In this document: one piece after another, positions 1 through 64,000 of the stretch
Numbering within the stretch: position 1 is the stretch's first letter
How the letters are laid out: each line of letters begins with the position of its first letter
From: a virus
Taxonomy: Duplodnaviria > Caudoviricetes
Virus record (IMG/VR): IMGVR_UViG_3300042543_000618
Location: 12,904-76,903 of that record
Length of the DNA stretch: 64,000 nt
Direction: 5' to 3' (one strand)
Position numbers and translations under genes: made by a program
Notes under the pieces: generated by a model
Databases searched by the model: none
What the model was told of the DNA's origin: nothing
What the model saw: only the letters and a program-made list of their open reading frames with translations

Positions 1-1
1 T

Positions 2-283
2 GACGATGGGCGCTACAACGCTGAGCAGATCTATAGCATCGATGACGACTGGCAGGGTAACCAACCCGAACGGGACGCCTACGCGATCGCGATTCTTTAC
101 CAAGTAGCGATGGCTTTCTACCAGGATGCCACTGATTGGACCTGGGAAATAGACACCGCCAAGCGGCTATGGATGGGCCAGCACTATACCCCGACGCTTA
201 GCCCCAACCGCCATAGCGTTGATACCGTCGCTTGGGCATTGCGCGATCGGGTGAGGCGGACAAAGCTGGGGGCAGGGCAATAA
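2..283 (+). CDS. Hypothetical protein, 3' part (5' end outside window)
   Basis: Frame 2 open from position 2 (DDGRYNAEQIYSIDDDWQ...) to TAA at 281-283. Confidence 0.6.
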   Translation, partial: DDGRYNAEQIYSIDDDWQGNQPERDAYAIAILYQVAMAFYQDATDWTWEIDTAKRLWMGQHYTPTLSPNRHSVDTVAWALRDRVRRTKLGAGQ

Positions 284-314
284 AAAACCCCAGCCATGGG
301 GAGGGCGGCGGGGT
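282..314 (-). terminator. Probable intrinsic terminator for the 329-877 gene pair
   Basis: ACCCC-AGCC...GGC-GGGGT stem preceded by an A-tract on + (U-tract on -). Confidence 0.5.
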
Positions 315-328
315 GGTGGTGTAGGACA

Positions 329-589
329 CTAAGGGCTTATCAGGCTTTGAAGCTTATACTTGACATCTTTTTGTCCCGCCCTGAAGCCCAAATGATAAGC
401 ATTGTGCGCTAATCTCAGCGCCTGCTTAATGTCTTCTTCTGTCCAAGTAGCCGGGACTCGCGCCAGCTCATCGCCTTCACTGCTCCAGTCCAACACAACG
501 CTTTGATCTTCTCGACCTGAGTCGTAATCTCTAGCATTCACTATCTGGAGATCTTCTAAGTCAGGCCAGCTTGAAAAAGGTGTTTGCAT
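329..589 (-). CDS. Small hypothetical protein, paralog of 632-877
   Basis: 86 aa; C-terminus AYHLGFRAGQKDVKYKLQSLI resembles VWKLGFEAGQQDVHHQLRKLI. Confidence 0.75.
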   Translation of the reverse strand: MQTPFSSWPDLEDLQIVNARDYDSGREDQSVVLDWSSEGDELARVPATWTEEDIKQALRLAHNAYHLGFRAGQKDVKYKLQSLISP

Positions 590-631
590 AATTTGTTTCC
601 TTCACTGCAAGCGACTCAATACTTATCCTTG

Positions 632-877
632 TCAACTGCCAATCAATTTCCGTAGCTGATGGTGGACATCTTGCTGTCCTGCCTCAAATCCAAGCTTCCA
701 CACTCCTTCTAGCCTAAGGGCGACTGACCAAATATGCTCGTTAGACATTTCACGGGGAAATACAAACAACACGGTGCCGTCGCAGTCAACCAATACCTTA
801 GGGTTTACAGAAGAATATCCATAATCTTTGCCGTCTTCAATTGTTAACTCATGATGGCCTTCAAACGGGTTACTCAT
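632..877 (-). CDS. Small hypothetical protein, paralog of 329-589
   Basis: 81 aa; GAGG RBS; downstream of the promoter at 908-936. Confidence 0.75.
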   Translation of the reverse strand: MSNPFEGHHELTIEDGKDYGYSSVNPKVLVDCDGTVLFVFPREMSNEHIWSVALRLEGVWKLGFEAGQQDVHHQLRKLIGS

Positions 878-907
878 TGGTCTGTCCTCTCTGCCGTGTA
901 CATTTAC

Positions 908-936
908 ACTCTATCAATCCCTTATCGTATTGTCAA
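908..936 (-). promoter_or_regulatory. Sigma70-type promoter
   Basis: Minus strand TTGACA-17 nt-TAGAGT; near-identical copy at 20715-20743. Confidence 0.75.
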
Positions 937-990
937 CACTTTTCGATAGTGATTTTACAATGGGGTTGGGCATTGCGCGATCGCGGGGAG

Positions 991-1028
991 GATCAACTAT
1001 AGTTGATCTACGGATCTACGGTAGATCC
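991..1028. repeat. Two adjacent palindromes upstream of terS
   Basis: GATCAACTATAGTTGATC (991-1008, perfect) and GGATCTAC-G-GTAGATCC (1012-1028). Confidence 0.8.
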
Positions 1029-1045
1029 ATTAACGCTACAAGCCT

Positions 1046-1501
1046 ATGCCTGCTAAGACTCCAGAGTTGATCCAAGCCAGAATTAAGAAGCTCTATGCTG
1101 AGTCCGGCAATACGATTGAGGATATTGCCCAGATTTGTGGCGTCTCCACTGGCACCGTTAAGCGGGTAGTCAAAGACGGCAAGCTGAGCCGGACCCCTAC
1201 CCGCAGCGCTAATCAGGTGGTCGCTGACGCGATCGCGGCGGGGGCGAAGGTTACCATCGATGGCCTCGACGTAAATGACTACATGACCCGCACTATCAAG
1301 ACCCTGGCGGGTGCAGTCAACGAGGCAGAGGCCAAGTCCCTGGAGGGCGTAGCTACGGCGCTGGCTAGGTATCTGCAGCTATACCGGGAGATGAACCCGA
1401 CCACGCTGGAGGAAGCAACGATCGCGCTACTGAACCGACCAGACTTTGACGCGCAAGCCTTCCACCGCATCCTACAACGCCATGCAGAGAAAGCAGGGTA
1501 A
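1046..1501 (+). CDS. Probable terminase small subunit (N-terminal HTH)
   Basis: TIEDIAQICGVSTGTVKRVV HTH; directly upstream of and overlapping terL. Confidence 0.7.
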   Translation: MPAKTPELIQARIKKLYAESGNTIEDIAQICGVSTGTVKRVVKDGKLSRTPTRSANQVVADAIAAGAKVTIDGLDVNDYMTRTIKTLAGAVNEAEAKSLEGVATALARYLQLYREMNPTTLEEATIALLNRPDFDAQAFHRILQRHAEKAG

Positions 1502-3353
1502 CGCGATCGCGCTATTGGAGCTAATGAGCCAGGGCCAGGAACCAACGGCGGGTGACTCCCCCTGGCTAGAGAACCCCTTACCCCTAGCTGAGTTCTGCCG
1601 CGCCTACCTGGACGTTACCCCTTGGGATATTCAGCAACAGGATTTAAGCCAGTTCCTAGGTACAACGGCGGCGGATGCTAAAGCACTATTTACCCAAGAC
1701 CCGCCGACCCTTTACAATTGTGGCATTTTGTGTTATGGCAAGGGAGCGGGCAAGGATACCCTAGCCTCCGTCTGCCTTGTGTGGTTTGCCCATGTGCTGC
1801 TATGCCTGAGAGACCCCCAAGACTTTCTAGGACTTGCCCCCCAGGAACCCATTGATATTGCTCTAGCTTCACCTACCCTGCGCCAGACGCGGCGGGTAAC
1901 CTTCACCAAGCTAAAGAACCGACTGCGGACCTGCACCTGGCTAAAAAGCTACCTAGCGCGTTCAGAGTTTGCGATCGCAGACGTTGACCGGTATATCAAA
2001 AAAGCAACTGACGCGGCGGACTATATTGAACTACCCCACAATATTCGGATCCACAACCTACCGCTGATTAGCAGTAGCGCAGAGGGGTTTAACCTACTGG
2101 CATTCGTGATTAGCGAGTTTGCAGGGCTAGAGTCAGAAGCCCAGGGGGCCACGGCGGAGGCATTGTTCAATACCTTTGTCACCTCCTGCCGCACCCGCTT
2201 CAGAAAGGCATGGAAAGGTTTTCTAACCAGCTTTCCGCGTAGCGTATCGGACCCGCAGGAACAGTTGATTGAAGCCCACCAGGAGGGACGGTTCCCTGAA
2301 CTATTTGTGGTGCGTCGCCCCACCTGGGAAGTCGTGCCCCACCTGGAGTACAAAGACTTTGAAACTGAATTTATCAGAGACCCAGAAGGATCGGCGGCTA
2401 AGCTAGCGGCCCAACCTCGGGCGGCGACTGAAGCCTACTTTAGATCGCCTGAACTAATTGTCCGTCATGCCAGTGGGGGGACATCCGACCTACTGAAGCG
2501 CTATGGCGTGACGGGTAGCGATCGCAGCCCTGACCCCATCCTAGAGCGCGACCTATTTGGTGACGTGGTACTGGATAGCTATGGCTTTCCGATGCTAGCC
2601 AACTGGTTCAAGGGCAAGCCCGAACGCGAGTATTACATTCATATCGACCTGGGGCTATCGGGTGATAGTGCCGGGTTTGCCATGGCCCACCTGGAGCCGG
2701 TGGGCGATCGCGCGGACCGACTGATACCGGCATTGGACCTATCCTTTCGTTGGAAGGCGGCCCACTTTACCGGACGCGGCCAGTTGCAGCGCATTAACTG
2801 GGAGGGCGGCGATTTCACAACTGTGGACATCCGCCAGGCGGAGATAGACTTGCAGACACCGGTGGAATTTGTATTGCTGCTGAGCAAGCGGCTAGGGTTT
2901 GCGATCGCGCGGGTGACGTTCGACCAATTCAATAGCGCTACGGCTCGACAGCTGCTATACCACTATGGCGTTAGCAGCCAGAATTTTTCGGTGGACCGTA
3001 ACCCAGGTTATTACGATGAACTAAAGGCGCTTATTTATGCCAGACAGTTGGTGTACCGCATCGACCCGATCCTGTTCGGGGAATTGCGGAAATTGGTGAG
3101 GCTATCGACCGGACGGATTGATGCCCCCCGTACCGCCTTAGGTAGTGACGTGGATAGCCATAAAGATATTGCCGATGCAGTAGCGTCGGTCGTGGGGGCA
3201 CTGTGCAAGCTATCAGCCGCCTCCGGTGAGTTCTATAGCCTGCCAGAGCCAGAGGTGGTAGAAGAGGGCACAGAAGAGCCCTCAGGGCCGATAGAGCTTG
3301 GGTCTGACTACAGCAAGACCCAGAGCGAAATTATGAAGGAGTTTTTTGAATAA
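1482..3353 (+). CDS. terL: Terminase large subunit
   Basis: Walker A GKGAGKDT; Walker B-like FVISEF; RNase H-type nuclease YIHIDLGLSGD...TFDQFNS...HKDIADAVA; ATG at 1482 preferred over TTG at 1446. Confidence 0.88.
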   Translation: MQRKQGNAIALLELMSQGQEPTAGDSPWLENPLPLAEFCRAYLDVTPWDIQQQDLSQFLGTTAADAKALFTQDPPTLYNCGILCYGKGAGKDTLASVCLVWFAHVLLCLRDPQDFLGLAPQEPIDIALASPTLRQTRRVTFTKLKNRLRTCTWLKSYLARSEFAIADVDRYIKKATDAADYIELPHNIRIHNLPLISSSAEGFNLLAFVISEFAGLESEAQGATAEALFNTFVTSCRTRFRKAWKGFLTSFPRSVSDPQEQLIEAHQEGRFPELFVVRRPTWEVVPHLEYKDFETEFIRDPEGSAAKLAAQPRAATEAYFRSPELIVRHASGGTSDLLKRYGVTGSDRSPDPILERDLFGDVVLDSYGFPMLANWFKGKPEREYYIHIDLGLSGDSAGFAMAHLEPVGDRADRLIPALDLSFRWKAAHFTGRGQLQRINWEGGDFTTVDIRQAEIDLQTPVEFVLLLSKRLGFAIARVTFDQFNSATARQLLYHYGVSSQNFSVDRNPGYYDELKALIYARQLVYRIDPILFGELRKLVRLSTGRIDAPRTALGSDVDSHKDIADAVASVVGALCKLSAASGEFYSLPEPEVVEEGTEEPSGPIELGSDYSKTQSEIMKEFFE

Positions 3354-3555
3354 CCTCGCCGTCGATAAGGCTTAATTCAGCCCTGGCAAGCCGCTCTATA
3401 AATTCAGAACGAGATAAGCCTGCCTGCGCCGCCAGGGTGTTGAGGATAGCCCACGCGGTAGGCGTCAAGCTAAGCTGTCCCCGCTTCTTGTGTTCTTCGT
3501 AAAAGGACTGCTTGGGTGTCAAGTTGTCCAAGCAAGCCTGGGGACGCCAAGCCAT
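3331..3555 (-). CDS. Ribbon-helix-helix (CopG-like) regulator
   Basis: KKRGQLSLTPTAWAILNTLAAQAGLSRSEFIERLAR pattern; divergent from the recombinase. Confidence 0.75.
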   Translation of the reverse strand: MAWRPQACLDNLTPKQSFYEEHKKRGQLSLTPTAWAILNTLAAQAGLSRSEFIERLARAELSLIDGEVIQKTPS

Positions 3556-3701
3556 AATGCCTCCGGTTCTATTTGTGTATATCTTACGATAACACTTCAG
3601 TTTAAGCTAGCTGCGCCATAGCTAGAACTCTGAGCAATTCTCACCATGGCACCTCCCTTTAGAGGCGACGTAGTACGCTGAAATTGGAGAGGGGATTGAC
3701 C

Positions 3702-5042
3702 ATGGCACACTATCAACTTTGCTACGGGCGGGTATCGACTGAAGAGCAAAGCCTGGAATTACAGGTGCAGCAATTCCAGCAACAGCTTGAGTTTGATGAA
3801 CTGTTTGCTGAAAATTTGTCAGGGCGTAGGCGCGATCGCCCTGAATTTTTGCGCATGGTAGAACGGGCATTAGACCTCCGTGGTCAACGTCATCAAGTTA
3901 CAGTATGGGTCATCGAGTGGACGCGGTGGGCACGGGATACGGTTTATTCGATGGAAAGCTTGGCCCAATTGGAAGCGGCGGGCGTACAAGTGAAGGAGCT
4001 AACCACCGGCCAGGAGATCACGCTACAGACCGCCTCAGGGCTGCTCACCACTGGCGTTAAGTCGCTGATGGCGCATTATTACTCAGTAGAACTAGGCGAG
4101 CGCATCCAGCGTGCCTATGCCCAGATGAGGCGGCAGGGGCGCCCCATGTGTGGCCCGCCTCCCTTCGGCTACCAGCGATCGCCGGATGGTAGCCGCTATG
4201 AACCGGGGCCAGAGTGGGCAAAGGCAAGGGCGGCGATAGAATTTTACCTAGAGCACGGCAACCTGATGGCATTGTCAGCCCACATGGAGGGGCGCTACGG
4301 GTTTTATAAGTCGCGGGCGGGTTGGCGGTGGTGGCTACGTAGCGCGGCGCTACGAGGGCATTTGCACTATGCCAAAACTGATGAGTGGCGCTACAACACC
4401 CACCCGGCACTGATCACCGAAGAAGAGTACAAGCGTATTGAATACCTGATTAGCCTCAACCGTCAGTTGCGCGGCAACAATCAAGGACGCATCCATGCGG
4501 TGCCGCCTATTGTGTCCTGTGTTTGTGGCTGCCGGTGCCGTGCGCTTATCCGCCGGGGCCATCGCTATTTTGCCTGTGCGGCCAAAGCTGACTACCATGA
4601 CCGGGAATGCTCCTACACCCGTTCTTGCCGCCAGGATGCCATTGAAGCAGCCATTCAGGAGGCGTTGGTAGAGGCCGCTGAAGCGATCGCGGCGGATATG
4701 CTACAGCCCTCGACGGTGAACCCGCAGGCGATCGCGTTGGAGCGGGAACTAGAAGCACTTCGTCCTTTGGCGCACCGGGCGGCGATCGCCGAAGAAATTG
4801 CTGCCATCGAGGCGGAGCTACAAACCTTAGCTGGGATGGCAAGCCATGTCAGTGCTAACCAGCAAGAGCTACGGGAAAAAACAATGGCGATCGCGCAGGC
4901 GGACCTGAACCTATTGCCGGTGGTAAGGCGCCGGGAAATCTACGCGGAATTGGTGGAGCGGGTGATCATGCAAGGGAAAGAAGTAGTGGAGGTGCGGCTA
5001 AAGTTTATTGGCAATAAGCAACCGTCAGACAGCAGGTTCTAG
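3702..5042 (+). CDS. Large serine recombinase (integrase), XisF-like architecture
   Basis: YGRVSTEEQS catalytic motif, GPPPFGY recombinase domain, Cys-rich zinc ribbon (CVCGC...YFAC...C), coiled coil. Confidence 0.92.
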   Translation: MAHYQLCYGRVSTEEQSLELQVQQFQQQLEFDELFAENLSGRRRDRPEFLRMVERALDLRGQRHQVTVWVIEWTRWARDTVYSMESLAQLEAAGVQVKELTTGQEITLQTASGLLTTGVKSLMAHYYSVELGERIQRAYAQMRRQGRPMCGPPPFGYQRSPDGSRYEPGPEWAKARAAIEFYLEHGNLMALSAHMEGRYGFYKSRAGWRWWLRSAALRGHLHYAKTDEWRYNTHPALITEEEYKRIEYLISLNRQLRGNNQGRIHAVPPIVSCVCGCRCRALIRRGHRYFACAAKADYHDRECSYTRSCRQDAIEAAIQEALVEAAEAIAADMLQPSTVNPQAIALERELEALRPLAHRAAIAEEIAAIEAELQTLAGMASHVSANQQELREKTMAIAQADLNLLPVVRRREIYAELVERVIMQGKEVVEVRLKFIGNKQPSDSRF

Positions 5043-5888
5043 CGATACAGTAACGCCTGACTGGCGATCGGGGGTAAGCTTTAGCCAGACGCCGCCGAGG
5101 CTTTTCGGCATGACAATGCGCTCCACCGCCCAGCCATTACCGCCTTCAAATTCTTCTTTGTAGGTGCCGGTCTGTACATGGTATCGCGGGGTTACCTTTA
5201 CCTTGCCGGTCTCCGCCAAGCGATAGCAAGGGTGGCTGACAATGCTGCGTTCGTGGTTATGGCCATTGACGATAATATCGGCATCTGGGGCGATACTGGC
5301 GTAGCGACCGCCGCCCATGGTGCCCTTGGTGATGATGCCGCCCCAGGCGCCATGGTGAAAAAACAGGGTGCAGCGTCGCACCTTCTCAACGCCATTGCCG
5401 CGCTGCTTGTAGAACACAAAGCGCACCCAGCCCTGGTAACCCATGTGCTCAGTAACCGCCTTATGGCGATCGCGCATCTGCTGCACTACGTTAGCGAGTG
5501 GGTCCACCTCCTGGTGGTTGATGATGGCAGTTTCGTGGTTGCCATTGCCCATCATTAAAATTTCTTTGCCGTAGGGGCCAAGAATATCGGCAGACTCCTT
5601 GAATACCAAGTCAAAATAATTGGCCCCCTGGTGCTCGGGGCGAATACTGGCCTTGCTGCCCCGCTTGTCGCGTTTGCCCTGCATCAGGCATAGCACGTCG
5701 CCAAAAAATAAGGCCCTGCCACCCAGAGCCTTCATTTTATCGAGGTGAGAGAAGAATAGCTTGCGATCACATTTTGGGTTATCCAGGTGAATGTCGCTGG
5801 CCAGCAAAAAGTGCTGGGTCTCCTCCCCGGTGTAGCGCATCCGGATTTCGAGAAGTTCATCTGATAAGCGCTTTACGTCAATGTCCAT
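5025..5888 (-). CDS. Calcineurin-like metallophosphoesterase
   Basis: SDIH, FGD, GNHE, HHG and GHNH motifs. Confidence 0.85.
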   Translation of the reverse strand: MDIDVKRLSDELLEIRMRYTGEETQHFLLASDIHLDNPKCDRKLFFSHLDKMKALGGRALFFGDVLCLMQGKRDKRGSKASIRPEHQGANYFDLVFKESADILGPYGKEILMMGNGNHETAIINHQEVDPLANVVQQMRDRHKAVTEHMGYQGWVRFVFYKQRGNGVEKVRRCTLFFHHGAWGGIITKGTMGGGRYASIAPDADIIVNGHNHERSIVSHPCYRLAETGKVKVTPRYHVQTGTYKEEFEGGNGWAVERIVMPKSLGGVWLKLTPDRQSGVTVSLEPAV

Positions 5889-5985
5889 CTCTCTAACGAG
5901 AGTGCATAGCCCCAGTCTATCGGATGTCACAAATAATTAACAAAACGCCACGGGATGCCCATGGCGCTTAATGTTAGTCACCTGT

Positions 5986-6153
5986 CTATGCCGCCTCTTT
6001 CAACGGCCTCAATAACTTCTCCGCCAGTTGTCGCACTTTAGGGGGTGCATCCGGCATTTTTAACACCGCCTCGGCAAGTTGATAGGCAACTTGTTTTTCC
6101 TGCTTGGTTAGCGCGATCGCTAACTCAAGGTTCTGTTTTACCTGGGGGCTCAT
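5986..6153 (-). CDS. Small hypothetical protein (55 aa, not in ORF track)
   Basis: MSPQVKQNLELAIALTKQ...KEAA; ATGA overlap with the upstream gene. Confidence 0.55.
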   Translation of the reverse strand: MSPQVKQNLELAIALTKQEKQVAYQLAEAVLKMPDAPPKVRQLAEKLLRPLKEAA

Positions 6154-6395
6154 AGCTGTTCCTCTGTTTGGGATAGCACCGACTCAGCCAGCTTGCGTTG
6201 ATCCGCGGTAGATTCAGTGTCACCAGCATCAGCCAAAGCCAAAGCCAGTGCAGTGATCAAGTTGTCCAAGCTAGAAACCTCTCCCACAGGCTCTAATGCT
6301 TGTGCTAACGGGCTTTTCCACAAAATGAGACAAGTCAATGCCTGGGTCAAAATTTCACCAGTAGTAGGGCTATTAATCTGTTTTTGGAAGCTCAT
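6150..6395 (-). CDS. Hypothetical protein
   Basis: Translationally coupled member of a minus-strand operon. Confidence 0.55.
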   Translation of the reverse strand: MSFQKQINSPTTGEILTQALTCLILWKSPLAQALEPVGEVSSLDNLITALALALADAGDTESTADQRKLAESVLSQTEEQL

Positions 6396-6613
6396 GGCTG
6401 CTCCTCCACCTGAAACACATCCCCAAAAACAGCCTGCAAATACACCCGGGCCAACTCAGGATCACCTGAATTGCTACCCTGCAACAAAAACATAGCGAGA
6501 GCGGCGTTGACGACGCGATCGCAGTCCCACTCCCGGTGGCTATCGAGGTAGGCCGCGATCGCGGCGGCCACTGGTGGCTTAACGTCTGCCACCATTGAAA
6601 TTGGTTCATTCAT
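6392..6613 (-). CDS. DUF2811-like cyanobacterial small protein
   Basis: YLDSHREWDCDRVVNAALAMFLLQ pattern. Confidence 0.65.
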   Translation of the reverse strand: MNEPISMVADVKPPVAAAIAAYLDSHREWDCDRVVNAALAMFLLQGSNSGDPELARVYLQAVFGDVFQVEEQP

Positions 6614-7131
6614 GCCGTCACCTCAGCATGAATGGACTTGTAGCCGTTGCAAGACAGGTGAGCCTGCCATAGCTGCCGGTAGGGCACCGTACACCGTTGA
6701 GAGGCACAGAACCGGCCCTGGCTGTCTCCGTCACCAGAGTAGACACAGGTGGGACAACCTTTGCCGACCGCCATGGGTTGACGGCTGACGGTATCGATGA
6801 AGTACTCATCAGCCTCCGCCAGAGTGCGGAATAGGCGGCTATAGCCGGTACATTCAAACTTAAAACGGTAAGTGGCCACTGTCCGCCCCAGGGGAGCGAA
6901 ATAACCAAAGTAGCCGTAATCGGCATAGGTATTTTGAAGCCTGCCGTAGTCATAGCCTGCTTGATAATCAGCCAAAATTTTCCGCACCAACACCTTGGTT
7001 AGGGGACGCTGGGCTTGTTGTACTTCTTGGGCGGCTAAGGCAGCGATCGCCAACAGGCTATCGTAAGGCACGCCCTTAAAAGCAGCATGGGTGGCCACTT
7101 GGGCCAATTTATCTGGAGTAAGTGTAATCAT
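6610..7131 (-). CDS. Hypothetical protein with Cys-rich C-terminus
   Basis: 173 aa coupled ORF; CPTC...C...C. Confidence 0.6.
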   Translation of the reverse strand: MITLTPDKLAQVATHAAFKGVPYDSLLAIAALAAQEVQQAQRPLTKVLVRKILADYQAGYDYGRLQNTYADYGYFGYFAPLGRTVATYRFKFECTGYSRLFRTLAEADEYFIDTVSRQPMAVGKGCPTCVYSGDGDSQGRFCASQRCTVPYRQLWQAHLSCNGYKSIHAEVTA

Positions 7132-7430
7132 AAAAAACTCTCCACAACGGATTGAAATTTGCGGTCAAGTGCCTCTAATGCCTCGTAGGACATCAGCGAC
7201 AGTTGACCCATGGGGGATGTACCCTGCAGGCGTTGGATAGCTTCTTCCTCGCTTACACCGTCCTCAAGGACAATGGAGCGCACGGCTACCCGGTAGATGT
7301 AACCTTCTACCTTGGCGCGGTCTTGATTAAACAATTCCAGTGTCATCTTAAAATTGCACTGGATACGCGCCAAAAAAACGTCAATGCAGTCCACTGGCGG
7401 CCTCCAGGCGATCGCTAAAGGCAGCCTCAT
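7128..7430 (-). CDS. Hypothetical protein
   Basis: Coupled ORF in the operon; start uncertain. Confidence 0.5.
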   Translation of the reverse strand: MRLPLAIAWRPPVDCIDVFLARIQCNFKMTLELFNQDRAKVEGYIYRVAVRSIVLEDGVSEEEAIQRLQGTSPMGQLSLMSYEALEALDRKFQSVVESFL

Positions 7431-7469
7431 CTAACGCCTGTCCTAACATGACTGGCACCATAACATCGC

Positions 7470-7880
7470 CTATGCTAGAAAACCCTCCCACCCGGGTAGT
7501 GGGTAGTTTGCCCTCCCGGTGAAATTGGGCAAATTAGCCTTTAACTTTTGCTTGGCTAGTTGCTGAGCCGCAATGTAAGCGTCTTTCTCGCGATCGCTCA
7601 TATCGGCATATCGCTTGTAACCACTAGGCACCGCTGAAGCCTTACGCTCTAACTCCTGGCGCACCAGTTGCTTGACGCTGGCCAGTAATTGAGCCGGGCT
7701 TAAAAACGGCTCAGCATAAGCTTTGCCAAACAACTTAACCAGCTCATCAAGCGAACATTGGCGGCAATAGTCAAACAATCGTTCCATGGCATCGTCATCA
7801 AGCCGAAACTTGCTGCCATGCCAGGTTTGCATTTCCTCCATCAAGGACCGTAGCCCTTCCATGGTTAACTCATCGTCCAT
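7470..7880 (-). CDS. Hypothetical protein downstream of the replication initiator
   Basis: 136 aa; position typical of a helicase loader/inhibitor, but no diagnostic motif. Confidence 0.6.
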   Translation of the reverse strand: MDDELTMEGLRSLMEEMQTWHGSKFRLDDDAMERLFDYCRQCSLDELVKLFGKAYAEPFLSPAQLLASVKQLVRQELERKASAVPSGYKRYADMSDREKDAYIAAQQLAKQKLKANLPNFTGRANYPLPGWEGFLA

Positions 7881-7918
7881 TGGTTCCCCCGTACTAGATG
7901 TTTATTTACACTAGCATC

Positions 7919-7935
7919 GCTTAGAGCAAATATGC
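7919..7935. promoter_or_regulatory. Operator-like site 1 (consensus GCTTA-NN-GCA-NN-TAAGC)
   Basis: GCTTAGAGCAAATATGC; related sites at 52925, 58192 and 59587. Confidence 0.55.
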
Positions 7936-7945
7936 AACAGCTAGG

Positions 7946-9133
7946 CTAAAAAATAGCGCCGCTCATCAGGCGATCGCGTTCCTGCCTTAGGAATGCGGCA
8001 TAGTCAGCGGAGTCCTCCGGCCCTAGCTGGGTTGATAGTTGCTTGCCGGTGCGGGCTTGCCAGTCCTCCGGCAATAGCACCGTCCGCCGTAGCTCCATCA
8101 GCAACCCCGTAATTTCTACCTGCCCATCGCGTTTTGCTTGGGGGCGAGCGGGTGATTGGAATGCAGGGGCAGGCTGCGATCGCTTGTCGTCCAAGGCACT
8201 CTCCCATAGTCGGCCAGACAAGAAGCGACAGCAATGGGGAGCGCCATAAACCTTGCCTTTGGCTTTCATCATTCGCAGGGTAAGCTCAAACCACGCCTGA
8301 GTGCCGTCTAGAATCGCCTCTAAAGGCACTCCAGAGGCTATCAGGCTGTCCCATACCTTAATCGCTTCTGGGCGCTTCTGGGTGACCCAGACGTTGCTTT
8401 CAATCGCCTTTAGGTGATCGCGGTAGTCATTCCAAAATTTCGCGAAGGCTTCTGGATGGTGTTGGGCTTCGGTTTTGGTTTTGCCGCCGGCGGCAGATTT
8501 TTTTCTTGTCCGGGATTTCGGCTGAGAACTAGATTTCTCTGCCTGGCTATCCAGAGGGGTAACGATATCGGCTTCCTGTTTAGCCGGTTCGAGTTCTTTG
8601 GTTTTTGAGATGGAAGCGCGATCGCGTAGCGCGTCAGCGCTACAAAGCGGTTCGATGTCCGGACACTCAGGTATAGAACTTTTTAATAGATCTTGATCGA
8701 TCTCCGGATCTGAATCTGGATCTGTATCTGTATCTGTATCTGGGGGCGTTGCATTAACGTTACTGAAACGTTTCACTCCCGTTTCTTTTGTCGTAGCTGT
8801 AGCTAAACGCTTTTGTTCACGGTGCTTTCGCACTCTTTCGGTGGAGTTGTCAGATTCAAACTGGCGTCTTGCCCAATGGGTGATCTTGATTCCCGTCTCA
8901 TCCCAATCGATCATGCCTTTTACTTTGAATTTAGCTTTTAAGGTTTGCCAGTCCTCGACCGGCATTCTGATTTGGTAGGCAATTTCTTCGTCGGTCAGGT
9001 TGTCAATCCTTCCTCGTTCTGAATTGTCTGAAGCAAGGCATAGGAGGATGATGAAAGCCCACTGGTGGTGAGGGGTCATCAATGACAACTTGGGGTCGCA
9101 TCTAAATTCACTGTAAAAACGAAACCATTGCAT
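7946..9133 (-). CDS. Phage replication initiator (replisome organizer-like)
   Basis: MQWFRFYSEFRCDPKL N-terminus, STERVRKHRE, DTDTD linker, FAKFWNDY...FLSGRLWE C-terminal domain. Confidence 0.8.
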   Translation of the reverse strand: MQWFRFYSEFRCDPKLSLMTPHHQWAFIILLCLASDNSERGRIDNLTDEEIAYQIRMPVEDWQTLKAKFKVKGMIDWDETGIKITHWARRQFESDNSTERVRKHREQKRLATATTKETGVKRFSNVNATPPDTDTDTDPDSDPEIDQDLLKSSIPECPDIEPLCSADALRDRASISKTKELEPAKQEADIVTPLDSQAEKSSSQPKSRTRKKSAAGGKTKTEAQHHPEAFAKFWNDYRDHLKAIESNVWVTQKRPEAIKVWDSLIASGVPLEAILDGTQAWFELTLRMMKAKGKVYGAPHCCRFLSGRLWESALDDKRSQPAPAFQSPARPQAKRDGQVEITGLLMELRRTVLLPEDWQARTGKQLSTQLGPEDSADYAAFLRQERDRLMSGAIF

Positions 9134-9134
9134 G

Positions 9135-9704
9135 TTACAGACCTCCTAGCCATTCTTGTGGTGTGCGAGCGTGTTTTCTGCTGTTGCAGGAGCGGCAGCA
9201 GGTGGCCAAATTGTCTGGCTCATCAGAACCACCCTTGCTGTAGGGAATCACATGGTCAAGGGTTAAATCCTCCGTCGCGCTGCAGTAAACACAGCAATAC
9301 CCATCGCGCTCGAAAACAGCATCTCTGTGTCTCCTGTACGCTCCGTCCCTGTGCAGCGGCGGCAGCCCTTGCTCTCGCCTGGGTAACGACCTGATGTAGG
9401 CGACCCTTTCCGCGATCGCGGGGCAATAAAGGATTCTCTCCGCCCATAGCTGACGGTCTATCAGTCCAACCCCCGCCATGGTGTCGAATACCCGACAAAG
9501 GTCTTGAACGCTTGGGATTTTTAAGTCTTCAGCCAAGTCTTCTAACCAAAGAGAGTCGGCAACAATCTGAAAGCTGCCCTCCTCGGCGTGTAATTTTTCT
9601 AACAATACGCACCATATGCCATAGCCCGCTATACCGTGCTCCCGAAGTAATTTTCGGATTTTGCGGTTGCGAAGCATATTTGTATCATGCTGAAACCATT
9701 TCAT
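9135..9704 (-). CDS. DUF4373/Lin1244-like domain fused to HNH endonuclease
   Basis: MKWFQHD...GYGIWCVLLE; VFERDGYCCVYC...LTLDHVIPYSKGG...NLATCCRSCNSRK. Confidence 0.8.
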   Translation of the reverse strand: MKWFQHDTNMLRNRKIRKLLREHGIAGYGIWCVLLEKLHAEEGSFQIVADSLWLEDLAEDLKIPSVQDLCRVFDTMAGVGLIDRQLWAERILYCPAIAERVAYIRSLPRREQGLPPLHRDGAYRRHRDAVFERDGYCCVYCSATEDLTLDHVIPYSKGGSDEPDNLATCCRSCNSRKHARTPQEWLGGL

Positions 9705-9780
9705 GGTAAAATTGCCTCCATTGGTGTTACCTCTACCGGTTGGTTGTTGCTCTAACTGGTGGTTATTGGCAATAAACAAC

Positions 9781-9816
9781 AAAAAGGCGATCGCATAACC
9801 GGCGATCGCCTTTTTT
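9781..9816. terminator. Bidirectional terminator with a HIP1-HIP1 stem
   Basis: AAAAAGGCGATCGC-ataaccg-GCGATCGCCTTTTTT. Confidence 0.75.
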
Positions 9817-9817
9817 A

Positions 9818-10216
9818 TTACGCTGCCCCGTCGTAGGTAGCCTTGATGGCCCTAAAGCCTGACTCTATATCCCTAAATGCTCTGGGCAATAAATACTTCA
9901 CGGCAAATTGTGGAGGGTTCAGCCCCTCGATCTGAGCGGCTGTCCGGATCGTATCATAGCCCTCCTTGGTAAAGATCAAGGCTAGGTTGGGCTCACCGGG
10001 CTTGCGGGCGATCGCCTTAAATCCTTTACCGTCCGGCCCCGCTTCAATCACCTTCTTTGCCGCTGCCACCAGGATTTTCTCCTGGTAAGCGATCGGCTTC
10101 ATGTTCCTTAGTGCGGCAGCGCCCATTACTACCCGGGTATAGCGCCGGGGCAATGCAATCCGTCTGTACTCGGCCATATCATCACCTACAACTAACTGCG
10201 CCCTATTGTAGTGCAA
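9818..10216 (-). CDS. Putative DNA-binding regulator
   Basis: Basic 132 aa protein divergent from 10287-10637; RHH-like segments. Confidence 0.5.
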   Translation of the reverse strand: MHYNRAQLVVGDDMAEYRRIALPRRYTRVVMGAAALRNMKPIAYQEKILVAAAKKVIEAGPDGKGFKAIARKPGEPNLALIFTKEGYDTIRTAAQIEGLNPPQFAVKYLLPRAFRDIESGFRAIKATYDGAA

Positions 10217-10286
10217 ATGTGCTAGGTTTCACATTTTTACAACTGGGGTTTAGAATTGCGATAGACCGGGTGTTACTTGTAGGTAG

Positions 10287-10637
10287 TTGAAAATGGCTGA
10301 TGAACGAAAAACGTATGTCACTGATGAGGGCAACCGCAATTTTAAGCGGTTGGTTGATGCTTTAAGAGCAAAACGCGACAATCTGCCCTGGACAGACTTT
10401 ACCCAATGGATAAGCGATCGCTCTGGCATCCCTCTTTCAAAAGACATCCTTTACCGTGGGGGGCGACTGGCGAAGACGCCCGCCTGGATCGTTTTGGTTG
10501 CTCTATCCAGGGTGCCGGAGTTCACTTTCCTTGAGAGTACGGCCCGTCCATCGATAGATGACCTGACAAAAGTGCTGTTAGGTGAGATGGACGTTTATGG
10601 CCACACCATCAGACGGGAGGCGAACCACAGCTCTTAA
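10287..10637 (+). CDS. Putative repressor-like HTH protein
   Basis: WTDFTQWISDRSGIPLSKDILYR HTH-like segment; divergent switch arrangement. Confidence 0.5.
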   Translation: MKMADERKTYVTDEGNRNFKRLVDALRAKRDNLPWTDFTQWISDRSGIPLSKDILYRGGRLAKTPAWIVLVALSRVPEFTFLESTARPSIDDLTKVLLGEMDVYGHTIRREANHSS

Positions 10638-10995
10638 GAGCAAGGTCAATCCTTCCGTCCACCAGTTTCGTCTCATCAGGGTATAGCTTTTCTAGCCGTG
10701 CTGCATCTACCTTCAGCTCAAACCCTCCCCTGATTTCGACAGAGGTCAGGGGAATTATGTTTTTAGTAATACCAATAATTGCCAAAAGATTATTTGCAAT
10801 AAGAGTGCCAACGGTAGCGTTAGCTACATAAAAGTAAATTGTATATCCCCCTTTGGGGTGGCGCTTTAGCTGCATATCACAGCCGGCGGGCACAAGCGGG
10901 CCAAGGTTAGCCGCTATCAGTTGCGCGATCGCGCTTAATGGAGGCGGTGGTAAAAATGCCATAGAAGTAAGTAGAAGTACTGAATCAATTATCAC
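10609..10995 (-). CDS. Hypothetical protein
   Basis: 128 aa AT-rich ORF. Confidence 0.5.
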   Translation of the reverse strand: MIIDSVLLLTSMAFLPPPPLSAIAQLIAANLGPLVPAGCDMQLKRHPKGGYTIYFYVANATVGTLIANNLLAIIGITKNIIPLTSVEIRGGFELKVDAARLEKLYPDETKLVDGRIDLALKSCGSPPV

Positions 10996-11233
10996 CAGTT
11001 TTGTCTGCCTTGACAGAATCCCTAAGTAATTTCCTGCTAACTAAAATTTTGTTGTACCGTTCCGCAAGGCGATAGACTCCATCCATCCATACGTCGCGGT
11101 GGCCATCGCCATCAGTAACCCCGATCGCTTCAAACAATCGCTGGGCGTCTTCCAGTAAATCCTCGGGGACGTTGATCTTGATTTCTTTCAGTCTCCGCTT
11201 GCTAGCAGGCATCGGTTCTGTGATGGGGAACAT
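10985..11233 (-). CDS. Small RHH-like DNA-binding protein
   Basis: KEIKINVPEDLLEDAQRL strand-helix pattern. Confidence 0.5.
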   Translation of the reverse strand: MFPITEPMPASKRRLKEIKINVPEDLLEDAQRLFEAIGVTDGDGHRDVWMDGVYRLAERYNKILVSRKLLRDSVKADKTGDN

Positions 11234-11303
11234 CTGATTTTACTCCATCGGGGTAGTGCGCCCATTTTAGCGCCTTCTCCCTACTTAACCCCTAGATAGG
11301 GGG

Positions 11304-11333
11304 TTGACAGGGAGAATACAACGGAACTACAGT
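11304..11333 (+). promoter_or_regulatory. Sigma70-type promoter of the plus-strand island
   Basis: TTGACA-18 nt-TACAGT; imperfect palindrome AACCCCTA/TAGGGGGTT abuts the -35. Confidence 0.6.
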
Positions 11334-11349
11334 ACAGGAGTCCTAGAGC

Positions 11350-11739
11350 GTGGAAGTTCCACGAAGTTCCATGGAAGTAACCGTCACCTACACCTACACC
11401 AAACTCAAAGCCTTGCTGGCAGAGAGTTTGAGCCGTGGAAGTATTCCTACTTCCACGCTATCCCGGTGGATGGCAAAACTGGGCTATGAACCTGGTCAGC
11501 CTGGCCGCCGGCGGCAGTGGGATCAGGAGGATGCCCTAGCGCTGGTTTGTTACGGGCAGTGCATGGGCTGGGGTTACACTCACCAAGAAGCCTTGGACTA
11601 TACGCTCAGACAAGTTGAAAAATATCGCTCACATCAGGAGACGAACGATGGCTCTCAATACCGACAAGCTCAACCAACCCCGCAATCCGGGGGCGACTGT
11701 ACCCAACTGTACCCAGTCGGGGCCGACTGTACCCAGTGA
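11350..11739 (+). CDS. MerR/excisionase-like HTH protein
   Basis: IPTSTLSRWMAKLG...RRRQWDQED pattern. Confidence 0.55.
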   Translation: MEVPRSSMEVTVTYTYTKLKALLAESLSRGSIPTSTLSRWMAKLGYEPGQPGRRRQWDQEDALALVCYGQCMGWGYTHQEALDYTLRQVEKYRSHQETNDGSQYRQAQPTPQSGGDCTQLYPVGADCTQ

Positions 11740-12061
11740 GGCAGGTAGCCTTGCCATATCTCACCCCCTTCAGCTAGCGCTAAAGGAACAGCGGGACCAT
11801 GCCCAAGGCATTCAAGAAGCCGCGATCGCGGCTATTGACCGAGTGGCCCATCAGAACGCTGAGTTTTTGGCCGCTGCTATGAGCGGACAGCTGATGTGGG
11901 GGCGTACAGCGCAGTTGCTTCAGGAGCAATTGGAAACGCTCCCAAAGTCCACGGCGGCAGTGGCCCTGGACCTAGAACCACTGCCCGCGTTGTCTTGGAA
12001 GCAAAGCAGGGCAACTTTGAGCCCTTCCTCCGCCTCATCGGTGGATTGCAAGGCTGAATGA
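11648..12061 (+). CDS. Hypothetical coiled-coil protein
   Basis: AGGAG RBS before ATG 11648 (MALNTDKL...). Confidence 0.6.
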   Translation: MALNTDKLNQPRNPGATVPNCTQSGPTVPSEAGSLAISHPLQLALKEQRDHAQGIQEAAIAAIDRVAHQNAEFLAAAMSGQLMWGRTAQLLQEQLETLPKSTAAVALDLEPLPALSWKQSRATLSPSSASSVDCKAE

Positions 12062-12070
12062 CTGCTCCAG

Positions 12071-12106
12071 GCGATCGCGTAGCGCTTTCGTTGCGCGATC
12101 GCTTTT
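12071..12106 (+). terminator. Intrinsic terminator with a HIP1-HIP1 stem
   Basis: GCGATCGCGTAGCG-cttt-CGTTGCGCGATCGC-TTTT. Confidence 0.65.
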
Positions 12107-12132
12107 CTGACTAACACTCACTCAAAAGACCG

Positions 12133-12453
12133 ATGGAAGATAACCAATGCACGGAGTTTGAATACGCGGATGGCACGACTAGCGAGTGCTTGTCTGCAAT
12201 AGACATTGAGCAACGTGGGTTGCGCAATTGCGACACCCACGTACAGGTAGATAGCCAGACCTATTGCGCTGGGCAAGAGCCTAGGCAGGCAGAGGTGCTA
12301 GGCATCCCCCAGGGCGCTACGGCGGTTGATACACCGATGGCTGGGCCGGTGTTAGATCCTGGCATTTTGGTCGCTGGTGCCGGGCTTACAGCGGCGGCAT
12401 TGTTTGCCATGTCTCGCACCAAAAAGGAGGTAAAGAAAAATGGAAACCGTTGA
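12133..12453 (+). CDS. Hypothetical protein, Cys-containing, C-terminal TM helix
   Basis: GILVAGAGLTAAALFAM followed by a basic tail. Confidence 0.65.
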   Translation: MEDNQCTEFEYADGTTSECLSAIDIEQRGLRNCDTHVQVDSQTYCAGQEPRQAEVLGIPQGATAVDTPMAGPVLDPGILVAGAGLTAAALFAMSRTKKEVKKNGNR

Positions 12454-12994
12454 TGTAAAAGCAATTACCCTCGCTAAGCCACAGGAAAAGCTGGCAATCG
12501 CCCGCCATGCTTGGGAGCAGTTACCTCCTACAAGGCGCAAAGAGGGGAATCTTGCGGTGTTGCAAAATGCGATCGCTGAAAATCCTGTTGCGTTCCTTCA
12601 ACTTTGTCGGCAAGAAGGGTTACCGGTTATCGTGTTCAACCACACAACTGAGCACCACCATCACCACGGCAGCAGCCTTGCCCCTGGGGGCCAGGAAGGC
12701 GGTTTAACCGCCGCTGATGTCCTAGCTATCGTCCAAGCGGCCCAGCCCCCTCAGCAGGCGTCTACAGGCGTCTCTGAGATGATGGCGATGGTGGCCCAGC
12801 AGCAGCAGCGTTCTGATGCGTTGTTAGCGGCCATGATGGCGCAATCGCGGCAACAACCGGCTCCCCATATCGAGATAAACCCTAATATCAGCGTCAACGT
12901 TGATGTTGATGACAACTATACCCACCCGGGTGGGGTAGTGATTATCGCCGGTCTGTTTTTCGGTATTTTGTTTGCCTGCGTCGCGGGGAAATAA
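12440..12994 (+). CDS. Hypothetical membrane-anchored protein
   Basis: AAGGAGG RBS; His tract, Gln-rich segment, C-terminal TM. Confidence 0.7.
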   Translation: METVDVKAITLAKPQEKLAIARHAWEQLPPTRRKEGNLAVLQNAIAENPVAFLQLCRQEGLPVIVFNHTTEHHHHHGSSLAPGGQEGGLTAADVLAIVQAAQPPQQASTGVSEMMAMVAQQQQRSDALLAAMMAQSRQQPAPHIEINPNISVNVDVDDNYTHPGGVVIIAGLFFGILFACVAGK

Positions 12995-12997
12995 ATA

Positions 12998-13645
12998 ATG
13001 CAGGGTGCGATCGCTTTTTTTTTCTTTCTTGCTTTGGGTGTTGGTACCGCCAAGCTTGCCCAGTGGGATAACGAGCGAGAGCGGATGGAATTGGTCGCCA
13101 AGACAGGCGGGGAGGGGTCGCCTTGGCTAACAAGTCCGTCTATGACTACCGCCAGAGTTGAGGCAAAGAAACCGTCAGTGCGGGCGACTGCCTCTAAGCA
13201 ATTCTGGGATGAGCTGGATCGTAGATATTCAAAAGAAGAAGTCGATGAGATCGAGCGTTATCCCTGGACAGGTGTAGACTCACCCGCCGCCGCCCCTGAG
13301 CCCACCCCCCTACATACGCCTGAAACCCTGGTGCAACCAGCATTTCAACCGGTTGTAGCAACTGGTTGTACAACCGGTGGAGCAACCGGTTGTAGTGAGG
13401 TAGAAACACTACCCTCTAGCGAGTGGTTGGAGCAAAACAAATGCTTTTTTCCAGTGCATTTACCGCCTGCTCAAGTTACTAATTACCGCGATCGCAAAGC
13501 GTTGATTGACGCGTCTGTTTGGGTGGAGCGGGCATTAACCGCAGGGGTTAGTCAAAACAAGATCGTCACTGTCGTGTTTGGCCAGTCCAAAGGGACTGAA
13601 AAGTATAACCGTATTGTTTCTTTGATAAAGGACGTTAAATCATGA
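12998..13645 (+). CDS. N-terminally anchored protein with C-terminal HTH-like domain
   Basis: Hydrophobic N-terminus; VSQNKIVTVVFGQSKGTEKYNRI. Confidence 0.65.
   Translation: MQGAIAFFFFLALGVGTAKLAQWDNERERMELVAKTGGEGSPWLTSPSMTTARVEAKKPSVRATASKQFWDELDRRYSKEEVDEIERYPWTGVDSPAAAPEPTPLHTPETLVQPAFQPVVATGCTTGGATGCSEVETLPSSEWLEQNKCFFPVHLPPAQVTNYRDRKALIDASVWVERALTAGVSQNKIVTVVFGQSKGTEKYNRIVSLIKDVKS
13334..13392. repeat. Tandem CAACCGGTTG palindromic repeats (five copies, first degenerate; 12-13 bp period)
   Basis: Copies at 13334, 13346, 13359, 13371 and 13383. Confidence 0.75.
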
Positions 13646-14217
13646 CCGCGATAGGCCGCAACCCAATGATTAGCCGTAGCCTAAACTACGGCGCATTAAC
13701 CATCGCAGGATTGTTAATGTTAACTAACATTCACTACTCGGCGGTAGGCATAGGCGCAGTGGCCGGTGCTGCTGCAACGACAGAATTTACTCCGGTGGCC
13801 GCCCGGGCGGGTATGGAGGGGCTAATCGCCCGTTATGGCAGCGCGGTGGCAACCGATATGCTTTGCCTAGTGATTAGCGGAATTATTTTTCATCCCCAGG
13901 GGTTGCCACTGGCCTATGAAGAGATTAAGCGGCTAAGCAGCGACAATGCGATTAGTCGCTCTTTGGGCACGATCGTTACTATCGGGATCGTGTTGACGCT
14001 AGGGTATGGCGGTTTTTGGGCGTATTCTTACAACCTAAAAACGTCCATGCTAGCCTTTGGCGTGCCATCACTTTGGGCGGTATCAGCTTTCCCAGTCTGG
14101 CTAAATGTGGTTGGGCCAGAAATTTTCTTCCATGGCACTCACTTTTATGGCCGCCTACTAAAAGGGAACGAAAATGCTAAGATGACGGGGGGGAATAGTG
14201 GGTATAGGCTCGAATGA
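13642..14217 (+). CDS. Multi-pass membrane protein
   Basis: About four hydrophobic segments; ATGA coupling. Confidence 0.7.
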   Translation: MTAIGRNPMISRSLNYGALTIAGLLMLTNIHYSAVGIGAVAGAAATTEFTPVAARAGMEGLIARYGSAVATDMLCLVISGIIFHPQGLPLAYEEIKRLSSDNAISRSLGTIVTIGIVLTLGYGGFWAYSYNLKTSMLAFGVPSLWAVSAFPVWLNVVGPEIFFHGTHFYGRLLKGNENAKMTGGNSGYRLE

Positions 14218-14408
14218 CACTAATGCGAATACTTGCCGCCATCCAGGCGGCTTTTGAATGGTCAAAGCAAAGACCCCACAGCCTAGGCTATGGGGTCTTT
14301 TTAGTAATGTTGGCGCAATTTCGCGCTGGGGATGTAATTATGCTTGCCGCTGGCCTAGCCGCGATCGCGGGGGGTGCGATCGGCACCTGGCGCTACTTCA
14401 AGACGTAG
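14214..14408 (+). CDS. Small two-TM membrane protein
   Basis: 64 aa hydrophobic; ATGA coupling. Confidence 0.55.
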   Translation: MTLMRILAAIQAAFEWSKQRPHSLGYGVFLVMLAQFRAGDVIMLAAGLAAIAGGAIGTWRYFKT

Positions 14409-14898
14409 CTGCTAACATCCCCTCCGCTGTGATCGCTAGCGGGATATGCTCATCCTCGGCCATGGCGCTGAGGGCATTTAGCTGTGCCTCGGTGAAGCTA
14501 TAGCTATGGTGGTTCCATAGCGCTATCAAGGGCTCCGGGTCGCCCATCGCCCCACCATTGCGTAAGGTTTGCAGGCGGCCCACCAAGGCAGGGAATAACG
14601 GGTTAGTGGCCAGGATAGCCAGGATGTCGATGTCGGCCACTAAGCGATCTGCTAGGTTGCCCCAGTTGGGCAGTACTGGCGGGGGTGGAGGCGGGGGTGG
14701 CTCCTGCCAGGTGTTGGTGCCATTGTCCCAGTAGGCGGTATCGCTGGGGCGATCGGGTTTGAACTGAATGGCGGTACCGTCGTAATAGAGATCGTCGCGG
14801 CTAGCGTCTGGCCCCTCGACGGCTAACCATCCACCGGGGGCAAGTGCGATCGTTGATAGCCCAGCAATTTGGCCGGTTTCATCGATTAGGTAAAACAT
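14398..14898 (-). CDS. Tail fibre assembly-like protein
   Basis: Follows the fibre gene; PDRPSDTAYWDNGTNTWQ motif. Confidence 0.6.
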   Translation of the reverse strand: MFYLIDETGQIAGLSTIALAPGGWLAVEGPDASRDDLYYDGTAIQFKPDRPSDTAYWDNGTNTWQEPPPPPPPPVLPNWGNLADRLVADIDILAILATNPLFPALVGRLQTLRNGGAMGDPEPLIALWNHHSYSFTEAQLNALSAMAEDEHIPLAITAEGMLAATS

Positions 14899-16262
14899 TA
14901 GGCAACCTCCTTCCAGGTGCGTTGGATGACTATGCCGGTGCTACCGGTCGTCCCGGCGGTAGCACCTCCCCCATTGGTGCCGCCATTGCCACCATAGCCA
15001 GCGCCGAAGCCACCACCAGGAGATCCGCCGGGGCCAGAACCGCTACCACCGGTGCCGCCACTTGCGCTAATAGTCGCGCCGCCTTGGTAATTGATTGTTG
15101 GTGCGGTCAGAAATATCCATCCGCCACCGCCACCGCCACCGCCACTGAGTGGCCATGATGCTTCGGCTGTTCGCGCCCCAGTGCCGCCATTACCTCCCCT
15201 GACGGTGATAATCGCGGTGCCGGTATAGCCATTCTGGTTTAAGGTGATTGTAACTAGGCTGGATAGGCTAACCAGTCCACCGCTGCCTCCGCCTCCGCCT
15301 GATGCCACACCTGTGCTGCCAGTGGTTCCGGTTACCGCTCCATTGGTGCCGTTACCGCCATCGGCTGCAATGCAAGGATTGCTTTCATTCTGGGTGAGCG
15401 CGATCGCCCCTGCCGCTTCGATAATCAATCCACCACCGCCGTCGCCGCCGTAGCCTGCCCGCAGGTCATTCTGTCCAGTGCCGCTGATATAGCCTGCTGT
15501 GCCACCACTGCCGAAAAGTTGGGCGCTTGGTGGATAGCTGGTGCCAGCTAGCCCGTAGGCACTTCCTGCTGCTGCAGGTCGTTGGCCGCCAATGCCAAAG
15601 CCAGGTTCGCCGCCCAAGGGGCCAATTGGCGAGTTGACGTAGAATAACCCTACCCCTCCGGGCGCTGCTGTAGTGACCGTTATTTTGCCATTGATGGTAA
15701 CGGTGCCAGTGCAATGAATTCGAGCAAATTTGTTGACGGTGACGGTGTGGCCCGCATTGATAGTTAAGTTCCTGTAAAAGTATGTACCCTCGTTAAGGGT
15801 CACATTTCCAGTAGTACTAAAGTCTGTATTGGTCCCTCGGGCATTGCCACCAAACAACCTCACCCGATCGCTGACCGCCCAAGTGCCTGCCCCAGTCCGC
15901 TCGATGGGTCCGGTGGTTGAGATGGCGGCGATCGCATCCAGGTCCGCATCCCAGGCTTGAACATTAGAGCCAATGGTTAACCCCAGTGCGGTTCGTTGGG
16001 CGGCGGCATCAGCGGCCCCTGTCACCGCCTCCCCGGCATTGGTGAGGGGGAAGGTGGTCCAAGTATTAGCGCCGGTGCGCTTGATACCCCCGGTGGTAGT
16101 GATAGCCGCAACGGCGGCGAGGTCCGCGTCATAGGCTTGAACGGTAGAGCCGATCGCGCCGGGTTGGAGGGCACTATCGGCCAGCGTCCCCTGGGCTTTG
16201 CTGGCAAAGTAGCGCCGTAGTTCTTGCAGGATTAGGGGAATATCCCCAAAGTTAAACGCCAT
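14898..16262 (-). CDS. Glycine-rich tail fibre protein
   Basis: Two IGSxVQAxDADL repeats; Gly-rich C-terminal domain. Confidence 0.75.
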   Translation of the reverse strand: MAFNFGDIPLILQELRRYFASKAQGTLADSALQPGAIGSTVQAYDADLAAVAAITTTGGIKRTGANTWTTFPLTNAGEAVTGAADAAAQRTALGLTIGSNVQAWDADLDAIAAISTTGPIERTGAGTWAVSDRVRLFGGNARGTNTDFSTTGNVTLNEGTYFYRNLTINAGHTVTVNKFARIHCTGTVTINGKITVTTAAPGGVGLFYVNSPIGPLGGEPGFGIGGQRPAAAGSAYGLAGTSYPPSAQLFGSGGTAGYISGTGQNDLRAGYGGDGGGGLIIEAAGAIALTQNESNPCIAADGGNGTNGAVTGTTGSTGVASGGGGGSGGLVSLSSLVTITLNQNGYTGTAIITVRGGNGGTGARTAEASWPLSGGGGGGGGWIFLTAPTINYQGGATISASGGTGGSGSGPGGSPGGGFGAGYGGNGGTNGGGATAGTTGSTGIVIQRTWKEVA

Positions 16263-16264
16263 GG

Positions 16265-16645
16265 CTATACAGTCACTCGGGTGATAGAGGTCAGGTAATA
16301 GTTGGGGGCACTACCGGCATAGGCGTAGGTGTCAGTCACCGTATGGCCCGCGCTGGTGCTGGTATAGACGACGGTGGCAATGCGTTGGTTGGCGGTGCCA
16401 GGGTCGTTGTAGGTGTAGGCGATCGCTAGGTCTTCAGCATTAAGGACAAGCTGGGCATCGTTGGCACCGGTTGCCGCGTTGAGGGTATCAACGCCGGTCT
16501 TGATATTGTTGAGGACCGTTAGCTGAGCTGGGATAAGTCGGACAAATTGTCCTTCGTCGAGCGACAAGGGAGCGACAACATCCACCTTGGACGCATCGTC
16601 CAGGACCAGCTTTTTGTAACCATTTTCGACAGTGTATGTGGCCAT
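16265..16645 (-). CDS. Tail-associated structural protein
   Basis: 126 aa beta-rich ORF within the fibre cluster. Confidence 0.6.
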   Translation of the reverse strand: MATYTVENGYKKLVLDDASKVDVVAPLSLDEGQFVRLIPAQLTVLNNIKTGVDTLNAATGANDAQLVLNAEDLAIAYTYNDPGTANQRIATVVYTSTSAGHTVTDTYAYAGSAPNYYLTSITRVTV

Positions 16646-16656
16646 TAGTAATACCT

Positions 16657-18858
16657 TTAGTAATACCTAAAAACATCAATCCCGGCATAGCCAGTGCTAT
16701 CGGTGCTTGCCGCTAGGCTGTTGCCGCTACCGTTGAAGGTAAGCACCAAAAACCGATGGTCGCCGTCCTTTTCTAACCCGCAAAAGATCACCAGTTGATA
16801 TGCCTTGCTATTGCTAAGGGTTGGCTTAAATACCCCGATCGCAGTGCCGCTGGCAGTTAGGGTTGCCGCCATGGATCGCGGGTAGGTGGCAACTAGGTTG
16901 GTGACGCTTACCACCTGCCCGGGGCGTAGCCCAGCTAAACCTGCCTCTGGCGTAGAGACAGGGAAAACAACAAAAGGCGCATTGCGGCTAAATAGCCCAC
17001 CCAGGTTAATTTCAGCATTGAGGGTATGGTCTGCCACTGCCAGCGCTTCACTATTGCGCGGCAACCGCCACGCGACACAATGGCCCAGCACTTCGCCGTC
17101 CGGCAATGGGCGGCTAGGGGGGTTAAAGGTAGTGCCACCGCCAAGCGAGTGGGCGATCGCGATCGGGGCTGTCGTCACCCGCGCCCCATTTAGCCAAGTG
17201 CGATCTAAGGTACCGGCATAGGCGGGAGACTTTAGCTGAAATTGCCACTGTTCGCCGGCGGGCGGTGCATGGTAGCACAGGATAGAGTATTCGCTGTTAT
17301 TGGCAAGCCCGGTGATGACCGGCGCATCCTGGCGCGTCGTGGGGGCATTGGTGCCACTAATCCAGGCGATCTCACCCCGGGCGGTACTGGGTAGGGTGAC
17401 GATACCAGAGCCACTGGAGGTAACTGTAAATTTGCGGTAAATCCACTGAATAGCCGCATTATTGCGGTTCATTACCACGATGTAGCTTTCCGCCGCTGCT
17501 GGGTTGGTATAGCCCGCGATGTCTGACTCCCGCACGTTGGCAGGGCTCAGGGCGGTGCCATTTAGGTAGACTTTTTCGATTGCCCCACAGACGGGCAACC
17601 CTGAACCCGCCGGGTAGGAGATGGCGGGGGCTAGGTAAAGCGTTGTGCCGACCGCAGGCGCACCGGCTGTCGTTGCCGTCCAGGTCAGCGCACCGGTGCC
17701 ACCACCGCCGCTAAAGCTACCATTGGCGCTGATATTAGCGCCGGTGCCATCAAAGATGGCATGGCCGCTACTGGCAAAGGTGGCCCCAGTGGGTGAATTG
17801 CCAGCAAAGTTAATGGTCGCCCGGGCCTTAGCTGGGCTGCTGCCATCACTGGTCGTGGTTAGCGCGATCGCGTAGGTGGTCTGAGTGATCGCCTCATTGG
17901 TGAAGGTAATGCGCTGCTCATTGGCCAGCATCGTCGAGCCATTGGGGGAGGTGGTTGCCACCCCTGGCGCTGCCGTATTGCTGCCTACCTGCCCATTGAG
18001 CAGGTTATAAACACCTCTCACCTGGGTTGGTGCGTTCTGCAATGGTTCACCGCGCATCAGCCGGTAAACGCTTTCTTGCAGGCGATCGCGCCAATTGTCC
18101 CACCCGTCGCCCACGTACCGATAGGTGGGCTGTAAGTGAATGTCTGCCTCGAGCGGTTGCTCCGTTGGCCCCCACTGCCAGCCATCAAGGGTGGTTCCCC
18201 GCAGCCGCCATACCCGCAGCAGGTTAATTACCTCCGGCGTGCCATTGATGGCGTAGGTGGTGCCATCTGTCAACGTCGTGTCGCTCAAGTAGAGGCGACT
18301 GGTGCCATAGACCAAGGGCGTTGAGGTGGAGACGGCAATGCTGTTGCCAATAGTGGCAGCGATCGCGGCTGCACTCATCTCCCCCTGGGACACCCAAATG
18401 CCATAGACAGAACGCAGCCGCGCCGTATTTTCACGGGTAACTGATTGCAATAGGTTGCCGCTACGCCATTGAAACGTAAGTGCTACGTTGGCATCTTGGG
18501 CGGTCCCCACCTGTACCGCCATGGCGACTAGGTAAAGGTAGTCGTAGCGGCTAACAACAGCGCCACTGGGTAAGGGTGGCAGTTCTACCGATGTTGACGG
18601 GATACTCGTTAACCCAGGGTGGCTATGGAGCCAGGGCGACAGGGAGGATAGGGTTACCGTCTGGCTGCCACCGGTGAAGGTGGGACGGTTCAACAACCCG
18701 CTGGGGCGCGATCGCCGGGTAGCACTGACATGGCCGCGCATCACATCCTCGGTTGCCGCTAACTCTTCGGCGGTCGGTATCCGGCTATCGGTGTCAGACT
18801 GCTGCCCCAGCCAGAGGATCGCTAGATCCCGGGCATGACGGTAAACATTCAGGCTCAC
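16657..18858 (-). CDS. Baseplate/tail fibre structural protein
   Basis: 733 aa, S/T/G/A-rich, between the wedge and fibre genes. Confidence 0.7.
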   Translation of the reverse strand: MSLNVYRHARDLAILWLGQQSDTDSRIPTAEELAATEDVMRGHVSATRRSRPSGLLNRPTFTGGSQTVTLSSLSPWLHSHPGLTSIPSTSVELPPLPSGAVVSRYDYLYLVAMAVQVGTAQDANVALTFQWRSGNLLQSVTRENTARLRSVYGIWVSQGEMSAAAIAATIGNSIAVSTSTPLVYGTSRLYLSDTTLTDGTTYAINGTPEVINLLRVWRLRGTTLDGWQWGPTEQPLEADIHLQPTYRYVGDGWDNWRDRLQESVYRLMRGEPLQNAPTQVRGVYNLLNGQVGSNTAAPGVATTSPNGSTMLANEQRITFTNEAITQTTYAIALTTTSDGSSPAKARATINFAGNSPTGATFASSGHAIFDGTGANISANGSFSGGGGTGALTWTATTAGAPAVGTTLYLAPAISYPAGSGLPVCGAIEKVYLNGTALSPANVRESDIAGYTNPAAAESYIVVMNRNNAAIQWIYRKFTVTSSGSGIVTLPSTARGEIAWISGTNAPTTRQDAPVITGLANNSEYSILCYHAPPAGEQWQFQLKSPAYAGTLDRTWLNGARVTTAPIAIAHSLGGGTTFNPPSRPLPDGEVLGHCVAWRLPRNSEALAVADHTLNAEINLGGLFSRNAPFVVFPVSTPEAGLAGLRPGQVVSVTNLVATYPRSMAATLTASGTAIGVFKPTLSNSKAYQLVIFCGLEKDGDHRFLVLTFNGSGNSLAASTDSTGYAGIDVFRYY

Positions 18859-20339
18859 GGGCTATACTCCAGCAACAATAAAAAGGCTGTATTCACATCA
18901 GGCGGCACCACCACGTCAACGGTGCGGTAATGAATGCTGCTACGGCTAGGTAGGTTGGGCGTCAAGGCGTCATTATCCTCGCCTGCTGTCAGAAACCATT
19001 GATTTTCAAGCGATACCCGCCATTCGTTTGCACTGCTCGGCAAACTCCAGTCCAGCACTGCGTCATAGTTGGTTTGGTCGTAGCCTAGAAGTAGCTCTAA
19101 CTGCCGGATCGTTGTCCCGGTGCTGGTCTTGGGCAATAGAAATTCCAGCATTAGGTAACGGACACCCGCCTCGATGATTGGTGTCGGCGATCGCTCTTCC
19201 ACGTCGCCATCAGTCCACCATTGCCCCGCCAGGGGTAGGGTAGCGATCGGGTTGGTGATGACGGTCGCTAATGCTTGGCTATTGCCTAGCGCCAACCGCC
19301 ATGGCCCGTAGCCTAGCAGTTCATCAGCGCTGTCATCTGGAAAGGGAGGTGTCGGTAGGGTGATGGTGTCAGCCACCAAATGGGAACAATCGTTATCCTC
19401 ACCCACATAGAAAAAGGGTTGGCCTGGTTGTTGGGTATAGGCTAGGTTGCGCCATAGCTCCGCCAGCCGCAGGCTATGGTTATTCCAATTGGTACGGCAA
19501 ATGAAGCCCAGCACATTACGAGAAAATGGGCTGCTGCTGATGGCGGTCGGGGTGAGCGCGATCGCGGTGATGGTCGTTGGTAGGTCGTAGCTATCGGCAC
19601 TGACGGGTAGGTCCAGGGCATCGGCACTGGCCGGTAGGCTATAGGTGCCTAGCGAAACGCCCACCAATTGCTCTAGCAATAGGTCGGTATCAATTAAGCG
19701 TAGTTCATTGATAAAGGCGGGACGCTGCCAAAAGGGCGCTAATAGGTCCGTGGAGGTGGGGAAACGGGTGTAGTAGTCCCATGGGGGCAGGGCGACTGTC
19801 TCAAGCCCCTGGGCGGTTATAGATGCTTTGTAGTTAATGCCATTGGCAACCCATTTGGTAAATAGGTCTTCCAACCACCACCAATCAATGTCAAACCATG
19901 GATCGGTGGTATCAACGACCAGGGTTAGTTCACCGTAGCGGCTCTTTGAAAAGGCCGTCTCTAGTCGTAGTTCATTGGCGGATAGCCCGCTAAAGTTGGT
20001 TAGCGATAGCTGTAAGCCCTGGCGGGTATTGCGAGACTGGCTAAATTCAAAGCGGTATCGGGTGCGGGCTTGGGCGTCACTCTCTGCACTACGGCGGTTT
20101 AGCCCTAGCCCTAGCAGGTGTAGCGATAGCCAAAAGCCTTCTGCCGTTTGCGGTATCGCCATCGATCGCGCTGAGTCGATGGACTCCCGGGCGCCCGCGA
20201 TCGCGCCACACAATGCCCATACCACTGGGTATAGGGGTCCCTGTCGCTGGTGCAATTGCCGAAACCAGGTGGGCGGTAGGTGCCGCTCAAATTCCTGGAA
20301 GGCGTCTAGTTGGTAGGCAGGGTTAACAGGGGTTGCCAT
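18855..20339 (-). CDS. Baseplate wedge protein (gpI/YmfQ-like N-terminus)
   Basis: TAEGFWLSLH..GLGLNRRSAESDAQARTR motif; downstream of baseplate J. Confidence 0.7.
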   Translation of the reverse strand: MATPVNPAYQLDAFQEFERHLPPTWFRQLHQRQGPLYPVVWALCGAIAGARESIDSARSMAIPQTAEGFWLSLHLLGLGLNRRSAESDAQARTRYRFEFSQSRNTRQGLQLSLTNFSGLSANELRLETAFSKSRYGELTLVVDTTDPWFDIDWWWLEDLFTKWVANGINYKASITAQGLETVALPPWDYYTRFPTSTDLLAPFWQRPAFINELRLIDTDLLLEQLVGVSLGTYSLPASADALDLPVSADSYDLPTTITAIALTPTAISSSPFSRNVLGFICRTNWNNHSLRLAELWRNLAYTQQPGQPFFYVGEDNDCSHLVADTITLPTPPFPDDSADELLGYGPWRLALGNSQALATVITNPIATLPLAGQWWTDGDVEERSPTPIIEAGVRYLMLEFLLPKTSTGTTIRQLELLLGYDQTNYDAVLDWSLPSSANEWRVSLENQWFLTAGEDNDALTPNLPSRSSIHYRTVDVVVPPDVNTAFLLLLEYSP

Positions 20340-20368
20340 AAAAATGGGTTCCGCCAGTGACAGAACCC
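20340..20368 (-). terminator. Intrinsic terminator closing the candidate ncRNA
   Basis: Minus strand GGGTTCTGTC-act-GGCGGAACCC-ATTTTT. Confidence 0.7.
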
Positions 20369-20708
20369 GAAGGAGATAAGGAGCGCAATTTACTGCCTAT
20401 TTTAACGGGGTTCGCGGTGGTTAACCTTGAGAAGTTTTGCCGTCAATAATAGCGGGGGGAGTACGCAGCATTGAGGATCAAGGGATGCGATCTTGGCGTC
20501 CACCACATTGACCGCCCCTCCCGTTTGTAGCCGATAGTGTGTATCCCCTCTAGGGGGCACCGTCGCTAGGCTCGTTGTACCCTGCCCGGTTGGATCTTTA
20601 AGCGGTGTCTGGCTATCAGCGCTGACCGATGTAGATCTCGTTACTGCGTATCTCCCCCCGCCGGAAGCTTTGACTAGGGGGTAGCATCCCCTCGGCCCTT
20701 TCGGCCAT
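20340..20708 (-). ncRNA. Candidate structured non-coding RNA (~370 nt), family unrecognised
   Basis: Own promoter and terminator; long stem 20634-20662 with 20451-20479; several hairpins; no credible long ORF. Confidence 0.6.
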
Positions 20709-20714
20709 GCCTTA

Positions 20715-20743
20715 AATATATCAACCCCTTTTCGTATTGTCAA
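20715..20743 (-). promoter_or_regulatory. Sigma70-type promoter (copy of 908-936)
   Basis: TTGACA-17 nt-TATATT. Confidence 0.75.
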
Positions 20744-20772
20744 CACTTTTCGATAGCAATTTTTCAATAGGG

Positions 20773-21507
20773 TTAGGTATTGGCGCGATCGCGGTACGCG
20801 CGATCGTTTTCGGCATCGAGTTTCATTTGCATTGCCATACGGTAGAGGCCGTTGGGCATACTTTCTAGGTGCTTGACAATATCTTGCGCTTCAGACAATG
20901 AACGCCCTTTAGAAACCAGCATTGAAGTAAAATCTTCGCGAATCTTAGCTTCACGCTTTTCTTCCTCCCGCTGCATCCTTGTTTGCCCTTGAGCGTTAAC
21001 TTTTAGGCGAACATCGTCAAATTTTTTGCCTGCTTTTTCTTTGGCTCTAGTAGCGCAAGTGGTCCCGAGAAAAACAAATTGGTCTCCACCTTCCCCCTGC
21101 CATTCCTGGGTGGTTTCAAAAACTACCGTTCGCCTTAGTCCTGATTTGCCGCAACAAGAGCAAGTGTCAACCTCGTCTGTAATCCCAACTTGAGCAGCCA
21201 AGGATCTAAATAAATTCTTGGTGGTTTTCTTCTCTGTGCCCTCAATGGTCTTTAAGGCATCTTCCTTTTTAATGACTGGGACGATCTCCTTTGGTTTGTC
21301 GGGCTTGTCCTCTCGTTCCCACCTGCTGTTGGCGTTAAGCCGATAGGTAATGCCGTTTTCTACCTTAGTGTCACCCTCGCTCGGTCCGTCAAATAGTCCT
21401 AGCTGTCCTGGCGACACTTGGCGGCGCCGTCCCGCCTTCCTCAAAACAATGCCGCTAGTGGTCACCACCGGGACGTAGGGCACCCCGGCAAGGGTATAAA
21501 TTTTCAT
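20773..21507 (-). CDS. Leader-bearing putative head cargo protein 1 (Zn-finger-like payload)
   Basis: MKIYTLAGVPY...GIVLRKAG...PGQLGLF..EGDTKVENGITYRLNANSRWER; CSCCGKSGLRRTV...GTTCA. Confidence 0.75.
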   Translation of the reverse strand: MKIYTLAGVPYVPVVTTSGIVLRKAGRRRQVSPGQLGLFDGPSEGDTKVENGITYRLNANSRWEREDKPDKPKEIVPVIKKEDALKTIEGTEKKTTKNLFRSLAAQVGITDEVDTCSCCGKSGLRRTVVFETTQEWQGEGGDQFVFLGTTCATRAKEKAGKKFDDVRLKVNAQGQTRMQREEEKREAKIREDFTSMLVSKGRSLSEAQDIVKHLESMPNGLYRMAMQMKLDAENDRAYRDRANT

Positions 21508-21510
21508 GGG

Positions 21511-22866
21511 TTAACCTCGTCTGATAACTTGCGCCGATGCCACCCGAATGATGTAGCCACGCTCCACCGTCACGTTGGTGGCAGGAGAAATTAGCAATAC
21601 CCCACCCGCACCAGGGACGCCTGCTAGGGCACCATAGAGCGCTTCTACCTCTAAGGTTTGGCCCATCCGCAGGGTGCCAACGTAGCTATTGACCGCAGCG
21701 GCTAGGGCGGCCTCCACGGTGCTGGCGGTGTAGCCAGGTTCCAGGGCATAGGACAGGATAAAGGCAACCCGGCTGGTGGTGGGGACGATCACATCAACCC
21801 CAACCCCTGCCGCTACCCATTTGGTTTCTAGCTCCTGCACCGCTTGCCATACCACCCCCGCGTAGATCACCATCTCCAGGCTATTCAAGTTGCCGCCATT
21901 TCCCCGGGCATAGAGGCGATTGTTGCTGGTGTCATAGAACCATCGGTAATTACCCTGGGAGACGGTCACCGCTGAGTCAGACGGGTTCCATTGCTCCCTG
22001 CCGTCGGTGGTTTGGCTAACCACACCAAAGCGCTTGCAGGGCCAGCCCGCCTCAATTAACCCCTGGGGCGTTTGACTGGTCACCACGTAATAGGTGCCGG
22101 GCAAGTCCGTCGTCTGCCAGGTGCCTGAGCGAAATAGGTCGCCGCCGCTGGCATCGGCTAGCACTCCTCGCACGTAGCCGGGTAGGTCCGATCGCCGCTC
22201 GGTAATAAAACTTACCACCGACGGGAATAACGCGGGCTGGCCCAGGATTGCCGCCTCGGTGGCTGGTATAGTGGCCCGGTGCAACATTGCTAAATGCTGG
22301 GGCACCCTGGCCTTAATCGACGCGTCCGCTTCCGGGTCGGCACCACCCACCGCCGGGTCCAGGTTCACCACATTATCGATACCCACAATCGGCGATCGCA
22401 GCGCGTTGATGCTGCCCCCAACCACATTACCCACCGTCCCTGGCTGGCTACAGGTGCAAATTACCAAGGTCGAGCTTTGAGCGATCGCCAGCGTTGCCGA
22501 TGAATTGGTGGTAAAGACAAGCCCACCACTGGTTTGTACCGCCGTCCCCACAGGGATGGTAACCGCGGTTGTTGTCGCCCCGTAGCGTTCAAAGCGCACC
22601 GCCGCCACCGCTGCAATGCCCGCATTGGCGCTCATGCCAAAGCCTGCTACCAATTGCCTGAGCCACTGCCCCTCACTGGTGGCTAGGATGCTCATCCGCA
22701 GCACGTGGGAGAGAAACCCATATAATCCCTCCATCGATAGGCTGAAGGCCACCAGGAGGCGCTTAAATAGCTTGCCGGTAAAGTTGGCACGCCATTGGGG
22801 TGGCAGGAAGGATAGCATCTGGTCCAATACTTCCTGCCAGGTGAGAAACCGTACATTGTCAGCCAT
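21511..22866 (-). CDS. Baseplate J-like protein
   Basis: TIPVGTAVQT...PGTVGNV...NLDPAVGGADPEADASIKAR signature. Confidence 0.88.
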   Translation of the reverse strand: MADNVRFLTWQEVLDQMLSFLPPQWRANFTGKLFKRLLVAFSLSMEGLYGFLSHVLRMSILATSEGQWLRQLVAGFGMSANAGIAAVAAVRFERYGATTTAVTIPVGTAVQTSGGLVFTTNSSATLAIAQSSTLVICTCSQPGTVGNVVGGSINALRSPIVGIDNVVNLDPAVGGADPEADASIKARVPQHLAMLHRATIPATEAAILGQPALFPSVVSFITERRSDLPGYVRGVLADASGGDLFRSGTWQTTDLPGTYYVVTSQTPQGLIEAGWPCKRFGVVSQTTDGREQWNPSDSAVTVSQGNYRWFYDTSNNRLYARGNGGNLNSLEMVIYAGVVWQAVQELETKWVAAGVGVDVIVPTTSRVAFILSYALEPGYTASTVEAALAAAVNSYVGTLRMGQTLEVEALYGALAGVPGAGGVLLISPATNVTVERGYIIRVASAQVIRRG

Positions 22867-22868
22867 AG

Positions 22869-23303
22869 CTATCCCATGAGTTGAAGGGCGATCGGTCCGA
22901 ACTGAAATGCGGCACCGCTAAAGCCAAATACCTCTAGTAGTCCGTAGACGTAGATAGCATTAGGCGTCTGGAAGCTATAGTCGGTCTCCAGTTGTCGCAC
23001 CCTAAAACGGGTTCTAAAGCTAGGGTGTTGGAGTGCATTGAGGGCCGCTAGTCGGGCCATCCCTAGGCTTACCCGTGGGTCAAAGTTGGTGCCAATTAAC
23101 CCCCAGTCGATGCCGTAGGTCGGATCATCCACAAAGCTACCTTTGGGGGTCATAAATAGCCGCTCGATCTCCTCCCGCAGGCTCAGTACCCCCACCCGGT
23201 AGGCTAGGTCCGTCTCCGTGCTACTGGCGATCGCATCGGTTAGCCCGGGCGAAGCATCAAAGGCAATGTCGCTGCCAAAGATCGACTCAATTACATTAGC
23301 CAT
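22869..23303 (-). CDS. Baseplate gp25/GpW-like protein
   Basis: LFMTPKGSFVDDPTYG motif upstream of J. Confidence 0.75.
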   Translation of the reverse strand: MANVIESIFGSDIAFDASPGLTDAIASSTETDLAYRVGVLSLREEIERLFMTPKGSFVDDPTYGIDWGLIGTNFDPRVSLGMARLAALNALQHPSFRTRFRVRQLETDYSFQTPNAIYVYGLLEVFGFSGAAFQFGPIALQLMG

Positions 23304-23625
23304 CGACGGGTAGCTCCGGTAGGGTTAGCAACTGGCCAGGGGTGACAATGTACGGATAGCTAAGCCCATTCGCCGCCGCGATCGCAGTCCATCGGTCGGG
23401 GGAACCGTACACCTTAGCCGCGATCGTGGGGAGCGTTTCAAAGGTGCCTACCTCGTACTGGCGTACACCCTGGCGGGTTGGGCCAACGGTGGGCGAGATG
23501 GGTAGGTTGATGCCTTCATCAAGGGCGACTACCTGCATGGTTAGCTGGTTTACGGCAGCCCGTTGCAAAGGTATATCGGCCATCAAGGCTTCCGGGGAAT
23601 ATTCGCTAGGGAGAAGGAGGGGCAT
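23296..23625 (-). CDS. LysM-domain baseplate protein
   Basis: ETLPTIAAKVYGSPDRWTAIAAANGL...PGQLLTLP. Confidence 0.85.
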   Translation of the reverse strand: MPLLLPSEYSPEALMADIPLQRAAVNQLTMQVVALDEGINLPISPTVGPTRQGVRQYEVGTFETLPTIAAKVYGSPDRWTAIAAANGLSYPYIVTPGQLLTLPELPVDG

Positions 23626-24818
23626 TAGATTTTGACTCCCAAAATGCTAAGCGTCTGCACCGCTGCTGATAGCCCATCTACCGCGGCTGGCGACCATGGC
23701 CCCACCTGCACCCCCGTCTGGCTCAGTACCGCCTGCACGGAGGCGGGGAGGGCCGGATAAACATTTTTTAGTTGCTCAGTCATATTTTGGGTGGCCTGAA
23801 CACCTGAAAATTCAGAGCGCCAATAGAGCCGTTGCCCTAACTCAGGGTCATAGGCGCTCCAGCCCTGCTCCATGGCATTGGCAAGCATCTGGGTTTCCCC
23901 TAGTCCAACGGAGTCCATCACCGTATTGATTAAGGGCGTCACGATCGCGCCTACGTTGCCAGGCAGCAAGCCTAGGGTGGTTCGGATCAATGCTACCTGG
24001 GCGGCGGGGTTCAGGGGGAAGTCGGTACTTTTCTTAAGCGCCTCTTCTACCATTTTGCCCTTGTCGCCAATGGGCGCTTTGGTCGGCCCGATGCCGCCAT
24101 CAGTCCATTCTTCGAGCGGTTGTACTGCGGTGCCTTCAGCCAGGGGTTGATCTACCTGCCAAAATTCATCCTTGAGGATCTTGCACCGAAAGTTAAACCG
24201 AATGCGGTAAGGGTCTTGCACCGATTCATCCCAGGCAAAGCTAAGGATTTCAATGCGATAGCACCGGGGTATAAAGCGACTACCCTTGAGGGTCTTGGCG
24301 ATGCTGCTCTTGTACTGCCGCTTTAGGTCCACCGCCTTTTGTAGTTGCGCCTGGGTTAGCCCGGGGTTGGTGGGCGGCGTTGGGTCAGTCCCTTGGGGGA
24401 GCCCTGCACCAATGCCGCCATCGGTCCATGGGCTACTGGGCGATGCGCCGTCAAACCAAAGCGTATCCTCGTCCGCCATGTCCATGAAGTAGGTATCCGC
24501 CGGGGAGCCATCCTCCTTGGGCGTGCCGTGGTTGCGCCATATCCATTCCAGCTTTTGTAACTCCTTGCGGTAGCCCGCGCCGGTGTCACATTCAATCGTC
24601 AGGTCCGGTAGCATCAACCCATTACGCTGCGGGTCTTCAGAGTACAGAATTTCTCTGAAGTACCCGCCCAGGGTATCAACTACTGAACCCTTACTTTGCT
24701 GTTGCACACGGATCGCCTGGGGGTTTACGCGAAAGTAAACGTCCTTGGTTTCCTTGCCAACGTGCCGAAAGAAAATATGGTTTGCCCTGGCATAACGGGC
24801 GCGATCGCTTTTACTCAC
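23625..24818 (-). CDS. Tail/baseplate protein (tube initiator-like)
   Basis: YFRVNPQAIRVQQ...DTLGG motif; position in the baseplate cluster. Confidence 0.6.
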   Translation of the reverse strand: MSKSDRARYARANHIFFRHVGKETKDVYFRVNPQAIRVQQQSKGSVVDTLGGYFREILYSEDPQRNGLMLPDLTIECDTGAGYRKELQKLEWIWRNHGTPKEDGSPADTYFMDMADEDTLWFDGASPSSPWTDGGIGAGLPQGTDPTPPTNPGLTQAQLQKAVDLKRQYKSSIAKTLKGSRFIPRCYRIEILSFAWDESVQDPYRIRFNFRCKILKDEFWQVDQPLAEGTAVQPLEEWTDGGIGPTKAPIGDKGKMVEEALKKSTDFPLNPAAQVALIRTTLGLLPGNVGAIVTPLINTVMDSVGLGETQMLANAMEQGWSAYDPELGQRLYWRSEFSGVQATQNMTEQLKNVYPALPASVQAVLSQTGVQVGPWSPAAVDGLSAAVQTLSILGVKI

Positions 24819-25213
24819 TCAGCTAACCCTTGCTCCTTAGCCACCTTGATCGCCTGGATTTTCAGAAAGCTATACAACGACATGCTGACGGTGGCGATCT
24901 CGTCCGGGCTGATGCCGTCAAGCACTGCTTTTAGGTAAGGCTCACCATGGCGTAACCCCGTCGCGATCGCAGGGCTTTCGTTGGCAAGCTCTTTTAGCAA
25001 TTGCAGCAGGTAGCCCTTCAGCAATTTACCCTTGAGCCCTAGCGCGTCATAGCGGACGGAGGTCACACCAACGATCTCGTTTGCCTTGTCGGCAAAGCTG
25101 ACGGCGGTGCGGCTAGATGCGATCGCGCTTTTGACGCCATCGGCAATGACAGCGCGAAATTCATCGGTATCGATGACGGTCTTGAGTAGTCCGATCAGGA
25201 ATGGCTTGAGCAT
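24815..25213 (-). CDS. Hypothetical protein
   Basis: 132 aa ORF with GAGG RBS. Confidence 0.65.
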   Translation of the reverse strand: MLKPFLIGLLKTVIDTDEFRAVIADGVKSAIASSRTAVSFADKANEIVGVTSVRYDALGLKGKLLKGYLLQLLKELANESPAIATGLRHGEPYLKAVLDGISPDEIATVSMSLYSFLKIQAIKVAKEQGLAE

Positions 25214-25263
25214 GGAATACCTCGGCTATAGTAGGGTCAGCATGATTGGAAAAGAGGACAGTG

Positions 25264-25288
25264 GCCCGGCTAAACGCTGGGCTTTTTT
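25264..25288 (+). terminator. Hairpin plus U-tract oriented on the plus (antisense) strand
   Basis: GCCCGGC-taaac-GCTGGGC-TTTTTT. Confidence 0.5.
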
Positions 25289-25937
25289 ATTGATTAGAAC
25301 CCGTCAGCCGATCGCCGCGACTATCCGGCGCACCAACCACCGCTATTTCCTTGCCGTTGATCGCCTGCCCTGCCTCAGTAAAGCTGGTCTGGCCATTGAC
25401 GGTAATGGTAGGCGTATTGATTACTAAGGCACTCCCGTCCAGAGTAATGGTGCCATCGGCGGCCAGGGTAATTTGGGCGGCGGGGTTACCCACCGGGCCA
25501 GTGCTTAGCACCCAGCTACCATCGCCCAGCGATCGCGCCCATGCGCCGGAGGGTAGCAATAGGTCGAAGCGGTCCTCGATGGATTCGCCCTGCTCCTCAG
25601 CCGCGATCGCCGGTCCTTGGCTACCAAGAATACCTTTGGCAAAGCCCGTCACTACGGCGGCGCCGTCTAGGTACTCCACCTTGGCTAGGTCGCCCTGCTG
25701 CACCGGGAAGGTTACCCCCCACCGTGGCCCCTGGTCGCTACTGCCCCAGGCACCTGGGTTAACCGGTTGGGTAAGCTGCAATGGGACGCGCTTTTGGTCC
25801 TGCCAATTGCCGCCCCAGGCTAGGATAGGCACGTCGTAGATAATTCCTGACTGACATTGGCTAGCAGGCGCTAGCACACAGGTCTGAGCGATCGGGTCAT
25901 AGGTTAATACCCGATACCAGCGACTTAGCTCTTGCAT
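25287..25937 (-). CDS. Baseplate spike (gpV-like)
   Basis: OB-fold-like N-terminus, beta-helix ITLAADGTITL, C-terminal IAVVGAPDSRGD. Confidence 0.7.
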   Translation of the reverse strand: MQELSRWYRVLTYDPIAQTCVLAPASQCQSGIIYDVPILAWGGNWQDQKRVPLQLTQPVNPGAWGSSDQGPRWGVTFPVQQGDLAKVEYLDGAAVVTGFAKGILGSQGPAIAAEEQGESIEDRFDLLLPSGAWARSLGDGSWVLSTGPVGNPAAQITLAADGTITLDGSALVINTPTITVNGQTSFTEAGQAINGKEIAVVGAPDSRGDRLTGSNQ

Positions 25938-27655
25938 TCTTCCGGCAAATACTCCTGAATCAGCGCGTTATACTCCTCCGCCCCGCCGATCGCTTCCATC
26001 TTGTTGCCCTTGCGGTTATACCAGTAGTAGAAATCAGGCTCGATGGGGCTGATAAAGTCTTTTAGCTCCTCATCGGTTGAGACTGGCCCGGAGGCGCGCT
26101 CTGGGTTTGCCTCGCCGTCGCCGCCTAGCTGATCCCGGTCTTCGGTTAGCCCGGCGCCCAGGTAACGATTGCGCCGATCGCGGATACATTCTAGCTGAGT
26201 CGTCCAGCTGCCACTGGCTAGCTCTATGCTATGGCTACGGCTAAGGATTAGGTACTGTCCTGGCACCGCCTCTGGGTTATGCCAGTTCTCTGTCACCTCC
26301 ACACAGGTATTAATGCGCCAGCCCGGCTCACCCCGCACCGATAGGGTGCAACGCTGCACCGGACGATCGTACCAGCGGATGACTTCGAGGGCGATCAGGT
26401 CCATAAAGGTACTGGCCCGTCCGTCTCGCTCTATGTCAATATCTTTGTTACCGCTATTGACAAGCCTGGCGGGGATGGCAATTTCCATCTTGCGTGGCCC
26501 GCCATACTGCTTGATACTCCCCATGTTGTAGCATTGGCCCGCATCCATAGCCGTGTCGCCAGCGGAGGCGCCCATCTGCCCCTGGAGGGTACAACGAACA
26601 TAGTTAGCAATGCGATCGCAGGACAGCCTATCCGCCCAGGCGATAATGCTAGACGATGGACACTGGACAAAGGGTAGGTCCTCCCAGTTGCGCAGCGGGC
26701 GATCGCTCCATTTCAGGTATTCCGAATCCAGCACCGTCTGACACTTGCCGGAGTAGGGTAGCTTTTCCCACACGATCGCGCCGGTGTGGTCCACAAACAT
26801 TTGAAAGATGCCATTGACGGTTAGGTACTGAAGCGCACTCCAGGCGCTTCCTTCGTTGGCAATCCTGGCAAATACGTCCGGCGGGATCGGGATTGGTCGG
26901 GTTCTAGCCTCCCAGCCGGTTTCGCCTTGCCCGTCGCTTGGGTCAAACCAGAATTGTTCTACCCAGTGGCGCAGGATGCCGTAGTAGATAGGCACGACGG
27001 TATTGACGTCAACGGTCTGGAACCGTACCTCCAGCGATCGCCCTAGGGAGGTGGGCGCGTTGGTGTCGGTGAGTACTTGGGCATTGCGGTAGATAGCACC
27101 GTAGGACTCACCCGATAGGGTCAGGGTAGTCTCCGCCCCACCGCCCCCCATCACCGCTGAGGACCGTCCGTAGGCGCTAGTAATGCCACGCATCAGTAAG
27201 TAGGGTGCCTTGTCTAGGTAATCCTCCCAGTCGGGCTCAGGGGGTGGCTTAGGTTGGCCATTGGCAGGCGCGTAGGCATCACTCAAGTTAGAGCCACTGC
27301 CATCGGCGGTTTGAAATACTACCGGGTTAGTAGCCGGGTCCTGGGGGACAAATGCTTCTACGTTGGTCAACGGGTCCTGGTTGCGAGAGGCATAGATTTC
27401 AACCACCATGCCCGGGTGGATGCGCTTTAGTAGCGTTTCATTGTCGAGCCGTGCCCTCATTTTCAAGTTCCAGCTACCGGCAGGGCTTTCGACGCTCAGG
27501 GTGTCGTTGTAGCTGAGCAAGTCCTTGAACTCGCCAAAGTCCACCACGGTCTCCCCGGTACGGGTCATAATCCGCAGGTCAAAACGCACCGTGGACTCAT
27601 GGCCAGAGGTGACACCCATGCCAGCGGGATTGTAAATGCCAATGGTTCTAACCAT
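25925..27655 (-). CDS. Baseplate hub protein
   Basis: 576 aa; ...YLILSRSHSI...WTTQLECIR hub-type C-terminus; precedes the spike. Confidence 0.7.
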   Translation of the reverse strand: MVRTIGIYNPAGMGVTSGHESTVRFDLRIMTRTGETVVDFGEFKDLLSYNDTLSVESPAGSWNLKMRARLDNETLLKRIHPGMVVEIYASRNQDPLTNVEAFVPQDPATNPVVFQTADGSGSNLSDAYAPANGQPKPPPEPDWEDYLDKAPYLLMRGITSAYGRSSAVMGGGGAETTLTLSGESYGAIYRNAQVLTDTNAPTSLGRSLEVRFQTVDVNTVVPIYYGILRHWVEQFWFDPSDGQGETGWEARTRPIPIPPDVFARIANEGSAWSALQYLTVNGIFQMFVDHTGAIVWEKLPYSGKCQTVLDSEYLKWSDRPLRNWEDLPFVQCPSSSIIAWADRLSCDRIANYVRCTLQGQMGASAGDTAMDAGQCYNMGSIKQYGGPRKMEIAIPARLVNSGNKDIDIERDGRASTFMDLIALEVIRWYDRPVQRCTLSVRGEPGWRINTCVEVTENWHNPEAVPGQYLILSRSHSIELASGSWTTQLECIRDRRNRYLGAGLTEDRDQLGGDGEANPERASGPVSTDEELKDFISPIEPDFYYWYNRKGNKMEAIGGAEEYNALIQEYLPEECKS

Positions 27656-27947
27656 GGCTCACCCGGCGATCGCGCACCACCTCAAACAAGGGTCGCAACT
27701 GGCCGCAGATAAGTTGCTCCGCCTCGCTGGTGGCTAGTCGGTTCTCCTGCCAACGGGTCACCCAGTAGGTAATATCCCAATTGGCCGGGTATAGGCTAAG
27801 GCTTTGGCCATTGGGATGACGCAACTCCAGCGGTAGCATGGTGCGGATGAGGTCGCGGTTGTCCATGTACCACTGACAGGCGCGATCGATGTGGGATTTA
27901 TCCATGGGAACCGGCTCTGCCCATAATGGAGTCGAAGGCGGCATCAT
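27648..27947 (-). CDS. Hypothetical protein
   Basis: 99 aa ORF overlapping its neighbours. Confidence 0.5.
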   Translation of the reverse strand: MMPPSTPLWAEPVPMDKSHIDRACQWYMDNRDLIRTMLPLELRHPNGQSLSLYPANWDITYWVTRWQENRLATSEAEQLICGQLRPLFEVVRDRRVSHG

Positions 27948-28959
27948 CTTGCGCCAAGACTTTGGCTATCTTCCTGGCGGTTGGGCTTGTTGCAAGCATG
28001 TGAATCCGTTGCTGCGCGATCGCGTCTTGCTTGGAGTCTGCATCAAAGAAGTTTTCGGGTAGCTTCTCATAAAAAGACTCCATCTGGCTTGTAGCTTTTT
28101 TGATGGCTGGCAGTGTATTGATGACGCTATCCAGCAAGCCAAGGGCAAGCTCTGCTTTGCGTTTAGACGCTTGATCAGTTGTGGAGTTCAGATCACTTAC
28201 AAAATCTTCCCTAAGGGCTTGGAGTGATGGCTTGTCTTCATAGGCATAGCCCCAGGCTTCCTCGAGCGGGTTGATGCCGTGTTGGCTAAGTTCAGAAAAG
28301 TTTTGGGCGGCACCGGCTACGGCGTCGTAGACAGCTTTTGTATAGGCGTCCTTTGGAGGTGGGCTTTTACCTCTAAATACTTCAGCAAGATCGTCAGGTG
28401 TGCAAATGTCTTCTATGCTTTGAACGCCAAAACTATCATAGGCTTTAACAGCAGACTCCCATTCCTTTGCTTGTTGCCTGCAGGAACTAACGGGCCACTC
28501 AGTAAGCAGTTCAATTAACATATCTGGGTCGCCAGACTGCTTGAGAAAGTTTACAAATTGCCCAGCCTCTGGGGATGCACTGTTAAGTGCCGCTTTGGGG
28601 TCAATTCCCGCTAAGGGGTCTTGCTGCTCGCCTTGAACACCCTGGGAGACTTGTTGGTGTAGGGCATGGAGTCCTTCCATCGTCGGCGCTTGTTGCTGCG
28701 CCTGTGGTTGGGCTTGGGCGGCGGGCGTAGCGGGTGCTGCAGGCGTCGCCCCCTGACTTCCAGCAAGGTGCCACCGTCCGCCTTGCAATACCTCCTGGTG
28801 TCCCGCTTGGTTGGTGCGGGTTTCACCTTCTTGGTGTTGAGCGTCAAATAGTCCTAGCTGCCCTGGGGCAGGCGATCGCTTGCCCGCTTTCCTCAAGACG
28901 ATGCCGCCAGCGGTCACCACCGGGACATAGTGCACCCCAGCGAGGGTATAAATTTTCAT
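27898..28959 (-). CDS. Leader-bearing putative head cargo protein 2
   Basis: MKIYTLAGVHYVPVVTAGGIVLRKAG...PGQLGLFD, then an unrelated helical payload. Confidence 0.75.
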   Translation of the reverse strand: MKIYTLAGVHYVPVVTAGGIVLRKAGKRSPAPGQLGLFDAQHQEGETRTNQAGHQEVLQGGRWHLAGSQGATPAAPATPAAQAQPQAQQQAPTMEGLHALHQQVSQGVQGEQQDPLAGIDPKAALNSASPEAGQFVNFLKQSGDPDMLIELLTEWPVSSCRQQAKEWESAVKAYDSFGVQSIEDICTPDDLAEVFRGKSPPPKDAYTKAVYDAVAGAAQNFSELSQHGINPLEEAWGYAYEDKPSLQALREDFVSDLNSTTDQASKRKAELALGLLDSVINTLPAIKKATSQMESFYEKLPENFFDADSKQDAIAQQRIHMLATSPTARKIAKVLAQDDAAFDSIMGRAGSHG

Positions 28960-28961
28960 GG

Positions 28962-29705
28962 CTACCTAACCCCTGGGTAGGTCCACCGGGCACGGCTGCC
29001 ACGGCAGTCGACATGAATAAACCCATTACCCCGGGCAAGCCCACCTTGGCCACCCCACCAATGATCCAACTCGTTATAAATGTCCGCCAGGGACAGCCCA
29101 GGGATATTAAAGTCCACCGCATGGCCCTTCATGTGGGTAGAAAAACGAGCGCCCCCCACGCGGGCATTAGTAGCCGGGTTCCGATACCAGGAATTGATCT
29201 TGATGGGCCGCTTAAACCGCTCCCGAATGTCCTGCATCACCTCCGCCACCCGAATGATGCCGTACACCACGGAGGCATTCTCAGGGTGCCGGTAGCTACC
29301 ATCGGCGGCAACATGGAGCGCTTCACCCCAGGTGAAGTTAGGCGCTTTTGACGAGATCGGCTGAGTACTGGAGCAGTCGTTCTCAAACCCTGGCAGGATA
29401 ATTCGATGACCGTCCCGGCGGGTTGCGGGTTCATCCTTGGGGTCATTGCCTGAACCAAACCCTGATGGGTCACTGGCATGGTCCGCATATACCCACCAAG
29501 TATTCCTGCCTGATGGGTGCAGGTTCACCAAGTCAAACCGCTTCGGGTCAATGGTGAAATGCACATGACCGTGCAATAGCTGATAGGCCAGCAAGGGGAA
29601 CGATCGCCCTTTGCCGATATTCACTACCGCTGCCTTATCGTAGGCGATCGCTTGCTCCGGCCCTGGCTTTAGGACCGTGTTCTCAGTAATTTCAAGGACT
29701 AGCAT
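28962..29705 (-). CDS. Endolysin-like peptidase M15A
   Basis: INSWYR...NARVGGARFSTHMKGHAVD...FIHVD. Confidence 0.85.
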   Translation of the reverse strand: MLVLEITENTVLKPGPEQAIAYDKAAVVNIGKGRSFPLLAYQLLHGHVHFTIDPKRFDLVNLHPSGRNTWWVYADHASDPSGFGSGNDPKDEPATRRDGHRIILPGFENDCSSTQPISSKAPNFTWGEALHVAADGSYRHPENASVVYGIIRVAEVMQDIRERFKRPIKINSWYRNPATNARVGGARFSTHMKGHAVDFNIPGLSLADIYNELDHWWGGQGGLARGNGFIHVDCRGSRARWTYPGVR

Positions 29706-30497
29706 TTATGCTCCTAGGTCAATGCCGATAGACTTCATGCCAAGCAGGGACGCTACCCGTCCGGTGGTGCCGGTGCCAAAGTAAGGGTCTAGCACCGTCG
29801 CTCCGGCCACTGTGGCGCTAGACAATAGCTCATGGACTAATGAATCAGGGAATGGGCAGGGGTGGCTAGAATGGCCACAGGGACGATGTACCAGCACCGA
29901 CGATCGCAGTGGTTTGGTATTCAACATCGGTCGCCCATTCTTGCCGCTTTTGCCCAGCATCAGGACATACTCATGGGTTTCCGGTGGCGCGTCACCCTTG
30001 CCCACTTGGCTGCTTTGCCCCTTATCCCAAATCAAGATCTTCCGCATTACCCAGCCATCAGCCCGTAGTCGCTCCGCCAGGCGGATAGGCACCAGTAAGG
30101 GTTCTTTCTCGCGGTAGTCGTCCTCCAGGCTACGGCGGTAGAGCCAGTCTCCTGCTTGTCGCCGTTGCCCCTTGGCGCGTATCGGGCTGTAGTTGTTGCT
30201 GGTATCGCCTATCACAATCCAGCACACCCCGCCTTCTGCTAACCCCTGGTACACCAACCTAAAAACCTGCTGCAACGTATCCAGGTAGGCGTCAAGGCTA
30301 TCCTCTAGCCCGTGTTGCCCTTCGTGGCCATAGTCTATCTGGCTGTAATAGGGAGGGGAGGTAAGGCAATAGTCCCAGCGATCGCCTGCCGCTAGCCGTC
30401 GCTTCAGGACCGCGATCGCGTCGCCACGGTAGAACCGGATGCGATCGTCCGCCATTGGCTTGAGGTCAATGGTATTGAACAGGGCTAGCTGGTGCAT
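29706..30497 (-). CDS. Beta-class amino DNA methyltransferase (N4C/N6A)
   Basis: TSPPY motif before HPCPFP and VLDPYFGTGTT. Confidence 0.9.
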   Translation of the reverse strand: MHQLALFNTIDLKPMADDRIRFYRGDAIAVLKRRLAAGDRWDYCLTSPPYYSQIDYGHEGQHGLEDSLDAYLDTLQQVFRLVYQGLAEGGVCWIVIGDTSNNYSPIRAKGQRRQAGDWLYRRSLEDDYREKEPLLVPIRLAERLRADGWVMRKILIWDKGQSSQVGKGDAPPETHEYVLMLGKSGKNGRPMLNTKPLRSSVLVHRPCGHSSHPCPFPDSLVHELLSSATVAGATVLDPYFGTGTTGRVASLLGMKSIGIDLGA

Positions 30498-30596
30498 TTT
30501 TCTGGAAAGCTGTAGGGCTATTGATTAGACGATGCCCACCCTAGTTCTAGGATACTATCGGTTCGCGCAGATTGGCGATAGGGTTGTAAATTTGCT

Positions 30597-33500
30597 TTAC
30601 CCATACACCGGCGATAGGTTGCCACTATTGCGCGGGTTGCGATCGCGGCTACCTTGGCGGGTTTGCTCAAATTCGTCCAGGTAGGGCCGGGCGGCGTGGA
30701 TGGCGTTGGTTACCTCCTGTCGGGTGCGGGCGGGGTCAGTGGCGCTAGCGATATTGACGGTGATGTTAGTGGTGCGGTTGTTGGTTTGGTTGCCGCGTCC
30801 CATGGATGCTACTAGCTCCCTGGATGGATCGCCAGCGCTGGCCCGTAGGTTAACAGGGCGCCTGAATAGGTCAGCTTCCATCTGCCGCCGGCGGGTAAGC
30901 CCCGGGAGAACTTCGCCGTCAGCTTTATTCCATCGTCTGAATTCATTGGCTGCTCCAGCGTAGTCGCCCCGGTTCAGGCGGCGTAGCAGGGTAGAACCGG
31001 CAAACCCGTCCTCCCCGCCGCCAACATTGTAAATAAACGACTGTAGGGCGGTGCGCTGGTTTTCGTTTAGTGGCACCGTTACAAGTTCGTCAATTGTTCG
31101 GTTGACGCCTGCTAGATGTCGCTGTAGTTCCGCTTCAGCTTGCTCGCGGGTGATTGAGCCATGGGCGCCGGGGGCGCGGGTGCCATAGCCCCAACTATAT
31201 TGCTGATGATCCCAATAGGGTGTTGGGTGGAAGCCCTCGAACTGCTTGATAAAGTCTGCGGCGCTGGCAGTACCACCGCCACCCGCTGCCGCTGGCTGAC
31301 TGGGGAACGTCCTGCCTTGGGGGCGATCGCGGCGGTTATCCCCATGTCCGGTTTTAATAATTAAGTTGCCGTTCTCGTCGTAGATATTGGCATAGTTCCC
31401 ATAATTCCCTGTAGTGCCATAATTTACCCGCCCGTCTGGCACAGTAGGCAGGTAAATTTCAGCACCGGCGGAGCTGCTTCCGGGCGCAGTGCTGCGGGCA
31501 TCATTACCCATAGGGATGAAGTAGTCAAAGCTGTACCAGCCTTCATGTTGACTATGGCTATGAGCGGCGGCGGCGCGTTGCAATAACCGAATGCGTTCAG
31601 CTTGTGGAGCGCTTGGATCGTAAACCTGCCCAGAAACAGCATCATTGCTAAATTCTATCCGTCGCCCTTGCTCAGTGTAGGCTTGCGCCATTTGCATGAA
31701 ATAACCGTCAATTTCCTCCCAGGACAGGGTTGTTCTGAATTTGCTGTCAATATGGTTAGATGTGCTGCCGCCGATAAATTGACTAGGGCCAGTGAACAAC
31801 CCGGAAGCAAAAGCGCCACTGGCCCCACCGCCACCACCACCTGCTCCACCCATCACTGAGTTAAGCGTTGACACCAATGCTTCCCGTACGGAGTCCACCG
31901 CTGAAATTAGTTGGGGAAAGAAGGCTTGCATCATCTGGATGATGCTGGGTAGTTGCCGCTGGGTGTTGATTTCAGAGTTGACGTGAATCAATAGGTCGGT
32001 CTTTAGGATGTCGTTGGTTACGTCCTGCAATAGTTTGCGCTGTTCGCTGGCGGTCTGGTACGCCTGGATGTCCATCAGGTTGGACTCTCGAAGCACCTGA
32101 AAAATATCAGTCAGGGTAGCGCCGCCACTGGTGCCACCCATGCGGGCGGAGACAATATCCCCGGGGGCGAACTCAAAAACGTTATAGCCAGGTCCAGCGG
32201 TAACGCTGCCGGGGGTGTCGTTGAAAGCACCATCAATCAGTCCGCCAATGTAGTTTGTAGCACTTCTCAAAGCCCTAGGGATTATCCGCCTAGCGGGTTC
32301 GCCAAAGGGTCCATGGCGCCGAATGTACTCAGCGCCTTGCTGCGCATTTTCAACACTTATGGCTTCAGGGTTCTCCTCCACGGTCCGAACGATATTGGCC
32401 GCCGTTGCTATAGAGCCAATAGGTCCGGGCAATCCGGCGGCAAAAGAAAGTGCTGCGGATCGTCCTACTGGGCTAGAGATGGCGCTGCCAACCTGTTCTC
32501 CGATTTCCCTTGAATTGGTGTCACCCCCAAAGATCAGCTTACCGATCGCGCTATTCCTGAAGTCATTCATCGTATCCCTGAGCTTATGGAAGGCGGATAT
32601 GCCTTCTTTAACTAGGTTGGCGATCTGTGGTCCCGCCTCACGAATGAATTTAAGTATTCCGTCTATGGCTGCCGTAAGTCCTTCGCCGATCTCTTCAAGA
32701 GGTAACCCATTGAGCTGCTTCAATAGCTCCACCTGGGTCTCCTTCATCTTTAGCGACGCCTCATTGAGGTTAGACATCGCTTTGATGGTCAGGTTATGCG
32801 CCTCCGCCTCTAATTTCCGCGCTTGGTCGCCTGGGCTTTCCTGTAGCTGGGCTAGCAATTGCTCCACCCGTCCGCCATCACCGCCCGGGCCGGTTGGCAG
32901 CCGTCCGCCATTGGCGGCGCTGATATTGGCCAGTTCTTCAAAGGTGCGGAGGTCCTGGGCGGTGGCTTGTCGCCCCAGGATGCCTTGCAGGGTGGCTGAG
33001 GTTTGCCGCTGTAGCCCTGAATTGCCAGCAATTAGGTTCTGGACAAAGTTGGGATCACTAGCCGCCGCCGCCCTGAATTCATCGGCACCCATCCCGGAGA
33101 TGCCCTGCACCCGATTGGTGGTCATCCGCAGCACCCGCTGCGCATTGGACATCATCTGCTCGGGTGAGTTAAACCGTGAATCTAGGGCCGCCTCATCAAC
33201 GCCTGCTAGCCTCAGGTAGGCCGCACTGGTGCCATAGGGGTCAGCGGTGCCACCGTAGGACAAGAAGCTCTGTAAGCCCGCCCCAGCCATCTGCACGTTA
33301 TCCCTAAACAGGGCGGAGGTGCGGGAATTGCCGCCGGTTAGCCCTGCCATTACGTCCTGGAGCAAGCCAAAGGCGCGATCGCTCATCCCCTGGCCGGTCT
33401 GCTGTACCGCCTGCATGCGGGCGCTGCCCATCATGTCAGCGTACTGCTGAATGTTGGATTCAAACCCGGCGCGGATAGCGCCACCTACCACGTCGGATAG

Positions 33501-34514
33501 GTAGCTACGAACGCCCTCAGCGCCCTTCTCGCCGCCGGTGCGGGAGTAGATGCCAGCCATATTGGCGGTGGCCTCTACGTTGAGCCCTAGCGCCCGGGTA
33601 AGCTCCTGGATGGTATTAACCAGGGGTCCAGCCATGGCCGGATTGCTTAGGGCTCGGTTTTCCCGTAGCTGGTCAATGAGCCCGGCAGTTTCTTCTACCC
33701 TAAACCCGTTCTGGGTGCCTAGTTCAAAATTACGCAGCCTGCCAACGCCACCTACACCAAAGCGCTGGTTAATGTCCGCGATCTGGGTTTCGTAGGCAAG
33801 GGATTGATCAGCGCCTCGGACAAGGCGATCCACCATGCCACCGATGCCACTACCGATGGAGGCACCTACCCCTAGCCCGGTCATCATCCCGGCAGGGCCG
33901 CCCAACATGCCAAGCAGTCCGCCGATGCCTGCCCCCACGGCGCCACCGGCAGCGGCGCCGATATTGCCCTGCATGGCATTGCCAGCTACCGATGAGCCTA
34001 CGTTGACGGCGGTTTGCATGATGGCTAGATTTTTCATCCAGCCAAGCAAGTCGTTAGTGCCGTCTTTCTTTTTGCCGTCCTCCTGCAATGAATTGCGTAG
34101 TTCCCGCAGGGAGTTGATCAGATCCTGATAGTCCTTGGCGCTATCCGGGTCCTTCAACGACGCATGGAGGATTGAGGTTTGCAGGCGAGAGGCGGCCATA
34201 TTGGCCACGTCCGGCGCATTGGGCGCGATCGCTTGCACCGCTTGCACTCGTTGCTGGAAGTCGCCTAGGGTGCCCCTGTCGGTGGTTGGCTGCGGGGGCG
34301 GTGGCAATGCCCCACCGGTGTCGGTGACAGGGCGCGGCAATGGCTCAAAGGAACCCCCACCACCTGCCGCTGAGGCTGCCGCCGCTGAGGGCGCACCGGT
34401 GCTGAAATGGCGTTCTAGGTCCTGTTGCTTATTGATGGCGCGTTCTGCCCCTTCAATGAAGCCACTCGGGTCTAGGTTTAGGACGTACTCTAACTTATGT
34501 TCTTGGTCAGCCAT
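30597..34514 (-). CDS. Tape measure protein with M23-like and C-terminal GH24 lysozyme domains
   Basis: Long A/G-rich helical protein; FIKQFEG...WGYGT...FIYNVG...STLLRRLN...GLTRRRQMEADLF. Confidence 0.88.
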   Translation of the reverse strand: MADQEHKLEYVLNLDPSGFIEGAERAINKQQDLERHFSTGAPSAAAASAAGGGGSFEPLPRPVTDTGGALPPPPQPTTDRGTLGDFQQRVQAVQAIAPNAPDVANMAASRLQTSILHASLKDPDSAKDYQDLINSLRELRNSLQEDGKKKDGTNDLLGWMKNLAIMQTAVNVGSSVAGNAMQGNIGAAAGGAVGAGIGGLLGMLGGPAGMMTGLGVGASIGSGIGGMVDRLVRGADQSLAYETQIADINQRFGVGGVGRLRNFELGTQNGFRVEETAGLIDQLRENRALSNPAMAGPLVNTIQELTRALGLNVEATANMAGIYSRTGGEKGAEGVRSYLSDVVGGAIRAGFESNIQQYADMMGSARMQAVQQTGQGMSDRAFGLLQDVMAGLTGGNSRTSALFRDNVQMAGAGLQSFLSYGGTADPYGTSAAYLRLAGVDEAALDSRFNSPEQMMSNAQRVLRMTTNRVQGISGMGADEFRAAAASDPNFVQNLIAGNSGLQRQTSATLQGILGRQATAQDLRTFEELANISAANGGRLPTGPGGDGGRVEQLLAQLQESPGDQARKLEAEAHNLTIKAMSNLNEASLKMKETQVELLKQLNGLPLEEIGEGLTAAIDGILKFIREAGPQIANLVKEGISAFHKLRDTMNDFRNSAIGKLIFGGDTNSREIGEQVGSAISSPVGRSAALSFAAGLPGPIGSIATAANIVRTVEENPEAISVENAQQGAEYIRRHGPFGEPARRIIPRALRSATNYIGGLIDGAFNDTPGSVTAGPGYNVFEFAPGDIVSARMGGTSGGATLTDIFQVLRESNLMDIQAYQTASEQRKLLQDVTNDILKTDLLIHVNSEINTQRQLPSIIQMMQAFFPQLISAVDSVREALVSTLNSVMGGAGGGGGGASGAFASGLFTGPSQFIGGSTSNHIDSKFRTTLSWEEIDGYFMQMAQAYTEQGRRIEFSNDAVSGQVYDPSAPQAERIRLLQRAAAAHSHSQHEGWYSFDYFIPMGNDARSTAPGSSSAGAEIYLPTVPDGRVNYGTTGNYGNYANIYDENGNLIIKTGHGDNRRDRPQGRTFPSQPAAAGGGGTASAADFIKQFEGFHPTPYWDHQQYSWGYGTRAPGAHGSITREQAEAELQRHLAGVNRTIDELVTVPLNENQRTALQSFIYNVGGGEDGFAGSTLLRRLNRGDYAGAANEFRRWNKADGEVLPGLTRRRQMEADLFRRPVNLRASAGDPSRELVASMGRGNQTNNRTTNITVNIASATDPARTRQEVTNAIHAARPYLDEFEQTRQGSRDRNPRNSGNLSPVYG

Positions 34515-34526
34515 GGCCGTAAATAA

Positions 34527-34566
34527 GAAAAGCCCCCGTCGTTACGAGGGAGGTAACAACGGGGGC
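34527..34566 (-). terminator. Terminator-like hairpin just upstream of the tape measure gene
   Basis: GCCCCCGT-CGTTAC...GTAAC-AACGGGGGC with an A-tract on +. Confidence 0.55.
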
Positions 34567-34588
34567 ATCTTGCGGGTGCAACTTAAAG

Positions 34589-35199
34589 CTATTTCCCACG
34601 CATCTGGTCGAGCATCTCAGGCGTTACCCCAAGTTCCCTTAGCTCTTGCTGGTAGCTATCGTCGTGGAATTCGTTATTGTCTGGATTGCCGTCGGCATTG
34701 CGTTCTTGCTCAAGCTCAATCACTTGCCGATACTCTAGGATCACCTGAGCCTCTGTCATTGCTAACCATCGAGGGTCAGTTGGGAGGAGTCGGTAGCGAT
34801 CGCGGAGGATGAAACAGATTTTGTCCCATCGTCCGTTGTCGCTACCGTCCCAGATTTTTTTGCTTGGGCATCCTCAACCTGCTGGTCCAGCCAGGCGGAA
34901 TACTCTTCAGCAAATTTGCCAAAAAATTGAAAGTCCTCTGAATTGGTAGAGGTTAGCAACTGGTCCACAAACCCGACTGGTTCTACAATTACCGCCTGGG
35001 CGATCGCTACCACCAGGGCGTTATACCGTAGCTGGTCGCCTGCGTCTACCCCCTCAATGCCTGCCTCCGCCAGGGCACGGTTAATGAACCGGTCCTGGTA
35101 AGCAGGAATTAAAAACATGGAGTCGTTAAAGGTGCGGGGTCGAACGACTAAAGTACCTAGCCGCTCAAACCCCGTCACGGTCATTGTTACGGTCGTCAT
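34589..35199 (-). CDS. Tail assembly chaperone: short form 34762-35199, -1 frameshifted long form to 34589
   Basis: Slippery A AAA AAA at 34855-34861; -1 frame reads IWDGSDNGRWDKICFILRDRYRLLPTDPRW...MRGK*. Confidence 0.8.
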
Positions 35200-35219
35200 T
35201 TTGCACTCGCATTAAAGAA

Positions 35220-35786
35220 CTAGGGAAGCGCGATCAACCCGCCGCCATCGCTTAGGGTTTGGTCAATCGCTGAGAAGGACACGTTTTCCATGATCAAGGT
35301 GTCCTGGGCGGTGAAATTACACTCCCAGGAGTTGATCACACAACCAAAGATCGTGCCAATGATGCCGCCACCACCGGACAGGTCCTGGGGGCCTTGGGTG
35401 GGGGCATAGAGCTGAGGGACGCCTACCCCGGCACTGCCCCGACGGGCAATCACAATGTCAAACTCGGGCATGTTGGTGATGGTCGCCGCTCGGCTGGTGC
35501 GATCGATGATGCCACCAGACACCGATGCCAAGCGTTTCATCAAGTCGCCATACTTGAGCAGCATGGAGCTGATTCGCCCTTGGTATTGTTTGATGCCAGG
35601 GACAAATTCGACAGCGCGATCGCTGCCAATTTCGATAGCGGGTCTTGCCTGGGTTTGGGCGGAGATCGAAATCGACTGGATTCGCCCTAGGCGTAACCCG
35701 TTGATGACTAGAGCAATGTCAAGGCTGTATTCAGCCCTAGCAAGGACAGAATTTTCAACCCTGCTGTATTGGGTACGGAAGGCCAA
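35220..35786 (-). CDS. Tail tube protein
   Basis: Follows the sheath; GRIQSIS...EIGSDRAVEFVPG...IMENVSF. Confidence 0.8.
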   Translation of the reverse strand: MAFRTQYSRVENSVLARAEYSLDIALVINGLRLGRIQSISISAQTQARPAIEIGSDRAVEFVPGIKQYQGRISSMLLKYGDLMKRLASVSGGIIDRTSRAATITNMPEFDIVIARRGSAGVGVPQLYAPTQGPQDLSGGGGIIGTIFGCVINSWECNFTAQDTLIMENVSFSAIDQTLSDGGGLIALP

Positions 35787-35822
35787 AATAACACCTCCTG
35801 GGGTGAATAAGGTTGGTTAGGC

Positions 35823-38237
35823 TTACGCGGCCACGGTGGCGGTATCTGGCACCGGCGCCAGGATTTGCGAGTTCAGGATAAAGTCGATCGCGGGGGCCGG
35901 GTAGATCTTGTAGGTCACGTCGATCGCGCTGCGGTTGGTTTGGTTGAGCGTCGCCGCCGTAAAGCTGGGGTCGTAACCGTAGATGATGGCCTGACTGCTA
36001 AGCCGGTCTAGGGTAAGGTTCACCGCCTCGCGGATGAGCCCCAGGGTGGTGCCATCTAACGCCTTGCCGATGAATAGGGTTTCCTCCAGGTCGCGTACCG
36101 TCTGGGCCACGTAGTCGCTCTGGTTGATAATTGAGATTTGCTCAAATACGACAGAGGAACGGGCGGTGGTAATGGCCCGGGTCACACGGAAGCCCCGGGA
36201 CTCCCGCACCAGGGTAGGGTCACGCTCGATAGTTAGAATGCCGGAGACGATCGCATCATCTAGCTCGGTACTACCGGGCTGGTACTCAAATTCAGCAGCG
36301 GTGATATTGGTTAGGAAGGTATGGGTAATCGGGTCAGAAACGCCATTGCCTTCAGCCGCTAGCATTCCCGCCACGATCGCGGTAGTGGCATAGGCAGAAG
36401 AATAGGTACGTTGGCTGCCGGTCACCAGGTCCGCCATGCGTAGCCCGGGGGAGACAAATACGACCCGTTCGCTGTTAAAGGTTTCCGCCCTGGCCCGGAT
36501 TTGTGATTGGGTCCAGCCTAGGGCATGGCCCAAGATACAGATCCGCTCCCGCCGTTGGGCGGTAGTGGACATCAACCGGCAATGGTCGGCAAAGGCGGCT
36601 TGAACGCCTGCATCGGTGACGCCAGCGGGCACTAGGTAGCGCAGGGGCGTATATTTCACCTTATCGAGGGCTTCCAGCCATCGTTGCAGGGTGGGAACAG
36701 AGTCAAAGCCATTGCTAAGGATAATGGAGCCGGAGGGCGGCAATGGGTCAATGCCACCGGCTAGGGACACACCACCGGCGGCCACTAACACCGTCGTCTG
36801 GGTGTTAACCAGGATATTAGTTTTCCAGCCATTGGCACTGATGCCCGGGGGTACGGCGGTCAGGGTGATGGTGCTGGTGTAGGTGCCTGCATTGTAGGCG
36901 GCACTGGCAACAGCGTAGGCGCTCCAGTCATTGGACTCGTTGATCAGTCGGGCCAGCTCGATACCTACCGCCTGGATGGTATCGCCAGGCAGGGTGGAGT
37001 AGAACACCGTTAGGGGGCCTTCGGCGCGATCGCTGGGGGTAAGCGACAGGCTCAGGTATTGGCCACCCCGTTGCAGGATGCCATTGGCGGGTAGCTGGGT
37101 CTCGATCGCTTCAGTGGCAGGCTGGGAGGGCGGATCTACCACCAGGGTTTGCCGGAACACTAGGGACGCACTAGCGGCGGTGCCAGCGGCAATGGTGCCA
37201 GCGTCTAGCTTTTGCACCGTGCGCACCCGGTCTAAGCCGGTGCCATCCCATTCGTAATGAACAATCTGATAGGTGCCGGCGTAGTCACCGGAGGCGATGG
37301 TAAAGGTAGAGCCAATAATACCTTTGTTGGTGGCATGCTGCCAGGTTTGGCCACTAGGCAGGGCAAAGCGGTAGATATTAGCACCATAGGCGGTGGTGGT
37401 GACCACCATGTTAGTAACCGCTTGGGTGTAAACGTTCTCCTTGCGGACAACGTTGTAGGTGCCATTGACAGTGGCGGGCAGGGCCGCTGATACCGTCACG
37501 GTGGCAGGCGTTGGGGTTAGGTTAGTCCCATCCCAGGAGAAGGCGAGCGAGTCGGTGGTATTCACCCGCAAGCTAGCCGGGTATTGGTAGAAGAATGCGG
37601 CATTGGTAATCTCACTAGCGCCGGTCAGTGTTGCCTTGCCGTCACTGGTGGAGGTAGCGATCGTTAGGGTCTGGGTTGCCTTGGTGCCGCCAGCGGTGGC
37701 CCGCACCGATACCGGTGACTCAGCATTTAAGCGCTCAAGCAACTGGGAGACAGAGGGGACATTGTCAATGGTCTGCTTATAGGCTGTCCCATTGAGTTGG
37801 GTGCCAGCAATCACCGCCTGGGTACCCTGGATGGAGCCGGGTAAAAACTGAACGCTGAAGGTATTGCCGTAGCCGCCAAAGTCCTTAAATTCACCCACTA
37901 GGGTGGTGCCATTGTTGGTGAGGGTGCCGGAGGCTTTGGCGGAATTGTCCGCCCGTACCCCTAGCACTAGGGGCGCACCGCCCTTGACGCCACCGCGAAA
38001 GGTAAGGGTGATGGCATCAGCCAAGGGTGAACCAGCACCAAATACCTGCTGGGCTTGGTTAGCATTTTTGAATGCGTAGGTGGTCAGGGGCGTGCCACCT
38101 AGGGCTGCACCTAGCACACAAACAACATTGGGGGCAAATTCCTGGGCCAACTCCAGGGCGGAGGCATCCACCTGGGTGTAGGCGCCGGGTTGCAGAATAC
38201 GGCTAACGGGCCGACCGAAAACAACACTAGAAGCCAT
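35823..38237 (-). CDS. Tail sheath protein
   Basis: QPGAYTQVDAS N-terminus; FRVTRAITT...PAIDFI C-terminus. Confidence 0.9.
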   Translation of the reverse strand: MASSVVFGRPVSRILQPGAYTQVDASALELAQEFAPNVVCVLGAALGGTPLTTYAFKNANQAQQVFGAGSPLADAITLTFRGGVKGGAPLVLGVRADNSAKASGTLTNNGTTLVGEFKDFGGYGNTFSVQFLPGSIQGTQAVIAGTQLNGTAYKQTIDNVPSVSQLLERLNAESPVSVRATAGGTKATQTLTIATSTSDGKATLTGASEITNAAFFYQYPASLRVNTTDSLAFSWDGTNLTPTPATVTVSAALPATVNGTYNVVRKENVYTQAVTNMVVTTTAYGANIYRFALPSGQTWQHATNKGIIGSTFTIASGDYAGTYQIVHYEWDGTGLDRVRTVQKLDAGTIAAGTAASASLVFRQTLVVDPPSQPATEAIETQLPANGILQRGGQYLSLSLTPSDRAEGPLTVFYSTLPGDTIQAVGIELARLINESNDWSAYAVASAAYNAGTYTSTITLTAVPPGISANGWKTNILVNTQTTVLVAAGGVSLAGGIDPLPPSGSIILSNGFDSVPTLQRWLEALDKVKYTPLRYLVPAGVTDAGVQAAFADHCRLMSTTAQRRERICILGHALGWTQSQIRARAETFNSERVVFVSPGLRMADLVTGSQRTYSSAYATTAIVAGMLAAEGNGVSDPITHTFLTNITAAEFEYQPGSTELDDAIVSGILTIERDPTLVRESRGFRVTRAITTARSSVVFEQISIINQSDYVAQTVRDLEETLFIGKALDGTTLGLIREAVNLTLDRLSSQAIIYGYDPSFTAATLNQTNRSAIDVTYKIYPAPAIDFILNSQILAPVPDTATVAA

Positions 38238-38246
38238 GGGAGTTTC

Positions 38247-38399
38247 CTATTGAACTGGAGTGAGTAATGCCCGTTGCCATAGCCGTCGCCATTCGTCTAG
38301 CGATCGCGGCTCGGTGTGGCCTGCCAGCGTTGCCAGGGCGGCGGCGCGTTGATGGTCTGACAGGTATTGATTAGCGAATAATTCAAGCGTTATCGGCAT
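38247..38399 (-). CDS. Small protein before the sheath (50 aa, not in ORF track)
   Basis: MPITLELFANQYLSDHQRAA...EWRRLWQRALLTPVQ*. Confidence 0.55.
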   Translation of the reverse strand: MPITLELFANQYLSDHQRAAALATLAGHTEPRSLDEWRRLWQRALLTPVQ

Positions 38400-39138
38400 A
38401 GAGTCTATCCGGGGAAATGATGTCGTTAAGTTGGTTCAACCCTTCGCCTGCTGCACCAGCCCAAATGCCGCCGGGGCCAAAATTCTCCCAGGCGAAAGCG
38501 TATTGCAATCGGTCTACGTCGGTCACTACCGATAGGTCGTAGGTGGCAGCAAAGGTCAGGCGGGACACGTAAAATTCAAACCCTGGCTGGCTTTGGGTGC
38601 CTTGGTATTCCACCTGGTCGTCGGCGGCATTAGTACAGTTCAGTTGGTAAAAGCCCAGTGTCCTCAATTGTGGAAGTGCCCATAGGGTGGCGTCTAGGCA
38701 ATATTGCTGGAACCAGATGTGCAGGTCATCGCGTAGACGTTCGTTAGTACAACAGATGGCCGCCTCTAGTTGGTCGTTGACCAATAGCCCTGAAAATTTA
38801 CGAACCGTCAGCCCACGCCCGGGCAGTTGTACAGACTCCTCGTGCCAGTCCAAGTCCACCCCGGTGGGTTTGTTGGTCGAGCCGAGCCGGAGGATAGCGA
38901 TGCGCGGGCAGTGCTGACGGGCGGTCGGATAGGCGCTAGTCACATCCAATGGCAACCATTGGTTAGCGCGACTATCCCCATGGTCTGCCTTGAGACGCCT
39001 GACGGCAGCCTCATTAACGTCCTTGGCAAATTGTCGGGCAATGTCCAGTAAAACGGTCTTTCCATCACAGGGGTAGGGAAACCGTTCACCAAAAAGGGCG
39101 CTTTCACCCCCAGCTAGGTTGCTATCCACTGATGGCAA
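38383..39138 (-). CDS. Tail terminator/completion-like protein
   Basis: Position between neck genes and sheath. Confidence 0.55.
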   Translation of the reverse strand: MPSVDSNLAGGESALFGERFPYPCDGKTVLLDIARQFAKDVNEAAVRRLKADHGDSRANQWLPLDVTSAYPTARQHCPRIAILRLGSTNKPTGVDLDWHEESVQLPGRGLTVRKFSGLLVNDQLEAAICCTNERLRDDLHIWFQQYCLDATLWALPQLRTLGFYQLNCTNAADDQVEYQGTQSQPGFEFYVSRLTFAATYDLSVVTDVDRLQYAFAWENFGPGGIWAGAAGEGLNQLNDIISPDRLYADNA

Positions 39139-39189
39139 TCTCGAAGACGAGGATAGCTAAAAGTGCGGCGATCGCAATAAACCACAACA

Positions 39190-39783
39190 TCAGAAGCCAT
39201 GCTCCTTTAGAACGTCTTGAACCGCCGCCGCGATCGCCTGCTGGATTTCCGGGTCCGCCCGGTTGACGGCTGACTCGAACCAGTATTTGCCAGCCATTGG
39301 CGGTAACGTCGTGGCAAAGAAATAACGGCCACTAATGCCCCTAAAGCCGTTCTCGCCATTGACAAGCTGATGATTACCGCCTGGGATCGTAAGTCGTGCT
39401 TTGGACGCATAGCCAGCCTTAGCGCTAGGGGTGTACTTAGGGCGCACCTCACCCCGGCCTGTCTCCAGGATGGCGAGGTAATTCCATTCCTCCGGGTTGT
39501 CCGCATAGCGGGTCATTGCAGAGGCATAGATGCGAGAGCGAAAAGGAGAACCGTAGGGGTACTCCGCCTGGACGCTAGCGGCACCGCGTCCGGTGCGCTT
39601 TTGGATGACATGGCCACCAGTACGGCTATTGAAGGGCACACCGCTTAGGTGTTCCTTGCCGTAGGTGGCAACCAGGTCGGAGGCATCCTGGATCGCTACC
39701 TTGGCAATCTCAGGGATAAGTTCTTTCACCTGGGTCAGCCCAAACTGGCCAGATTTCAGGTTGATGGCATAGCGGTAGGCCAT
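39190..39783 (-). CDS. Neck protein (HK97 gp10-like)
   Basis: RTGR..SV, YLAILETGRG, PPMAGKYWFESA. Confidence 0.65.
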   Translation of the reverse strand: MAYRYAINLKSGQFGLTQVKELIPEIAKVAIQDASDLVATYGKEHLSGVPFNSRTGGHVIQKRTGRGAASVQAEYPYGSPFRSRIYASAMTRYADNPEEWNYLAILETGRGEVRPKYTPSAKAGYASKARLTIPGGNHQLVNGENGFRGISGRYFFATTLPPMAGKYWFESAVNRADPEIQQAIAAAVQDVLKEHGF

Positions 39784-39989
39784 TATTTAGCCGGTGCTTC
39801 CTTAGCAGGCTTGGGAGCGGTGATTTCTTCTACCGTGAAGCGATCGCCATAGAGGGCGTTTAGCTCCTCCTGGAGGGCCACTACCTGTACACCCACCACC
39901 GGTTCCCCGATCGCCACTAGCTTAGCCACCGGCAAGTAGATAGAACCGGACTCAATTTCACCAGTGGTGTCAATAACGCGATAACCCAT
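39783..39989 (-). CDS. Small hypothetical virion-module protein
   Basis: 68 aa coupled ORF. Confidence 0.5.
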   Translation of the reverse strand: MGYRVIDTTGEIESGSIYLPVAKLVAIGEPVVGVQVVALQEELNALYGDRFTVEEITAPKPAKEAPAK

Positions 39990-40479
39990 CTTCCTTTACT
40001 CCAAACCGTTCGCGGGATAGAAAAACTTGAAAGGCGGCAACGGTATCACCCATCTGGCACGGCATCACCGGCGCGGTGGCGTAGTAGATGCCGCCTGCTA
40101 TCTGAAACCGGTCCTGACGCTTTGGGCGATCGTCGACCACCACAAATACCTCGCCCGGATCTTGCACCAGGTAAAGGCTTGCCTCACCCTGGTAGTAGAT
40201 GCCGCCCTTGTCCTGGAATGGCGTTTGTTTGGGCCTACAAAAAATGCCCTTCAGTGGGTTGTTTGGGTTGGGCCGGTAGTCGATGCCGGAGTCAAACAAC
40301 CCGCTTGTGGGCGCTAGGTAGTCAGGCTGCCCAGCCTCGTTATAGGTCGCCTGCTTAGCCTCCACCGCCTTCCAATGGTAGACAGTGGTGCCAACCATTG
40401 GACTGGATGCGATCGCGGCGATCGCCTGGCGGATAAAGATGCCTTGCGGCGTCTCTGTAAAACCGAGGCTGGGCTGCAT
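39970..40479 (-). CDS. Head-closure/stopper-like protein
   Basis: Position; PKRQDRFQIAGGIYY pattern. Confidence 0.55.
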   Translation of the reverse strand: MQPSLGFTETPQGIFIRQAIAAIASSPMVGTTVYHWKAVEAKQATYNEAGQPDYLAPTSGLFDSGIDYRPNPNNPLKGIFCRPKQTPFQDKGGIYYQGEASLYLVQDPGEVFVVVDDRPKRQDRFQIAGGIYYATAPVMPCQMGDTVAAFQVFLSRERFGVKEDGLSRY

Positions 40480-40481
40480 GG

Positions 40482-41300
40482 TTAGAACATTTCCAGGATA
40501 GCCATCACCTCGATGGCCCCACCGGCGATCGCGGTGGAGGTGTCGGTCTGGTTGTACTGGAAGGATAGGGAGGGTACATCGTACCAGGACAGGGCGTCAG
40601 CACTAGCAGCCACATCTCGAACGATGGTGCCAGCGGTTACTAAGTCAGCGTCGTCAATGGTGACTAAGCTAACGGCGCTAGCGGTGCCTTGCTTCACCTT
40701 GAAGATGAAGTCATCACCAGCGGTATTGCCAGCGGTAGCCGCGATCGCCACTCGGGCATGGGCATAGGTTAGCCGTACGTTTTTTAGCCCGATGGCAGGG
40801 ACGCTCCAGGTGAAAAAGGTAACGTCTGAACCCTTGGTGCACTTGGCCAGGTTAACGACACCCCGTACGCCAAAGCGGCAAGCGCCATAGTTGTACTGCT
40901 GGCCAATGTGCAGGATCGAGGCGGTGGCTTCATTGTCGGTAGAGAGGCTACCGATTAGCACATCGCTGACCAGGGGCGCGGCATTGTTGGTATCGCCGTA
41001 GGTGAGCCCCTTAAGGCCGAAGTAGATATTTTTGTTGCTGAGGTTCTTGGCAGCCGCGGCGGTCACCTTAGGGCCGTAGGGGCCGATTACCTTATCGCCC
41101 TCGACGATGACGCCAGAGGTGAGGGTAGGGGTCAGCCCGGTGGTAATGGCACCGCTACTGAGCGGTAAGCCTAGCTCTAGCCCGGCGCGGATGCCTTCAC
41201 CGGGTTGCAGGTATTCCAGGCTTTTGCGTAGGCTATGCTCCCAGCCTTGCTCGGGCTGAGAGATGGGGGGGAAGGGAGAGGTTTGGGGATTGAGAGGCAT
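40482..41300 (-). CDS. Virion structural protein (decoration-like)
   Basis: 272 aa beta-rich; contains LRKS near the N-terminus. Confidence 0.55.
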   Translation of the reverse strand: MPLNPQTSPFPPISQPEQGWEHSLRKSLEYLQPGEGIRAGLELGLPLSSGAITTGLTPTLTSGVIVEGDKVIGPYGPKVTAAAAKNLSNKNIYFGLKGLTYGDTNNAAPLVSDVLIGSLSTDNEATASILHIGQQYNYGACRFGVRGVVNLAKCTKGSDVTFFTWSVPAIGLKNVRLTYAHARVAIAATAGNTAGDDFIFKVKQGTASAVSLVTIDDADLVTAGTIVRDVAASADALSWYDVPSLSFQYNQTDTSTAIAGGAIEVMAILEMF

Positions 41301-41310
41301 GGTCGTTTCC

Positions 41311-42648
41311 TTACAAAATGTCTAGGTCAAGTCGAGCGTAGCTATCCAGTATTAAGTTGGCCGATAGTTGCCAGCTTGGTGAAAACTGGGTGAACAGTTG
41401 TCCAAAGTTCAAATTCACACAACCAATCGAAAGCGCTTGCATCCCCTGGGTGAGCGCTTGTTGCCAGAAAATTGCTTGCCGGACGGCGGCCATGTTGGCG
41501 ATCGCCTCAGCAATGTCGGTGGGGATCTTGTCAAACCCGGCGGTGTAGGTTAACTCCACGTTGTTTAGTCCGGGCGGTAGGGTGGCAAAGGTGCCAATGC
41601 CAATATCAGCGCCGACGGCGAACCCCCAGTCCCAATAGTCCCAAATATTTTGGTTGATGGTAATCACCCCGGTTTCCGCGTCGCCGTGGAGTAATTGGGC
41701 GCCGCTGCTGCGGATATTGAGCGGGTCAAAGTCTTTTTCGGTATAGCGCCTGAACAAAGTGCGGCTATAGCTGAGCGCATCTATCTTAAAAAACTCATCA
41801 GCAACAAAAGGACGTTCGCGTAGGTGGACCTGTCGTTGGCGATTAAGGCCATTGTACGCCTGACGGATGTATCGCCACTTGGCAAAGCGTCTGCCGGTGC
41901 GGCGTTCGCCTTCGGCGGTCGCTTCCTCCAAGCACCGCAACACATAGCGGCTATAGGCGGTCTCCACATAGGTGGTAGCAAGGTTCTCCGGTCCGTTGTA
42001 GTAAAGGGTGTTGCCCACCCTGGCCCAGCTTCGTTCGTAGCGGGTGGCTAAATCCTTGTAGTCCACCTGGGCGGCGTGTTGGTCATCCACCCATAGCCCA
42101 TACAACACTTGGTCGTCCGCTAGTTCCGCCTCCCAGTAACCTAGGGCATTTAGTTCCCAGTCCAGCCCCACCAGGGGGACGGCAATCTGAACCGATGCGC
42201 CAGGGACACTCCCTAGTACCTCTAGCACCTCCCTAGGGGCGGCATAGACTAGAGCACCGTTGACACAGTAGCTAGTTGCCGCAGGCGGCGTAGCGGTGGT
42301 GAAGGGCTCACTATGCTGAAGGGTACCATAGGCGACTACCTCCAGCGTATAGCCTTGGTCAAGTTTGATCTTGTCCCAGATACTTTGGTCTGGCACCACC
42401 CGCACCACGCCCCGCTTGGCATGGCGGATGCTAATTACCGTCGTACTACTGACAGCGATCGCATTGTTGCCATCCCGCCAGCGTACTGTCAATGCCCTAG
42501 GGACACTTACCCCCAGGACGGTAATAGTAGCCGGTGTTAGGTCGAGTTCATCGCCCGGTCCCCGGTTGGAGTTGGCCCACAACTGTATGTCAATGGGCCA
42601 ATTATCCAACCAGGGATACTCGAACGAGGTGCCATAGGTGACAGGCAT
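41311..42648 (-). CDS. Head-tail adaptor protein with N-terminal extension
   Basis: LEEATAEGERRTGRRF...NVELTYTAGFDKIPTDIAEA...LILDSY. Confidence 0.75.
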   Translation of the reverse strand: MPVTYGTSFEYPWLDNWPIDIQLWANSNRGPGDELDLTPATITVLGVSVPRALTVRWRDGNNAIAVSSTTVISIRHAKRGVVRVVPDQSIWDKIKLDQGYTLEVVAYGTLQHSEPFTTATPPAATSYCVNGALVYAAPREVLEVLGSVPGASVQIAVPLVGLDWELNALGYWEAELADDQVLYGLWVDDQHAAQVDYKDLATRYERSWARVGNTLYYNGPENLATTYVETAYSRYVLRCLEEATAEGERRTGRRFAKWRYIRQAYNGLNRQRQVHLRERPFVADEFFKIDALSYSRTLFRRYTEKDFDPLNIRSSGAQLLHGDAETGVITINQNIWDYWDWGFAVGADIGIGTFATLPPGLNNVELTYTAGFDKIPTDIAEAIANMAAVRQAIFWQQALTQGMQALSIGCVNLNFGQLFTQFSPSWQLSANLILDSYARLDLDIL

Positions 42649-43154
42649 TAGCTAAGGATGCTAAGGAGTTCCTGTGCCTTTTTCTCAACACCCTTGCTTG
42701 TATCTGCGTCGATTACCGCCTGTAGGTAGGCGCGGCGCAGTTCAACCGGCAAGGTTTCATTGAGAGCCGTATTTTCAACGATGGGCGTCGATTGGGCGAT
42801 CGTTAGTCCCTTTAACTTTTCCACTTCCACCTGGATTAACTCCAGGTCATCGGTAGATAGGACAAAGGGTTCTGCCGAGGATTCCTCGGCAACTGGTTCC
42901 GGCTCAACCGGGGCGGCGATCGCTACCGCATCCGTACTTAGGTCCACCAGCGATAGGCGGAAATGGCGTTGGATGCGCGGCTCGAAGGACTCAAGCAACG
43001 CGGCGATCGCGGCGGCGGTGTCATCGCTTACCTCGTAGGGCACATCCACCGCAAAGGTGAATGAACCCTTCTCCCCAGGCTTGCCGCCCGGCACCTGCGG
43101 AACCGGCGCGCCTAGCCCAGGGAAGCGATCGCTATGTAGGGTTAACTGTTTCAT
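42648..43154 (-). CDS. Hypothetical protein after the capsid gene
   Basis: 168 aa coupled ORF. Confidence 0.65.
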   Translation of the reverse strand: MKQLTLHSDRFPGLGAPVPQVPGGKPGEKGSFTFAVDVPYEVSDDTAAAIAALLESFEPRIQRHFRLSLVDLSTDAVAIAAPVEPEPVAEESSAEPFVLSTDDLELIQVEVEKLKGLTIAQSTPIVENTALNETLPVELRRAYLQAVIDADTSKGVEKKAQELLSILS

Positions 43155-43156
43155 GA

Positions 43157-44146
43157 CTACGGTTGAGACGGAACGTTGAGAATCTCGACAATAGCTTCAG
43201 GATACCTTACAGTAAAGGCTAATCTTTCACGAGCCCTGATACCCACTTGGTCCGTTTGGCTTAGCAGTTCCTGATATACCCTGATGTTAAATCGCTGCCA
43301 GTCGCCAATGGCAAAGGCTGATTGGTTCATTACCAGGGCTTTTCCGTAGGCGTCACCGGGTTGCGCATCCAGGAAGGTGGTAGCGATGACCGGGGCGCCA
43401 GCTAGGCGTCCGATCTCACCGGTGAAGATACCAGCGCCAGAGCCATAGGCGTAGCTGCTCATGGTTTGGAAGCTACGGTTACGCAGGAGGGCTTCCTCCC
43501 AGGCTAGGCCCACCATCACCACTACGTCGCGCTTATTGCGTCCGTAGATGCCCAGGTAGCGCATGGCGCGTACTAGGTTGCTAGTGGCGGTGCTGGAGTC
43601 CACCGAATTGGTGCTGGAGTCCAGTGTGGCGTCGTAGGTGTAGGGCGTCGCGGCGGCCTGGGCGAATAGCCCATTAAAGACATTCTTAGGGTCGCCGGGG
43701 CCATGGTCGACGGTGGTATCACCTAGCAGGAAGGCCAGTTCTTCCGCCTGGGCGAATTCCCGTGCCATTTCCTCTTTCAGCATCCCTTCAATATCTCGAA
43801 TGGTGCTGTCCTCGAATACTTCCTGGTCCACGGGTAGCCAGGTCATCAGCTTTTCGGGCACCAAGTCGATACTATCGAGCCGTGCCTTAAATTCCGGCGC
43901 CGGTTGGCCCGCTTTGACGCTGTAGGCACCCTGGGCGCGTACCAGCTTGGGGATGCGGATCTTGGGCTTGGTCATATTGATCAGGCTTTTGCTGCGGTCA
44001 GCGATCTGACGCATAAAGCATTGTTGCCGGATCAGGGGGATCACCTCGGAGGCGATCGTGGTTTGGAGGGTAACCTCGGCACCACCACCATCGCTAATGC
44101 CTAGCGATTTCAGTAGCGCCCGACGGGTCAGGGCTGCGTTCGTCAT
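43157..44146 (-). CDS. Major capsid protein (HK97 fold)
   Basis: EVFEDS..DIEGMLKEEMAREFAQAEELAFLLGD; GRLAGAPVI; IRARERLAFTVRYPEAIV. Confidence 0.92.
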   Translation of the reverse strand: MTNAALTRRALLKSLGISDGGGAEVTLQTTIASEVIPLIRQQCFMRQIADRSKSLINMTKPKIRIPKLVRAQGAYSVKAGQPAPEFKARLDSIDLVPEKLMTWLPVDQEVFEDSTIRDIEGMLKEEMAREFAQAEELAFLLGDTTVDHGPGDPKNVFNGLFAQAAATPYTYDATLDSSTNSVDSSTATSNLVRAMRYLGIYGRNKRDVVVMVGLAWEEALLRNRSFQTMSSYAYGSGAGIFTGEIGRLAGAPVIATTFLDAQPGDAYGKALVMNQSAFAIGDWQRFNIRVYQELLSQTDQVGIRARERLAFTVRYPEAIVEILNVPSQP

Positions 44147-44176
44147 GGTTTGGGGTCCTTATGTCGTAGCTAGAAA

Positions 44177-44983
44177 TTAATCGTCGTCAGCCTCATCGGC
44201 TGAAAATGGCAGTGGCTCACCCGCTTGTTGTGAATGGTATTGCAGCAAAAGGGCATCACCGAAGGAGACGGGGCGGTCCAGGTCATCGCCGTCCCAGCCA
44301 AGGCTGGCAGCACTCTTTACTAGGTCCTCATCGCTGACGATCGCACCAGCGACGCCCTTACGACTGCCATAACGCTGGCCCTTGGCTGCCTTGCGCATCT
44401 GGCGTAGGTCGGGGATAGCGTCCGGGTCTTCGTTGTCCTCCGGGTCACGGGCGGCGATCGCTTGTTGGATGCCGGATTCAATCGCGCTCTTGATCAAGTT
44501 CTCTAGCGGGATTTCGTCCGGCGCTTGGTCCTGGGCGCGTTGGCTGATGCCTGCTGCTTTCTCTAATTGGTTGACGCGATCTACTAGGGGGCCTTCGTAC
44601 TCGGTGCCAAGGATAGTTTCTTCGAGGGCAGCGACGGCATCAAGCAAAGAACCACCCCGGGCGCTTTTCTTAAGGCCAGTGTGGTTCTCTAGCTGACTGA
44701 CGCGATCGTGCAGGGAGGAGCCACCCATGCCGCTGTCGTCCATGTCATCCTCGTCATCGGCGTCCATGGCTTCAGGGGCATCCATGTCCTCGTCATCCTC
44801 TTCCATCATGTCCTCGTCGTCGGGGTCCATAGCGGGAGGGGCACCGGCGGCCATGGGTGGGGCACCATTGGCGGCGGGGGCACCAGCGGTCGGGGGCGCA
44901 CCGGCACCCGCCTGGGCAGATTGCAGAATTTGTAAGCCTTGTTGGAATACTCCCATCAAGGCTTGTAGGGTTTGTGGGTCCAT
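44177..44983 (-). CDS. Scaffolding protein
   Basis: Acidic, low complexity, between protease and capsid; five L/M-x-K-[AS] sites. Confidence 0.65.
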   Translation of the reverse strand: MDPQTLQALMGVFQQGLQILQSAQAGAGAPPTAGAPAANGAPPMAAGAPPAMDPDDEDMMEEDDEDMDAPEAMDADDEDDMDDSGMGGSSLHDRVSQLENHTGLKKSARGGSLLDAVAALEETILGTEYEGPLVDRVNQLEKAAGISQRAQDQAPDEIPLENLIKSAIESGIQQAIAARDPEDNEDPDAIPDLRQMRKAAKGQRYGSRKGVAGAIVSDEDLVKSAASLGWDGDDLDRPVSFGDALLLQYHSQQAGEPLPFSADEADDD

Positions 44984-44998
44984 TTTCTAGTTACCTAG

Positions 44999-47953
44999 CT
45001 AGGAGTAAATAACGTACTGTTGGGGAAACTGAACGTCGATGCCGACAACGCCGGGTGAACCGGCAGGGCGCAAAGGTTTCCCCTTTAGCTCCTCAGGCAT
45101 CTTTTCTACAAATTCGTCCAGTGCTTTGGTTAGGTCGGCATTCATCGCCTTCACCGTCCCCGCCGCTTGGTAGTCGTTCATAAACGGCAATTCTTGAGCG
45201 AAACGGGTGCAGTATTGCAGGAACCGGACAAAGTTCACCATCGGGTCCGTCGGGGTGTCGGTCATGCCCGCGATCGCCCTGGCGCTGTCGGTCAAGAAAG
45301 AAACCGTCTCCGGGCTGCCCCAGGCGTCCTTGTCCATATAACAAGCCTTGGCTAGGTTGCGGGTTAGTTGGGTGATGGTGATACCGAATACATCAGTGGG
45401 GGGCATACCGCCGGAAGAGTAGGGGCGATGGGCCTTGGGTTGCTTGCCACCGATACCCTTACCGGCATGGGCACTACCGGACTCATCCATTTGTACTTTT
45501 TTACCACCCTTAGGCTGTGGGCTTTTGGCGTCAACCTTACGACCCATCGCCGGGATGCCCGTATCCCGCCATGAGCCAGAGCCAAACTCACGCCCAGGAT
45601 TACCCAGGGCTTTGCGGAGGAAGTTATCGATAGTCATGGGGGTGCCTGTCTTGTTAAGTTGGTTTCGCTGGGCAACTTCTTCGTCAATTCTTCGTAGTGC
45701 TTGATCTCGCTTTATTTCTGCGTTGAAGCGGTAAAGCGCTCTGTCTGGCCCAGAAAGGTGGAGCCCTAGCCTTTCTTCCCGGGCTAACCTTGTCGCTTCT
45801 GCTAGTTGAGCGTCAAGCATGTCTGTGTGGTTTTGGTCCGACTCTTGCATTCGGACGCCTTTGGCCCAGTCAATGATCGCACCGAAAACTTTATTGAAAG
45901 GGCGTTGATACGCGCCGTCATTGTTTTGCCAAATTTCTCCTGCTACTTCTTTCTCAAATAGCCTATAAACGTTATCAATTTTTTTGTTGATCTTTTCGAC
46001 AAATTCCCGCTCTGGCACGGCATCCATTTTTACTGCCGTGGAAATGACTTGATTGAGCCGCGACTTAAGTTTTTTGTTAAGTGCGTCGGGGATCTTAGTG
46101 CCGTCACCCCTGCGTAGGTCTAATGAAGCGACAAGCGCCTTCAGGCTTGCAGGTGTTGCGATCGCGTCATCCTCCGGCATCGCGCCATCATCCGCCCCCT
46201 CCATCGCCTCACCCTCAGGCATAGGGATATCGCTTTGGTTCAAGCTGGCCAGATATTCCCCAATAGTTTGGATCTTGAACTCAGGTTTAACCTTTCTCAA
46301 TAAATCCCTATTTTTTCGCGTGTTTGGGACTTCTCTTATTACGTTGCCATCAGCATCTCGAATAATATAAGACGCTGGCGTTTGCCCTCGCATCCCTGTA
46401 ATTGTTTCTTTCATCGGGATTTGACGCCCACCCTCGCCCTCCTCCTCCGCCGCCGCCGCTGGTTCGGCCTCGGGCATGGCCATGGGGCGATCGCTGATCT
46501 TTCTCGCCAAATCGTTATCAAACCTAATGGGCTTGATATTTAGCTTTTTGTACTTGTTTCCGTAGGTGGTTGAAACGGATACGTTGAACATCTCTCCGTT
46601 AGGATTGATCAGCGTTGCGGCGGGCTTGTCGCCAGAAAACCAGACCAATGCAGGCGTCTCGTTTCCGTCAAAATTTATCGTCCTGACTACTCCTTCGGAT
46701 GGACTTCTAGGAATGCCGCCAGCTTCATTGATAATGCGGGTTCGTTCGCCCCCCTCAAAGTACTGAAGGATAGACCGAGCCATCTGGGCAGCCTTACCCC
46801 GATGCTGCTGGCTTTTACTTCTTCTTTCCTTGGACTCATCCAGAGAGGCAATATTAGCACCATCATCCCCACCCGCAGGCTCATCCTCCGCCGCCGCTGG
46901 TTCAGCCTCGGGCATGGCAGCATGGTAGGGGCTTGGCGCATCATCCCCACCCGCAGGTTCACCCTCAGGCATAGGCTCATCCGCGATCGCGGCTTGCTGC
47001 TGCTCTAGCATTTCGCCAACGGTGGGTTCGGGGTCCTGGGCGGCGGGTTCATCCTCCACCACCGGGACGATCGCGGGCTTTTCCGCCTTCTTCTTCCCGC
47101 CAGACGGCTTACCGCTGGCTTTGGGTTTGTCCATCCGTTCCCAGCGGCTATTGCTATTCAGCCGATAGGTAACACCGTCCTCTACTTTGGTATCGCCCTC
47201 ATTGTGGCCACCAAACAAGCCTAGCTGGCCCGGGGAGGGTGCCCGCCGCCGTCCTGCCTTGCGGAGGACAATGCCATGCTCCTCGCTAGGGTGAGCGGTA
47301 TAGGCGATGCCATTCAGGTAGATGTAATGCTGTTGCTTCTGAGCGAGCATGGTATTACCCACAGATTTAGCAAGCGCGGTGATGTACGCGCCATTGTCGG
47401 GGGCCTCGGACTCAATTAGTCGATTAGCCGGGTTGTCAGTGATGCTGAGCTCATCGAGCCGCACGTCGGTAATGAGGTTACAGGTCCGCCCGATCGCATC
47501 TCTACCGGGGCGTACACCGTTGATCTTGCCACCAACGCTAACGCCAAGGTGAACCATGCCCTCTTTGAGCATATTCCACACCACCCGGGCGATGGGGTTA
47601 GCACCAGATAGGACACCCCGCCAGCGGGTAGTGCCATCGCTATCGACACTCATCTCAGTCACCCGGCCCAGGGGGAGCGCGATCGCGGCAAGTAGCCCCA
47701 CTTGCTGGTCGTAGGGAATATTAAGGGCAGAGATGGACTGCTTTAGAAATCGCTCCCAAAAGCCATGGTGCAGGCGAATGGGGCCACCCTTTAGCCCGTC
47801 CGGGCCACGGGTTGCCATGAAGCCAGGGATAGCGCGTTGAATCGCGTTCGGGCAAATGGCATCGCCGTCAAGATCTCTAAAAAAATTGGAGGCTACCCCG
47901 CCCACAACCATATCGGCTGACTTGGACAGGATAGCCTCCAGAGGAAGAACCAT
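44999..47953 (-). CDS. Prohead protease domain fused to a leader-bearing payload
   Basis: RDLDGDAI..., IRLHH, GVSVGG, LDELSITDNPAN (HK97-type protease), then GIVLRKAG...YRLNSNSRWER module. Confidence 0.85.
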   Translation of the reverse strand: MVLPLEAILSKSADMVVGGVASNFFRDLDGDAICPNAIQRAIPGFMATRGPDGLKGGPIRLHHGFWERFLKQSISALNIPYDQQVGLLAAIALPLGRVTEMSVDSDGTTRWRGVLSGANPIARVVWNMLKEGMVHLGVSVGGKINGVRPGRDAIGRTCNLITDVRLDELSITDNPANRLIESEAPDNGAYITALAKSVGNTMLAQKQQHYIYLNGIAYTAHPSEEHGIVLRKAGRRRAPSPGQLGLFGGHNEGDTKVEDGVTYRLNSNSRWERMDKPKASGKPSGGKKKAEKPAIVPVVEDEPAAQDPEPTVGEMLEQQQAAIADEPMPEGEPAGGDDAPSPYHAAMPEAEPAAAEDEPAGGDDGANIASLDESKERRSKSQQHRGKAAQMARSILQYFEGGERTRIINEAGGIPRSPSEGVVRTINFDGNETPALVWFSGDKPAATLINPNGEMFNVSVSTTYGNKYKKLNIKPIRFDNDLARKISDRPMAMPEAEPAAAAEEEGEGGRQIPMKETITGMRGQTPASYIIRDADGNVIREVPNTRKNRDLLRKVKPEFKIQTIGEYLASLNQSDIPMPEGEAMEGADDGAMPEDDAIATPASLKALVASLDLRRGDGTKIPDALNKKLKSRLNQVISTAVKMDAVPEREFVEKINKKIDNVYRLFEKEVAGEIWQNNDGAYQRPFNKVFGAIIDWAKGVRMQESDQNHTDMLDAQLAEATRLAREERLGLHLSGPDRALYRFNAEIKRDQALRRIDEEVAQRNQLNKTGTPMTIDNFLRKALGNPGREFGSGSWRDTGIPAMGRKVDAKSPQPKGGKKVQMDESGSAHAGKGIGGKQPKAHRPYSSGGMPPTDVFGITITQLTRNLAKACYMDKDAWGSPETVSFLTDSARAIAGMTDTPTDPMVNFVRFLQYCTRFAQELPFMNDYQAAGTVKAMNADLTKALDEFVEKMPEELKGKPLRPAGSPGVVGIDVQFPQQYVIYS

Positions 47954-47972
47954 GGAGGAGATACGGACTAGG

Positions 47973-48014
47973 AAAAAATAAATTATGCCTACGCTATGCC
48001 TATCTTAGCGTAGG
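47973..48014 (-). terminator. Terminator-like hairpin between early and head operons
   Basis: CCTACGCTA-9 nt-TAGCGTAGG followed on - by an AT/U-rich tract. Confidence 0.5.
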
Positions 48015-48026
48015 TTCGAGAAATGG

Positions 48027-48206
48027 TTAGAATGGTGGCCCAATCAAACCACTGTCAATGTCCACCGTGACAATTCTGGACGTGTTGCCGCCCAGGGGTA
48101 ATTTAACCATCACCTTGTCGTCAATGGCCGCAAAGACAAACGCCTGTTGCCAGGGTTCCTCCGTGGATGGACGGTAGGCGATCGCGTAACCAGGTTTCAG
48201 GTTCAT
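48027..48206 (-). CDS. Small hypothetical protein (59 aa, not in ORF track)
   Basis: MNLKPGYAIAYRPSTEEPWQQAFV...; ATGA overlap, GGAGG RBS. Confidence 0.55.
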   Translation of the reverse strand: MNLKPGYAIAYRPSTEEPWQQAFVFAAIDDKVMVKLPLGGNTSRIVTVDIDSGLIGPPF

Positions 48207-48655
48207 ACCGCCACCTCCTGACTAGCTTTTAAGATCAATCCCGGGATCATCCATCCGACTTCCGCAAAAGTTTCGCAGTAGCCGTAGAAGTGTTTCCACA
48301 CGAAATAGGGAAAGTCTTCGTCGGTGTCAAGGCTTGCCACGTCAATCCGGATGATGATGCCGGTGAGGTTTAACCCCTCCTTGTCAAGCAGGATATTCAG
48401 GATCTCTTCAAAGTCCAAATCGTCTTTGTCTAAGGTTTCTAGTAACCCCTGTCCGGTAGGAGATTCTCTGCTAAAGTTGCCTATTGTTGGCCGGTAGTTA
48501 ACTTGACGAAAGAACTCAGCCCAGTCCACCTCTTCAAGCAGGTGAGCCAGCGGCGGCCAGTTGCCTAGCCAGTCCTCCATGTCGTTGTCTAGGCTGATTA
48601 GCGACAGCGGCAGGATTAGCCCTACCGCCATGTTGTCGGGTAGTTTGATGTTCAT
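48203..48655 (-). CDS. Acidic hypothetical protein
   Basis: 150 aa coupled ORF. Confidence 0.65.
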   Translation of the reverse strand: MNIKLPDNMAVGLILPLSLISLDNDMEDWLGNWPPLAHLLEEVDWAEFFRQVNYRPTIGNFSRESPTGQGLLETLDKDDLDFEEILNILLDKEGLNLTGIIIRIDVASLDTDEDFPYFVWKHFYGYCETFAEVGWMIPGLILKASQEVAV

Positions 48656-48657
48656 GG

Positions 48658-49779
48658 TTATTCCCTAATCTGAATGGGCATTACCAGATAGGTCGCCGGG
48701 GACCCATCTGTAAAAACCACTGGCTTAGTCGGCTCGTTCATCTCCACGGTGAAGACTTCGCCAAGGATCGCGTTGGTTAGCGCCTCCTTGATATACTTGC
48801 CATTTCCCGCCAGGGTGATGGGTTCGCTACAAGTTACGCCCTCGACATGCTCCTGAGCCTTGGCCGCCTCTTTTGCCTCCGCACTCATTACCAGCCCGGC
48901 GGTGTCAAATTGAAGTTTGACAATATCCTTGCTTTCGCCTGCTACCACCAGGGTGCGATCTAGGGCGGCTAAAAAAGGCTTGCGATCGCAGGTCGCGATC
49001 TTGGCAAACACCTTAGGAAACAATTGCCGATAGTTGGGATACTGGCCCTCCAGGACACGGCTATAGAGCTCGGTGTTGCCGCATAGGGCATGTACAGACA
49101 CGTCATCAAAGGTTAATTTGACGATGCCTTCGTAGCCCTTCAGGACGGTTAGCAATTCCCTCAGGCTCTTCCCGGGTAGGGTGACGGGGCGATAGTCATC
49201 GGGGATGACAACGCTACCGGGTAGCGGGTAGGCGATCATCCGATGGCCATCGGTGGCCGCTAACTCTATCACCCCTGCCTCCCTTTCTTCGCCGGGGGTA
49301 ACGGAGAAGTGAACGCCGGTAAGTACCTGCTTGCTTTCGTCAGTACTGGCACAGAACACCGTAGCCGCGATCGCGGCCCGTAGTTCTTCTGAGGATATGG
49401 ACAACTCCACCGGGGTGCCGTCCACCTCGGGCAGGTTGGGGTAGTCCTCAGCCAGGAGGGTATTAATGCGGTACTCACCGCCCAGGGTGGTTAGCACCAG
49501 GACAGGGTATTGCAGGTCTAAGGCTACCTGCCCTGATAGGCGCTCCAGGATGGGCTTTAGGTAGGTTGGGGATATGCAACAATCACCGGATTGCTCCATA
49601 TCCACTGGCAAGGAAAAGCTAATCCCTAGCGCCTCGTCAAACCCTTTTAGGATAAGACTGCCATTGTCTAGCTGCATCAGCATATGCCCCAGGACAGGGC
49701 GGCTAGGGCGCTTAGGGATAGCGCGATCGCATAGCGCGATCGCCTCTGCCAGATCACCCGCATCAACTGAAAATTTCAT
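48658..49779 (-). CDS. dnaN: DNA polymerase III beta sliding clamp
   Basis: ASTDESKQVLTGVH, AATDGHRM, SRVLEGQYPNYRQLFP, YLVMPIQIR. Confidence 0.93.
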   Translation of the reverse strand: MKFSVDAGDLAEAIALCDRAIPKRPSRPVLGHMLMQLDNGSLILKGFDEALGISFSLPVDMEQSGDCCISPTYLKPILERLSGQVALDLQYPVLVLTTLGGEYRINTLLAEDYPNLPEVDGTPVELSISSEELRAAIAATVFCASTDESKQVLTGVHFSVTPGEEREAGVIELAATDGHRMIAYPLPGSVVIPDDYRPVTLPGKSLRELLTVLKGYEGIVKLTFDDVSVHALCGNTELYSRVLEGQYPNYRQLFPKVFAKIATCDRKPFLAALDRTLVVAGESKDIVKLQFDTAGLVMSAEAKEAAKAQEHVEGVTCSEPITLAGNGKYIKEALTNAILGEVFTVEMNEPTKPVVFTDGSPATYLVMPIQIRE

Positions 49780-50318
49780 TGCAATACTCCCGCTTTTTCA
49801 ATGAAATAGGAACCGTGAATAAACCTTTTAATGCCTGCATCGGCGGCGGCATAGTAGGCTTCTGTTTGCAGCCCCACCATGGTGGTCTGTTCAGGCGTCA
49901 CCCTAAACCAATCCATGGCCGATAGGATCATGCCTGGCTGGGGCATCCGGTAGCCGGTGTTGGCGTACTTTTGACATTGGCTGTACACCTTGGGAGAGAA
50001 CGGCATGGTCATCTGGACAGCATAATTTCCAGAGCCACCCCGGGCCAAAGGGCAAAACCAGATGGCTTGAACCCAATAGTTAGACAGCTCAAACATGGCC
50101 CCGAATAGGCTTTGACACGCACCGAAAGCCAAGTGGCCTTTCTCAACGCCGCCTTGGTTGCTACAGATAGCGACACTGTAGCCCTTGTCAACGTAAGGCT
50201 CCAGTGCACCTAGGATGCCTGGGACCAGGATCATGTCCTCCCGGTTGTTGATGTAGACACCGGGTCCGTTTTTGTGCTGCACTAGGGCGGTGTGGTCTAG
50301 CAAGAGTAGTCGCTTCAT
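49776..50318 (-). CDS. HAD-IIIA (GmhB-like) fold protein with degenerate catalytic motifs
   Basis: ICSNQGG and PxPGMI retained; DxD, K and GD motifs altered. Confidence 0.7.
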   Translation of the reverse strand: MKRLLLLDHTALVQHKNGPGVYINNREDMILVPGILGALEPYVDKGYSVAICSNQGGVEKGHLAFGACQSLFGAMFELSNYWVQAIWFCPLARGGSGNYAVQMTMPFSPKVYSQCQKYANTGYRMPQPGMILSAMDWFRVTPEQTTMVGLQTEAYYAAADAGIKRFIHGSYFIEKAGVLQ

Positions 50319-51241
50319 CGTTCTCCCTCCATGACTGCTGTAATGAATTGGGCGGCTTGCTGGGGAACGATGGCGTTTCCGTAGCCGCGTAGCCTCATGG
50401 TTCTGGCTTCCGCCGTTTCATTTGCCGGTATGCCAGGATTGCTGCCACACACCAGATCGGCGGGAACCCCATTAACCAACGGGAAAATGCTGCGTTGAGC
50501 TGGCCGGGCTTTTCCGTCGGCGCAGGGGAGCCAGTCGGGGTGTTGCCATGGGTTAACCTGGCTACCTCGTTCAAGGGTCTGACATTGTCCCCATGTTTGT
50601 TGCTGGCGCTGGATTTCCAATCCCTGGCCGCCGGCGTCGGCCAGGGAACTAACATCACCTGATCGTTGAGAGATCGCCCGTGAACGTTTTTCACCCACCG
50701 ACGGCTGTAGCCGCCCTTGTTGTCCTTGGCTTGGGGTGTTGACCAAGGTGCCAACCCAGTACAGTCGCTGGCGCAGATGGGGCGCACCGAGCCCCGCAGC
50801 GCATAGATCGACTGCCCCGCAGGCGTAGTCCGCTGCTTCCAGGTCAGTTGATACAACATCCCACCATCCAAGGGCATCGCTTGATGCAACTTGCTCACCA
50901 AAGACGATCTCAGGGCGACACTGGCTAATGAGCCAAAAGAACGCTGGCCATAGGTGCCGCTCATCAGCAGTCCCTTTTCCTTTGCCTGCCGCGCTGAAAG
51001 GCTGGCATGGGCAACTACCGGTCCAGACGGGTCGGTCCTCTGGCCATCCGGCAAGTTGCAAGGCATAGGGCCACCCACCGATACCGGCGAAGAAGTGGCA
51101 TTGGACGTAAGGCTCAAGTTCAATTGGAGTGACATCTTCTATGCTCCTATCGTCTACTACGCCATCCGGCAAAGCACCCTGAGCTATCAACTCCTTCAAC
51201 CATGCCGACGCTTGGGGGTCGTTTTCGTTGTAGTAGTTCAT
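50315..51241 (-). CDS. C5 cytosine methyltransferase, alpha subunit
   Basis: HFFAGIGGW, GSCPCQPFS, FGEQV, HLRQRLYW, LRGYGNAIVP. Confidence 0.9.
   Translation of the reverse strand: MNYYNENDPQASAWLKELIAQGALPDGVVDDRSIEDVTPIELEPYVQCHFFAGIGGWPYALQLAGWPEDRPVWTGSCPCQPFSAAGKGKGTADERHLWPAFFWLISQCRPEIVFGEQVASSDALGWWDVVSTDLEAADYACGAVDLCAAGLGAPHLRQRLYWVGTLVNTPSQGQQGRLQPSVGEKRSRAISQRSGDVSSLADAGGQGLEIQRQQQTWGQCQTLERGSQVNPWQHPDWLPCADGKARPAQRSIFPLVNGVPADLVCGSNPGIPANETAEARTMRLRGYGNAIVPQQAAQFITAVMEGER
50395..51135 (-). CDS. Nested alternative-frame ORF, probable MTase beta subunit
   Basis: WSTPQAKD, WPTPAARDWK, GQLNAAFSRWLMGFP. Confidence 0.7.
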   Translation of the reverse strand: MSLQLNLSLTSNATSSPVSVGGPMPCNLPDGQRTDPSGPVVAHASLSARQAKEKGLLMSGTYGQRSFGSLASVALRSSLVSKLHQAMPLDGGMLYQLTWKQRTTPAGQSIYALRGSVRPICASDCTGLAPWSTPQAKDNKGGYSRRWVKNVHGRSLNDQVMLVPWPTPAARDWKSSASNKHGDNVRPLNEVARLTHGNTPTGSPAPTEKPGQLNAAFSRWLMGFPPIWCVAAILAYRQMKRRKPEP

Positions 51242-51492
51242 CGCTCCTCCTTGTCAGGGCAAAAGGTATCGCTCTCCGGTCCTTCGGGGTGAACTGCACA
51301 CCGCAGGTAGAACTGAGTAGTAGGGTTGTAGTATTTGCAGCTCAAACAGAGAAGGGTATGGGAAACGCCACGATGTCTTGCCCTTACCTCATCGGCAAGA
51401 GGTGAGCTGCCAAGCATGATCAGCGATCGCTCCGATACTGCCCGCTGCTGGGCTCGTCGCATCAGGTCAACTAGGCGGTTGAGGTTGGTCAT
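51238..51492 (-). CDS. DUF6464-like Cys-containing small protein
   Basis: CLSCKYY...YLRCAVHPEGP...C. Confidence 0.6.
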   Translation of the reverse strand: MTNLNRLVDLMRRAQQRAVSERSLIMLGSSPLADEVRARHRGVSHTLLCLSCKYYNPTTQFYLRCAVHPEGPESDTFCPDKEER

Positions 51493-51686
51493 AATGGCCT
51501 CCCCCAGGACTCTTTTACCTGAGCTACCAGAAACGCTCGTTGGCCCGCCTCTAGGCGTTTTAAGCCTTTGCAGATGACGATCAGCTCGTCAAAGTTAGCC
51601 CGGGTAAATTCCAGGCTGTCTAGCGATCGCTCGAATTGGGCGATCGCAAATTCTGCCTCAGTCGATAGCTGAATAGGTTGGTTCAT
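51489..51686 (-). CDS. nblA: NblA-like phycobilisome degradation protein
   Basis: 65 aa; MNQPIQLSTEAEF N-terminus and KESWG C-terminus match the NblA pattern; AGGAG RBS. Confidence 0.7.
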   Translation of the reverse strand: MNQPIQLSTEAEFAIAQFERSLDSLEFTRANFDELIVICKGLKRLEAGQRAFLVAQVKESWGRPL

Positions 51687-51694
51687 AGCTACTC

Positions 51695-52459
51695 CTAGAA
51701 CGGTATCTCTTCATCCCAATCAGTTGCCGCCCGCGAGTCCACCCCGGCAGCGACGGGCTTAGCGTTGGCGCGCTGGGTAATGCGATCGCGGCTTCCGCCA
51801 GGTGGATTACCTGCCGGGGGACGGGTCGGCGGTGGCGGTGCCGCTGGTTGGGTGGTGGGTTCCGGTGCTGGCGCTTCCTTGCCCAGGGCTTTGTAAACCC
51901 TGGTTTTTGCCTCGGTAGCGATCGCCCGCCAGTCATCGTCCGCCTTCCAACTGGCTTGGAGCTTGCCGGATTGCGTGGTGATAGACACGTTCAAGGTGCG
52001 ATCTCCGGTCTGCAGCTCTGAGACGTAGCTAAACAGCCGGATAGGCTGCTGTAGGTCCGCTACGGGGCATAGGCTCAAGGCGGTTAACAGGGAGCGGCTA
52101 AAAAATGACTGGGCGCCAGACTCGAAAATATAAGTCTTGCCGTCTTCACCCTCCATCACCAAGTCGAGCTTGGTGACATCTTCTCCGCGTCGTTCTCGCT
52201 GGACAAACCGCAGATCTTTTACCAATCCCCAGAATGCAGGGGGCATAGTTTCCTGTTGGTTGTTTTCCAGTAGCCGATACCAGCCATCGCCATTCCCCTT
52301 GACGAGGTTGGCAAAGATAAACTCTGGCCGCCCGGCGTCCGCCTGGAAGCCTAGGGGCTGGGTACTTTTGGGTATTGTCGATAGCGCGATCGCTTTGAGG
52401 CTTGCGGCGATCTCTTCAAGGGCGAGGGCGATCGCTAAGTTTGTATCAACGTCTGCCAT
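51695..52459 (-). CDS. Putative ssDNA-binding/recombination protein
   Basis: Pro-rich linker and SSB-type acidic tail DWDEEIPF. Confidence 0.55.
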   Translation of the reverse strand: MADVDTNLAIALALEEIAASLKAIALSTIPKSTQPLGFQADAGRPEFIFANLVKGNGDGWYRLLENNQQETMPPAFWGLVKDLRFVQRERRGEDVTKLDLVMEGEDGKTYIFESGAQSFFSRSLLTALSLCPVADLQQPIRLFSYVSELQTGDRTLNVSITTQSGKLQASWKADDDWRAIATEAKTRVYKALGKEAPAPEPTTQPAAPPPPTRPPAGNPPGGSRDRITQRANAKPVAAGVDSRAATDWDEEIPF

Positions 52460-52478
52460 GGTTCTGGTTCTCCTAAAT

Positions 52479-52509
52479 AAAAAAATGGGGGCCAGCCGAA
52501 GCCAGCCCC
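52479..52509 (-). terminator. Intrinsic terminator with UUCG loop
   Basis: Minus strand GGGGCTGGC-TTCG-GCTGGCCCC-CATTTTTTT. Confidence 0.8.
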
Positions 52510-52524
52510 AGGGGGTTGCGTCAA

Positions 52525-52869
52525 TTAGCCAAGGTGGCCAGGCTGACGGGGGCGGTCACTAGGAAACTGATTGCGCTTGTCGCTTTCGGCGTTGGCTAGC
52601 ACGGCAGCGCTGCGGCGGTTCGTGCAGGTGCCGTTCATGCACCGGGGGAACTGATCCCGCCTAGACTTGGCGCTGGATTTGGCTTGTTCGTCATCTACCC
52701 GGCCAGTTCCCCGCCATTGCGCACCCTCGCGGGCGCAATCGGGGTCCGTGGCTAACCCCTTGATGGGGCAGTGCCCATCCCCGCCACGCCCGGGCATCCC
52801 GGTGGTAGCCATGGCAGCGGTGGGGAGCAGGGTAGCGATCAGGGTAGTGGTAAGAATAAAGTTTTTCAT
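52525..52869 (-). CDS. Secreted small protein with RGTGR motif (PatX-like)
   Basis: GGAG RBS; signal peptide MKNFILTTTLIATLLPTAAMA; WRGTGR encoded at 52699-52716. Confidence 0.6.
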   Translation of the reverse strand: MKNFILTTTLIATLLPTAAMATTGMPGRGGDGHCPIKGLATDPDCAREGAQWRGTGRVDDEQAKSSAKSRRDQFPRCMNGTCTNRRSAAVLANAESDKRNQFPSDRPRQPGHLG

Positions 52870-52921
52870 GATTCTCCATGTGGTCTTTTGAGTGTTGTGA
52901 ACCCCGTGGCTCACATTTCAA

Positions 52922-52950
52922 ATAGTATATTGCAAATAAGCAACAGTCAA
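52922..52950 (-). promoter_or_regulatory. Sigma70 promoter with operator site 2 overlapping the spacer and -10
   Basis: TTGACT-17 nt-TACTAT; GTATATTGCAAATAAGC at 52925-52941. Confidence 0.7.
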
Positions 52951-52983
52951 GCATATATGCAATAATTCAGTAGTTTTACAGGG

Positions 52984-53235
52984 ATGTGGGCAATCATGTA
53001 CATGACGCTCAAAAGTTTTCGGTATATATCCGGGCAAAAGTCTTTGTACATCGAGGATGACGAAGACAGGCTACACTTCAGCGGTGTAGATCCCATTTGC
53101 GGCGGCGCGGCGGTGCGGTGGCTAAACAACCATCAGGGCAAGCCGATTATGGTGAATTTCATTTGCTACGGGCCAGAGTGCGTACTGGTTCTAGAGGATG
53201 ACCAGCAAGATCGGCTAACCATTCTAGGGTTCTAG
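52984..53235 (+). CDS. Small hypothetical protein
   Basis: 83 aa ORF divergent from the PatX-like gene. Confidence 0.5.
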   Translation: MWAIMYMTLKSFRYISGQKSLYIEDDEDRLHFSGVDPICGGAAVRWLNNHQGKPIMVNFICYGPECVLVLEDDQQDRLTILGF

Positions 53236-54255
53236 CCATTCCACCTCTGGCAACTCTAGGGCATCCATCGACGTTTTGCCGCCAGGTAGGCCGTAGTATT
53301 GCAGCACTAGCCCCTCCGGCGGGATCTCCATAGTGGCAAGCTTGCGCCTAAACTTAACCGGTATTTTGCCTGCCGAATGGCGACAGTTAGGATGCTGGGG
53401 CAGGCTAGCTACCCAGGCGTCGGGGCGAACGCCAAAGTTAGCAAATAGGTTGCGTTTTAGCACCTCTATTGTAAAAACGCGACCGTCAATCAACCGGCGG
53501 CAATGTTCGCAGGAGCCCGCGTGGGGCATGACATAAGCTAACCGTTGCCCGCTTGCCTCCAGCGTGGCCAGGATGCCTAGGTTCATCATCCGCATGGATT
53601 CGGTGCGGGAAATGGTTTGCGCTCGAGATGCGATCGCATTCAACAGCCGTGACTCGGTATTGATGAGCCATTCCTGTACCATGGCTGGGGTGACGGCACC
53701 AGGGTCCGCGCCTAGCTCCTGGGCGATCAGGTCGCGGCGCAGCAGGTTTTCAAGGATGGGTACTGCCCCGGCAGGGTTGCGGTTTTTTAGCGACTCCACC
53801 GCCAGCACATCTCGCATCATGCCCCGGGCGTCATCGGATAGGCGTTTCACCCAGTCCAATGAAAAGCGAGCGCCCTGGTTAAAGCTTTCCCTCACCGCCG
53901 GGGGGACGTTAGCAATGTCCTCTGGCGTTACCCTAAACCGGGCGGCGTAGCCTGCCACCTGGTCGTCGGGGATGATGGCGGCCAAGTTGCGGCGTAGGCG
54001 GGCGGCGATCGGTTCCTGTTGTTGGTACGCCCATTGGGCCACCTCTCGCACCTTGAGGACGGTCGCCACCCACTCCGGTATCGGTTGGCCGGTGGAGATA
54101 TTCACCAGGTAGGGCTCTGTCACCCCCTCGACGTAGCCATCGACAATGCCAAGCGCGATCGCGTCCTCGTACTGTCGCTCAAACCAATCCAGGAACGCGA
54201 TAATATCGGTCGGCTCAAACTGGCTGAAGTCGTCGGGGGCAAGGGGAGACCACAT
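53224..54255 (-). CDS. Head morphogenesis protein (Mu gpF/SPP1 gp7-like)
   Basis: AQTISRTESMR, CEHCRRLIDGR, LPQHPNCRH; start at a TAATG overlap. Confidence 0.8.
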   Translation of the reverse strand: MWSPLAPDDFSQFEPTDIIAFLDWFERQYEDAIALGIVDGYVEGVTEPYLVNISTGQPIPEWVATVLKVREVAQWAYQQQEPIAARLRRNLAAIIPDDQVAGYAARFRVTPEDIANVPPAVRESFNQGARFSLDWVKRLSDDARGMMRDVLAVESLKNRNPAGAVPILENLLRRDLIAQELGADPGAVTPAMVQEWLINTESRLLNAIASRAQTISRTESMRMMNLGILATLEASGQRLAYVMPHAGSCEHCRRLIDGRVFTIEVLKRNLFANFGVRPDAWVASLPQHPNCRHSAGKIPVKFRRKLATMEIPPEGLVLQYYGLPGGKTSMDALELPEVEWLEP

Positions 54256-54467
54256 TATTCGACGCCCCAACGTTGGAAGCTTTGACGCTCCATGTCCCTG
54301 GTCGGTCGCCAATGGGGAAACATGGAGCGCCAAGCTTGGTAAATGTCAGCGCGATCGCTGCTCTCGTTAAAGCGCATCGCTAGTTCCAAAATATCGAACG
54401 CGGTAGGCTTATCGAAGGCGCATAGCGCATCGCGGATGCCTTCCAGGTAGGAGCGCCAATTAATCAC
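54255..54467 (-). CDS. Small hypothetical protein
   Basis: 70 aa coupled ORF. Confidence 0.5.
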   Translation of the reverse strand: MINWRSYLEGIRDALCAFDKPTAFDILELAMRFNESSDRADIYQAWRSMFPHWRPTRDMERQSFQRWGVE

Positions 54468-55555
54468 CGCTTAGTACCTCCAGGGGGTGTTTCTTTGGCC
54501 TGACGTGCTACCGCCCAACCAACCGCCTTCGGCCAGGAAAGCCCTCGGTCATGCTTGGCGTACTCAATCTTTTGCCAAAGATCAATGTCAATGTCTGATT
54601 CGGTTAAGCCCTCAGTGTCTAAAGCTTCGCGGATAGACGTGGCTACGCGCTTTCCAAGGGAGTCGAGGCTTGGCACACTGGGGCCAGCCTTCATTTTCTC
54701 TAAAAACCTTTTCGTGTCCTGCTGAACTGCAATTTCTTTTAGTTCAGCGCGCATTTTCAGGCGCGGCGACCGATGCTCCTCCACGGAAGATTGTGGTCCT
54801 TGGGACGGCGATTGCTCGTAACTGCGCCGCTTCCGCGATAATATACTGGCCTCCTGCCTGAAAAATTCCTCAGCTAGTCTTTCTCCTTTCTCAGTGGGAA
54901 AAAATCTATCTGATTCCCGGTCGTATTCCAGGAAACCCAAACGGTCTAAATTTCTTAGTCCATCCGAAAAATCTATAAACTCAGAGGTATCAGAGAATCC
55001 TCCGCCGATGATGGCTAGGAAGTTTCGAGCGTCGGAACGGGAGAACGCCTCTATATCCACCTCGAACCCGAGGATCTTTGATAACGCTGACGAAAAAGCC
55101 GTCTTTACGCTTAGCTCCGATAGCTCTTTTTTGAAAGGCTCGTGCCACCCGTAATTTACGATGTGAATTAATGGACTTTTTGTCTCCAGCGTATTGCCGG
55201 TAGATGCACCCGTATCGCTGTCTTCTATTACCGGGGCAACTTTAGGCGCACTGGGCTTAGATGTCTTGGGTTTGTCAGTACGCTCCCATCGGCTATTGCT
55301 ATTCAGTCGATAGGTGACGCCATTTTCCACTTTGGTGTCGCCCTCATTGTGCCCACCAAATAAGCCTAGCTGCCCTGGGGAGGGTTGCCGCCGCCGTCCT
55401 GCCTTGCTTAGCGCTTCCCACTGATGATCTTTGTTGAGCCGGAAAATAGTGCTGCCACGGGTCGCCACTGTGCCGTTAGCAACCTTGGACAGGACTAGGG
55501 AGCGATCGCGCCGTTGCAAGGCATAAAGTCGTCCCATGAATCTTAGAAATGTCAT
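54464..55555 (-). CDS. Leader-bearing putative head cargo protein 3
   Basis: LSKAGRRRQPSPGQLGLFGGHNEGDTKVENGVTYRLNSNSRWER; payload has a wHTH-like segment (LDRLGFLEY...FFPTEKGERLA). Confidence 0.75.
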   Translation of the reverse strand: MTFLRFMGRLYALQRRDRSLVLSKVANGTVATRGSTIFRLNKDHQWEALSKAGRRRQPSPGQLGLFGGHNEGDTKVENGVTYRLNSNSRWERTDKPKTSKPSAPKVAPVIEDSDTGASTGNTLETKSPLIHIVNYGWHEPFKKELSELSVKTAFSSALSKILGFEVDIEAFSRSDARNFLAIIGGGFSDTSEFIDFSDGLRNLDRLGFLEYDRESDRFFPTEKGERLAEEFFRQEASILSRKRRSYEQSPSQGPQSSVEEHRSPRLKMRAELKEIAVQQDTKRFLEKMKAGPSVPSLDSLGKRVATSIREALDTEGLTESDIDIDLWQKIEYAKHDRGLSWPKAVGWAVARQAKETPPGGTKR

Positions 55556-55752
55556 GACTCTTTTAGTACCTCCAGGGGGTGACAGCGTAGGTCTGTGGTA
55601 CGAATCAACGCTTCGGTGCGATTCAGGATTTCACAGCGGATCAAGCGGTCCTGGAGGGCAGGTTCATCTAGCTTGGCTAGCTCCTGCCAGTTGGCAGATT
55701 CGTTGCGGAAGGTTTCGCGTTCGTGCAGGACGCGATCGCGTAGGATCAGCAT
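55552..55752 (-). CDS. Small hypothetical protein
   Basis: MLILRDRVLHERETF...; ATGA-coupled to 54464-55555. Confidence 0.4.
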   Translation of the reverse strand: MLILRDRVLHERETFRNESANWQELAKLDEPALQDRLIRCEILNRTEALIRTTDLRCHPLEVLKES

Positions 55753-55792
55753 ATTATCAAAAGCCGCCGCCGCCACCTGGGAAAAGTCAACT

Positions 55793-56497
55793 ATGGCCAC
55801 TATTACAATCCCCCACGATGATTTACAGTCTGCTTTCAATACCCTAGATAGGCTAGGCATCAAGGCGGGCCAGGGCGCTAGCGTCGAACTTGATGCCACC
55901 GTTCACATTTTAGACGAGTCTATTGATCGTCTGGTACAAACATACCGCCGTCAGCGACAACAATCAGAGCCACCGCCAGAGGCGCTTGGCCGTTGCATTC
56001 GCCTAGACCGGTGCCTACCGGTGCCGCCCTGGGCCAACCATAAGCTACTAGGCTACCAGGCGCGGTTTATCAAATTGATGGAGGAAGCGGGCGATGATCG
56101 CGATCGGCGTCGGGAGTTAATTGATGAATTGCAGTCACTACGGCGATCGGTACGGCTGCGGATCATTCGCGCCACGGTGCAGGGGGACATCATCGCCCAT
56201 CAAACCGTTGTCTACGGTGCCAATGTACTTCAGGTGCCCCTAGAGGGCGCCCTACCCTTGAGCGAACCCACCGGTGAAGCGATGACCGTTAAACGCCTGA
56301 TTCACCTTACCCACCCAACCAGCCCCGAAGACCTATACCTGCGGGAGAAGAATATCACCTGCGAGACGATCTATCGCTACCGATGCCCCGGGCTAGATGA
56401 TGCGGAATGGAACCTACAGAACGAGCCACGGGTGCTGATTGACGCGATCGGCTATCGGGAATTGTTAGAGGCTAGATGGCGACGGGAGGCGGGTTAG
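55793..56497 (+). CDS. Hypothetical protein
   Basis: ATG 55793 (MATITIPHDD...); codon usage like the phage core. Confidence 0.65.
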   Translation: MATITIPHDDLQSAFNTLDRLGIKAGQGASVELDATVHILDESIDRLVQTYRRQRQQSEPPPEALGRCIRLDRCLPVPPWANHKLLGYQARFIKLMEEAGDDRDRRRELIDELQSLRRSVRLRIIRATVQGDIIAHQTVVYGANVLQVPLEGALPLSEPTGEAMTVKRLIHLTHPTSPEDLYLREKNITCETIYRYRCPGLDDAEWNLQNEPRVLIDAIGYRELLEARWRREAG

Positions 56498-58140
56498 GCT
56501 AGCGGCTTATGATTGGGTTGCGCACTCTTCATCTTTGCAAGGTATTCTAATTGCCAAAATGATCCTTTTTTGTTGTCGGCAACAAGAATTTGTGGTCCAT
56601 TAGGTTCAATGCAAAGTTTGTCGGGGCTATGAGAATCCCATCCTAAACGCCCCCACACATGCACCCTGTACCCTTCAAACACATGGGCTCCGACCATTTC
56701 AGCAAGAGACCCATAAGCTTTAAGCCTGACAACGACCCTAGCTTTGGCAAGTAATTCACGAAACGCTTCTAGAATTTCATCTGACCCTAAATGCTTTGAA
56801 TGCCACTTTTCCGAATTTTCCGAAAGTAGCTCTGCTAATAATTCACCTCTAGGTGTGCTTCCTAGAAATTGGTCAACCTCTAGGCTGGCAACGAACAAAG
56901 CAGGTTTCCCAACTCTTTTGGGGTAATACAATGGCGTTCCTAGGATCACCCCTCTTACCCCTGCGCCCCTAGGATCAAGCTTAAAATCGCTATGACTGAT
57001 GCGACTCCCAACCTCCGGCAAGCTTTCTTGCTTTTCTGGATCTGCAGCAAGGACAACTTGCACTGACAGATCTGCCTGAACAGATTGGGGCGCAGCTAGC
57101 CCTGGCAAAATACTTCTAAGCTGGGCAAGTCCACCGATCAAAGTCACTTCGGATCTGCCTGATACTCCAACCCGATAGGTTTCAGCGATCTCTTTGCGTC
57201 TCCGATGGTAAGCGTTTTGGCAGACTAGATTTTCTTTGGGCTGATTCGGTGTATCGAACCCACCCCAAAAATTAGGGTAGCCATCTTTTGCGGGCGTCAA
57301 TATCAAGTTGCCATCATCACTGCCGGGCTCACCTTCAATGTGGTAAACCCAGGCAGGCAAGTCGCCCTCCACCATAGAAGTTAGAATAGGCTTGAATGAG
57401 CCCCCAGACCTGCTTTGCTTGAAGACCCACACTACAGGGGTAGCAACAGTCAATAGCCCTTGGTTGCGATTTTCCCAGGCATCAAAGGCGATTTTAGACT
57501 GCTGCACTTCGACGGCAATCGCGAAATCGACCGGCCCTGACGGGGTATCCCCCTTGATGGTGAATTTAATATCCGGTCGCTGGTTGAGGTCGTCTGAGGC
57601 TTTTAGGTTTAGCTGGTCGGTGATATTACAGTCAGGGTAAAGCGCTTTTAGCTCGTTGGTGAAAACGGATCTCAATCGATCGGTTATTCTTTCGTGTTCG
57701 GTGTCTGCCCTGCAGTTTTCACCGTGACCGGGCAAGTGGCGGTAGCTTGCCCGGCGACCATCAGGCGCTTTCAAGTGTTTGTCTGAGCAAGCAACAAACC
57801 GGGTGGCAATTTTAGGGTGAACTCTGCCGTCGCTGATTAGGCGATTTTTGTGCAAGATCGCTTGCCCACCTTCGACCCGATCGCTGTGCCCCTCTCTATC
57901 ACACTGTTCTAATACAGATCGGTCTCTAAACCGCCAAGCCTCTGAATCCCCCATTTTTGCCAACACAGCAGCAGCGCAAGATGAACACACATGAAGCCCA
58001 GGCTTAAATAGCTCCTTTTCCTGTGATTGCCGCTCCAGAATCGCCGCCGAAAAATTCTCAAGGTCGCCAATCACTGATGGTTTAATGACTTGCTCATCAA
58101 ACCTTGTTTCAGGACGTATTTCAAAACTCGTAGTAACCAT
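56494..58140 (-). CDS. CoiA-like PD-(D/E)xK nuclease-domain protein
   Basis: SYRHLPG...C...EH, RPDI...AVEVQQS, VVWVF; AT-richer, lacks full HIP1 sites. Confidence 0.65.
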   Translation of the reverse strand: MVTTSFEIRPETRFDEQVIKPSVIGDLENFSAAILERQSQEKELFKPGLHVCSSCAAAVLAKMGDSEAWRFRDRSVLEQCDREGHSDRVEGGQAILHKNRLISDGRVHPKIATRFVACSDKHLKAPDGRRASYRHLPGHGENCRADTEHERITDRLRSVFTNELKALYPDCNITDQLNLKASDDLNQRPDIKFTIKGDTPSGPVDFAIAVEVQQSKIAFDAWENRNQGLLTVATPVVWVFKQSRSGGSFKPILTSMVEGDLPAWVYHIEGEPGSDDGNLILTPAKDGYPNFWGGFDTPNQPKENLVCQNAYHRRRKEIAETYRVGVSGRSEVTLIGGLAQLRSILPGLAAPQSVQADLSVQVVLAADPEKQESLPEVGSRISHSDFKLDPRGAGVRGVILGTPLYYPKRVGKPALFVASLEVDQFLGSTPRGELLAELLSENSEKWHSKHLGSDEILEAFRELLAKARVVVRLKAYGSLAEMVGAHVFEGYRVHVWGRLGWDSHSPDKLCIEPNGPQILVADNKKGSFWQLEYLAKMKSAQPNHKPLA

Positions 58141-58191
58141 GCGCCCGCCTATCTCAACATGAGTTCATACAGACTTATGTTAGCGCACATT

Positions 58192-58208
58192 GCTTAAAGC
58201 ATATAAGC
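58192..58208. promoter_or_regulatory. Operator-like site 3
   Basis: GCTTAAAGCATATAAGC upstream of 56494-58140. Confidence 0.55.
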
Positions 58209-58240
58209 GCTGTGACGGCGGAATTACGTTCCTGTTTTAA

Positions 58241-59107
58241 TTAATCGCCTGCCAGCCCATCTAACACCCCCGCGATCGCATCCCTACCGCTTTTCTGAAA
58301 ATCCTTCAACGCCTGCCCCAGGTTAGCTAGGTGATAAACCGCAACCGTTGCCGTTGCTGCACTAGCCAGGGTAAGGATAGCGTCCGGTTCCCCCTCGGGG
58401 GATAGGACAGGCTTTTGCCCTGCCGCCGCCCAACTGAACATGGACTCCTGGCACAGCTGTAGCTTTTCGTCTAGCCGTTGGTCGATGGTGCGCCAGATGC
58501 CATCTCGCCAACGTCTAACGATCTCCTGGGCATGGGGACTACCCATATAGCCCGCTAGCACCTCCCCCGCCCGCCTAGGCCCGATCGCATTCAATAGCAC
58601 CGGCGGAATGATCGGTTCATTAAAAAAGTCAGTCGCCAGGGCATCTAGGACCGTCTGAGCGCCTGCATAGAACGTTAGGGATACTTCACCACCCATCGGC
58701 CAATCCCCTAGCAGCACGCGGCATTCTAGCTCGTCTAGGAGCGTATTACGGGATAGGTGGCCCTGCTGCATGGCAAAGGCAGCGGCTTGGTCCGGTCGTG
58801 CAAAGTGTGGCCCCGGTTCAGCCGCCTCCGGCCTGCCGTTGCTCAGTAGTCGCCTGAGTCGGTTCAGCGGTTGGTCCGGTACATCCACCGGGGAGCGCTT
58901 CTCCCGCCTACGGGGACGCCCGCGATCGCTGTCATAGTCCCACTCTTTCTTACGGTCTTCAAATTGCTCGGGCTGATCGGTCGCCACCGGCAATAGTTCA
59001 CCGTAGACCAGTTCACCGGGCCAGGTTAGCAGGTAGGCATTGTCCGTCCAGGCTAGCGATCGCCCGTCCGGCGTGCATAGCCCATCATCAAGGATCGGGT
59101 GGTTCAC
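58241..59107 (-). CDS. Hypothetical protein
   Basis: 288 aa coupled ORF. Confidence 0.7.
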   Translation of the reverse strand: MNHPILDDGLCTPDGRSLAWTDNAYLLTWPGELVYGELLPVATDQPEQFEDRKKEWDYDSDRGRPRRREKRSPVDVPDQPLNRLRRLLSNGRPEAAEPGPHFARPDQAAAFAMQQGHLSRNTLLDELECRVLLGDWPMGGEVSLTFYAGAQTVLDALATDFFNEPIIPPVLLNAIGPRRAGEVLAGYMGSPHAQEIVRRWRDGIWRTIDQRLDEKLQLCQESMFSWAAAGQKPVLSPEGEPDAILTLASAATATVAVYHLANLGQALKDFQKSGRDAIAGVLDGLAGD

Positions 59108-59544
59108 AGTAATTGCTCCAGTTTACTGATTTGGGCTGCCGCTGCTGGGTGACGGTAGCGCTGTAGCCGTAGGATATGCGCCTCTATGTCGCCGCCCGCT
59201 GCCTTAGAAAGCTGTCCGCCATTGTAGACCTGCAATAGCAGTAGGCCATAGTCCAGCGCCTTTTGGAGGGGCGCGGATGGCATAGAGGCAAGCACCGGGT
59301 TCATCTGGTGTACTTGCTCCAGCTTGCGCTTGGTGGCCAGCAATTTCAGGTATTGCGCCTCCGCCTCCGGGTCGTTGCCGATACCGGCTGACTCGATGCG
59401 ATCGCGTAGCCGCGATAGCTCGGATAGGGTTTGCTGCTGCAGGGTGGCGATGCCTGCGATCGCCTGCTGGTGGATGCGTCGGGTATCCCTAAGGCGGGTG
59501 CCGCCTTCCGCCAGCATTTTGTAGAGGTCCTGTTGAGTGCCCAT
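59104..59544 (-). CDS. Hypothetical helical protein with LQKA/LSKA sites
   Basis: 146 aa ORF. Confidence 0.7.
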   Translation of the reverse strand: MGTQQDLYKMLAEGGTRLRDTRRIHQQAIAGIATLQQQTLSELSRLRDRIESAGIGNDPEAEAQYLKLLATKRKLEQVHQMNPVLASMPSAPLQKALDYGLLLLQVYNGGQLSKAAGGDIEAHILRLQRYRHPAAAAQISKLEQLL

Positions 59545-59586
59545 GGTGCCTAAAGAAGGAGGACAGCCTAAGTATAGCCTGGGGTT

Positions 59587-59603
59587 GCTTATTGCAAATA
59601 AGC
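59587..59603. promoter_or_regulatory. Operator-like site 4 (perfect inverted repeat)
   Basis: GCTTATT-GCA-AATAAGC upstream of a minus-strand TATACT. Confidence 0.65.
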
Positions 59604-59612
59604 GTTAAGTGG

Positions 59613-62231
59613 CTAGAGTTTTCTAACGTAGAACCGCATTCCACCGCCAGGGATTGTGATTGAACCCTTTCGCTGGTCCTGGGTAATGTTAGGGTTGTCC
59701 CCTCCCATTAACTGAATGTGGTCATCGGCCTGCATTTCTAGCAGCCAATTATCAAATTGCTTTTGGGAGATGCGGTTGCCTAATTCATGGCGGATGCGAT
59801 AAATGGGAACTAGATCCCCTAGATTGTAGTCGGCACTAAGCTGATCATAAACGTTGGCCATTTCGCTCTTGAAATTGTCATAGGACTTAATTGGCGTTGT
59901 TTTTGGCTTGGGTTGAGGGGGCGCTTTAGGTTGTTGCCTGGAGATGGGTGACTGGGTTGGGGTTGGATCGTTGCCGCCAAAATCTTCTAGTTTGCTAACA
60001 TAAAAACGCAGTCCACCTCCCGGGATTGTAACCGAATCCTCCCGCTGATCTTGAGCAATGGTAGGCACAGCTTCTCCCGTTAATTGAATTTTGTCGTCCG
60101 CTTGAATGTCAAACAACCATTCATTGAATTGCGCACGGGAGACGCGATCGCCTAGCTCGCGGCGGATGCGATAGATAGGCACCATGTCGCCTAGGTTTTC
60201 CTCGGAGTTGAGCTTGTCGTAGATCCTGGCAACTTCGTTTTTGAACTCACCATAGGACGCGATCGGCTTTGCCTGCGGCTGGGGCTGGGTTTGTGGCTTG
60301 GCCTTGGGTTTAACGGCTGCTTTCTTGCCCTTCGGCTTCACCTTACCTGTCGAGGCTGGCTTTTGCTCGGGCTCAAATGCTTGGCGGATGAAATGGTACT
60401 CGCTGTTGTCGTCCTTAATTTGAGACGTTGATACGTCATTGGCGTCTAGCGCGTAGGCCATATCCGCCCGGCTTAGATCGAGCTTTCGCTGCCGGTTAGC
60501 CCTCACCAAGCGCTTTTTGAAGTCGTCTAGGCTGAGGTTTAGGTCTGGGTGCTGTTTCTGCAAGGTCTCCCATACCTTGGAGATAAATACATTGGAGTTC
60601 CCTAGCCGCCCGCCCTGGGTTGCCTTGGCTGCATTCAGGGCCAGATCGACAAAGGCATCATCTGACAAGGGTTCCGAGGTCGTTTTCTTACCCTTGGGTT
60701 TCACATCAGCCTTTTTCGGCGGCGCCTTAGAGTCAAGCGCCATAAAGGCTTGAATAAAGCGATCTTCAGATCCCGGGACTAGGAACTTGGCCGCTGCACT
60801 CCCGTCCTGATCCGATTGCACTGCCCTTAGGTTTGACGCATCAAAGAAATTCACCCTGCCATCGCCTTTGTTCACTTCAGTTTCCGCGATCGCTCCCTCC
60901 TTTACCTGTTGGGCTACACTTCTCATCATGTCCAGCCTAGCGGGCTCTGAAAGGCTGGCAAAGCCTTTGTCTGGATAGGTGCCGCTTAGCATTTGCCTAA
61001 GCGTGTTCATCTTCTGCTCAGGGCTAAGCTGCCTGATTGCAGGCTCAAGCTTGTCAATAATGTCCTCATCCTGTGGGGTGAGATCAACATCAGCCATCAA
61101 GTAGGCTCGTTTCCTGCCGGTTTGCATCTCCCGCTCTTTTCTTACGCGATCTGTACTCTCTTTAACTTTTTGCCCGAGCACGTGTGTAAGTAGGGCGGCG
61201 CGCTGCCAATCTTCCATCGGCGCCAGGAAATCACGGATTTCCGCGACATCCTGCGGCAGTGTTGTATCTTCTGCCTTCGGCTTTACCTCAGCCTTTTTCG
61301 CCTTCGGCTTTACCTTATCTGTCGGGGCCTTTTTCGCCTTAGCGGGCTTGTCCACGGGGGACACCTTTGGCGTCACCTTGGCCGCCGCCCGTTGTGCCTT
61401 GGCGTTTAATTTGCCCTGCTGCACCGCTTGGGCACCGCCGCCCGGGGGACGGCTATCAAAGCGCATTGCCCTTGGCTTACCTTTTGCTTTAGCGCCATCC
61501 ATCGGGATGACGGGCACTACACCGCCGGGGGGCTTTGGCCGCTTGCCCCTGGCTGGCTTGCTGCCGCGATCGCTCCGTTCCCAGCGACGGTTTTTATTGA
61601 GTCGGTAGGTGACGCCGTTGCGTTCCTTGGTAGCGCCTTCCTCCAGCATGGAGCGTCGGGCTGCCTTCTGTAGGTTGGCGCTGGGAATATGGGATTCTAG
61701 AAAATAAAGGCCGTTGCGTTCCATGTCCATGTGGATGCCTATCAGTACGTCAGCAATCCCCTGGATGCCGTCAGTCAATAGCTCCTCAACCAAGTCCATC
61801 ATGTGGCGGATTAGGTAGGCGTAGCGGTCCGCTAGTTCGTCTAGGATGGCGTATTGGTCGCTGCCATTGCTGTAGGGCATCAAGATAGTGCGATCGCCGA
61901 TATCGTCCGCAGTGCCTACCACCACCATGCCCAGGGTAGCCACATTCTCAGCCACCAGGTCGATATGGGGCAATAGGCTTTCTTGCAACTTATCAAAAAG
62001 TTCATGCAATTGCTGGAAGTTGATGCCTTTCACGTTCCAGTGGGCTAGTTGCAGCGATAGGCGTAGGTCTATTAGCGAACACAGCAAGGCATTCAGGTCG
62101 GCGCCAATGCTACCCCGCTGCTCAGCATCCATCGGCAGCCGGGTATCAAAGTCCGCCGCTTTGCGAAAGACAATGCCACGGGGGGACGCGATCGCGGTGT
62201 AGCGATCGCCTGCAAGGGTGAAGGTTTTCAT
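59613..62231 (-). CDS. Leader-bearing multidomain protein: Dps/ferritin domain plus C-terminal tandem repeat domains
   Basis: MKTFTLAG...GIVFRKA; HWNVKGINFQQLHELFD...IDLVAE; GVTYRLNKNRRWER; two VPIYRIRxELG...GGxRFYV repeats. Confidence 0.85.
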   Translation of the reverse strand: MKTFTLAGDRYTAIASPRGIVFRKAADFDTRLPMDAEQRGSIGADLNALLCSLIDLRLSLQLAHWNVKGINFQQLHELFDKLQESLLPHIDLVAENVATLGMVVVGTADDIGDRTILMPYSNGSDQYAILDELADRYAYLIRHMMDLVEELLTDGIQGIADVLIGIHMDMERNGLYFLESHIPSANLQKAARRSMLEEGATKERNGVTYRLNKNRRWERSDRGSKPARGKRPKPPGGVVPVIPMDGAKAKGKPRAMRFDSRPPGGGAQAVQQGKLNAKAQRAAAKVTPKVSPVDKPAKAKKAPTDKVKPKAKKAEVKPKAEDTTLPQDVAEIRDFLAPMEDWQRAALLTHVLGQKVKESTDRVRKEREMQTGRKRAYLMADVDLTPQDEDIIDKLEPAIRQLSPEQKMNTLRQMLSGTYPDKGFASLSEPARLDMMRSVAQQVKEGAIAETEVNKGDGRVNFFDASNLRAVQSDQDGSAAAKFLVPGSEDRFIQAFMALDSKAPPKKADVKPKGKKTTSEPLSDDAFVDLALNAAKATQGGRLGNSNVFISKVWETLQKQHPDLNLSLDDFKKRLVRANRQRKLDLSRADMAYALDANDVSTSQIKDDNSEYHFIRQAFEPEQKPASTGKVKPKGKKAAVKPKAKPQTQPQPQAKPIASYGEFKNEVARIYDKLNSEENLGDMVPIYRIRRELGDRVSRAQFNEWLFDIQADDKIQLTGEAVPTIAQDQREDSVTIPGGGLRFYVSKLEDFGGNDPTPTQSPISRQQPKAPPQPKPKTTPIKSYDNFKSEMANVYDQLSADYNLGDLVPIYRIRHELGNRISQKQFDNWLLEMQADDHIQLMGGDNPNITQDQRKGSITIPGGGMRFYVRKL

Positions 62232-62240
62232 GGGGGAGTG

Positions 62241-64000
62241 TTAGTTAGTGGGGACGCAATTGGGAACCATCTTGCCGCGCTTTTTCTTCATGCCTACCGC
62301 CTCGTAGCCCTCCCAGCATGGATCGTCATCAGCCTCCTTACTGAGGTCGGCTACAAACTGCTCCCAACTGGTGCCAGCCTTGCGTAGGACGGCGCGGTGA
62401 TGGTCGAAGATATAGGGCACGCCCATTAGGGTAAATACGGGGCTAGCCGCTTTGTTGAGGTCAGCCAGCTCGGCGGGAATGTTTTGACGGTTATCAATCC
62501 ACCATTTGGCATCGGTGGGGAGGTCTTTTCCTTTCTCTCTTAGCTCACCAACAAGGTCCATATTTTTCCTGGCAATATCCTTTGCCCACTTAATTTGCTT
62601 TTCACTACCCTTAAAATCCGCCTGCCTCATCCATTGCTCTGCTGGATGGGCGGCGATCGCCTGCTCCCGTTGTTTTACTTTTTCTGGCGTGTAATTTGGC
62701 GTAAAGGATTCTCCCTCGCGCGGCTCTAGCGCCTCATTGACCAACCGCAACAACCGCCTCATGTGGAGATCTTCCACCGTTTTAGGCTTGGCTGATGGGG
62801 AGTCATCGGGCGGCGGTGCGTCCCACTTTTTCTCTTTTTGTCTGCCATAGGCTTCTAGCTTTGGATTCGCGTCAGCATAAGCCTCCATCAACGCCATGGC
62901 CTTAGCAAAGTCAGAAAACTGGTTCTTTTTGTTGCCTAGCCTAGCGGAAATAGATTGGCTGGCGCTTTCAAGCAAGTTGGCAATATCAGCGTCGTCGTAG
63001 TCCCTTTCAGGCTTCCCATACCGATCAGGGATCTTCTCGGCGCTAAAATTCCTCAGCTTGTCCTCAAAAAAGTCGCCAATCCTTTGCCACTCTTCAGGCG
63101 GATGCTTTTCAGCCATGGCGATCCATTTTTTCGCCCCGCCCTCCGGTGGATAGCGCAGGATGGGAGAGTAGGTGCCTACTTCCACCTTAGCCGGTTCTAT
63201 GGTCAGCTCATCCCGTCGCGCAAACCCTCCGCCCCTTGATGTGCCATCACCACCGCCGCCGCGACTGGTGCCGCTAATTACCCTGGATGATACGCCGGAC
63301 CCTCCCTCTGGCTTTTCTGGTCGGGGTGCAGGCGGTGTTGTGTCCTTTGCTTTTTTGGCTTCAGGTTTCTTCCGTGCCTTAGCTGGCTTTTTAGGTCCCT
63401 CAGGCTCGTCCTCGTCGTCGCTCTCTGCCTTTTTCTTTGAGCCTAAAACCTTTGGCTTGTCCTCGTAGGGGATAAATTTACCACCCTCGTACCATTCACC
63501 GTTTGGGCCATACTCGCCGCCCGCTTTGGCGCGTCGCTGCCTAGGGCTATCATCATCATCGCTTGTCGTTTCCGCTGGTTTGCGTCGGCTTTTAGCCTTG
63601 GTGGTAGGCGCGTCTGGCTCCTCCACAGCCGGACCGATCGCACCCCCTCCCGCCTCAAGGTCTTCGCCCACCATTTCAGGTACATCGTCAACCACCTCAA
63701 GAGGATCTTGAAAGGGACCGTCTGCGTAGTCTGCTACTTGGTTGGCGATCGCCTTTAGTTGATCAATGGGAATCCTTGTCTTTTCGCCAGTATACGGATG
63801 AACGCGATCTACATAGCCTCGGTTTGGCGTCAGAACCAATTCGCCTGGAGTGAGTTGGTATAGGCGGGTCATCGTAGGCGCATACACTGTCTGCCCGTCA
63901 GCAAGTGCAGCTTCTACGGCTTTAACAATTGACTCGTTAAAGTCACCGTATCTTTTGCCCATCTGGATTTCAGCTTGCTTCCGTCCTTCTCGCTCTGCTT
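62241..64000 (-). CDS. Large charged protein (5' end outside window) with C-terminal leader-like motif
   Basis: Frame open to the window end; ...LNKAASPVFTLMGVPY...AVLRKAG...PCWEGYEAVGMKKKRGKMVPNCVP. Confidence 0.75.
   Translation of the reverse strand, partial: AEREGRKQAEIQMGKRYGDFNESIVKAVEAALADGQTVYAPTMTRLYQLTPGELVLTPNRGYVDRVHPYTGEKTRIPIDQLKAIANQVADYADGPFQDPLEVVDDVPEMVGEDLEAGGGAIGPAVEEPDAPTTKAKSRRKPAETTSDDDDSPRQRRAKAGGEYGPNGEWYEGGKFIPYEDKPKVLGSKKKAESDDEDEPEGPKKPAKARKKPEAKKAKDTTPPAPRPEKPEGGSGVSSRVISGTSRGGGGDGTSRGGGFARRDELTIEPAKVEVGTYSPILRYPPEGGAKKWIAMAEKHPPEEWQRIGDFFEDKLRNFSAEKIPDRYGKPERDYDDADIANLLESASQSISARLGNKKNQFSDFAKAMALMEAYADANPKLEAYGRQKEKKWDAPPPDDSPSAKPKTVEDLHMRRLLRLVNEALEPREGESFTPNYTPEKVKQREQAIAAHPAEQWMRQADFKGSEKQIKWAKDIARKNMDLVGELREKGKDLPTDAKWWIDNRQNIPAELADLNKAASPVFTLMGVPYIFDHHRAVLRKAGTSWEQFVADLSKEADDDPCWEGYEAVGMKKKRGKMVPNCVPTN

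Follow-up and report, generated by a model that had tools for sequence, protein, structure and literature searches.

In phage T4, the capsid-targeting signal is some 10 residues long, and a T4-type protease cuts it after L/I-x-E. As described in the available part of PMC9026906, this short N-terminal CTS is common to unrelated internal proteins; it steers them to the scaffold core, and the prohead protease cleaves it off. According to excerpts of PMC9024508, the phage P1 head takes up several Dar proteins, one of them a giant methylase-helicase, which are delivered together with the DNA, and 30 N-terminal residues of DarB suffice for the loading of a reporter. Head proteins of SPN3US carry N-terminal propeptides, some of only 20-24 residues, and in SPN3US and PhiKZ such propeptides are cleaved off at a short motif that recurs and can be present several times in a single protein (PMC10052503, in part). 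Polyvalent proteins and MuF-fused effectors are predicted to travel with the DNA (excerpts of Iyer et al. 2017, PMC5512222). Finally, ligands of the beta sliding clamp (Pol II, Pol IV, Pol V, Hda, MutS) carry canonical motifs of the form Q-phi-x-[L/M]-[F/L] or Q-phi-x-[L/M]-x-[F/L], and the E. coli Pol II peptide TLMTGQLGLF binds with a Kd of 1.7 uM (available text of PMC11139829).

The window analysed here, 64,000 nucleotides long, covers most of a 76.9-kb (76,903-bp) HIP1-rich myovirus contig of a cyanobacterial phage. The earlier note had claimed that six dispersed genes share a module A, divergent in the gene at 54464, and that most also carry a module B. All six are open minus-strand frames with the same orientation as the structural genes. 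Separate HMMs of both modules, run against all six-frame ORFs of at least 40 aa on the whole contig, confirm this census: module A occurs in exactly these six genes (E 1.3e-15 to 2.6e-8; next match E 1.1), with the weakest score and a VLSKVA ending in 54464; five of the six also have module B (20773, 27898, 44999, 54464 and 59613; E 4e-17 to 3e-10). An extra, marginal B-like match (E 6.8e-4) lies outside the window in a gene adjoining the portal. The leader consists of a three-stranded beta mini-domain ending in L-x-K-A (module A), a basic linker, P-G-Q-[LM]-x-L-F, and a second beta mini-domain with the pattern G-D-T-K..N-G.T-Y.L..R-W (module B). AlphaFold2 on a 37-row alignment returned two small beta units (pLDDT 79-94) with strands at 4-6, 9-16 and 19-24 and at 47-50, 53-57 and 63-65, joined by a low-confidence linker that holds QLGL. 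K24 and A25, the most conserved positions of module A, are kept in at least 90% of the 37 leaders, and W63 is the sole invariant residue. A third short motif, [IV]-V-P-V-[IV]-E-[DE], which the earlier note did not describe, follows 10-25 residues past module B. The leader has no annotation in Pfam or PHROGs.

We tentatively read the leader as a composite, portable mark of accessory late proteins as procapsid cargo, to which we give slightly less than an even chance. It resembles the T4 CTS in that a leader and a conserved short motif precede the cargo, and judging from sequence it could work alike. Unlike the T4 signal, however, it measures 70-100 residues with two predicted folded mini-domains, its candidate site is L-x-K-A for an HK97/S78-like protease, and most of it (clamp motif and module B) would remain on the mature protein. 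The SPN3US/PhiKZ motif, by contrast, is A-x-E with a T4-like protease, and a shared leader domain or clamp motif is not described in the available part of PMC10052503. Homology to the P1 DarB signal was considered and rejected, since the first 100 residues of DarB contain no L-x-K-A, Q-L-x-L-F, module A or module B.

The tagged genes (all on the minus strand) differ widely in what follows or surrounds the leader. The first (20773..21507, 244 aa; A E 1.3e-15, B E 4e-17) lies directly after a baseplate-wedge gene (21511-22866; phrog_6, 5e-43). Its leader occupies residues 1-72 (21292-21507), with module A at 1-25 ending in VLRKA, QLGLF at 35-39 (21391-21405) and module B at about 44-65, and its AT-rich payload (GC 46.4%) holds a Cys cluster. 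The second (27898..28959, 353 aa; A 1.8e-13, B 3e-10) has a variant module B (EGETRTNQAGHQEVLQGGRWH), QLGLF at 34-38 (28846-28860) followed by a Q/A/P-rich linker, a payload with no Atlas match, and orthologues 46-99% identical. The third (54464..55555, 363 aa; A 2.6e-8, B 1.5e-16), directly upstream of a MuF/SPP1 gp7-like minor head protein (53224..54333, minus strand; phrog_581 1.2e-7), combines its divergent module A (residues 1-27) with an extra B-like hairpin, ALSKA at 49-52, QLGLF at 62-66 (55358-55372) and module B; a weak wHTH lead makes its payload possibly a winged helix. In the fourth (59613..62231, 872 aa; A 1.1e-11, B 4e-13), module A (1-25, VFRKA) precedes a Dps/ferritin-like domain at 45-166 (PF00210 7e-12, phrog_3636 1e-16), after which come NLQKA at 187-190 and module B at 198-221 (within 61557-61664), so that the Dps domain is flanked by FRKA and LQKA; K/A/P-rich linkers, a middle region that varies among relatives and two C-terminal repeats of about 105 aa each complete the protein, which has no Q-L-x-L-F. 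The fifth (62241..63998, a frame still open where the contig ends, 573 aa when counted from the ATG at 63962; A 7.8e-11) has module A without module B, towards its C-terminal end (open-frame residues 518-543, 62349-62456), with LNKA and LRKA on its flanks and a C-W-x-G-Y...V-P-N-C-V-P tail that is matched by seven PHROGs of unknown function. In other homologues module A is likewise C-terminal, or internal behind a 'DPY...L-x-K-A-A' pre-leader. That module A is not always N-terminal, and that the genes at 20773 and 27898 are placed among baseplate rather than head genes, count against the head-cargo reading.

Leader DNA is closely similar between genes, as had been proposed: 47141-47262 and 55286-55407 are 87.7% identical (107/122) and 21388-21509 and 28843-28960 83.6% (102/122), compared with a mean of 49% and a maximum of 62% in 300 random pairs of 122-nt windows. 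In-module codon differences are mostly synonymous (13 versus 4 non-synonymous between the protease gene and 54464; 7 versus 3 between 20773 and 27898), which points to conservation of the leader protein by selection and not to recent copying alone. The claim that payloads are AT-richer holds by GC for three genes (46.4%, 51.8% and 50.5%, against 54-60% in leaders and 56.8 +/- 2.7% in other genes), while their supposed poverty in HIP1 does not reach significance (1-1.6 sites expected in 0.5-0.85 kb; 1, 1 and 0 counted). Among close relatives the 54464 locus takes three allelic forms, with one payload (X), with another (Y), or without the gene. In the comparison with sister phage G003, 93% similarity extends as far as 55281, where module B ends, vanishes over the payload and returns at 54486, and in sister contig L037 the whole gene is missing between the same flanks. 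The payload of the third gene is thus a replaceable cassette with its left breakpoint at the end of module B. Paralogous leaders share runs of at most 19-20 identical bases, so that an exchange among related phages at orthologous loci is easier to see than recombination between paralogues in one genome; of the idea that conserved DNA allows payload exchange, the part that stands is direct exchange at one locus.

The sixth carrier is the candidate prohead protease-scaffold fusion (44999..47953, minus strand, 984 aa; phrog_9427 7e-5). It is probably an S78-like prohead protease, on weak direct scores (TIGR01543 at E 0.0056 and 16.8 bits, below the cut-off of 59) and by transitivity through a 65% identical homologue, P0252, that carries PF04586. 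Behind the S78-like protease domain (1-200), which ends in ALAKS, residues 207-278 (47120-47335) form an internal leader that contains LRKA (230-233) and QLGLF (243-247, 47213-47227); next come a variable acidic repeat region and a conserved C-terminal stretch of roughly 210 aa with FLRKA, NLAKA and DLTKA. ALAKS, FLxKA and DLTKA are kept in 14/14 aligned protease proteins, down to 62% identity; L-x-K-A recurs after the protease domain in all homologues, and those without modules A and B retain L-E-K-A followed by PGQMA[LM]NF. In homologues with 80% identity in the protease domain, the polypeptide also includes a ParB_N or DnaJ domain. Within the head module, defined by the HK97-fold major capsid protein (43157..44146, minus strand; phrog_10 2e-29, TIGR01554 6.6e-25), [LIVFM]-x-K-A occurs 20 times in 18 proteins against 8.0 +/- 2.9 expected (0/500 shuffles reach 20), and 16 times against 8.1 when module-A copies are masked (5/500 shuffles). 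The 26 tail-module proteins have 5 against 5.6 expected, and the roughly two-fold enrichment is therefore confined to the head module. Together with the conservation of K and A, the recurrence after the protease domain and the bracketing of Dps, this suggests that L-x-K-A acts like a processing motif. The major capsid protein has no L-x-K-A in its sequence, which counts against the head-cargo reading.

The earlier note overlooked that PGQLGLF fits the canonical motif for binding the beta clamp. The hexapeptide GQLGLF is identical to that of E. coli Pol II, and the motif lies in a flexible stretch which, after the proposed cut, would be near the N-terminus as in Hda (PMC11139829, in part); in a literature text search, each of the 6 papers with the string 'QLGLF' dealt with the beta clamp or with docking of its peptide. 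Unlike the known clamp ligands, which are replication and repair enzymes, the predicted carriers here are late or structural-module proteins, the prohead protease and polyvalent proteins. Among 106 representative proteins matched by the leader profile, there are 52 copies of Q[LMIV]x[LM]F versus 2.6 expected from composition, and 83 distinct PGQ contexts hold 36 pentamer and 5 hexamer clamp-type motifs, 36 of these 41 within 14 residues after K-A or K-V; these counts come from related sequences and are not independent events. The order varies among homologues (A-motif-B, A-B-motif, or motif absent), and about nine homologue families lack it, which, like its absence from the 59613 protein, counts against the head-cargo reading. 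It is also missing from the protease homologues P0243, P0244 and P0249-P0252. The earlier note's reading was supported in part: the tag is portable and payloads are exchanged at one locus, yet it is not one signal but a set of separable parts, in which the clamp motif moves or is absent and A and B occur apart.

A candidate partner of these motifs is encoded in the head gene cluster itself, between the MuF-like gene and the protease and less than 1 kb upstream of the latter, with one small ORF in between. This phage DnaN (48658..49779, minus strand, 373 aa; phrog_947 1.3e-62) has relatives with three Pfam DnaN domains, is 90-94% identical in sister phages and next about 40% identical to cyanobacterial DnaN. 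It retains T-D-G-H-R-L, P-N-Y-R and L-V-M-P, invariant or nearly so with 49 cyanobacterial clamps, which we take to be the peptide pocket. A predicted clamp-leader complex scored 0.59 versus 0.00 for the best of 3 controls, with at least 73% of contacts agreeing between runs and partner pLDDT of at least 64. The score mark used is reached by 58/80 solved complexes and 2/110 mismatched pairs, and 7/80 solved complexes and both passing mismatches reach it at 0.60 or less. The prediction lends weak support to binding; since clamp-peptide complexes have already been solved, it shows likeness and may reflect memory.

The tagged proteins might instead ride the phage or host sliding clamp through Q-L-x-L-F as an intracellular tethering cassette, with no packaging, which would tie together replication, late functions, DNA protection (Dps, winged helix, ParB-N) and head assembly. 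T4 gp45, which links replication, late transcription and packaging, is the model for this. Clamps serve late functions in phage Mu and T4 (for T4, the available part of PMC9026906), the motif fits the clamp consensus and is strongly enriched, dnaN lies among head genes, and several payloads look DNA-binding. A mobilisable Cupriavidus plasmid protein, which no capsid can carry, has module B with a clear N-terminal QLTLF (tblastn match weak, E 0.06-0.2); these parts are therefore not specific to capsids, a point against the head-cargo reading. The clamp motif on the protease-scaffold, which would be destroyed in the head, is also unaccounted for by the head-cargo reading and counts against it. 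We nevertheless regard tethering without packaging as unlikely: it leaves unexplained the conservation and head-specific enrichment of L-x-K-A, the cassette in the prohead protease, the ParB_N/DnaJ-protease fusions, module B on a portal, and the kinship with polyvalent proteins, for which delivery together with DNA is predicted (PMC5512222, in part). Somewhat less probable still is that A and B are ordinary small units for structure, oligomerisation or DNA binding that recombination has spread through the late genes, with L-x-K-A merely a last beta-strand and Q-L-x-L-F due to chance or structure, and neither targeting nor cleavage nor clamp binding involved. A functional anchor for the modules was not found in Pfam, PHROGs, PDB or Foldseek, VLRKA does fall in a predicted strand, and the K/A/P-rich linkers suggest DNA binding, but the motif keeps its penta- and hexameric clamp forms while moving independently of A and B, L-x-K-A persists without module A and is enriched solely in head-module proteins, and the payload spectrum fits delivered effectors. 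Least probable, and quite improbable, is a loading role in which dimeric DnaN, made late from the head cluster and with two peptide pockets, bridges the protease-scaffold and cargo motifs and draws cargo, perhaps with the clamp itself, into the procapsid: the motif is shared by scaffold-protease and cargo and retained in protease homologues without A and B, and dnaN is near the protease gene and kept at 91-94% identity in 3/3 sister phages with 7-9 leader or module hits each while G004, with module B only in one giant protein, has none, but this comparison rests on a single record without dnaN, the motif is missing from the 59613 protein and the six protease homologues named above, and no phage is known to package a clamp, a literature search having given no link between the two.

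The head-cargo reading draws further on the relatives of the leader. The predicted portability of the tag is borne out by the payload catalogue, in which about 35-40 of the 106 matches carry an N-terminal leader on unrelated payloads, among them ART, ParB-N and DnaJ, the latter two also on single tagged proteins separate from the protease fusions. Most of the others are giant polyvalent proteins in which module B forms a bead between domains; 4/4 of those scanned have polyvalent-type domains (LPD1 twice, ADPrib_exo_Tox, N6_Mtase+SNF2), the last recalling the P1 Dar giants, and clamp motifs stand directly after phi-x-K-[AD] in the first 80 residues of 8/46 proteins of at least 900 aa. Module B also adjoins InPase and ART-PolyVal domains and is part of the extension that a Mu-type portal (PF06074, 2e-11) has at its C-terminus. 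This vocabulary of LPD1, ART-PolyVal, InPase, ParB-N and methylase-helicase is that of the polyvalent proteins; in the available passages of PMC5512222, 'clamp' and 'linker' occur 0 times and no 'hairpin' passage shown describes module B. Given the polyvalent proteins, portal and prohead protease, the relatives of the tag appear to belong among predicted packaged or injected effectors, although here, in contrast to one giant polyvalent chain, effectors are mostly separate genes with their own leader copy.

As head cargo, the tagged proteins would use module A, roughly 25 residues in three beta strands, as a head-specific handle, with L-x-K-A followed by G or A as the probable cut site of the HK97-family (S78) prohead protease, which bears the same cassette where its protease part meets its scaffold part. 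The mature protein would then have a basic stretch at its start, and behind it P-G-Q-[LM]-x-L-F and module B. Because giant polyvalent proteins and one weak plasmid match also have the clamp motif and module B, these two parts are unlikely to be the capsid address itself and may act after delivery, tethering injected cargo to a DNA-bound sliding clamp in the newly infected cell. Such cargo would comprise Dps-like, winged-helix-like, ParB-N, DnaJ and ADP-ribosyltransferase domains as well as unknowns, and new payloads might be gained by a swap of everything downstream of module B.

The tagged genes lie in a single virus contig of 76,903 bp, of which the window covers bases 12904-76903; it holds 124 copies of the cyanobacterial octamer HIP1, compared with 1.3 expected, and no tRNA genes. 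Between about 64000 and 14400 almost every gene is on the minus strand, and together these genes make up a myovirus late region, which includes an HK97-fold capsid protein (43157-44146, -; phrog_10 2e-29, TIGR01554 6.6e-25), a tail sheath (35823-38237, -), a baseplate wedge (21511-22866, -) and a MuF-like head protein (53224-54333, -). The portal is located just outside the window (genome positions 3119-4678; phrog_2662 1.6e-36). A serine recombinase (3684-5042, +; PF00239 5.9e-19) and a replisome-organiser-like gene with a sub-threshold match (7946-9133) point to a temperate phage that initiates its own replication. No phage in INPHARED has a similar capsid protein or leader. Closure of the contig as a circle with one gene across the junction was rejected, as no frame spans the junction.

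Shared modules in dispersed genes, as described in the earlier note, are clearly present. Separate HMMs for modules A and B, searched against all six-frame ORFs of the contig, found module A in exactly the six genes named there (20773, 27898, 44999, 54464, 59613 and 62241; E 1e-15 to 3e-8, next match E 1.1); five of these six also have module B (E 4e-17 to 3e-10). The two leader pairs reported as closely similar in DNA are 87.7% and 83.6% identical (random pairs: mean 49%, maximum 62%). Most codon differences inside the modules are silent, with 13 synonymous and 4 non-synonymous in one pair and 7 and 3 in the other, which indicates that the leader peptide is under selection. Payloads had also been said to be richer in AT and poorer in HIP1; the former holds for three payloads (46-52% GC vs 56.8 +/- 2.7% in other genes), and the depletion in HIP1 is not significant. 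A 512-aa gene adjoining the portal beyond the window (genome positions 1629-3164, -, in record L053 of this phage) contains a divergent B-like motif, G-R-A-Y-V-F-N-A-N-N-R-W, with a marginal module-B HMM match (E 6.8e-4) and a preceding A-L-K-R-D-A, as well as three L-x-K-A motifs. It may be a seventh, degenerate member.

An alignment of 37 leaders and an AlphaFold2 model (mean pLDDT 77) delimit five elements: a three-stranded beta mini-domain ending in V-L-R-K-A, with K and A each at least 90% conserved; a basic stretch, [GA]-R-R-R; the motif [SA]-P-G-Q-[LM]-x-L-F inside a low-confidence linker; a second three-stranded mini-domain, E-G-D-T-K-x-x-N-G-x-T-Y-x-L-N-x-x-x-R-W-x-R, in which W is invariant; and, 10-25 residues further on, a short motif resembling [IV]-V-P-V-[IV]-E-[DE]. 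The last is unlikely to be a cleavage site because the residue before its acidic pair varies (E, Q, S, P). Some homologues have an additional pre-leader, D-P-Y...L-x-K-A-A. Neither Pfam nor PHROGs recognises any leader element, Foldseek with the leader model returned nothing at E <=0.001, and a PDB sequence search gave nothing significant for the leader and nothing meaningful for the protease domain. The top Foldseek row for the model of 21292-21507 (-) was chain 8y6v_I of a PhiKZ capsid reconstruction (34 residues; E 0.37, non-significant; 27 columns, rmsd 2.0), no more than a hint that capsids can bind small beta-hairpins.

Payload exchange behind the leader is visible at the 54464 locus. 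In the sister contig G003, DNA identity of 93% extends from the upstream gene to 55281, the end of module B, disappears over the payload and returns at 54486, just before the MuF-like gene. In the related contig L037, whose head proteins are 95-99% identical, the same flanks are joined and the gene is absent. The exchange seen in these comparisons is one between orthologous loci; the longest run of identical bases shared by paralogous leaders of this genome is 19-20. The sister contigs G001-G003 (76-92 kb) hold 7, 9 and 9 profile matches, and more distant relatives have tagged genes elsewhere in the baseplate module. Natural payload replacement behind one leader is compatible with the possibility that the leader would suffice to load a foreign protein into the head. 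A 548-aa gene between tagged genes (56494-58140, -) is probably a recent arrival: its GC content (49.1%) is the lowest in the late region, it has no HIP1 site, and its match to a CoiA-like nuclease is marginal (E 5.7e-4). A DNA methyltransferase (50315-51241, -; phrog_363 2.7e-78), which like dnaN is embedded among the head genes, with the MuF-like gene on one side and the protease on the other, is missing from the otherwise 95-99% identical L037.

The 984-residue product of 44999-47953 (-) connects the leader with the head. Its N-terminal domain matches head-maturation proteases weakly (phrog_9427 7e-5; TIGR01543 E 0.0056, 16.8 bits, below the cut-off of 59), with no Pfam match at E <=0.1, one Rhodococcus phage protease as the sole match in INPHARED (E 2e-3) and a mean AlphaFold2 pLDDT of 45 for residues 1-300. 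A 65% identical homologue (P0252) carries Peptidase_S78 (PF04586), and the gene stands two genes upstream of the capsid gene, with 44177-44983 in between, a position like that of S78 proteases just ahead of scaffold or capsid genes. The full leader follows the protease domain and precedes a variable acidic region, beyond which lies a conserved C-terminal part. This middle region (44999-47119, -) is composed of acidic Pro/Ala/Glu-rich near-repeats (P-M-P-E-G-E..., A-M-P-E-A-E-P-A-A-A...) and differs in length in sister phages (proteins of 845-1,071 aa), both ends being 97-100% identical. Homologues 80% identical in the protease domain have ParB_N or DnaJ in the middle, the same families that occur on stand-alone tagged proteins, and thus payload-type domains are physically joined to a putative prohead protease, which as such would enter the procapsid.

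L-x-K-A and related motifs recur at conserved places in these proteins. All 14 protease proteins in the alignment, the most divergent at 62% identity, retain A-L-A-K-S where the protease domain ends, as well as F-L-x-K-A and D-L-T-K-A in the C-terminal part, and in protease homologues that lack modules A and B the corresponding place is taken by L-E-K-A or L-S-K-A. The Dps/ferritin-like domain of the 59613 protein (61734-62099, -; PF00210 7e-12, phrog_3636 'DNA binding protein' 1e-16) is flanked by V-F-R-K-A and N-L-Q-K-A and could be released as a free Dps-size unit. Module A of the 62241 protein lies between L-N-K-A and L-R-K-A. The 18 head-module proteins contain 20 [LIVFM]-x-K-A motifs (8.0 +/- 2.9 expected), a number reached by none of 500 composition-preserving shuffles, and still 16 vs 8.1 when the module-A copies are masked (5/500 shuffles), compared with 5 in the 26 tail-module proteins (5.6 expected). 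In phage HK97 itself, cleavage of the capsid protein takes place after a lysine. The capsid protein of the studied phage has no L-x-K-A motif, so cleavage here is inferred and L-x-K-A is a candidate site of an HK97-type prohead protease.

Tags of the T4 CTS type are N-terminal on several unrelated head-internal proteins, and here the leader is N-terminal in four of the six tagged genes, whose products would be head-internal, internal in the protease and C-terminal in the 62241 product. Among packaging signals of such a type, that of P1 DarB has been studied best (PMC9024508); kinship with it was rejected, as none of the motifs appears in residues 1-100 of P1 DarB.

The linker between the two mini-domains contains a putative clamp-binding motif. 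According to PMC11139829, the canonical beta-clamp-binding motif is Q-phi-x-[L/M]-[F/L] or Q-phi-x-[L/M]-x-[F/L], Q-L-x-L-F is the best binder among the motifs, and the E. coli Pol II peptide TLMTGQLGLF has a Kd of 1.7 uM; P-G-Q-L-G-L-F of the leader fits this consensus. QLGLF is present in four of the six tagged proteins, and every paper with this string in the literature searched concerns the clamp or docking of its peptide. In the 106 matches of the leader profile, Q[LMIV]x[LM]F occurs 52 times (2.6 expected), the sequences being related and the events not independent. The 83 distinct P-G-Q contexts include 36 pentamer and 5 hexamer clamp-type motifs (41/83, e.g. QLGLF, QMSLF, QMNLF, QLDLF, QMALNF and QMALDF), and 36 of these 41 lie at most 14 residues after K-A or K-V. 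The motif sits between modules A and B in most proteins and after module B in a few, is absent from about nine families and the 59613 protein, is kept in protease homologues that lost both modules, and in 8 of 46 giant module-B proteins is found within the first 80 residues, directly after phi-x-K-[AD]. At the sequence level it behaves as an independent unit. In the model, the linker is a flexible, exposed stretch (pLDDT about 59-73) between two confident mini-domains.

Moreover, the phage has its own dnaN (48658-49779, -; phrog_947 1.3e-62) inside the head gene cluster, separated from the protease gene by one small ORF (48203-48655). Its product shares 90-94% identity with its counterparts in sister phages, compared with only about 40% with cyanobacterial DnaN, and it retains T-D-G-H-R-L, P-N-Y-R and L-V-M-P, which are invariant or nearly so in 49 cyanobacterial clamps and which we take to be the peptide pocket. 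A predicted clamp-leader complex scored 0.59 (best of three controls 0.00), with runs agreeing in at least 73% of contacts and a partner pLDDT of at least 64. In calibration, 58 of 80 solved complexes and 2 of 110 mismatched pairs attained the mark, and a passing score of 0.60 or less was that of only 7 of the 80 solved complexes and of both passing mismatches. Since clamp-peptide complexes have already been solved, the prediction shows likeness, which may echo those structures, and it weakly supports putative binding of the clamp pocket. The comparison bearing on dnaN presence is that of a single record, G004 (95% complete by CheckV), which has module B in one giant protein only and no dnaN. 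In the literature searched, no report connects clamp-binding motifs to capsids or ejection proteins. A purely intracellular clamp tether, which would draw on the motif and the phage clamp and leave the joining of payload-type domains to the prohead protease aside, is unlikely.

The leader is widely distributed. Searched against 1.84 billion representatives, its profile matched 106 proteins at E <=1e-3, 37 at <=1e-10 and 7 at <=1e-30. According to motif-based sorting, about 35-40 of the 106 have the leader at or near the N-terminus and mutually dissimilar payloads, and the remainder are mostly 900-3,450 residues long with one to three module B copies between domains. An ordinary repeated domain is a quite unlikely explanation of the leader. 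Among 33 full-length tagged proteins, Pfam recognised ADP-ribosyltransferases (two families, one member each), ParB_N (1) and DnaJ (1), and no family in the others. All four giants analysed were matched (LPD1 twice, ADPrib_exo_Tox, Methyltransf_23, N6_Mtase+SNF2+Helicase_C); ten further matches yielded InPase, ART-PolyVal (below cut-off), WGR and a Mu-type portal, with none in five and only sub-threshold Zeta_toxin and nSTAND_NTPase5 in P0222.

The homologues thus share the domain vocabulary of polyvalent proteins, which Iyer et al. (PMC5512222) predicted to be delivered with phage or plasmid DNA. The signature domains (LPD, ART-PolyVal, InPase, ParB-N, methylase-helicase) are found in the homologues and not in the window's own six proteins, where Pfam recognised only a ferritin-like domain. 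The tagged genes lie beside portal-terminase packaging or late genes, as do those of polyvalent proteins (Iyer et al. 2017). Polyvalent proteins have 2-15 effector-type domains per polypeptide; the protease fusions and the 59613 protein, with its Dps domain and two repeats, fit loosely, the other tagged genes in the window have one payload each, and the giant module-B homologues are multi-domain as polyvalent proteins are.

The two C-terminal repeats of the 59613 protein (59616-60290, -; about 105 residues, about 60% mutual identity by BLAST among relatives) gave sub-threshold winged-helix matches (MCM4_WHD, DnaA_N), and its middle varies in length across sister phages (frames of 553, 672 and 872 aa). 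The end of the 62241 gene (62244-62335, -) encodes D-P-C-W-E-G-Y-E-x-V-G-M-K-K-K-x-G-K-x-V-P-N-C-V-P, a tail that matches seven function-unassigned PHROG families (best phrog_9737, 5.5e-9) and is also located at the C-termini of the homologues P0136 and P0147, directly after a C-terminal module A. The Atlas contained no match for the 27898 payload and only sub-threshold winged-helix look-alikes for the 54464 payload. In a scan of genome contigs with module patterns, the single match was a weak locus resembling module B in a Clostridia MAG, and these patterns revealed no prophage copies in the species genomes scanned. The module B 35-mer had four weak matches in INPHARED, the best being an ADP-ribosyltransferase giant of Pseudomonas phage Dolphis. 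Among the viral contigs searched, the distant leader or protease proteins P0140, P0158 and P0252 had no relative, and the homologue P0244 only a 4.7-kb contig.

The mobilisable Cupriavidus basilensis plasmid pRK1-3 encodes a DUF6884 protein near its MOBP relaxase gene (L055, 10894-12642, +), in which QLTLF is N-terminal (residue 26) and two domains are separated by module B (E-G-D-R-K-V-E-H-G-T-E-Y-V-L-R-N-G-R-W); the match is weak (tblastn E 0.06-0.2), the motif clear. Judging by these motifs, this protein shows that the clamp motif and module B occur outside phages. Because both are carried by a plasmid protein and module B is repeated in giants, they are likelier to act after delivery than as a head address, which would leave module A and L-x-K-A as the head-specific parts. 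We tentatively favour, at a little under an even chance, a composite leader in which module A with L-x-K-A would be a head-specific handle removed by the prohead protease, and the clamp-binding motif and module B would stay on the delivered protein. The proposal of the earlier note, that a portable leader loads swappable payloads into the head for protease release and injection, is partly supported, by convergent indirect evidence, and is itself incomplete.

A place for the sliding clamp itself in the capsid-cargo pathway, with DnaN as a two-pocket adaptor and/or ejected motifs occupying host clamps, is very unlikely. In the adaptor version, the head-encoded DnaN would join the clamp motifs of protease-scaffold and cargo during procapsid assembly; the clamp as loading adaptor is the least likely explanation of the leader. 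In the ejection version, alternative or additional, processed cargo and many scaffold fragments with a high-affinity Q-L-x-L-F would leave with the DNA and occupy host clamps at once, which would place effectors on DNA and create competition with host polymerases. If the clamp were part of the pathway, phi-x-K-A with Q-L-x-L-F at the N-termini of giants would be a general entry signal coupling delivery and clamp capture.

Module B, which has no Pfam or PHROG entry and recurs between domains of giant polyvalent proteins, is now named and bounded. If the composite leader is correct, it would be a sequence-defined, naturally swappable head-loading tag present in 106 representative protein clusters. 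It would also suggest a cleavage rule for a prohead protease of the HK97 type and connect the bacterial sliding clamp, in a way not reported before, with effectors delivered by phages or plasmids. Cargo proteins would then be readable directly from metagenomic phage genomes, and the leader would offer function-free handles for finding new anti-defence or take-over effectors as well as a design for loading foreign proteins into temperate cyanobacterial myoviruses.

Follow-up and report, generated by a model that had tools for sequence, protein, structure and literature searches.

A gene of an uncultured lake phage encodes a small, predicted secreted protein carrying the sequence of the peptides by which filamentous cyanobacteria inhibit their developmental regulator HetR (HRGTGR in PatX, ERGSGR in PatS and HetN). 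This cassette, [WY]RG[ST]GR, is found in 19 of the 58 members of the protein family and is an optional, discrete six-residue insert directly behind a disulfide loop. The reading that we favor, with rather less than even confidence, is that this secreted phage protein mimics a PatX-type signal. We are slightly more guarded about the broader proposal that it would represent the first case of a virus mimicking a developmental signal of bacteria, with a host morphogen hexapeptide, [x]RG(S/T)GR, inserted and sometimes duplicated in a mobile exported carrier, by which a (pro)phage of filamentous cyanobacteria might keep neighboring cells vegetative and phage-permissive via HetR inhibition.

Results

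A Probably Mobile Phage Gene with Putative Flanking Signals of Its Own

The DNA analyzed is a 64,000-nt stretch (positions 12,904 to 76,903 of the IMG/VR record IMGVR_UViG_3300042543_000618), hereafter the window. The gene has a minor-head-like gene on one side and an SSB-like gene on the other. Its features and those of its product, P0001, are as follows.

52922..52950, minus strand: putative sigma-70-like promoter TTGACT-17-TACTAT, by consensus match
52896..52915, minus strand: inverted repeat TGTGAGCCACGGGGTTCACA, written TGTGAGCC-ACGG-GGTTCACA, immediately past the -10 hexamer
52874..52877, minus strand: RBS GGAG, 7 nt ahead of the ATG, read from the sequence
52525..52869, minus strand: CDS of the pre-protein P0001, 114 aa (ATG at 52869, stop TAA included)
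52807..52869, minus strand: predicted Sec/SPase-I-type signal peptide, residues 1-21 (AMA before TT), by inspection and hydropathy
52735..52782, minus strand: invariant family core G30-D-G-H-C34-P...D42-P-D-C45 with the first Cys pair, from alignment columns
52699..52716, minus strand: optional cassette W52-R-G-T-G-R57, as found in 19 of 58 homologs
52645..52662, minus strand: repeat 1, RRDQFP, residues 70-75, from translation and alignment
52624..52641, minus strand: second Cys pair, C77-MNGT-C82, a 12-residue loop in other alleles
52561..52578, minus strand: repeat 2, KRNQFP, residues 98-103, from translation and alignment
52528..52545, minus strand: conserved C-terminal QPGHLG, from homolog C-termini
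52478..52509, minus strand: terminator-like hairpin GGGGCTGGC-TTCG-GCTGGCCCC followed by T7 (UUCG loop), from a sequence scan

The first-pass annotation had described a monocistronic unit with promoter, operator, RBS, and terminator. All of these elements are present as sequence features, but monocistronic status is not established since the AGGAG and ATG of the next gene (51695-52459) follow within ~25 nt of the T-run, which makes read-through into that gene possible. A promoter scan of 51500-53500 gave one promoter-like match, while shuffled sequences average 1.1, so this match is by itself not above chance. Nevertheless, in three related phages the promoter and the inverted repeat, single copy in the window, are kept except for one -35 base (TTGACC in L002 and L005), unlike the remaining upstream spacer, which is only 65-85% identical. 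The repeats of L002 and L005 match that of the window at every base. The GGAG RBS is also found in L002 and L005. From its sequence and placement, the inverted repeat may be either an operator or a 5'-UTR hairpin, and a search of 52300-53400, repeat included, gave no Rfam match. At the 3' end, the terminator hairpin was recovered in the fold of a 76-nt stretch, which as a whole folds no better than shuffles (z = 0.16), and the copy of the gene in L008 also has a hairpin 3' of it. The GC content of the CDS is 63%, versus 46% for the upstream spacer.

The gene is an unusual, probably mobile accessory gene, found in at least three phage backgrounds. In L008, it is divergent from an XRE-type HTH gene, and in L020, where TerL is 83% identical to that of this phage, it adjoins terL. 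The three closest relatives have it at the same site as in the window, with no presence/absence polymorphism there. P0001 diverges much faster than the products of neighboring genes (~57% amino acid identity vs. >90%), and in the 3' half of the gene DNA identity among relatives is just 45-69%. Replaced alleles co-exist in contigs of lake metagenomes.

P0001 Is a Predicted Exported and Disordered Protein

The signal peptide, the WRGTGR motif, the two Cys pairs, and the repeated (R/K)RxQFP that had been noticed at first pass were every one found on the minus strand, the signal peptide as a prediction. By inspection and hydropathy, it displays K2, a hydrophobic stretch at residues 4-20, and A-M-A before T22, and AxA sites are kept in homologs. 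There is neither a lipobox nor a membrane anchor. The Cys residues are at positions 34, 45, 77, and 82, and 49 of the 58 homologs have four Cys. An AF2 model computed from the 58-row alignment (mean pLDDT of 51.2, pTM of 0.15) predicts a disordered chain, which is how a pro-peptide would be expected to look. The ESM Atlas returned nothing at a value of at least 0.9 for P0001, only look-alikes among small periplasmic proteins. A complex prediction for the HetR hood domain (HETR_NOSS1 216-299) and P0001 residues 38-75 scored 0.00 which, in a run without controls, weighs neither way.

An Invariant Loop and an Optional RG(S/T)GR Cassette

The P0001 family is narrow, with 58 proteins of 88-126 aa each, and has no match in Pfam, PHROG, or NCBIfam. 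In a profile-free exhaustive search, 14 representatives were found at E ≤0.001; with the query counted, 12 of them belong to the family and are short, at 65-123 aa. The other two are P0061, a 5703-aa protein (E 6.7e-5) matching just query residues 7-41, and P0062, an unrelated repeat protein. A tblastn search of 50,697 phage records with P0001 gave no match. The core of the family is GDG-x-CP...DPDC, not RG(S/T)GR: residues G30, D31, G32, C34, P35, D42, P43, D44, and C45 are invariant across the 58 aligned proteins. Indels among family members are all in frame. The most frequent C terminus is QPGHLG (22/58), followed by QPIHLG (6), QPRHLG (5), QPEHLG (2), and QPSHLG (1), with other endings in 22/58.

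The check proposed at first pass, whether homologs share RG(S/T)GR as their conserved core, gave a mixed answer. The motif is absent from 39 of the 58 members, which means that a conserved function of the family cannot depend on it, but it is invariant wherever present, with an intact cassette in 19/19 proteins and variation confined to the W/Y and S/T positions (RGTGR in 10, RGSGR in 9). Nine more cluster members carry an intact cassette. The residues behind it vary freely, with an entropy of 1.7-2.9 bits. The minimal difference between alleles is the hexapeptide itself (Q-WRGTGR-EQA vs. Q-QLSKS), and two alleles, P0002 and P0098, display a tandem duplication, RGTGRGTGR. All 10 alleles with the group-A type of signal peptide, which is that of this phage lineage, have the cassette, compared to 9 of the 48 other alleles (Fisher P = 1.8e-6, with rows that are not independent), and group-A alleles retain it although their N-terminal, loop, and C-terminal modules are shuffled. 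The cassette codons are almost identical from locus to locus. Recent spread may therefore account for part of this apparent conservation, and the duplication may have arisen by replication slippage. On a quick tree, which is unreliable with such short mosaic sequences, the cassette needs at least six gains or losses.

Two caveats raised at first pass were justified. A 5-mer can arise by chance, and the six-frame translation of the window has two RG[ST]GR for 1.16 expected; a single motif is therefore at chance level, and only its behavior in homologs raises it above. The motif is also internal and preceded by W, with 57 residues following it in the 114-aa protein.

The Phage Most Probably Infects a Cyanobacterium

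HIP1 (GCGATCGC), which is a hallmark of cyanobacteria, occurs 124 times versus 1.33 expected, and the identification of the phage as a cyanophage with a cyanobacterial host is strongly supported by its sequence. That the host may be filamentous is hinted at by the three named sheath homologs, each of which comes from a cyanobacterium with thin filaments. They are those of Leptolyngbya sp. SIO1D8 (61%), Leptothoe spongobia (58%, on a 71-kb contig), and Leptolyngbya sp. FACHB-36 (50%, on a 130-kb contig). The terminase matches are from Leptolyngbya SIO1D8 (53%) and a "Cyanobacteria bacterium" (52%), with a Microcoleus MAG in a cluster at 36%. When phage records were searched, sheath, terminase, and portal gave only distant matches (≤30%), to phages of Bacillota and others, and a 984-aa protein had none. 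The GC content of the phage is 55%, a poor fit to typical heterocyst formers, in which it is near 40%. Some bins are odd: the clusters at 74-77% identity include short contigs assigned to an Aquiluna MAG, and L001 sits in a bin labeled Limisphaerales; these are probably mis-binned, and they make name-based host clues weak. A search for hetR gave no match in the 76.9-kb phage record nor in any of 14 control genomes, so that this negative carries no information. No tRNA was found in the window, and ten ORFs in 6.6-14.2 kb had no Pfam match.

The sequencing runs (24/24) are lake or freshwater metagenomes, none from a culture. A serine recombinase is encoded at 3684-5042, which makes lysogeny possible, and this uncultured, myovirus-like lake phage is probably temperate.

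The cassette is present in the HIP1-free phage contexts L001 and L008 and absent from the HIP1-positive L020 and L022. A verrucomicrobial host for the HIP1-free group was considered but found no support: in 401 genomes of the phylum, L008 DNA was matched only by the MAG of L001 and by one 34-nt match (E 6e-4). As for a picocyanobacterial host of this group, just one L008 gene, for a methylase-helicase, resembles Synechococcus phage S-CBS3 (63% amino acid identity), and the other three group-B loci have no more than one weak match in common.

Discussion

How might a phage benefit from such a cassette? In the mechanism that we propose, a self-contained accessory gene (a "moron") would encode a pre-protein with three parts, a Sec-type signal peptide, a tiny invariant disulfide loop, and a disordered basic mosaic tail, in that order. 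The protein would be exported into the periplasm, where PatP or a similar host enzyme might cut the disordered chain and free an RG(S/T)GR peptide. This peptide would then behave like the host PatX signal and block HetR-dependent programs, both in the cell that carries the phage, whether infected or lysogenic, and in its neighbors in the filament. Export, cleavage, the HetR target, and a filamentous HetR-bearing host are the steps that we infer. There are precedents for several of them in PatX, which requires Sec export and is cleaved by periplasmic PatP (PMC12756182); in the same paper, peptides flanking HRGTGR were recovered from both sides within a PatX fusion, and the KD of HRGTGR for HetR is 88 nM. 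The mechanism is favored by the invariance of the cassette in its carriers, its insertion as a unit, its retention with the group-A signal peptide, and the HIP1 signature. Points against it are the cassette-free majority of the family, the HIP1-free contexts with a cassette and the two HIP1-positive ones without it, the GC content of the phage, the lack of homology to PatX, and the largely HetR-independent effects of PatX on transcription in Leptolyngbya BL0902 (PMC11298460).

The main alternative, which we consider unlikely, is that a periplasmic accessory protein serves in lysogenic conversion or excludes superinfecting phages. Its conserved loop would then bind an envelope component, or mask it, or keep competing phages from entering, with RG(S/T)GR being an incidental or unrelated short motif. 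It would account for a moron-like unit with its own promoter and hairpin, for its presence in three different contexts (the window, L008, and L020) and in a phage with a serine recombinase, for an evolution far faster than that of the neighboring genes with replaced alleles co-existing in lakes, and for the fact that the loop rather than the cassette is the invariant part of the family. However, known exclusion proteins are mostly folded proteins that are membrane-anchored or lipoproteins, while P0001 is predicted to be disordered and lacks both a lipobox and an anchor. Nor does this reading explain why exactly [WY]RG[ST]GR is inserted as a unit, stays invariant, and is retained throughout the lineage. 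Less probable again is a role of the cassette, independent of HetR, as a site that a conserved cyanobacterial periplasmic protease such as PatP, or another RG(S/T)GR receptor, recognizes or cleaves, or as a decoy for it, with the phage using the protease or competing with its native substrates. This would fit the cassette-bearing HIP1-free contexts, the hosts of which may lack HetR, as well as two reports: PatP is near-universal, being found in 86% of cyanobacterial genomes including unicellular species, in which its native substrates are described as unknown (PMC12756182), and the transcriptional effects of PatX are largely HetR-independent in Leptolyngbya BL0902 (PMC11298460). In PMC12756182, however, PatP recognition of RG(S/T)GR itself is not demonstrated, and the one mapped cut is 27 residues upstream of the motif.

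An arbitrium-like pro-peptide, in which the exported chain would be processed to a short peptide (e.g., the C-terminal QP-x-HLG) sensed by related phages, appears very improbable. A small signal-peptide protein in a recombinase-bearing phage, with a C-terminal hexapeptide conserved except for one variable position and an XRE-type regulator gene next to it in L008, does resemble such a system, but 22/58 alleles end otherwise. The idea of a lysis–lysogeny signaling peptide, put forward at first pass, found no backing in the neighborhood, since Pfam and PHROG searches with the neighbors (minor-head-like, SSB-tail-like, and an 83-aa ORF) revealed no receptor-type family and hence no receptor candidate. 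Moreover, the known arbitrium systems are, to our knowledge, those of phages of Bacillota. Finally, we give almost no credence to a nonfunctional gene or a motif of pure chance in a fast-drifting ORF. The chance-level frequency of RG[ST]GR in the window and the lack of a family annotation and of a fold would be compatible with it, but not the 58 homologs with invariant Cys, Asp, and Pro and only in-frame indels, the conserved RBS and promoter, or the occurrence of the gene in at least three phage backgrounds.

Mimicry of a PatX-type signal would be important because RG(S/T)GR peptides are the diffusible inhibitors within the best-studied bacterial Turing-type patterning system. If this reading is true, viruses tap bacterial multicellular signaling via a removable peptide module behind an export signal, and natural cassette-plus and cassette-minus alleles are available for direct tests. 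The phage protein would in addition offer a natural way to probe the role of PatX, HetR, and PatP in filamentous cyanobacteria without heterocysts, where the role of PatX/HetR is called a mystery (PMC11298460). If the mimic reading fails, the finding would still be that of a new family of phage proteins, predicted to be exported, with hypervariable mosaic sequences, that is widespread in lake metagenomes.

Comparison with Known Systems

Phage morons are accessory genes of temperate phages with independent transcription. The gene described here resembles them by its promoter-like and terminator-like signals within a co-directional gene array, its apparently varied positions in related phages, and its predicted exported product. 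It differs in this product, which belongs to a family without annotation and is a mosaic pro-protein predicted to be disordered, and in that presence/absence polymorphism is not seen at its site in three close relatives. The arbitrium AimP is a short phage pro-peptide that starts with a signal sequence and ends in a conserved hexapeptide, and P0001 is likewise a short phage-encoded candidate pre-pro-peptide with a predicted signal sequence and a C-terminal hexapeptide varying at one position. Unlike AimP, it is much longer and has Cys loops and no AimR-like neighbor, and the probable host is a diderm cyanobacterium.

PatX, reportedly defined by Elhai and Khudyakov in 2018, is a close parallel. 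Like the phage protein, it is a small protein with a Sec-type signal peptide (predicted in our case) and RG(S/T)GR behind one variable residue, which is H in PatX6 and W or Y in the phage family. Natural PatX alleles include both RGSGR and RGTGR (PMC7761841), as does the phage family, and both proteins are plausibly processed outside the cytoplasm (PMC12756182; PMC7761841). Nostoc PatX, however, has 56 aa and a C-terminal motif (PMC12756182), while the phage protein has 114 aa and an internal motif that is optional and lies behind a disulfide loop. According to the same source, Pfam/PGAP profiles served to find PatX. Nine family members searched against NCBIfam at E up to 10 gave no match to a PatX model, which we assumed to be in the library, and no Pfam match links the phage protein to PatX. 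The PatX promoter has a DIF1 box (TCCGGA), which is absent from 52400-53300, while the phage gene has a sigma-70-like promoter and an inverted repeat. By these comparisons, the phage protein is not a PatX homolog. The PatX/PatS mimicry first proposed is supported in part. In the literature, outside supplementary lists of PatX variants, we found no phage RG(S/T)GR protein.

The gene also differs from PatX in being phage-borne and apparently without hetR linkage. HetN is a much larger protein, and the phage protein has no homology to it or to PatS. Yet PatS and HetN share with the phage family the same pentapeptide, which is their active unit, and in HetN (PMC7761841) it lies within the chain, like that of the phage protein.

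A small putative transcription unit encodes a predicted exported protein

The virus record is 76.9 kb long, has a GC content of 55%, and contributes its bases 12904-76903 as the window, in which we found genes for tail sheath, baseplate wedge, portal, terminase, DnaN clamp, and C5 methyltransferase. The terminase gene (1446-3353, +) adjoins a large serine recombinase/integrase gene (3684-5042, +; 452 aa, resolvase domain, PHROG E 2e-45), which suggests a temperate lifestyle. Several terminase homologs contain intein domains (PF14890). Searches of phage records with several of the proteins gave no close cultured phage. Elsewhere, the N-terminus of an 872-aa protein (59613-62231, -) matches a ferritin-like (Dps-like) domain (Pfam E 7e-12) and, in PHROG, "DNA binding protein"; phages rarely encode such a domain.

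The stretch 52478-52950 (-) has the makings of a complete small transcription unit. All the elements described in the first-pass annotation (promoter, operator-like repeat, RBS, signal peptide, WRGTGR, Cys pairs, repeats, and UUCG hairpin) are present.

Features of the small gene and its flanks
53224-54333: gene with a minor-head-protein-like segment (PHROG E 1e-7), one flank
52950-52922, -: sigma-70-like promoter, TTGACT-17-TACTAT, consensus match
52915-52896, -: 20-nt inverted repeat, TGTGAGCCACGGGGTTCACA
7 nt 5' of the ATG at 52869, -: RBS, GGAG
52869 (ATG) to 52525, -: ORF, 114 codons
52509-52478, -: terminator-like hairpin (9 bp, G+C-rich, UUCG loop), then a T7 run
51695-52459, -: 254-aa gene of no known family (Pfam, PHROG), other flank, just downstream

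The promoter match alone is at shuffle level (1 found vs. 1.1 expected), and the 76-nt terminator region folds overall no better than shuffles (z = 0.16). The promoter, repeat, and RBS gain weight because they are conserved among close relatives: the window and loci L002 and L005 share identical copies of the -10 hexamer, inverted repeat, and RBS and diverge at a single base of the -35 hexamer (TTGACT in the window vs. TTGACC), while the remaining spacer is about 65-85% identical. The repeat occurs once in the window and matches no Rfam family. The T-run leads directly into AGGAG and the ATG of the 254-aa gene, so the unit may not be monocistronic. That protein has a Pro-rich linker and then a C-terminal ...DWDEEIPF; since an acidic C-terminal tip is a feature of bacterial SSB proteins, the 254-aa gene may be the first of the replication module and encode a novel protein that binds ssDNA. 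The 354-nt spacer that lies upstream of the small gene is occupied on the opposite strand by an 83-codon ORF (52984-53235, +), which matches no family, has ~63% identity to its L002 and L005 counterparts, and may be non-coding.

The 114-aa pre-protein, P0001, begins with a putative signal peptide (K2 and a hydrophobic stretch ending A-M-A before T22). A putative disulfide loop common to all alleles and invariant in the family follows (G30-D-G-H-C34-P...D42-P-D-C45), then W52-RGTGR57, RRDQFP, C77-MNGT-C82, KRNQFP, and a C-terminal QPGHLG. Gly, Pro, Ser, Thr, and polar or charged residues make up 72% of mature P0001, whose net charge is +5. The AF2 model of P0001 built with the family alignment has a mean pLDDT of 51. 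A word-indexed search defined a family of 58 proteins including the query, 88-126 aa each and none named, and an exhaustive HMMER search of 1.84 billion representatives returned 14 matches (12 short family members and 2 doubtful). P0001 therefore stands alone, with no cellular homolog in the searched libraries; Pfam, PHROGs, and NCBIfam gave no match for it or its family. DNA loci of the small gene came from virus records (7) and metagenome contigs (14). In the whole genome collection, one species genome carries it: a MAG labelled Limisphaerales, in which it lies on a contig of 2.8 kb. The same phage DNA is present in 24 of the 24 lake or freshwater metagenome runs listed, with no cultures among them.

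The small gene is hypervariable and probably mobile

In the close relatives L002, L003, and L005, all rich in the HIP1 motif, neighbouring proteins are 76-98% identical to those of the window phage (>90% in L002 and L003; 76% for the 254-aa gene product in L005), while the small protein shares only about 55-57% identity with P0001. DNA identity drops from ~92% to 45-69% within the 3' half of the gene and, judging from contigs only, four lake runs show breaks or replaced segments at ~52575-52700. The same three relatives lack the C5 cytosine methyltransferase gene (50315-51241, -; PHROG E 3e-78), and DNA identity falls to 0-6% there.

A second group, without HIP1 and with 56-60% GC (L001, L004, L006, L007, L008, and several metagenome contigs), has only the small gene, DnaN (33%), and an SbcD-like exonuclease (88%) in common with the window phage. 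The last, an exonuclease/metallophosphatase (5025-5930, -), is 88% identical to a gene in L004, L006, L008, and L013-L015, which, set against ~33% for DnaN, points to recent gene exchange between both groups. In L008, the small gene has its own TTGACA-17-TACTAT promoter and is followed by a hairpin. A 79-aa XRE-type helix-turn-helix gene, recognized by sequence reading (7426-7665, -), is divergent from it, which looks like an immunity-region layout. In L020, the small gene adjoins a terminase gene whose product is 83% identical to that of the window phage. Its presence in at least three contexts suggests that the small gene is an accessory unit able to move. Its family is a new, probably mobile, hypervariable group of predicted-exported cyanophage proteins.

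The RG(S/T)GR cassette is optional and invariant where present

The idea that RG(S/T)GR is the conserved core among homologs did not hold, since the motif is absent from 39 of the 58 members. What stands is a discrete module, [WY]RG[ST]GR, in the other 19 (10 RGTGR and 9 RGSGR), whose R, G, G, and R never vary among the carriers; the residues after it show 1.7-2.9 bits of entropy. At its smallest, allelic difference amounts to just the hexapeptide (AREGAQ-WRGTGR-EQAKS vs. AREGSQ-QLSKS). RGTGRGTGR, a duplication that could be due to replication slippage, occurs in homologs P0002 and P0098 and is all that distinguishes P0098 from P0097. Every allele with the signal-peptide type of this lineage (MK[NS]FI..., MR[NS]FII..., or a poly-Thr variant) carries the cassette (10/10), compared to 9/48 of the others (Fisher's p = 1.8e-6, for rows that are related and not independent), and it is intact in nine further members of the same clusters. 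The rest of the protein is shuffled within the lineage (N-terminal GRGGDG or RGDG, loop of 4 or 12 residues, C-terminal HLG or RAV). Since the cassette codons are almost identical between loci, conservation of the motif may partly reflect recent spread, and RG[ST]GR in the window is at chance level for a single motif (2 found vs. 1.16 expected). Cassette and phage context show no one-to-one mapping: the window, the L002 type, and L005 are HIP1-rich with it, L020 and L022 are HIP1-positive without it, and L001 and L008 are HIP1-free with it.

Host clues point to cyanobacteria, possibly filamentous ones

HIP1 (GCGATCGC), a mark of cyanobacterial genomes and their phages, has 124 copies in the window vs. 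1.33 expected, about 1.9 per kb. Its density is about 2 per kb in L002, L003, L005, L010, and L011, about 1 per kb in L020 and L022, and nil in the second group. In that HIP1-free group (L001, L004, L006, L007, and L008), TGGATCCA is about 22-fold enriched (21 copies in 68 kb) and GCTAGC about 5-fold, possibly a mark left by the host or by restriction-modification.

Three of 39 sheath homologs have organism names, and each name is that of a thin, filamentous cyanobacterium: at 61% identity Leptolyngbya sp. SIO1D8 (a MAG), at 58% Leptothoe spongobia (on a 71-kb contig), and at 50% Leptolyngbya sp. FACHB-36 (on a 130-kb contig). The 2 of 33 terminase homologs with names come from Leptolyngbya SIO1D8 (53%) and "Cyanobacteria bacterium" (52%), and a terminase cluster at 36% identity includes a Microcoleus MAG protein. 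Such labels are fragile host clues, as shown by clusters at 74-77% identity that also contain short contigs assigned to an Aquiluna MAG, most likely by mis-binning given the HIP1 density. MAGs labelled Limisphaerales and Aquiluna thus include short phage contigs from both groups (L001, which sits in the Limisphaerales MAG, and members of the P0143 and P0067 clusters), and both labels probably reflect mis-binning; among 401 genomes of the phylum of the Limisphaerales MAG, phage DNA was found in that MAG only. A HetR family search of the virus record gave no match, and neither did its controls. Since hetR and patX are reported in nearly every filamentous cyanobacterium, whether it forms heterocysts or not (excerpted text of PMC11298460), a HetR-bearing host is plausible.

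Mimicry and its alternatives

We argue that the cassette is a candidate functional peptide module because it is inserted as a unit, is strictly [WY]RG[ST]GR, is retained in every allele of the lineage, and sits behind a predicted export signal in a phage with filamentous-host hints. It varies only at two positions, the same ones that vary among natural host peptides. The explanation that is most specific is mimicry of the RG(S/T)GR signal of the host, and we favour it only tentatively, since most of the family lacks the cassette, HIP1-free contexts also carry it, and 55% GC fits heterocyst formers poorly. Another reason for caution is that the PatX effect in Leptolyngbya BL0902 is largely HetR-independent in the excerpted text of PMC11298460. 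A protease-recognition site or a HetR-independent RG(S/T)GR function would agree with that effect, and seems improbable overall. Somewhat less probable than mimicry is that P0001 acts in the periplasm as an accessory protein for exclusion or envelope binding and that its motif is incidental; the invariance of the loop rather than of the cassette speaks for it and unit-wise insertion against it. An arbitrium-like signal from the C-terminal QP-x-HLG is very improbable. Peptides, together with alleles that naturally carry or lack the cassette, make it feasible to test directly whether the phage imitates a developmental signal of cyanobacteria.

Comparison with PatX and HetN

According to the excerpted text of PMC12756182, PatX is a 56-aa protein with a Sec signal peptide whose export is required for action, and it is cut by the periplasmic peptidase PatP: a TrxA-PatX-MBP fusion yielded peptides flanking HRGTGR on both sides only with PatP present. 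The same source gives a KD of 88 nM for the binding of HRGTGR to HetR, which then no longer binds DNA, and finds PatP in 86% of 474 cyanobacterial genomes but patX and hetR only in filamentous clades. The literature matches listed did not describe any RG(S/T)GR protein encoded by a phage. The earlier proposal of a PatX/PatS mimic is partly supported by cassette modularity, predicted export signal, and filamentous-host hints. P0001 is not a member of the PatX family: unlike PatX, it has no profile match and its motif is internal, and the phage gene lacks a DIF1 box and shows no link to hetR. The HetN motif is likewise internal, and RGTGR replaces RGSGR in a few PatX alleles (excerpted text of PMC7761841). 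The functional parts are present in P0001: a predicted export signal, a chain predicted to be disordered, and an [x]RG(S/T)GR unit.
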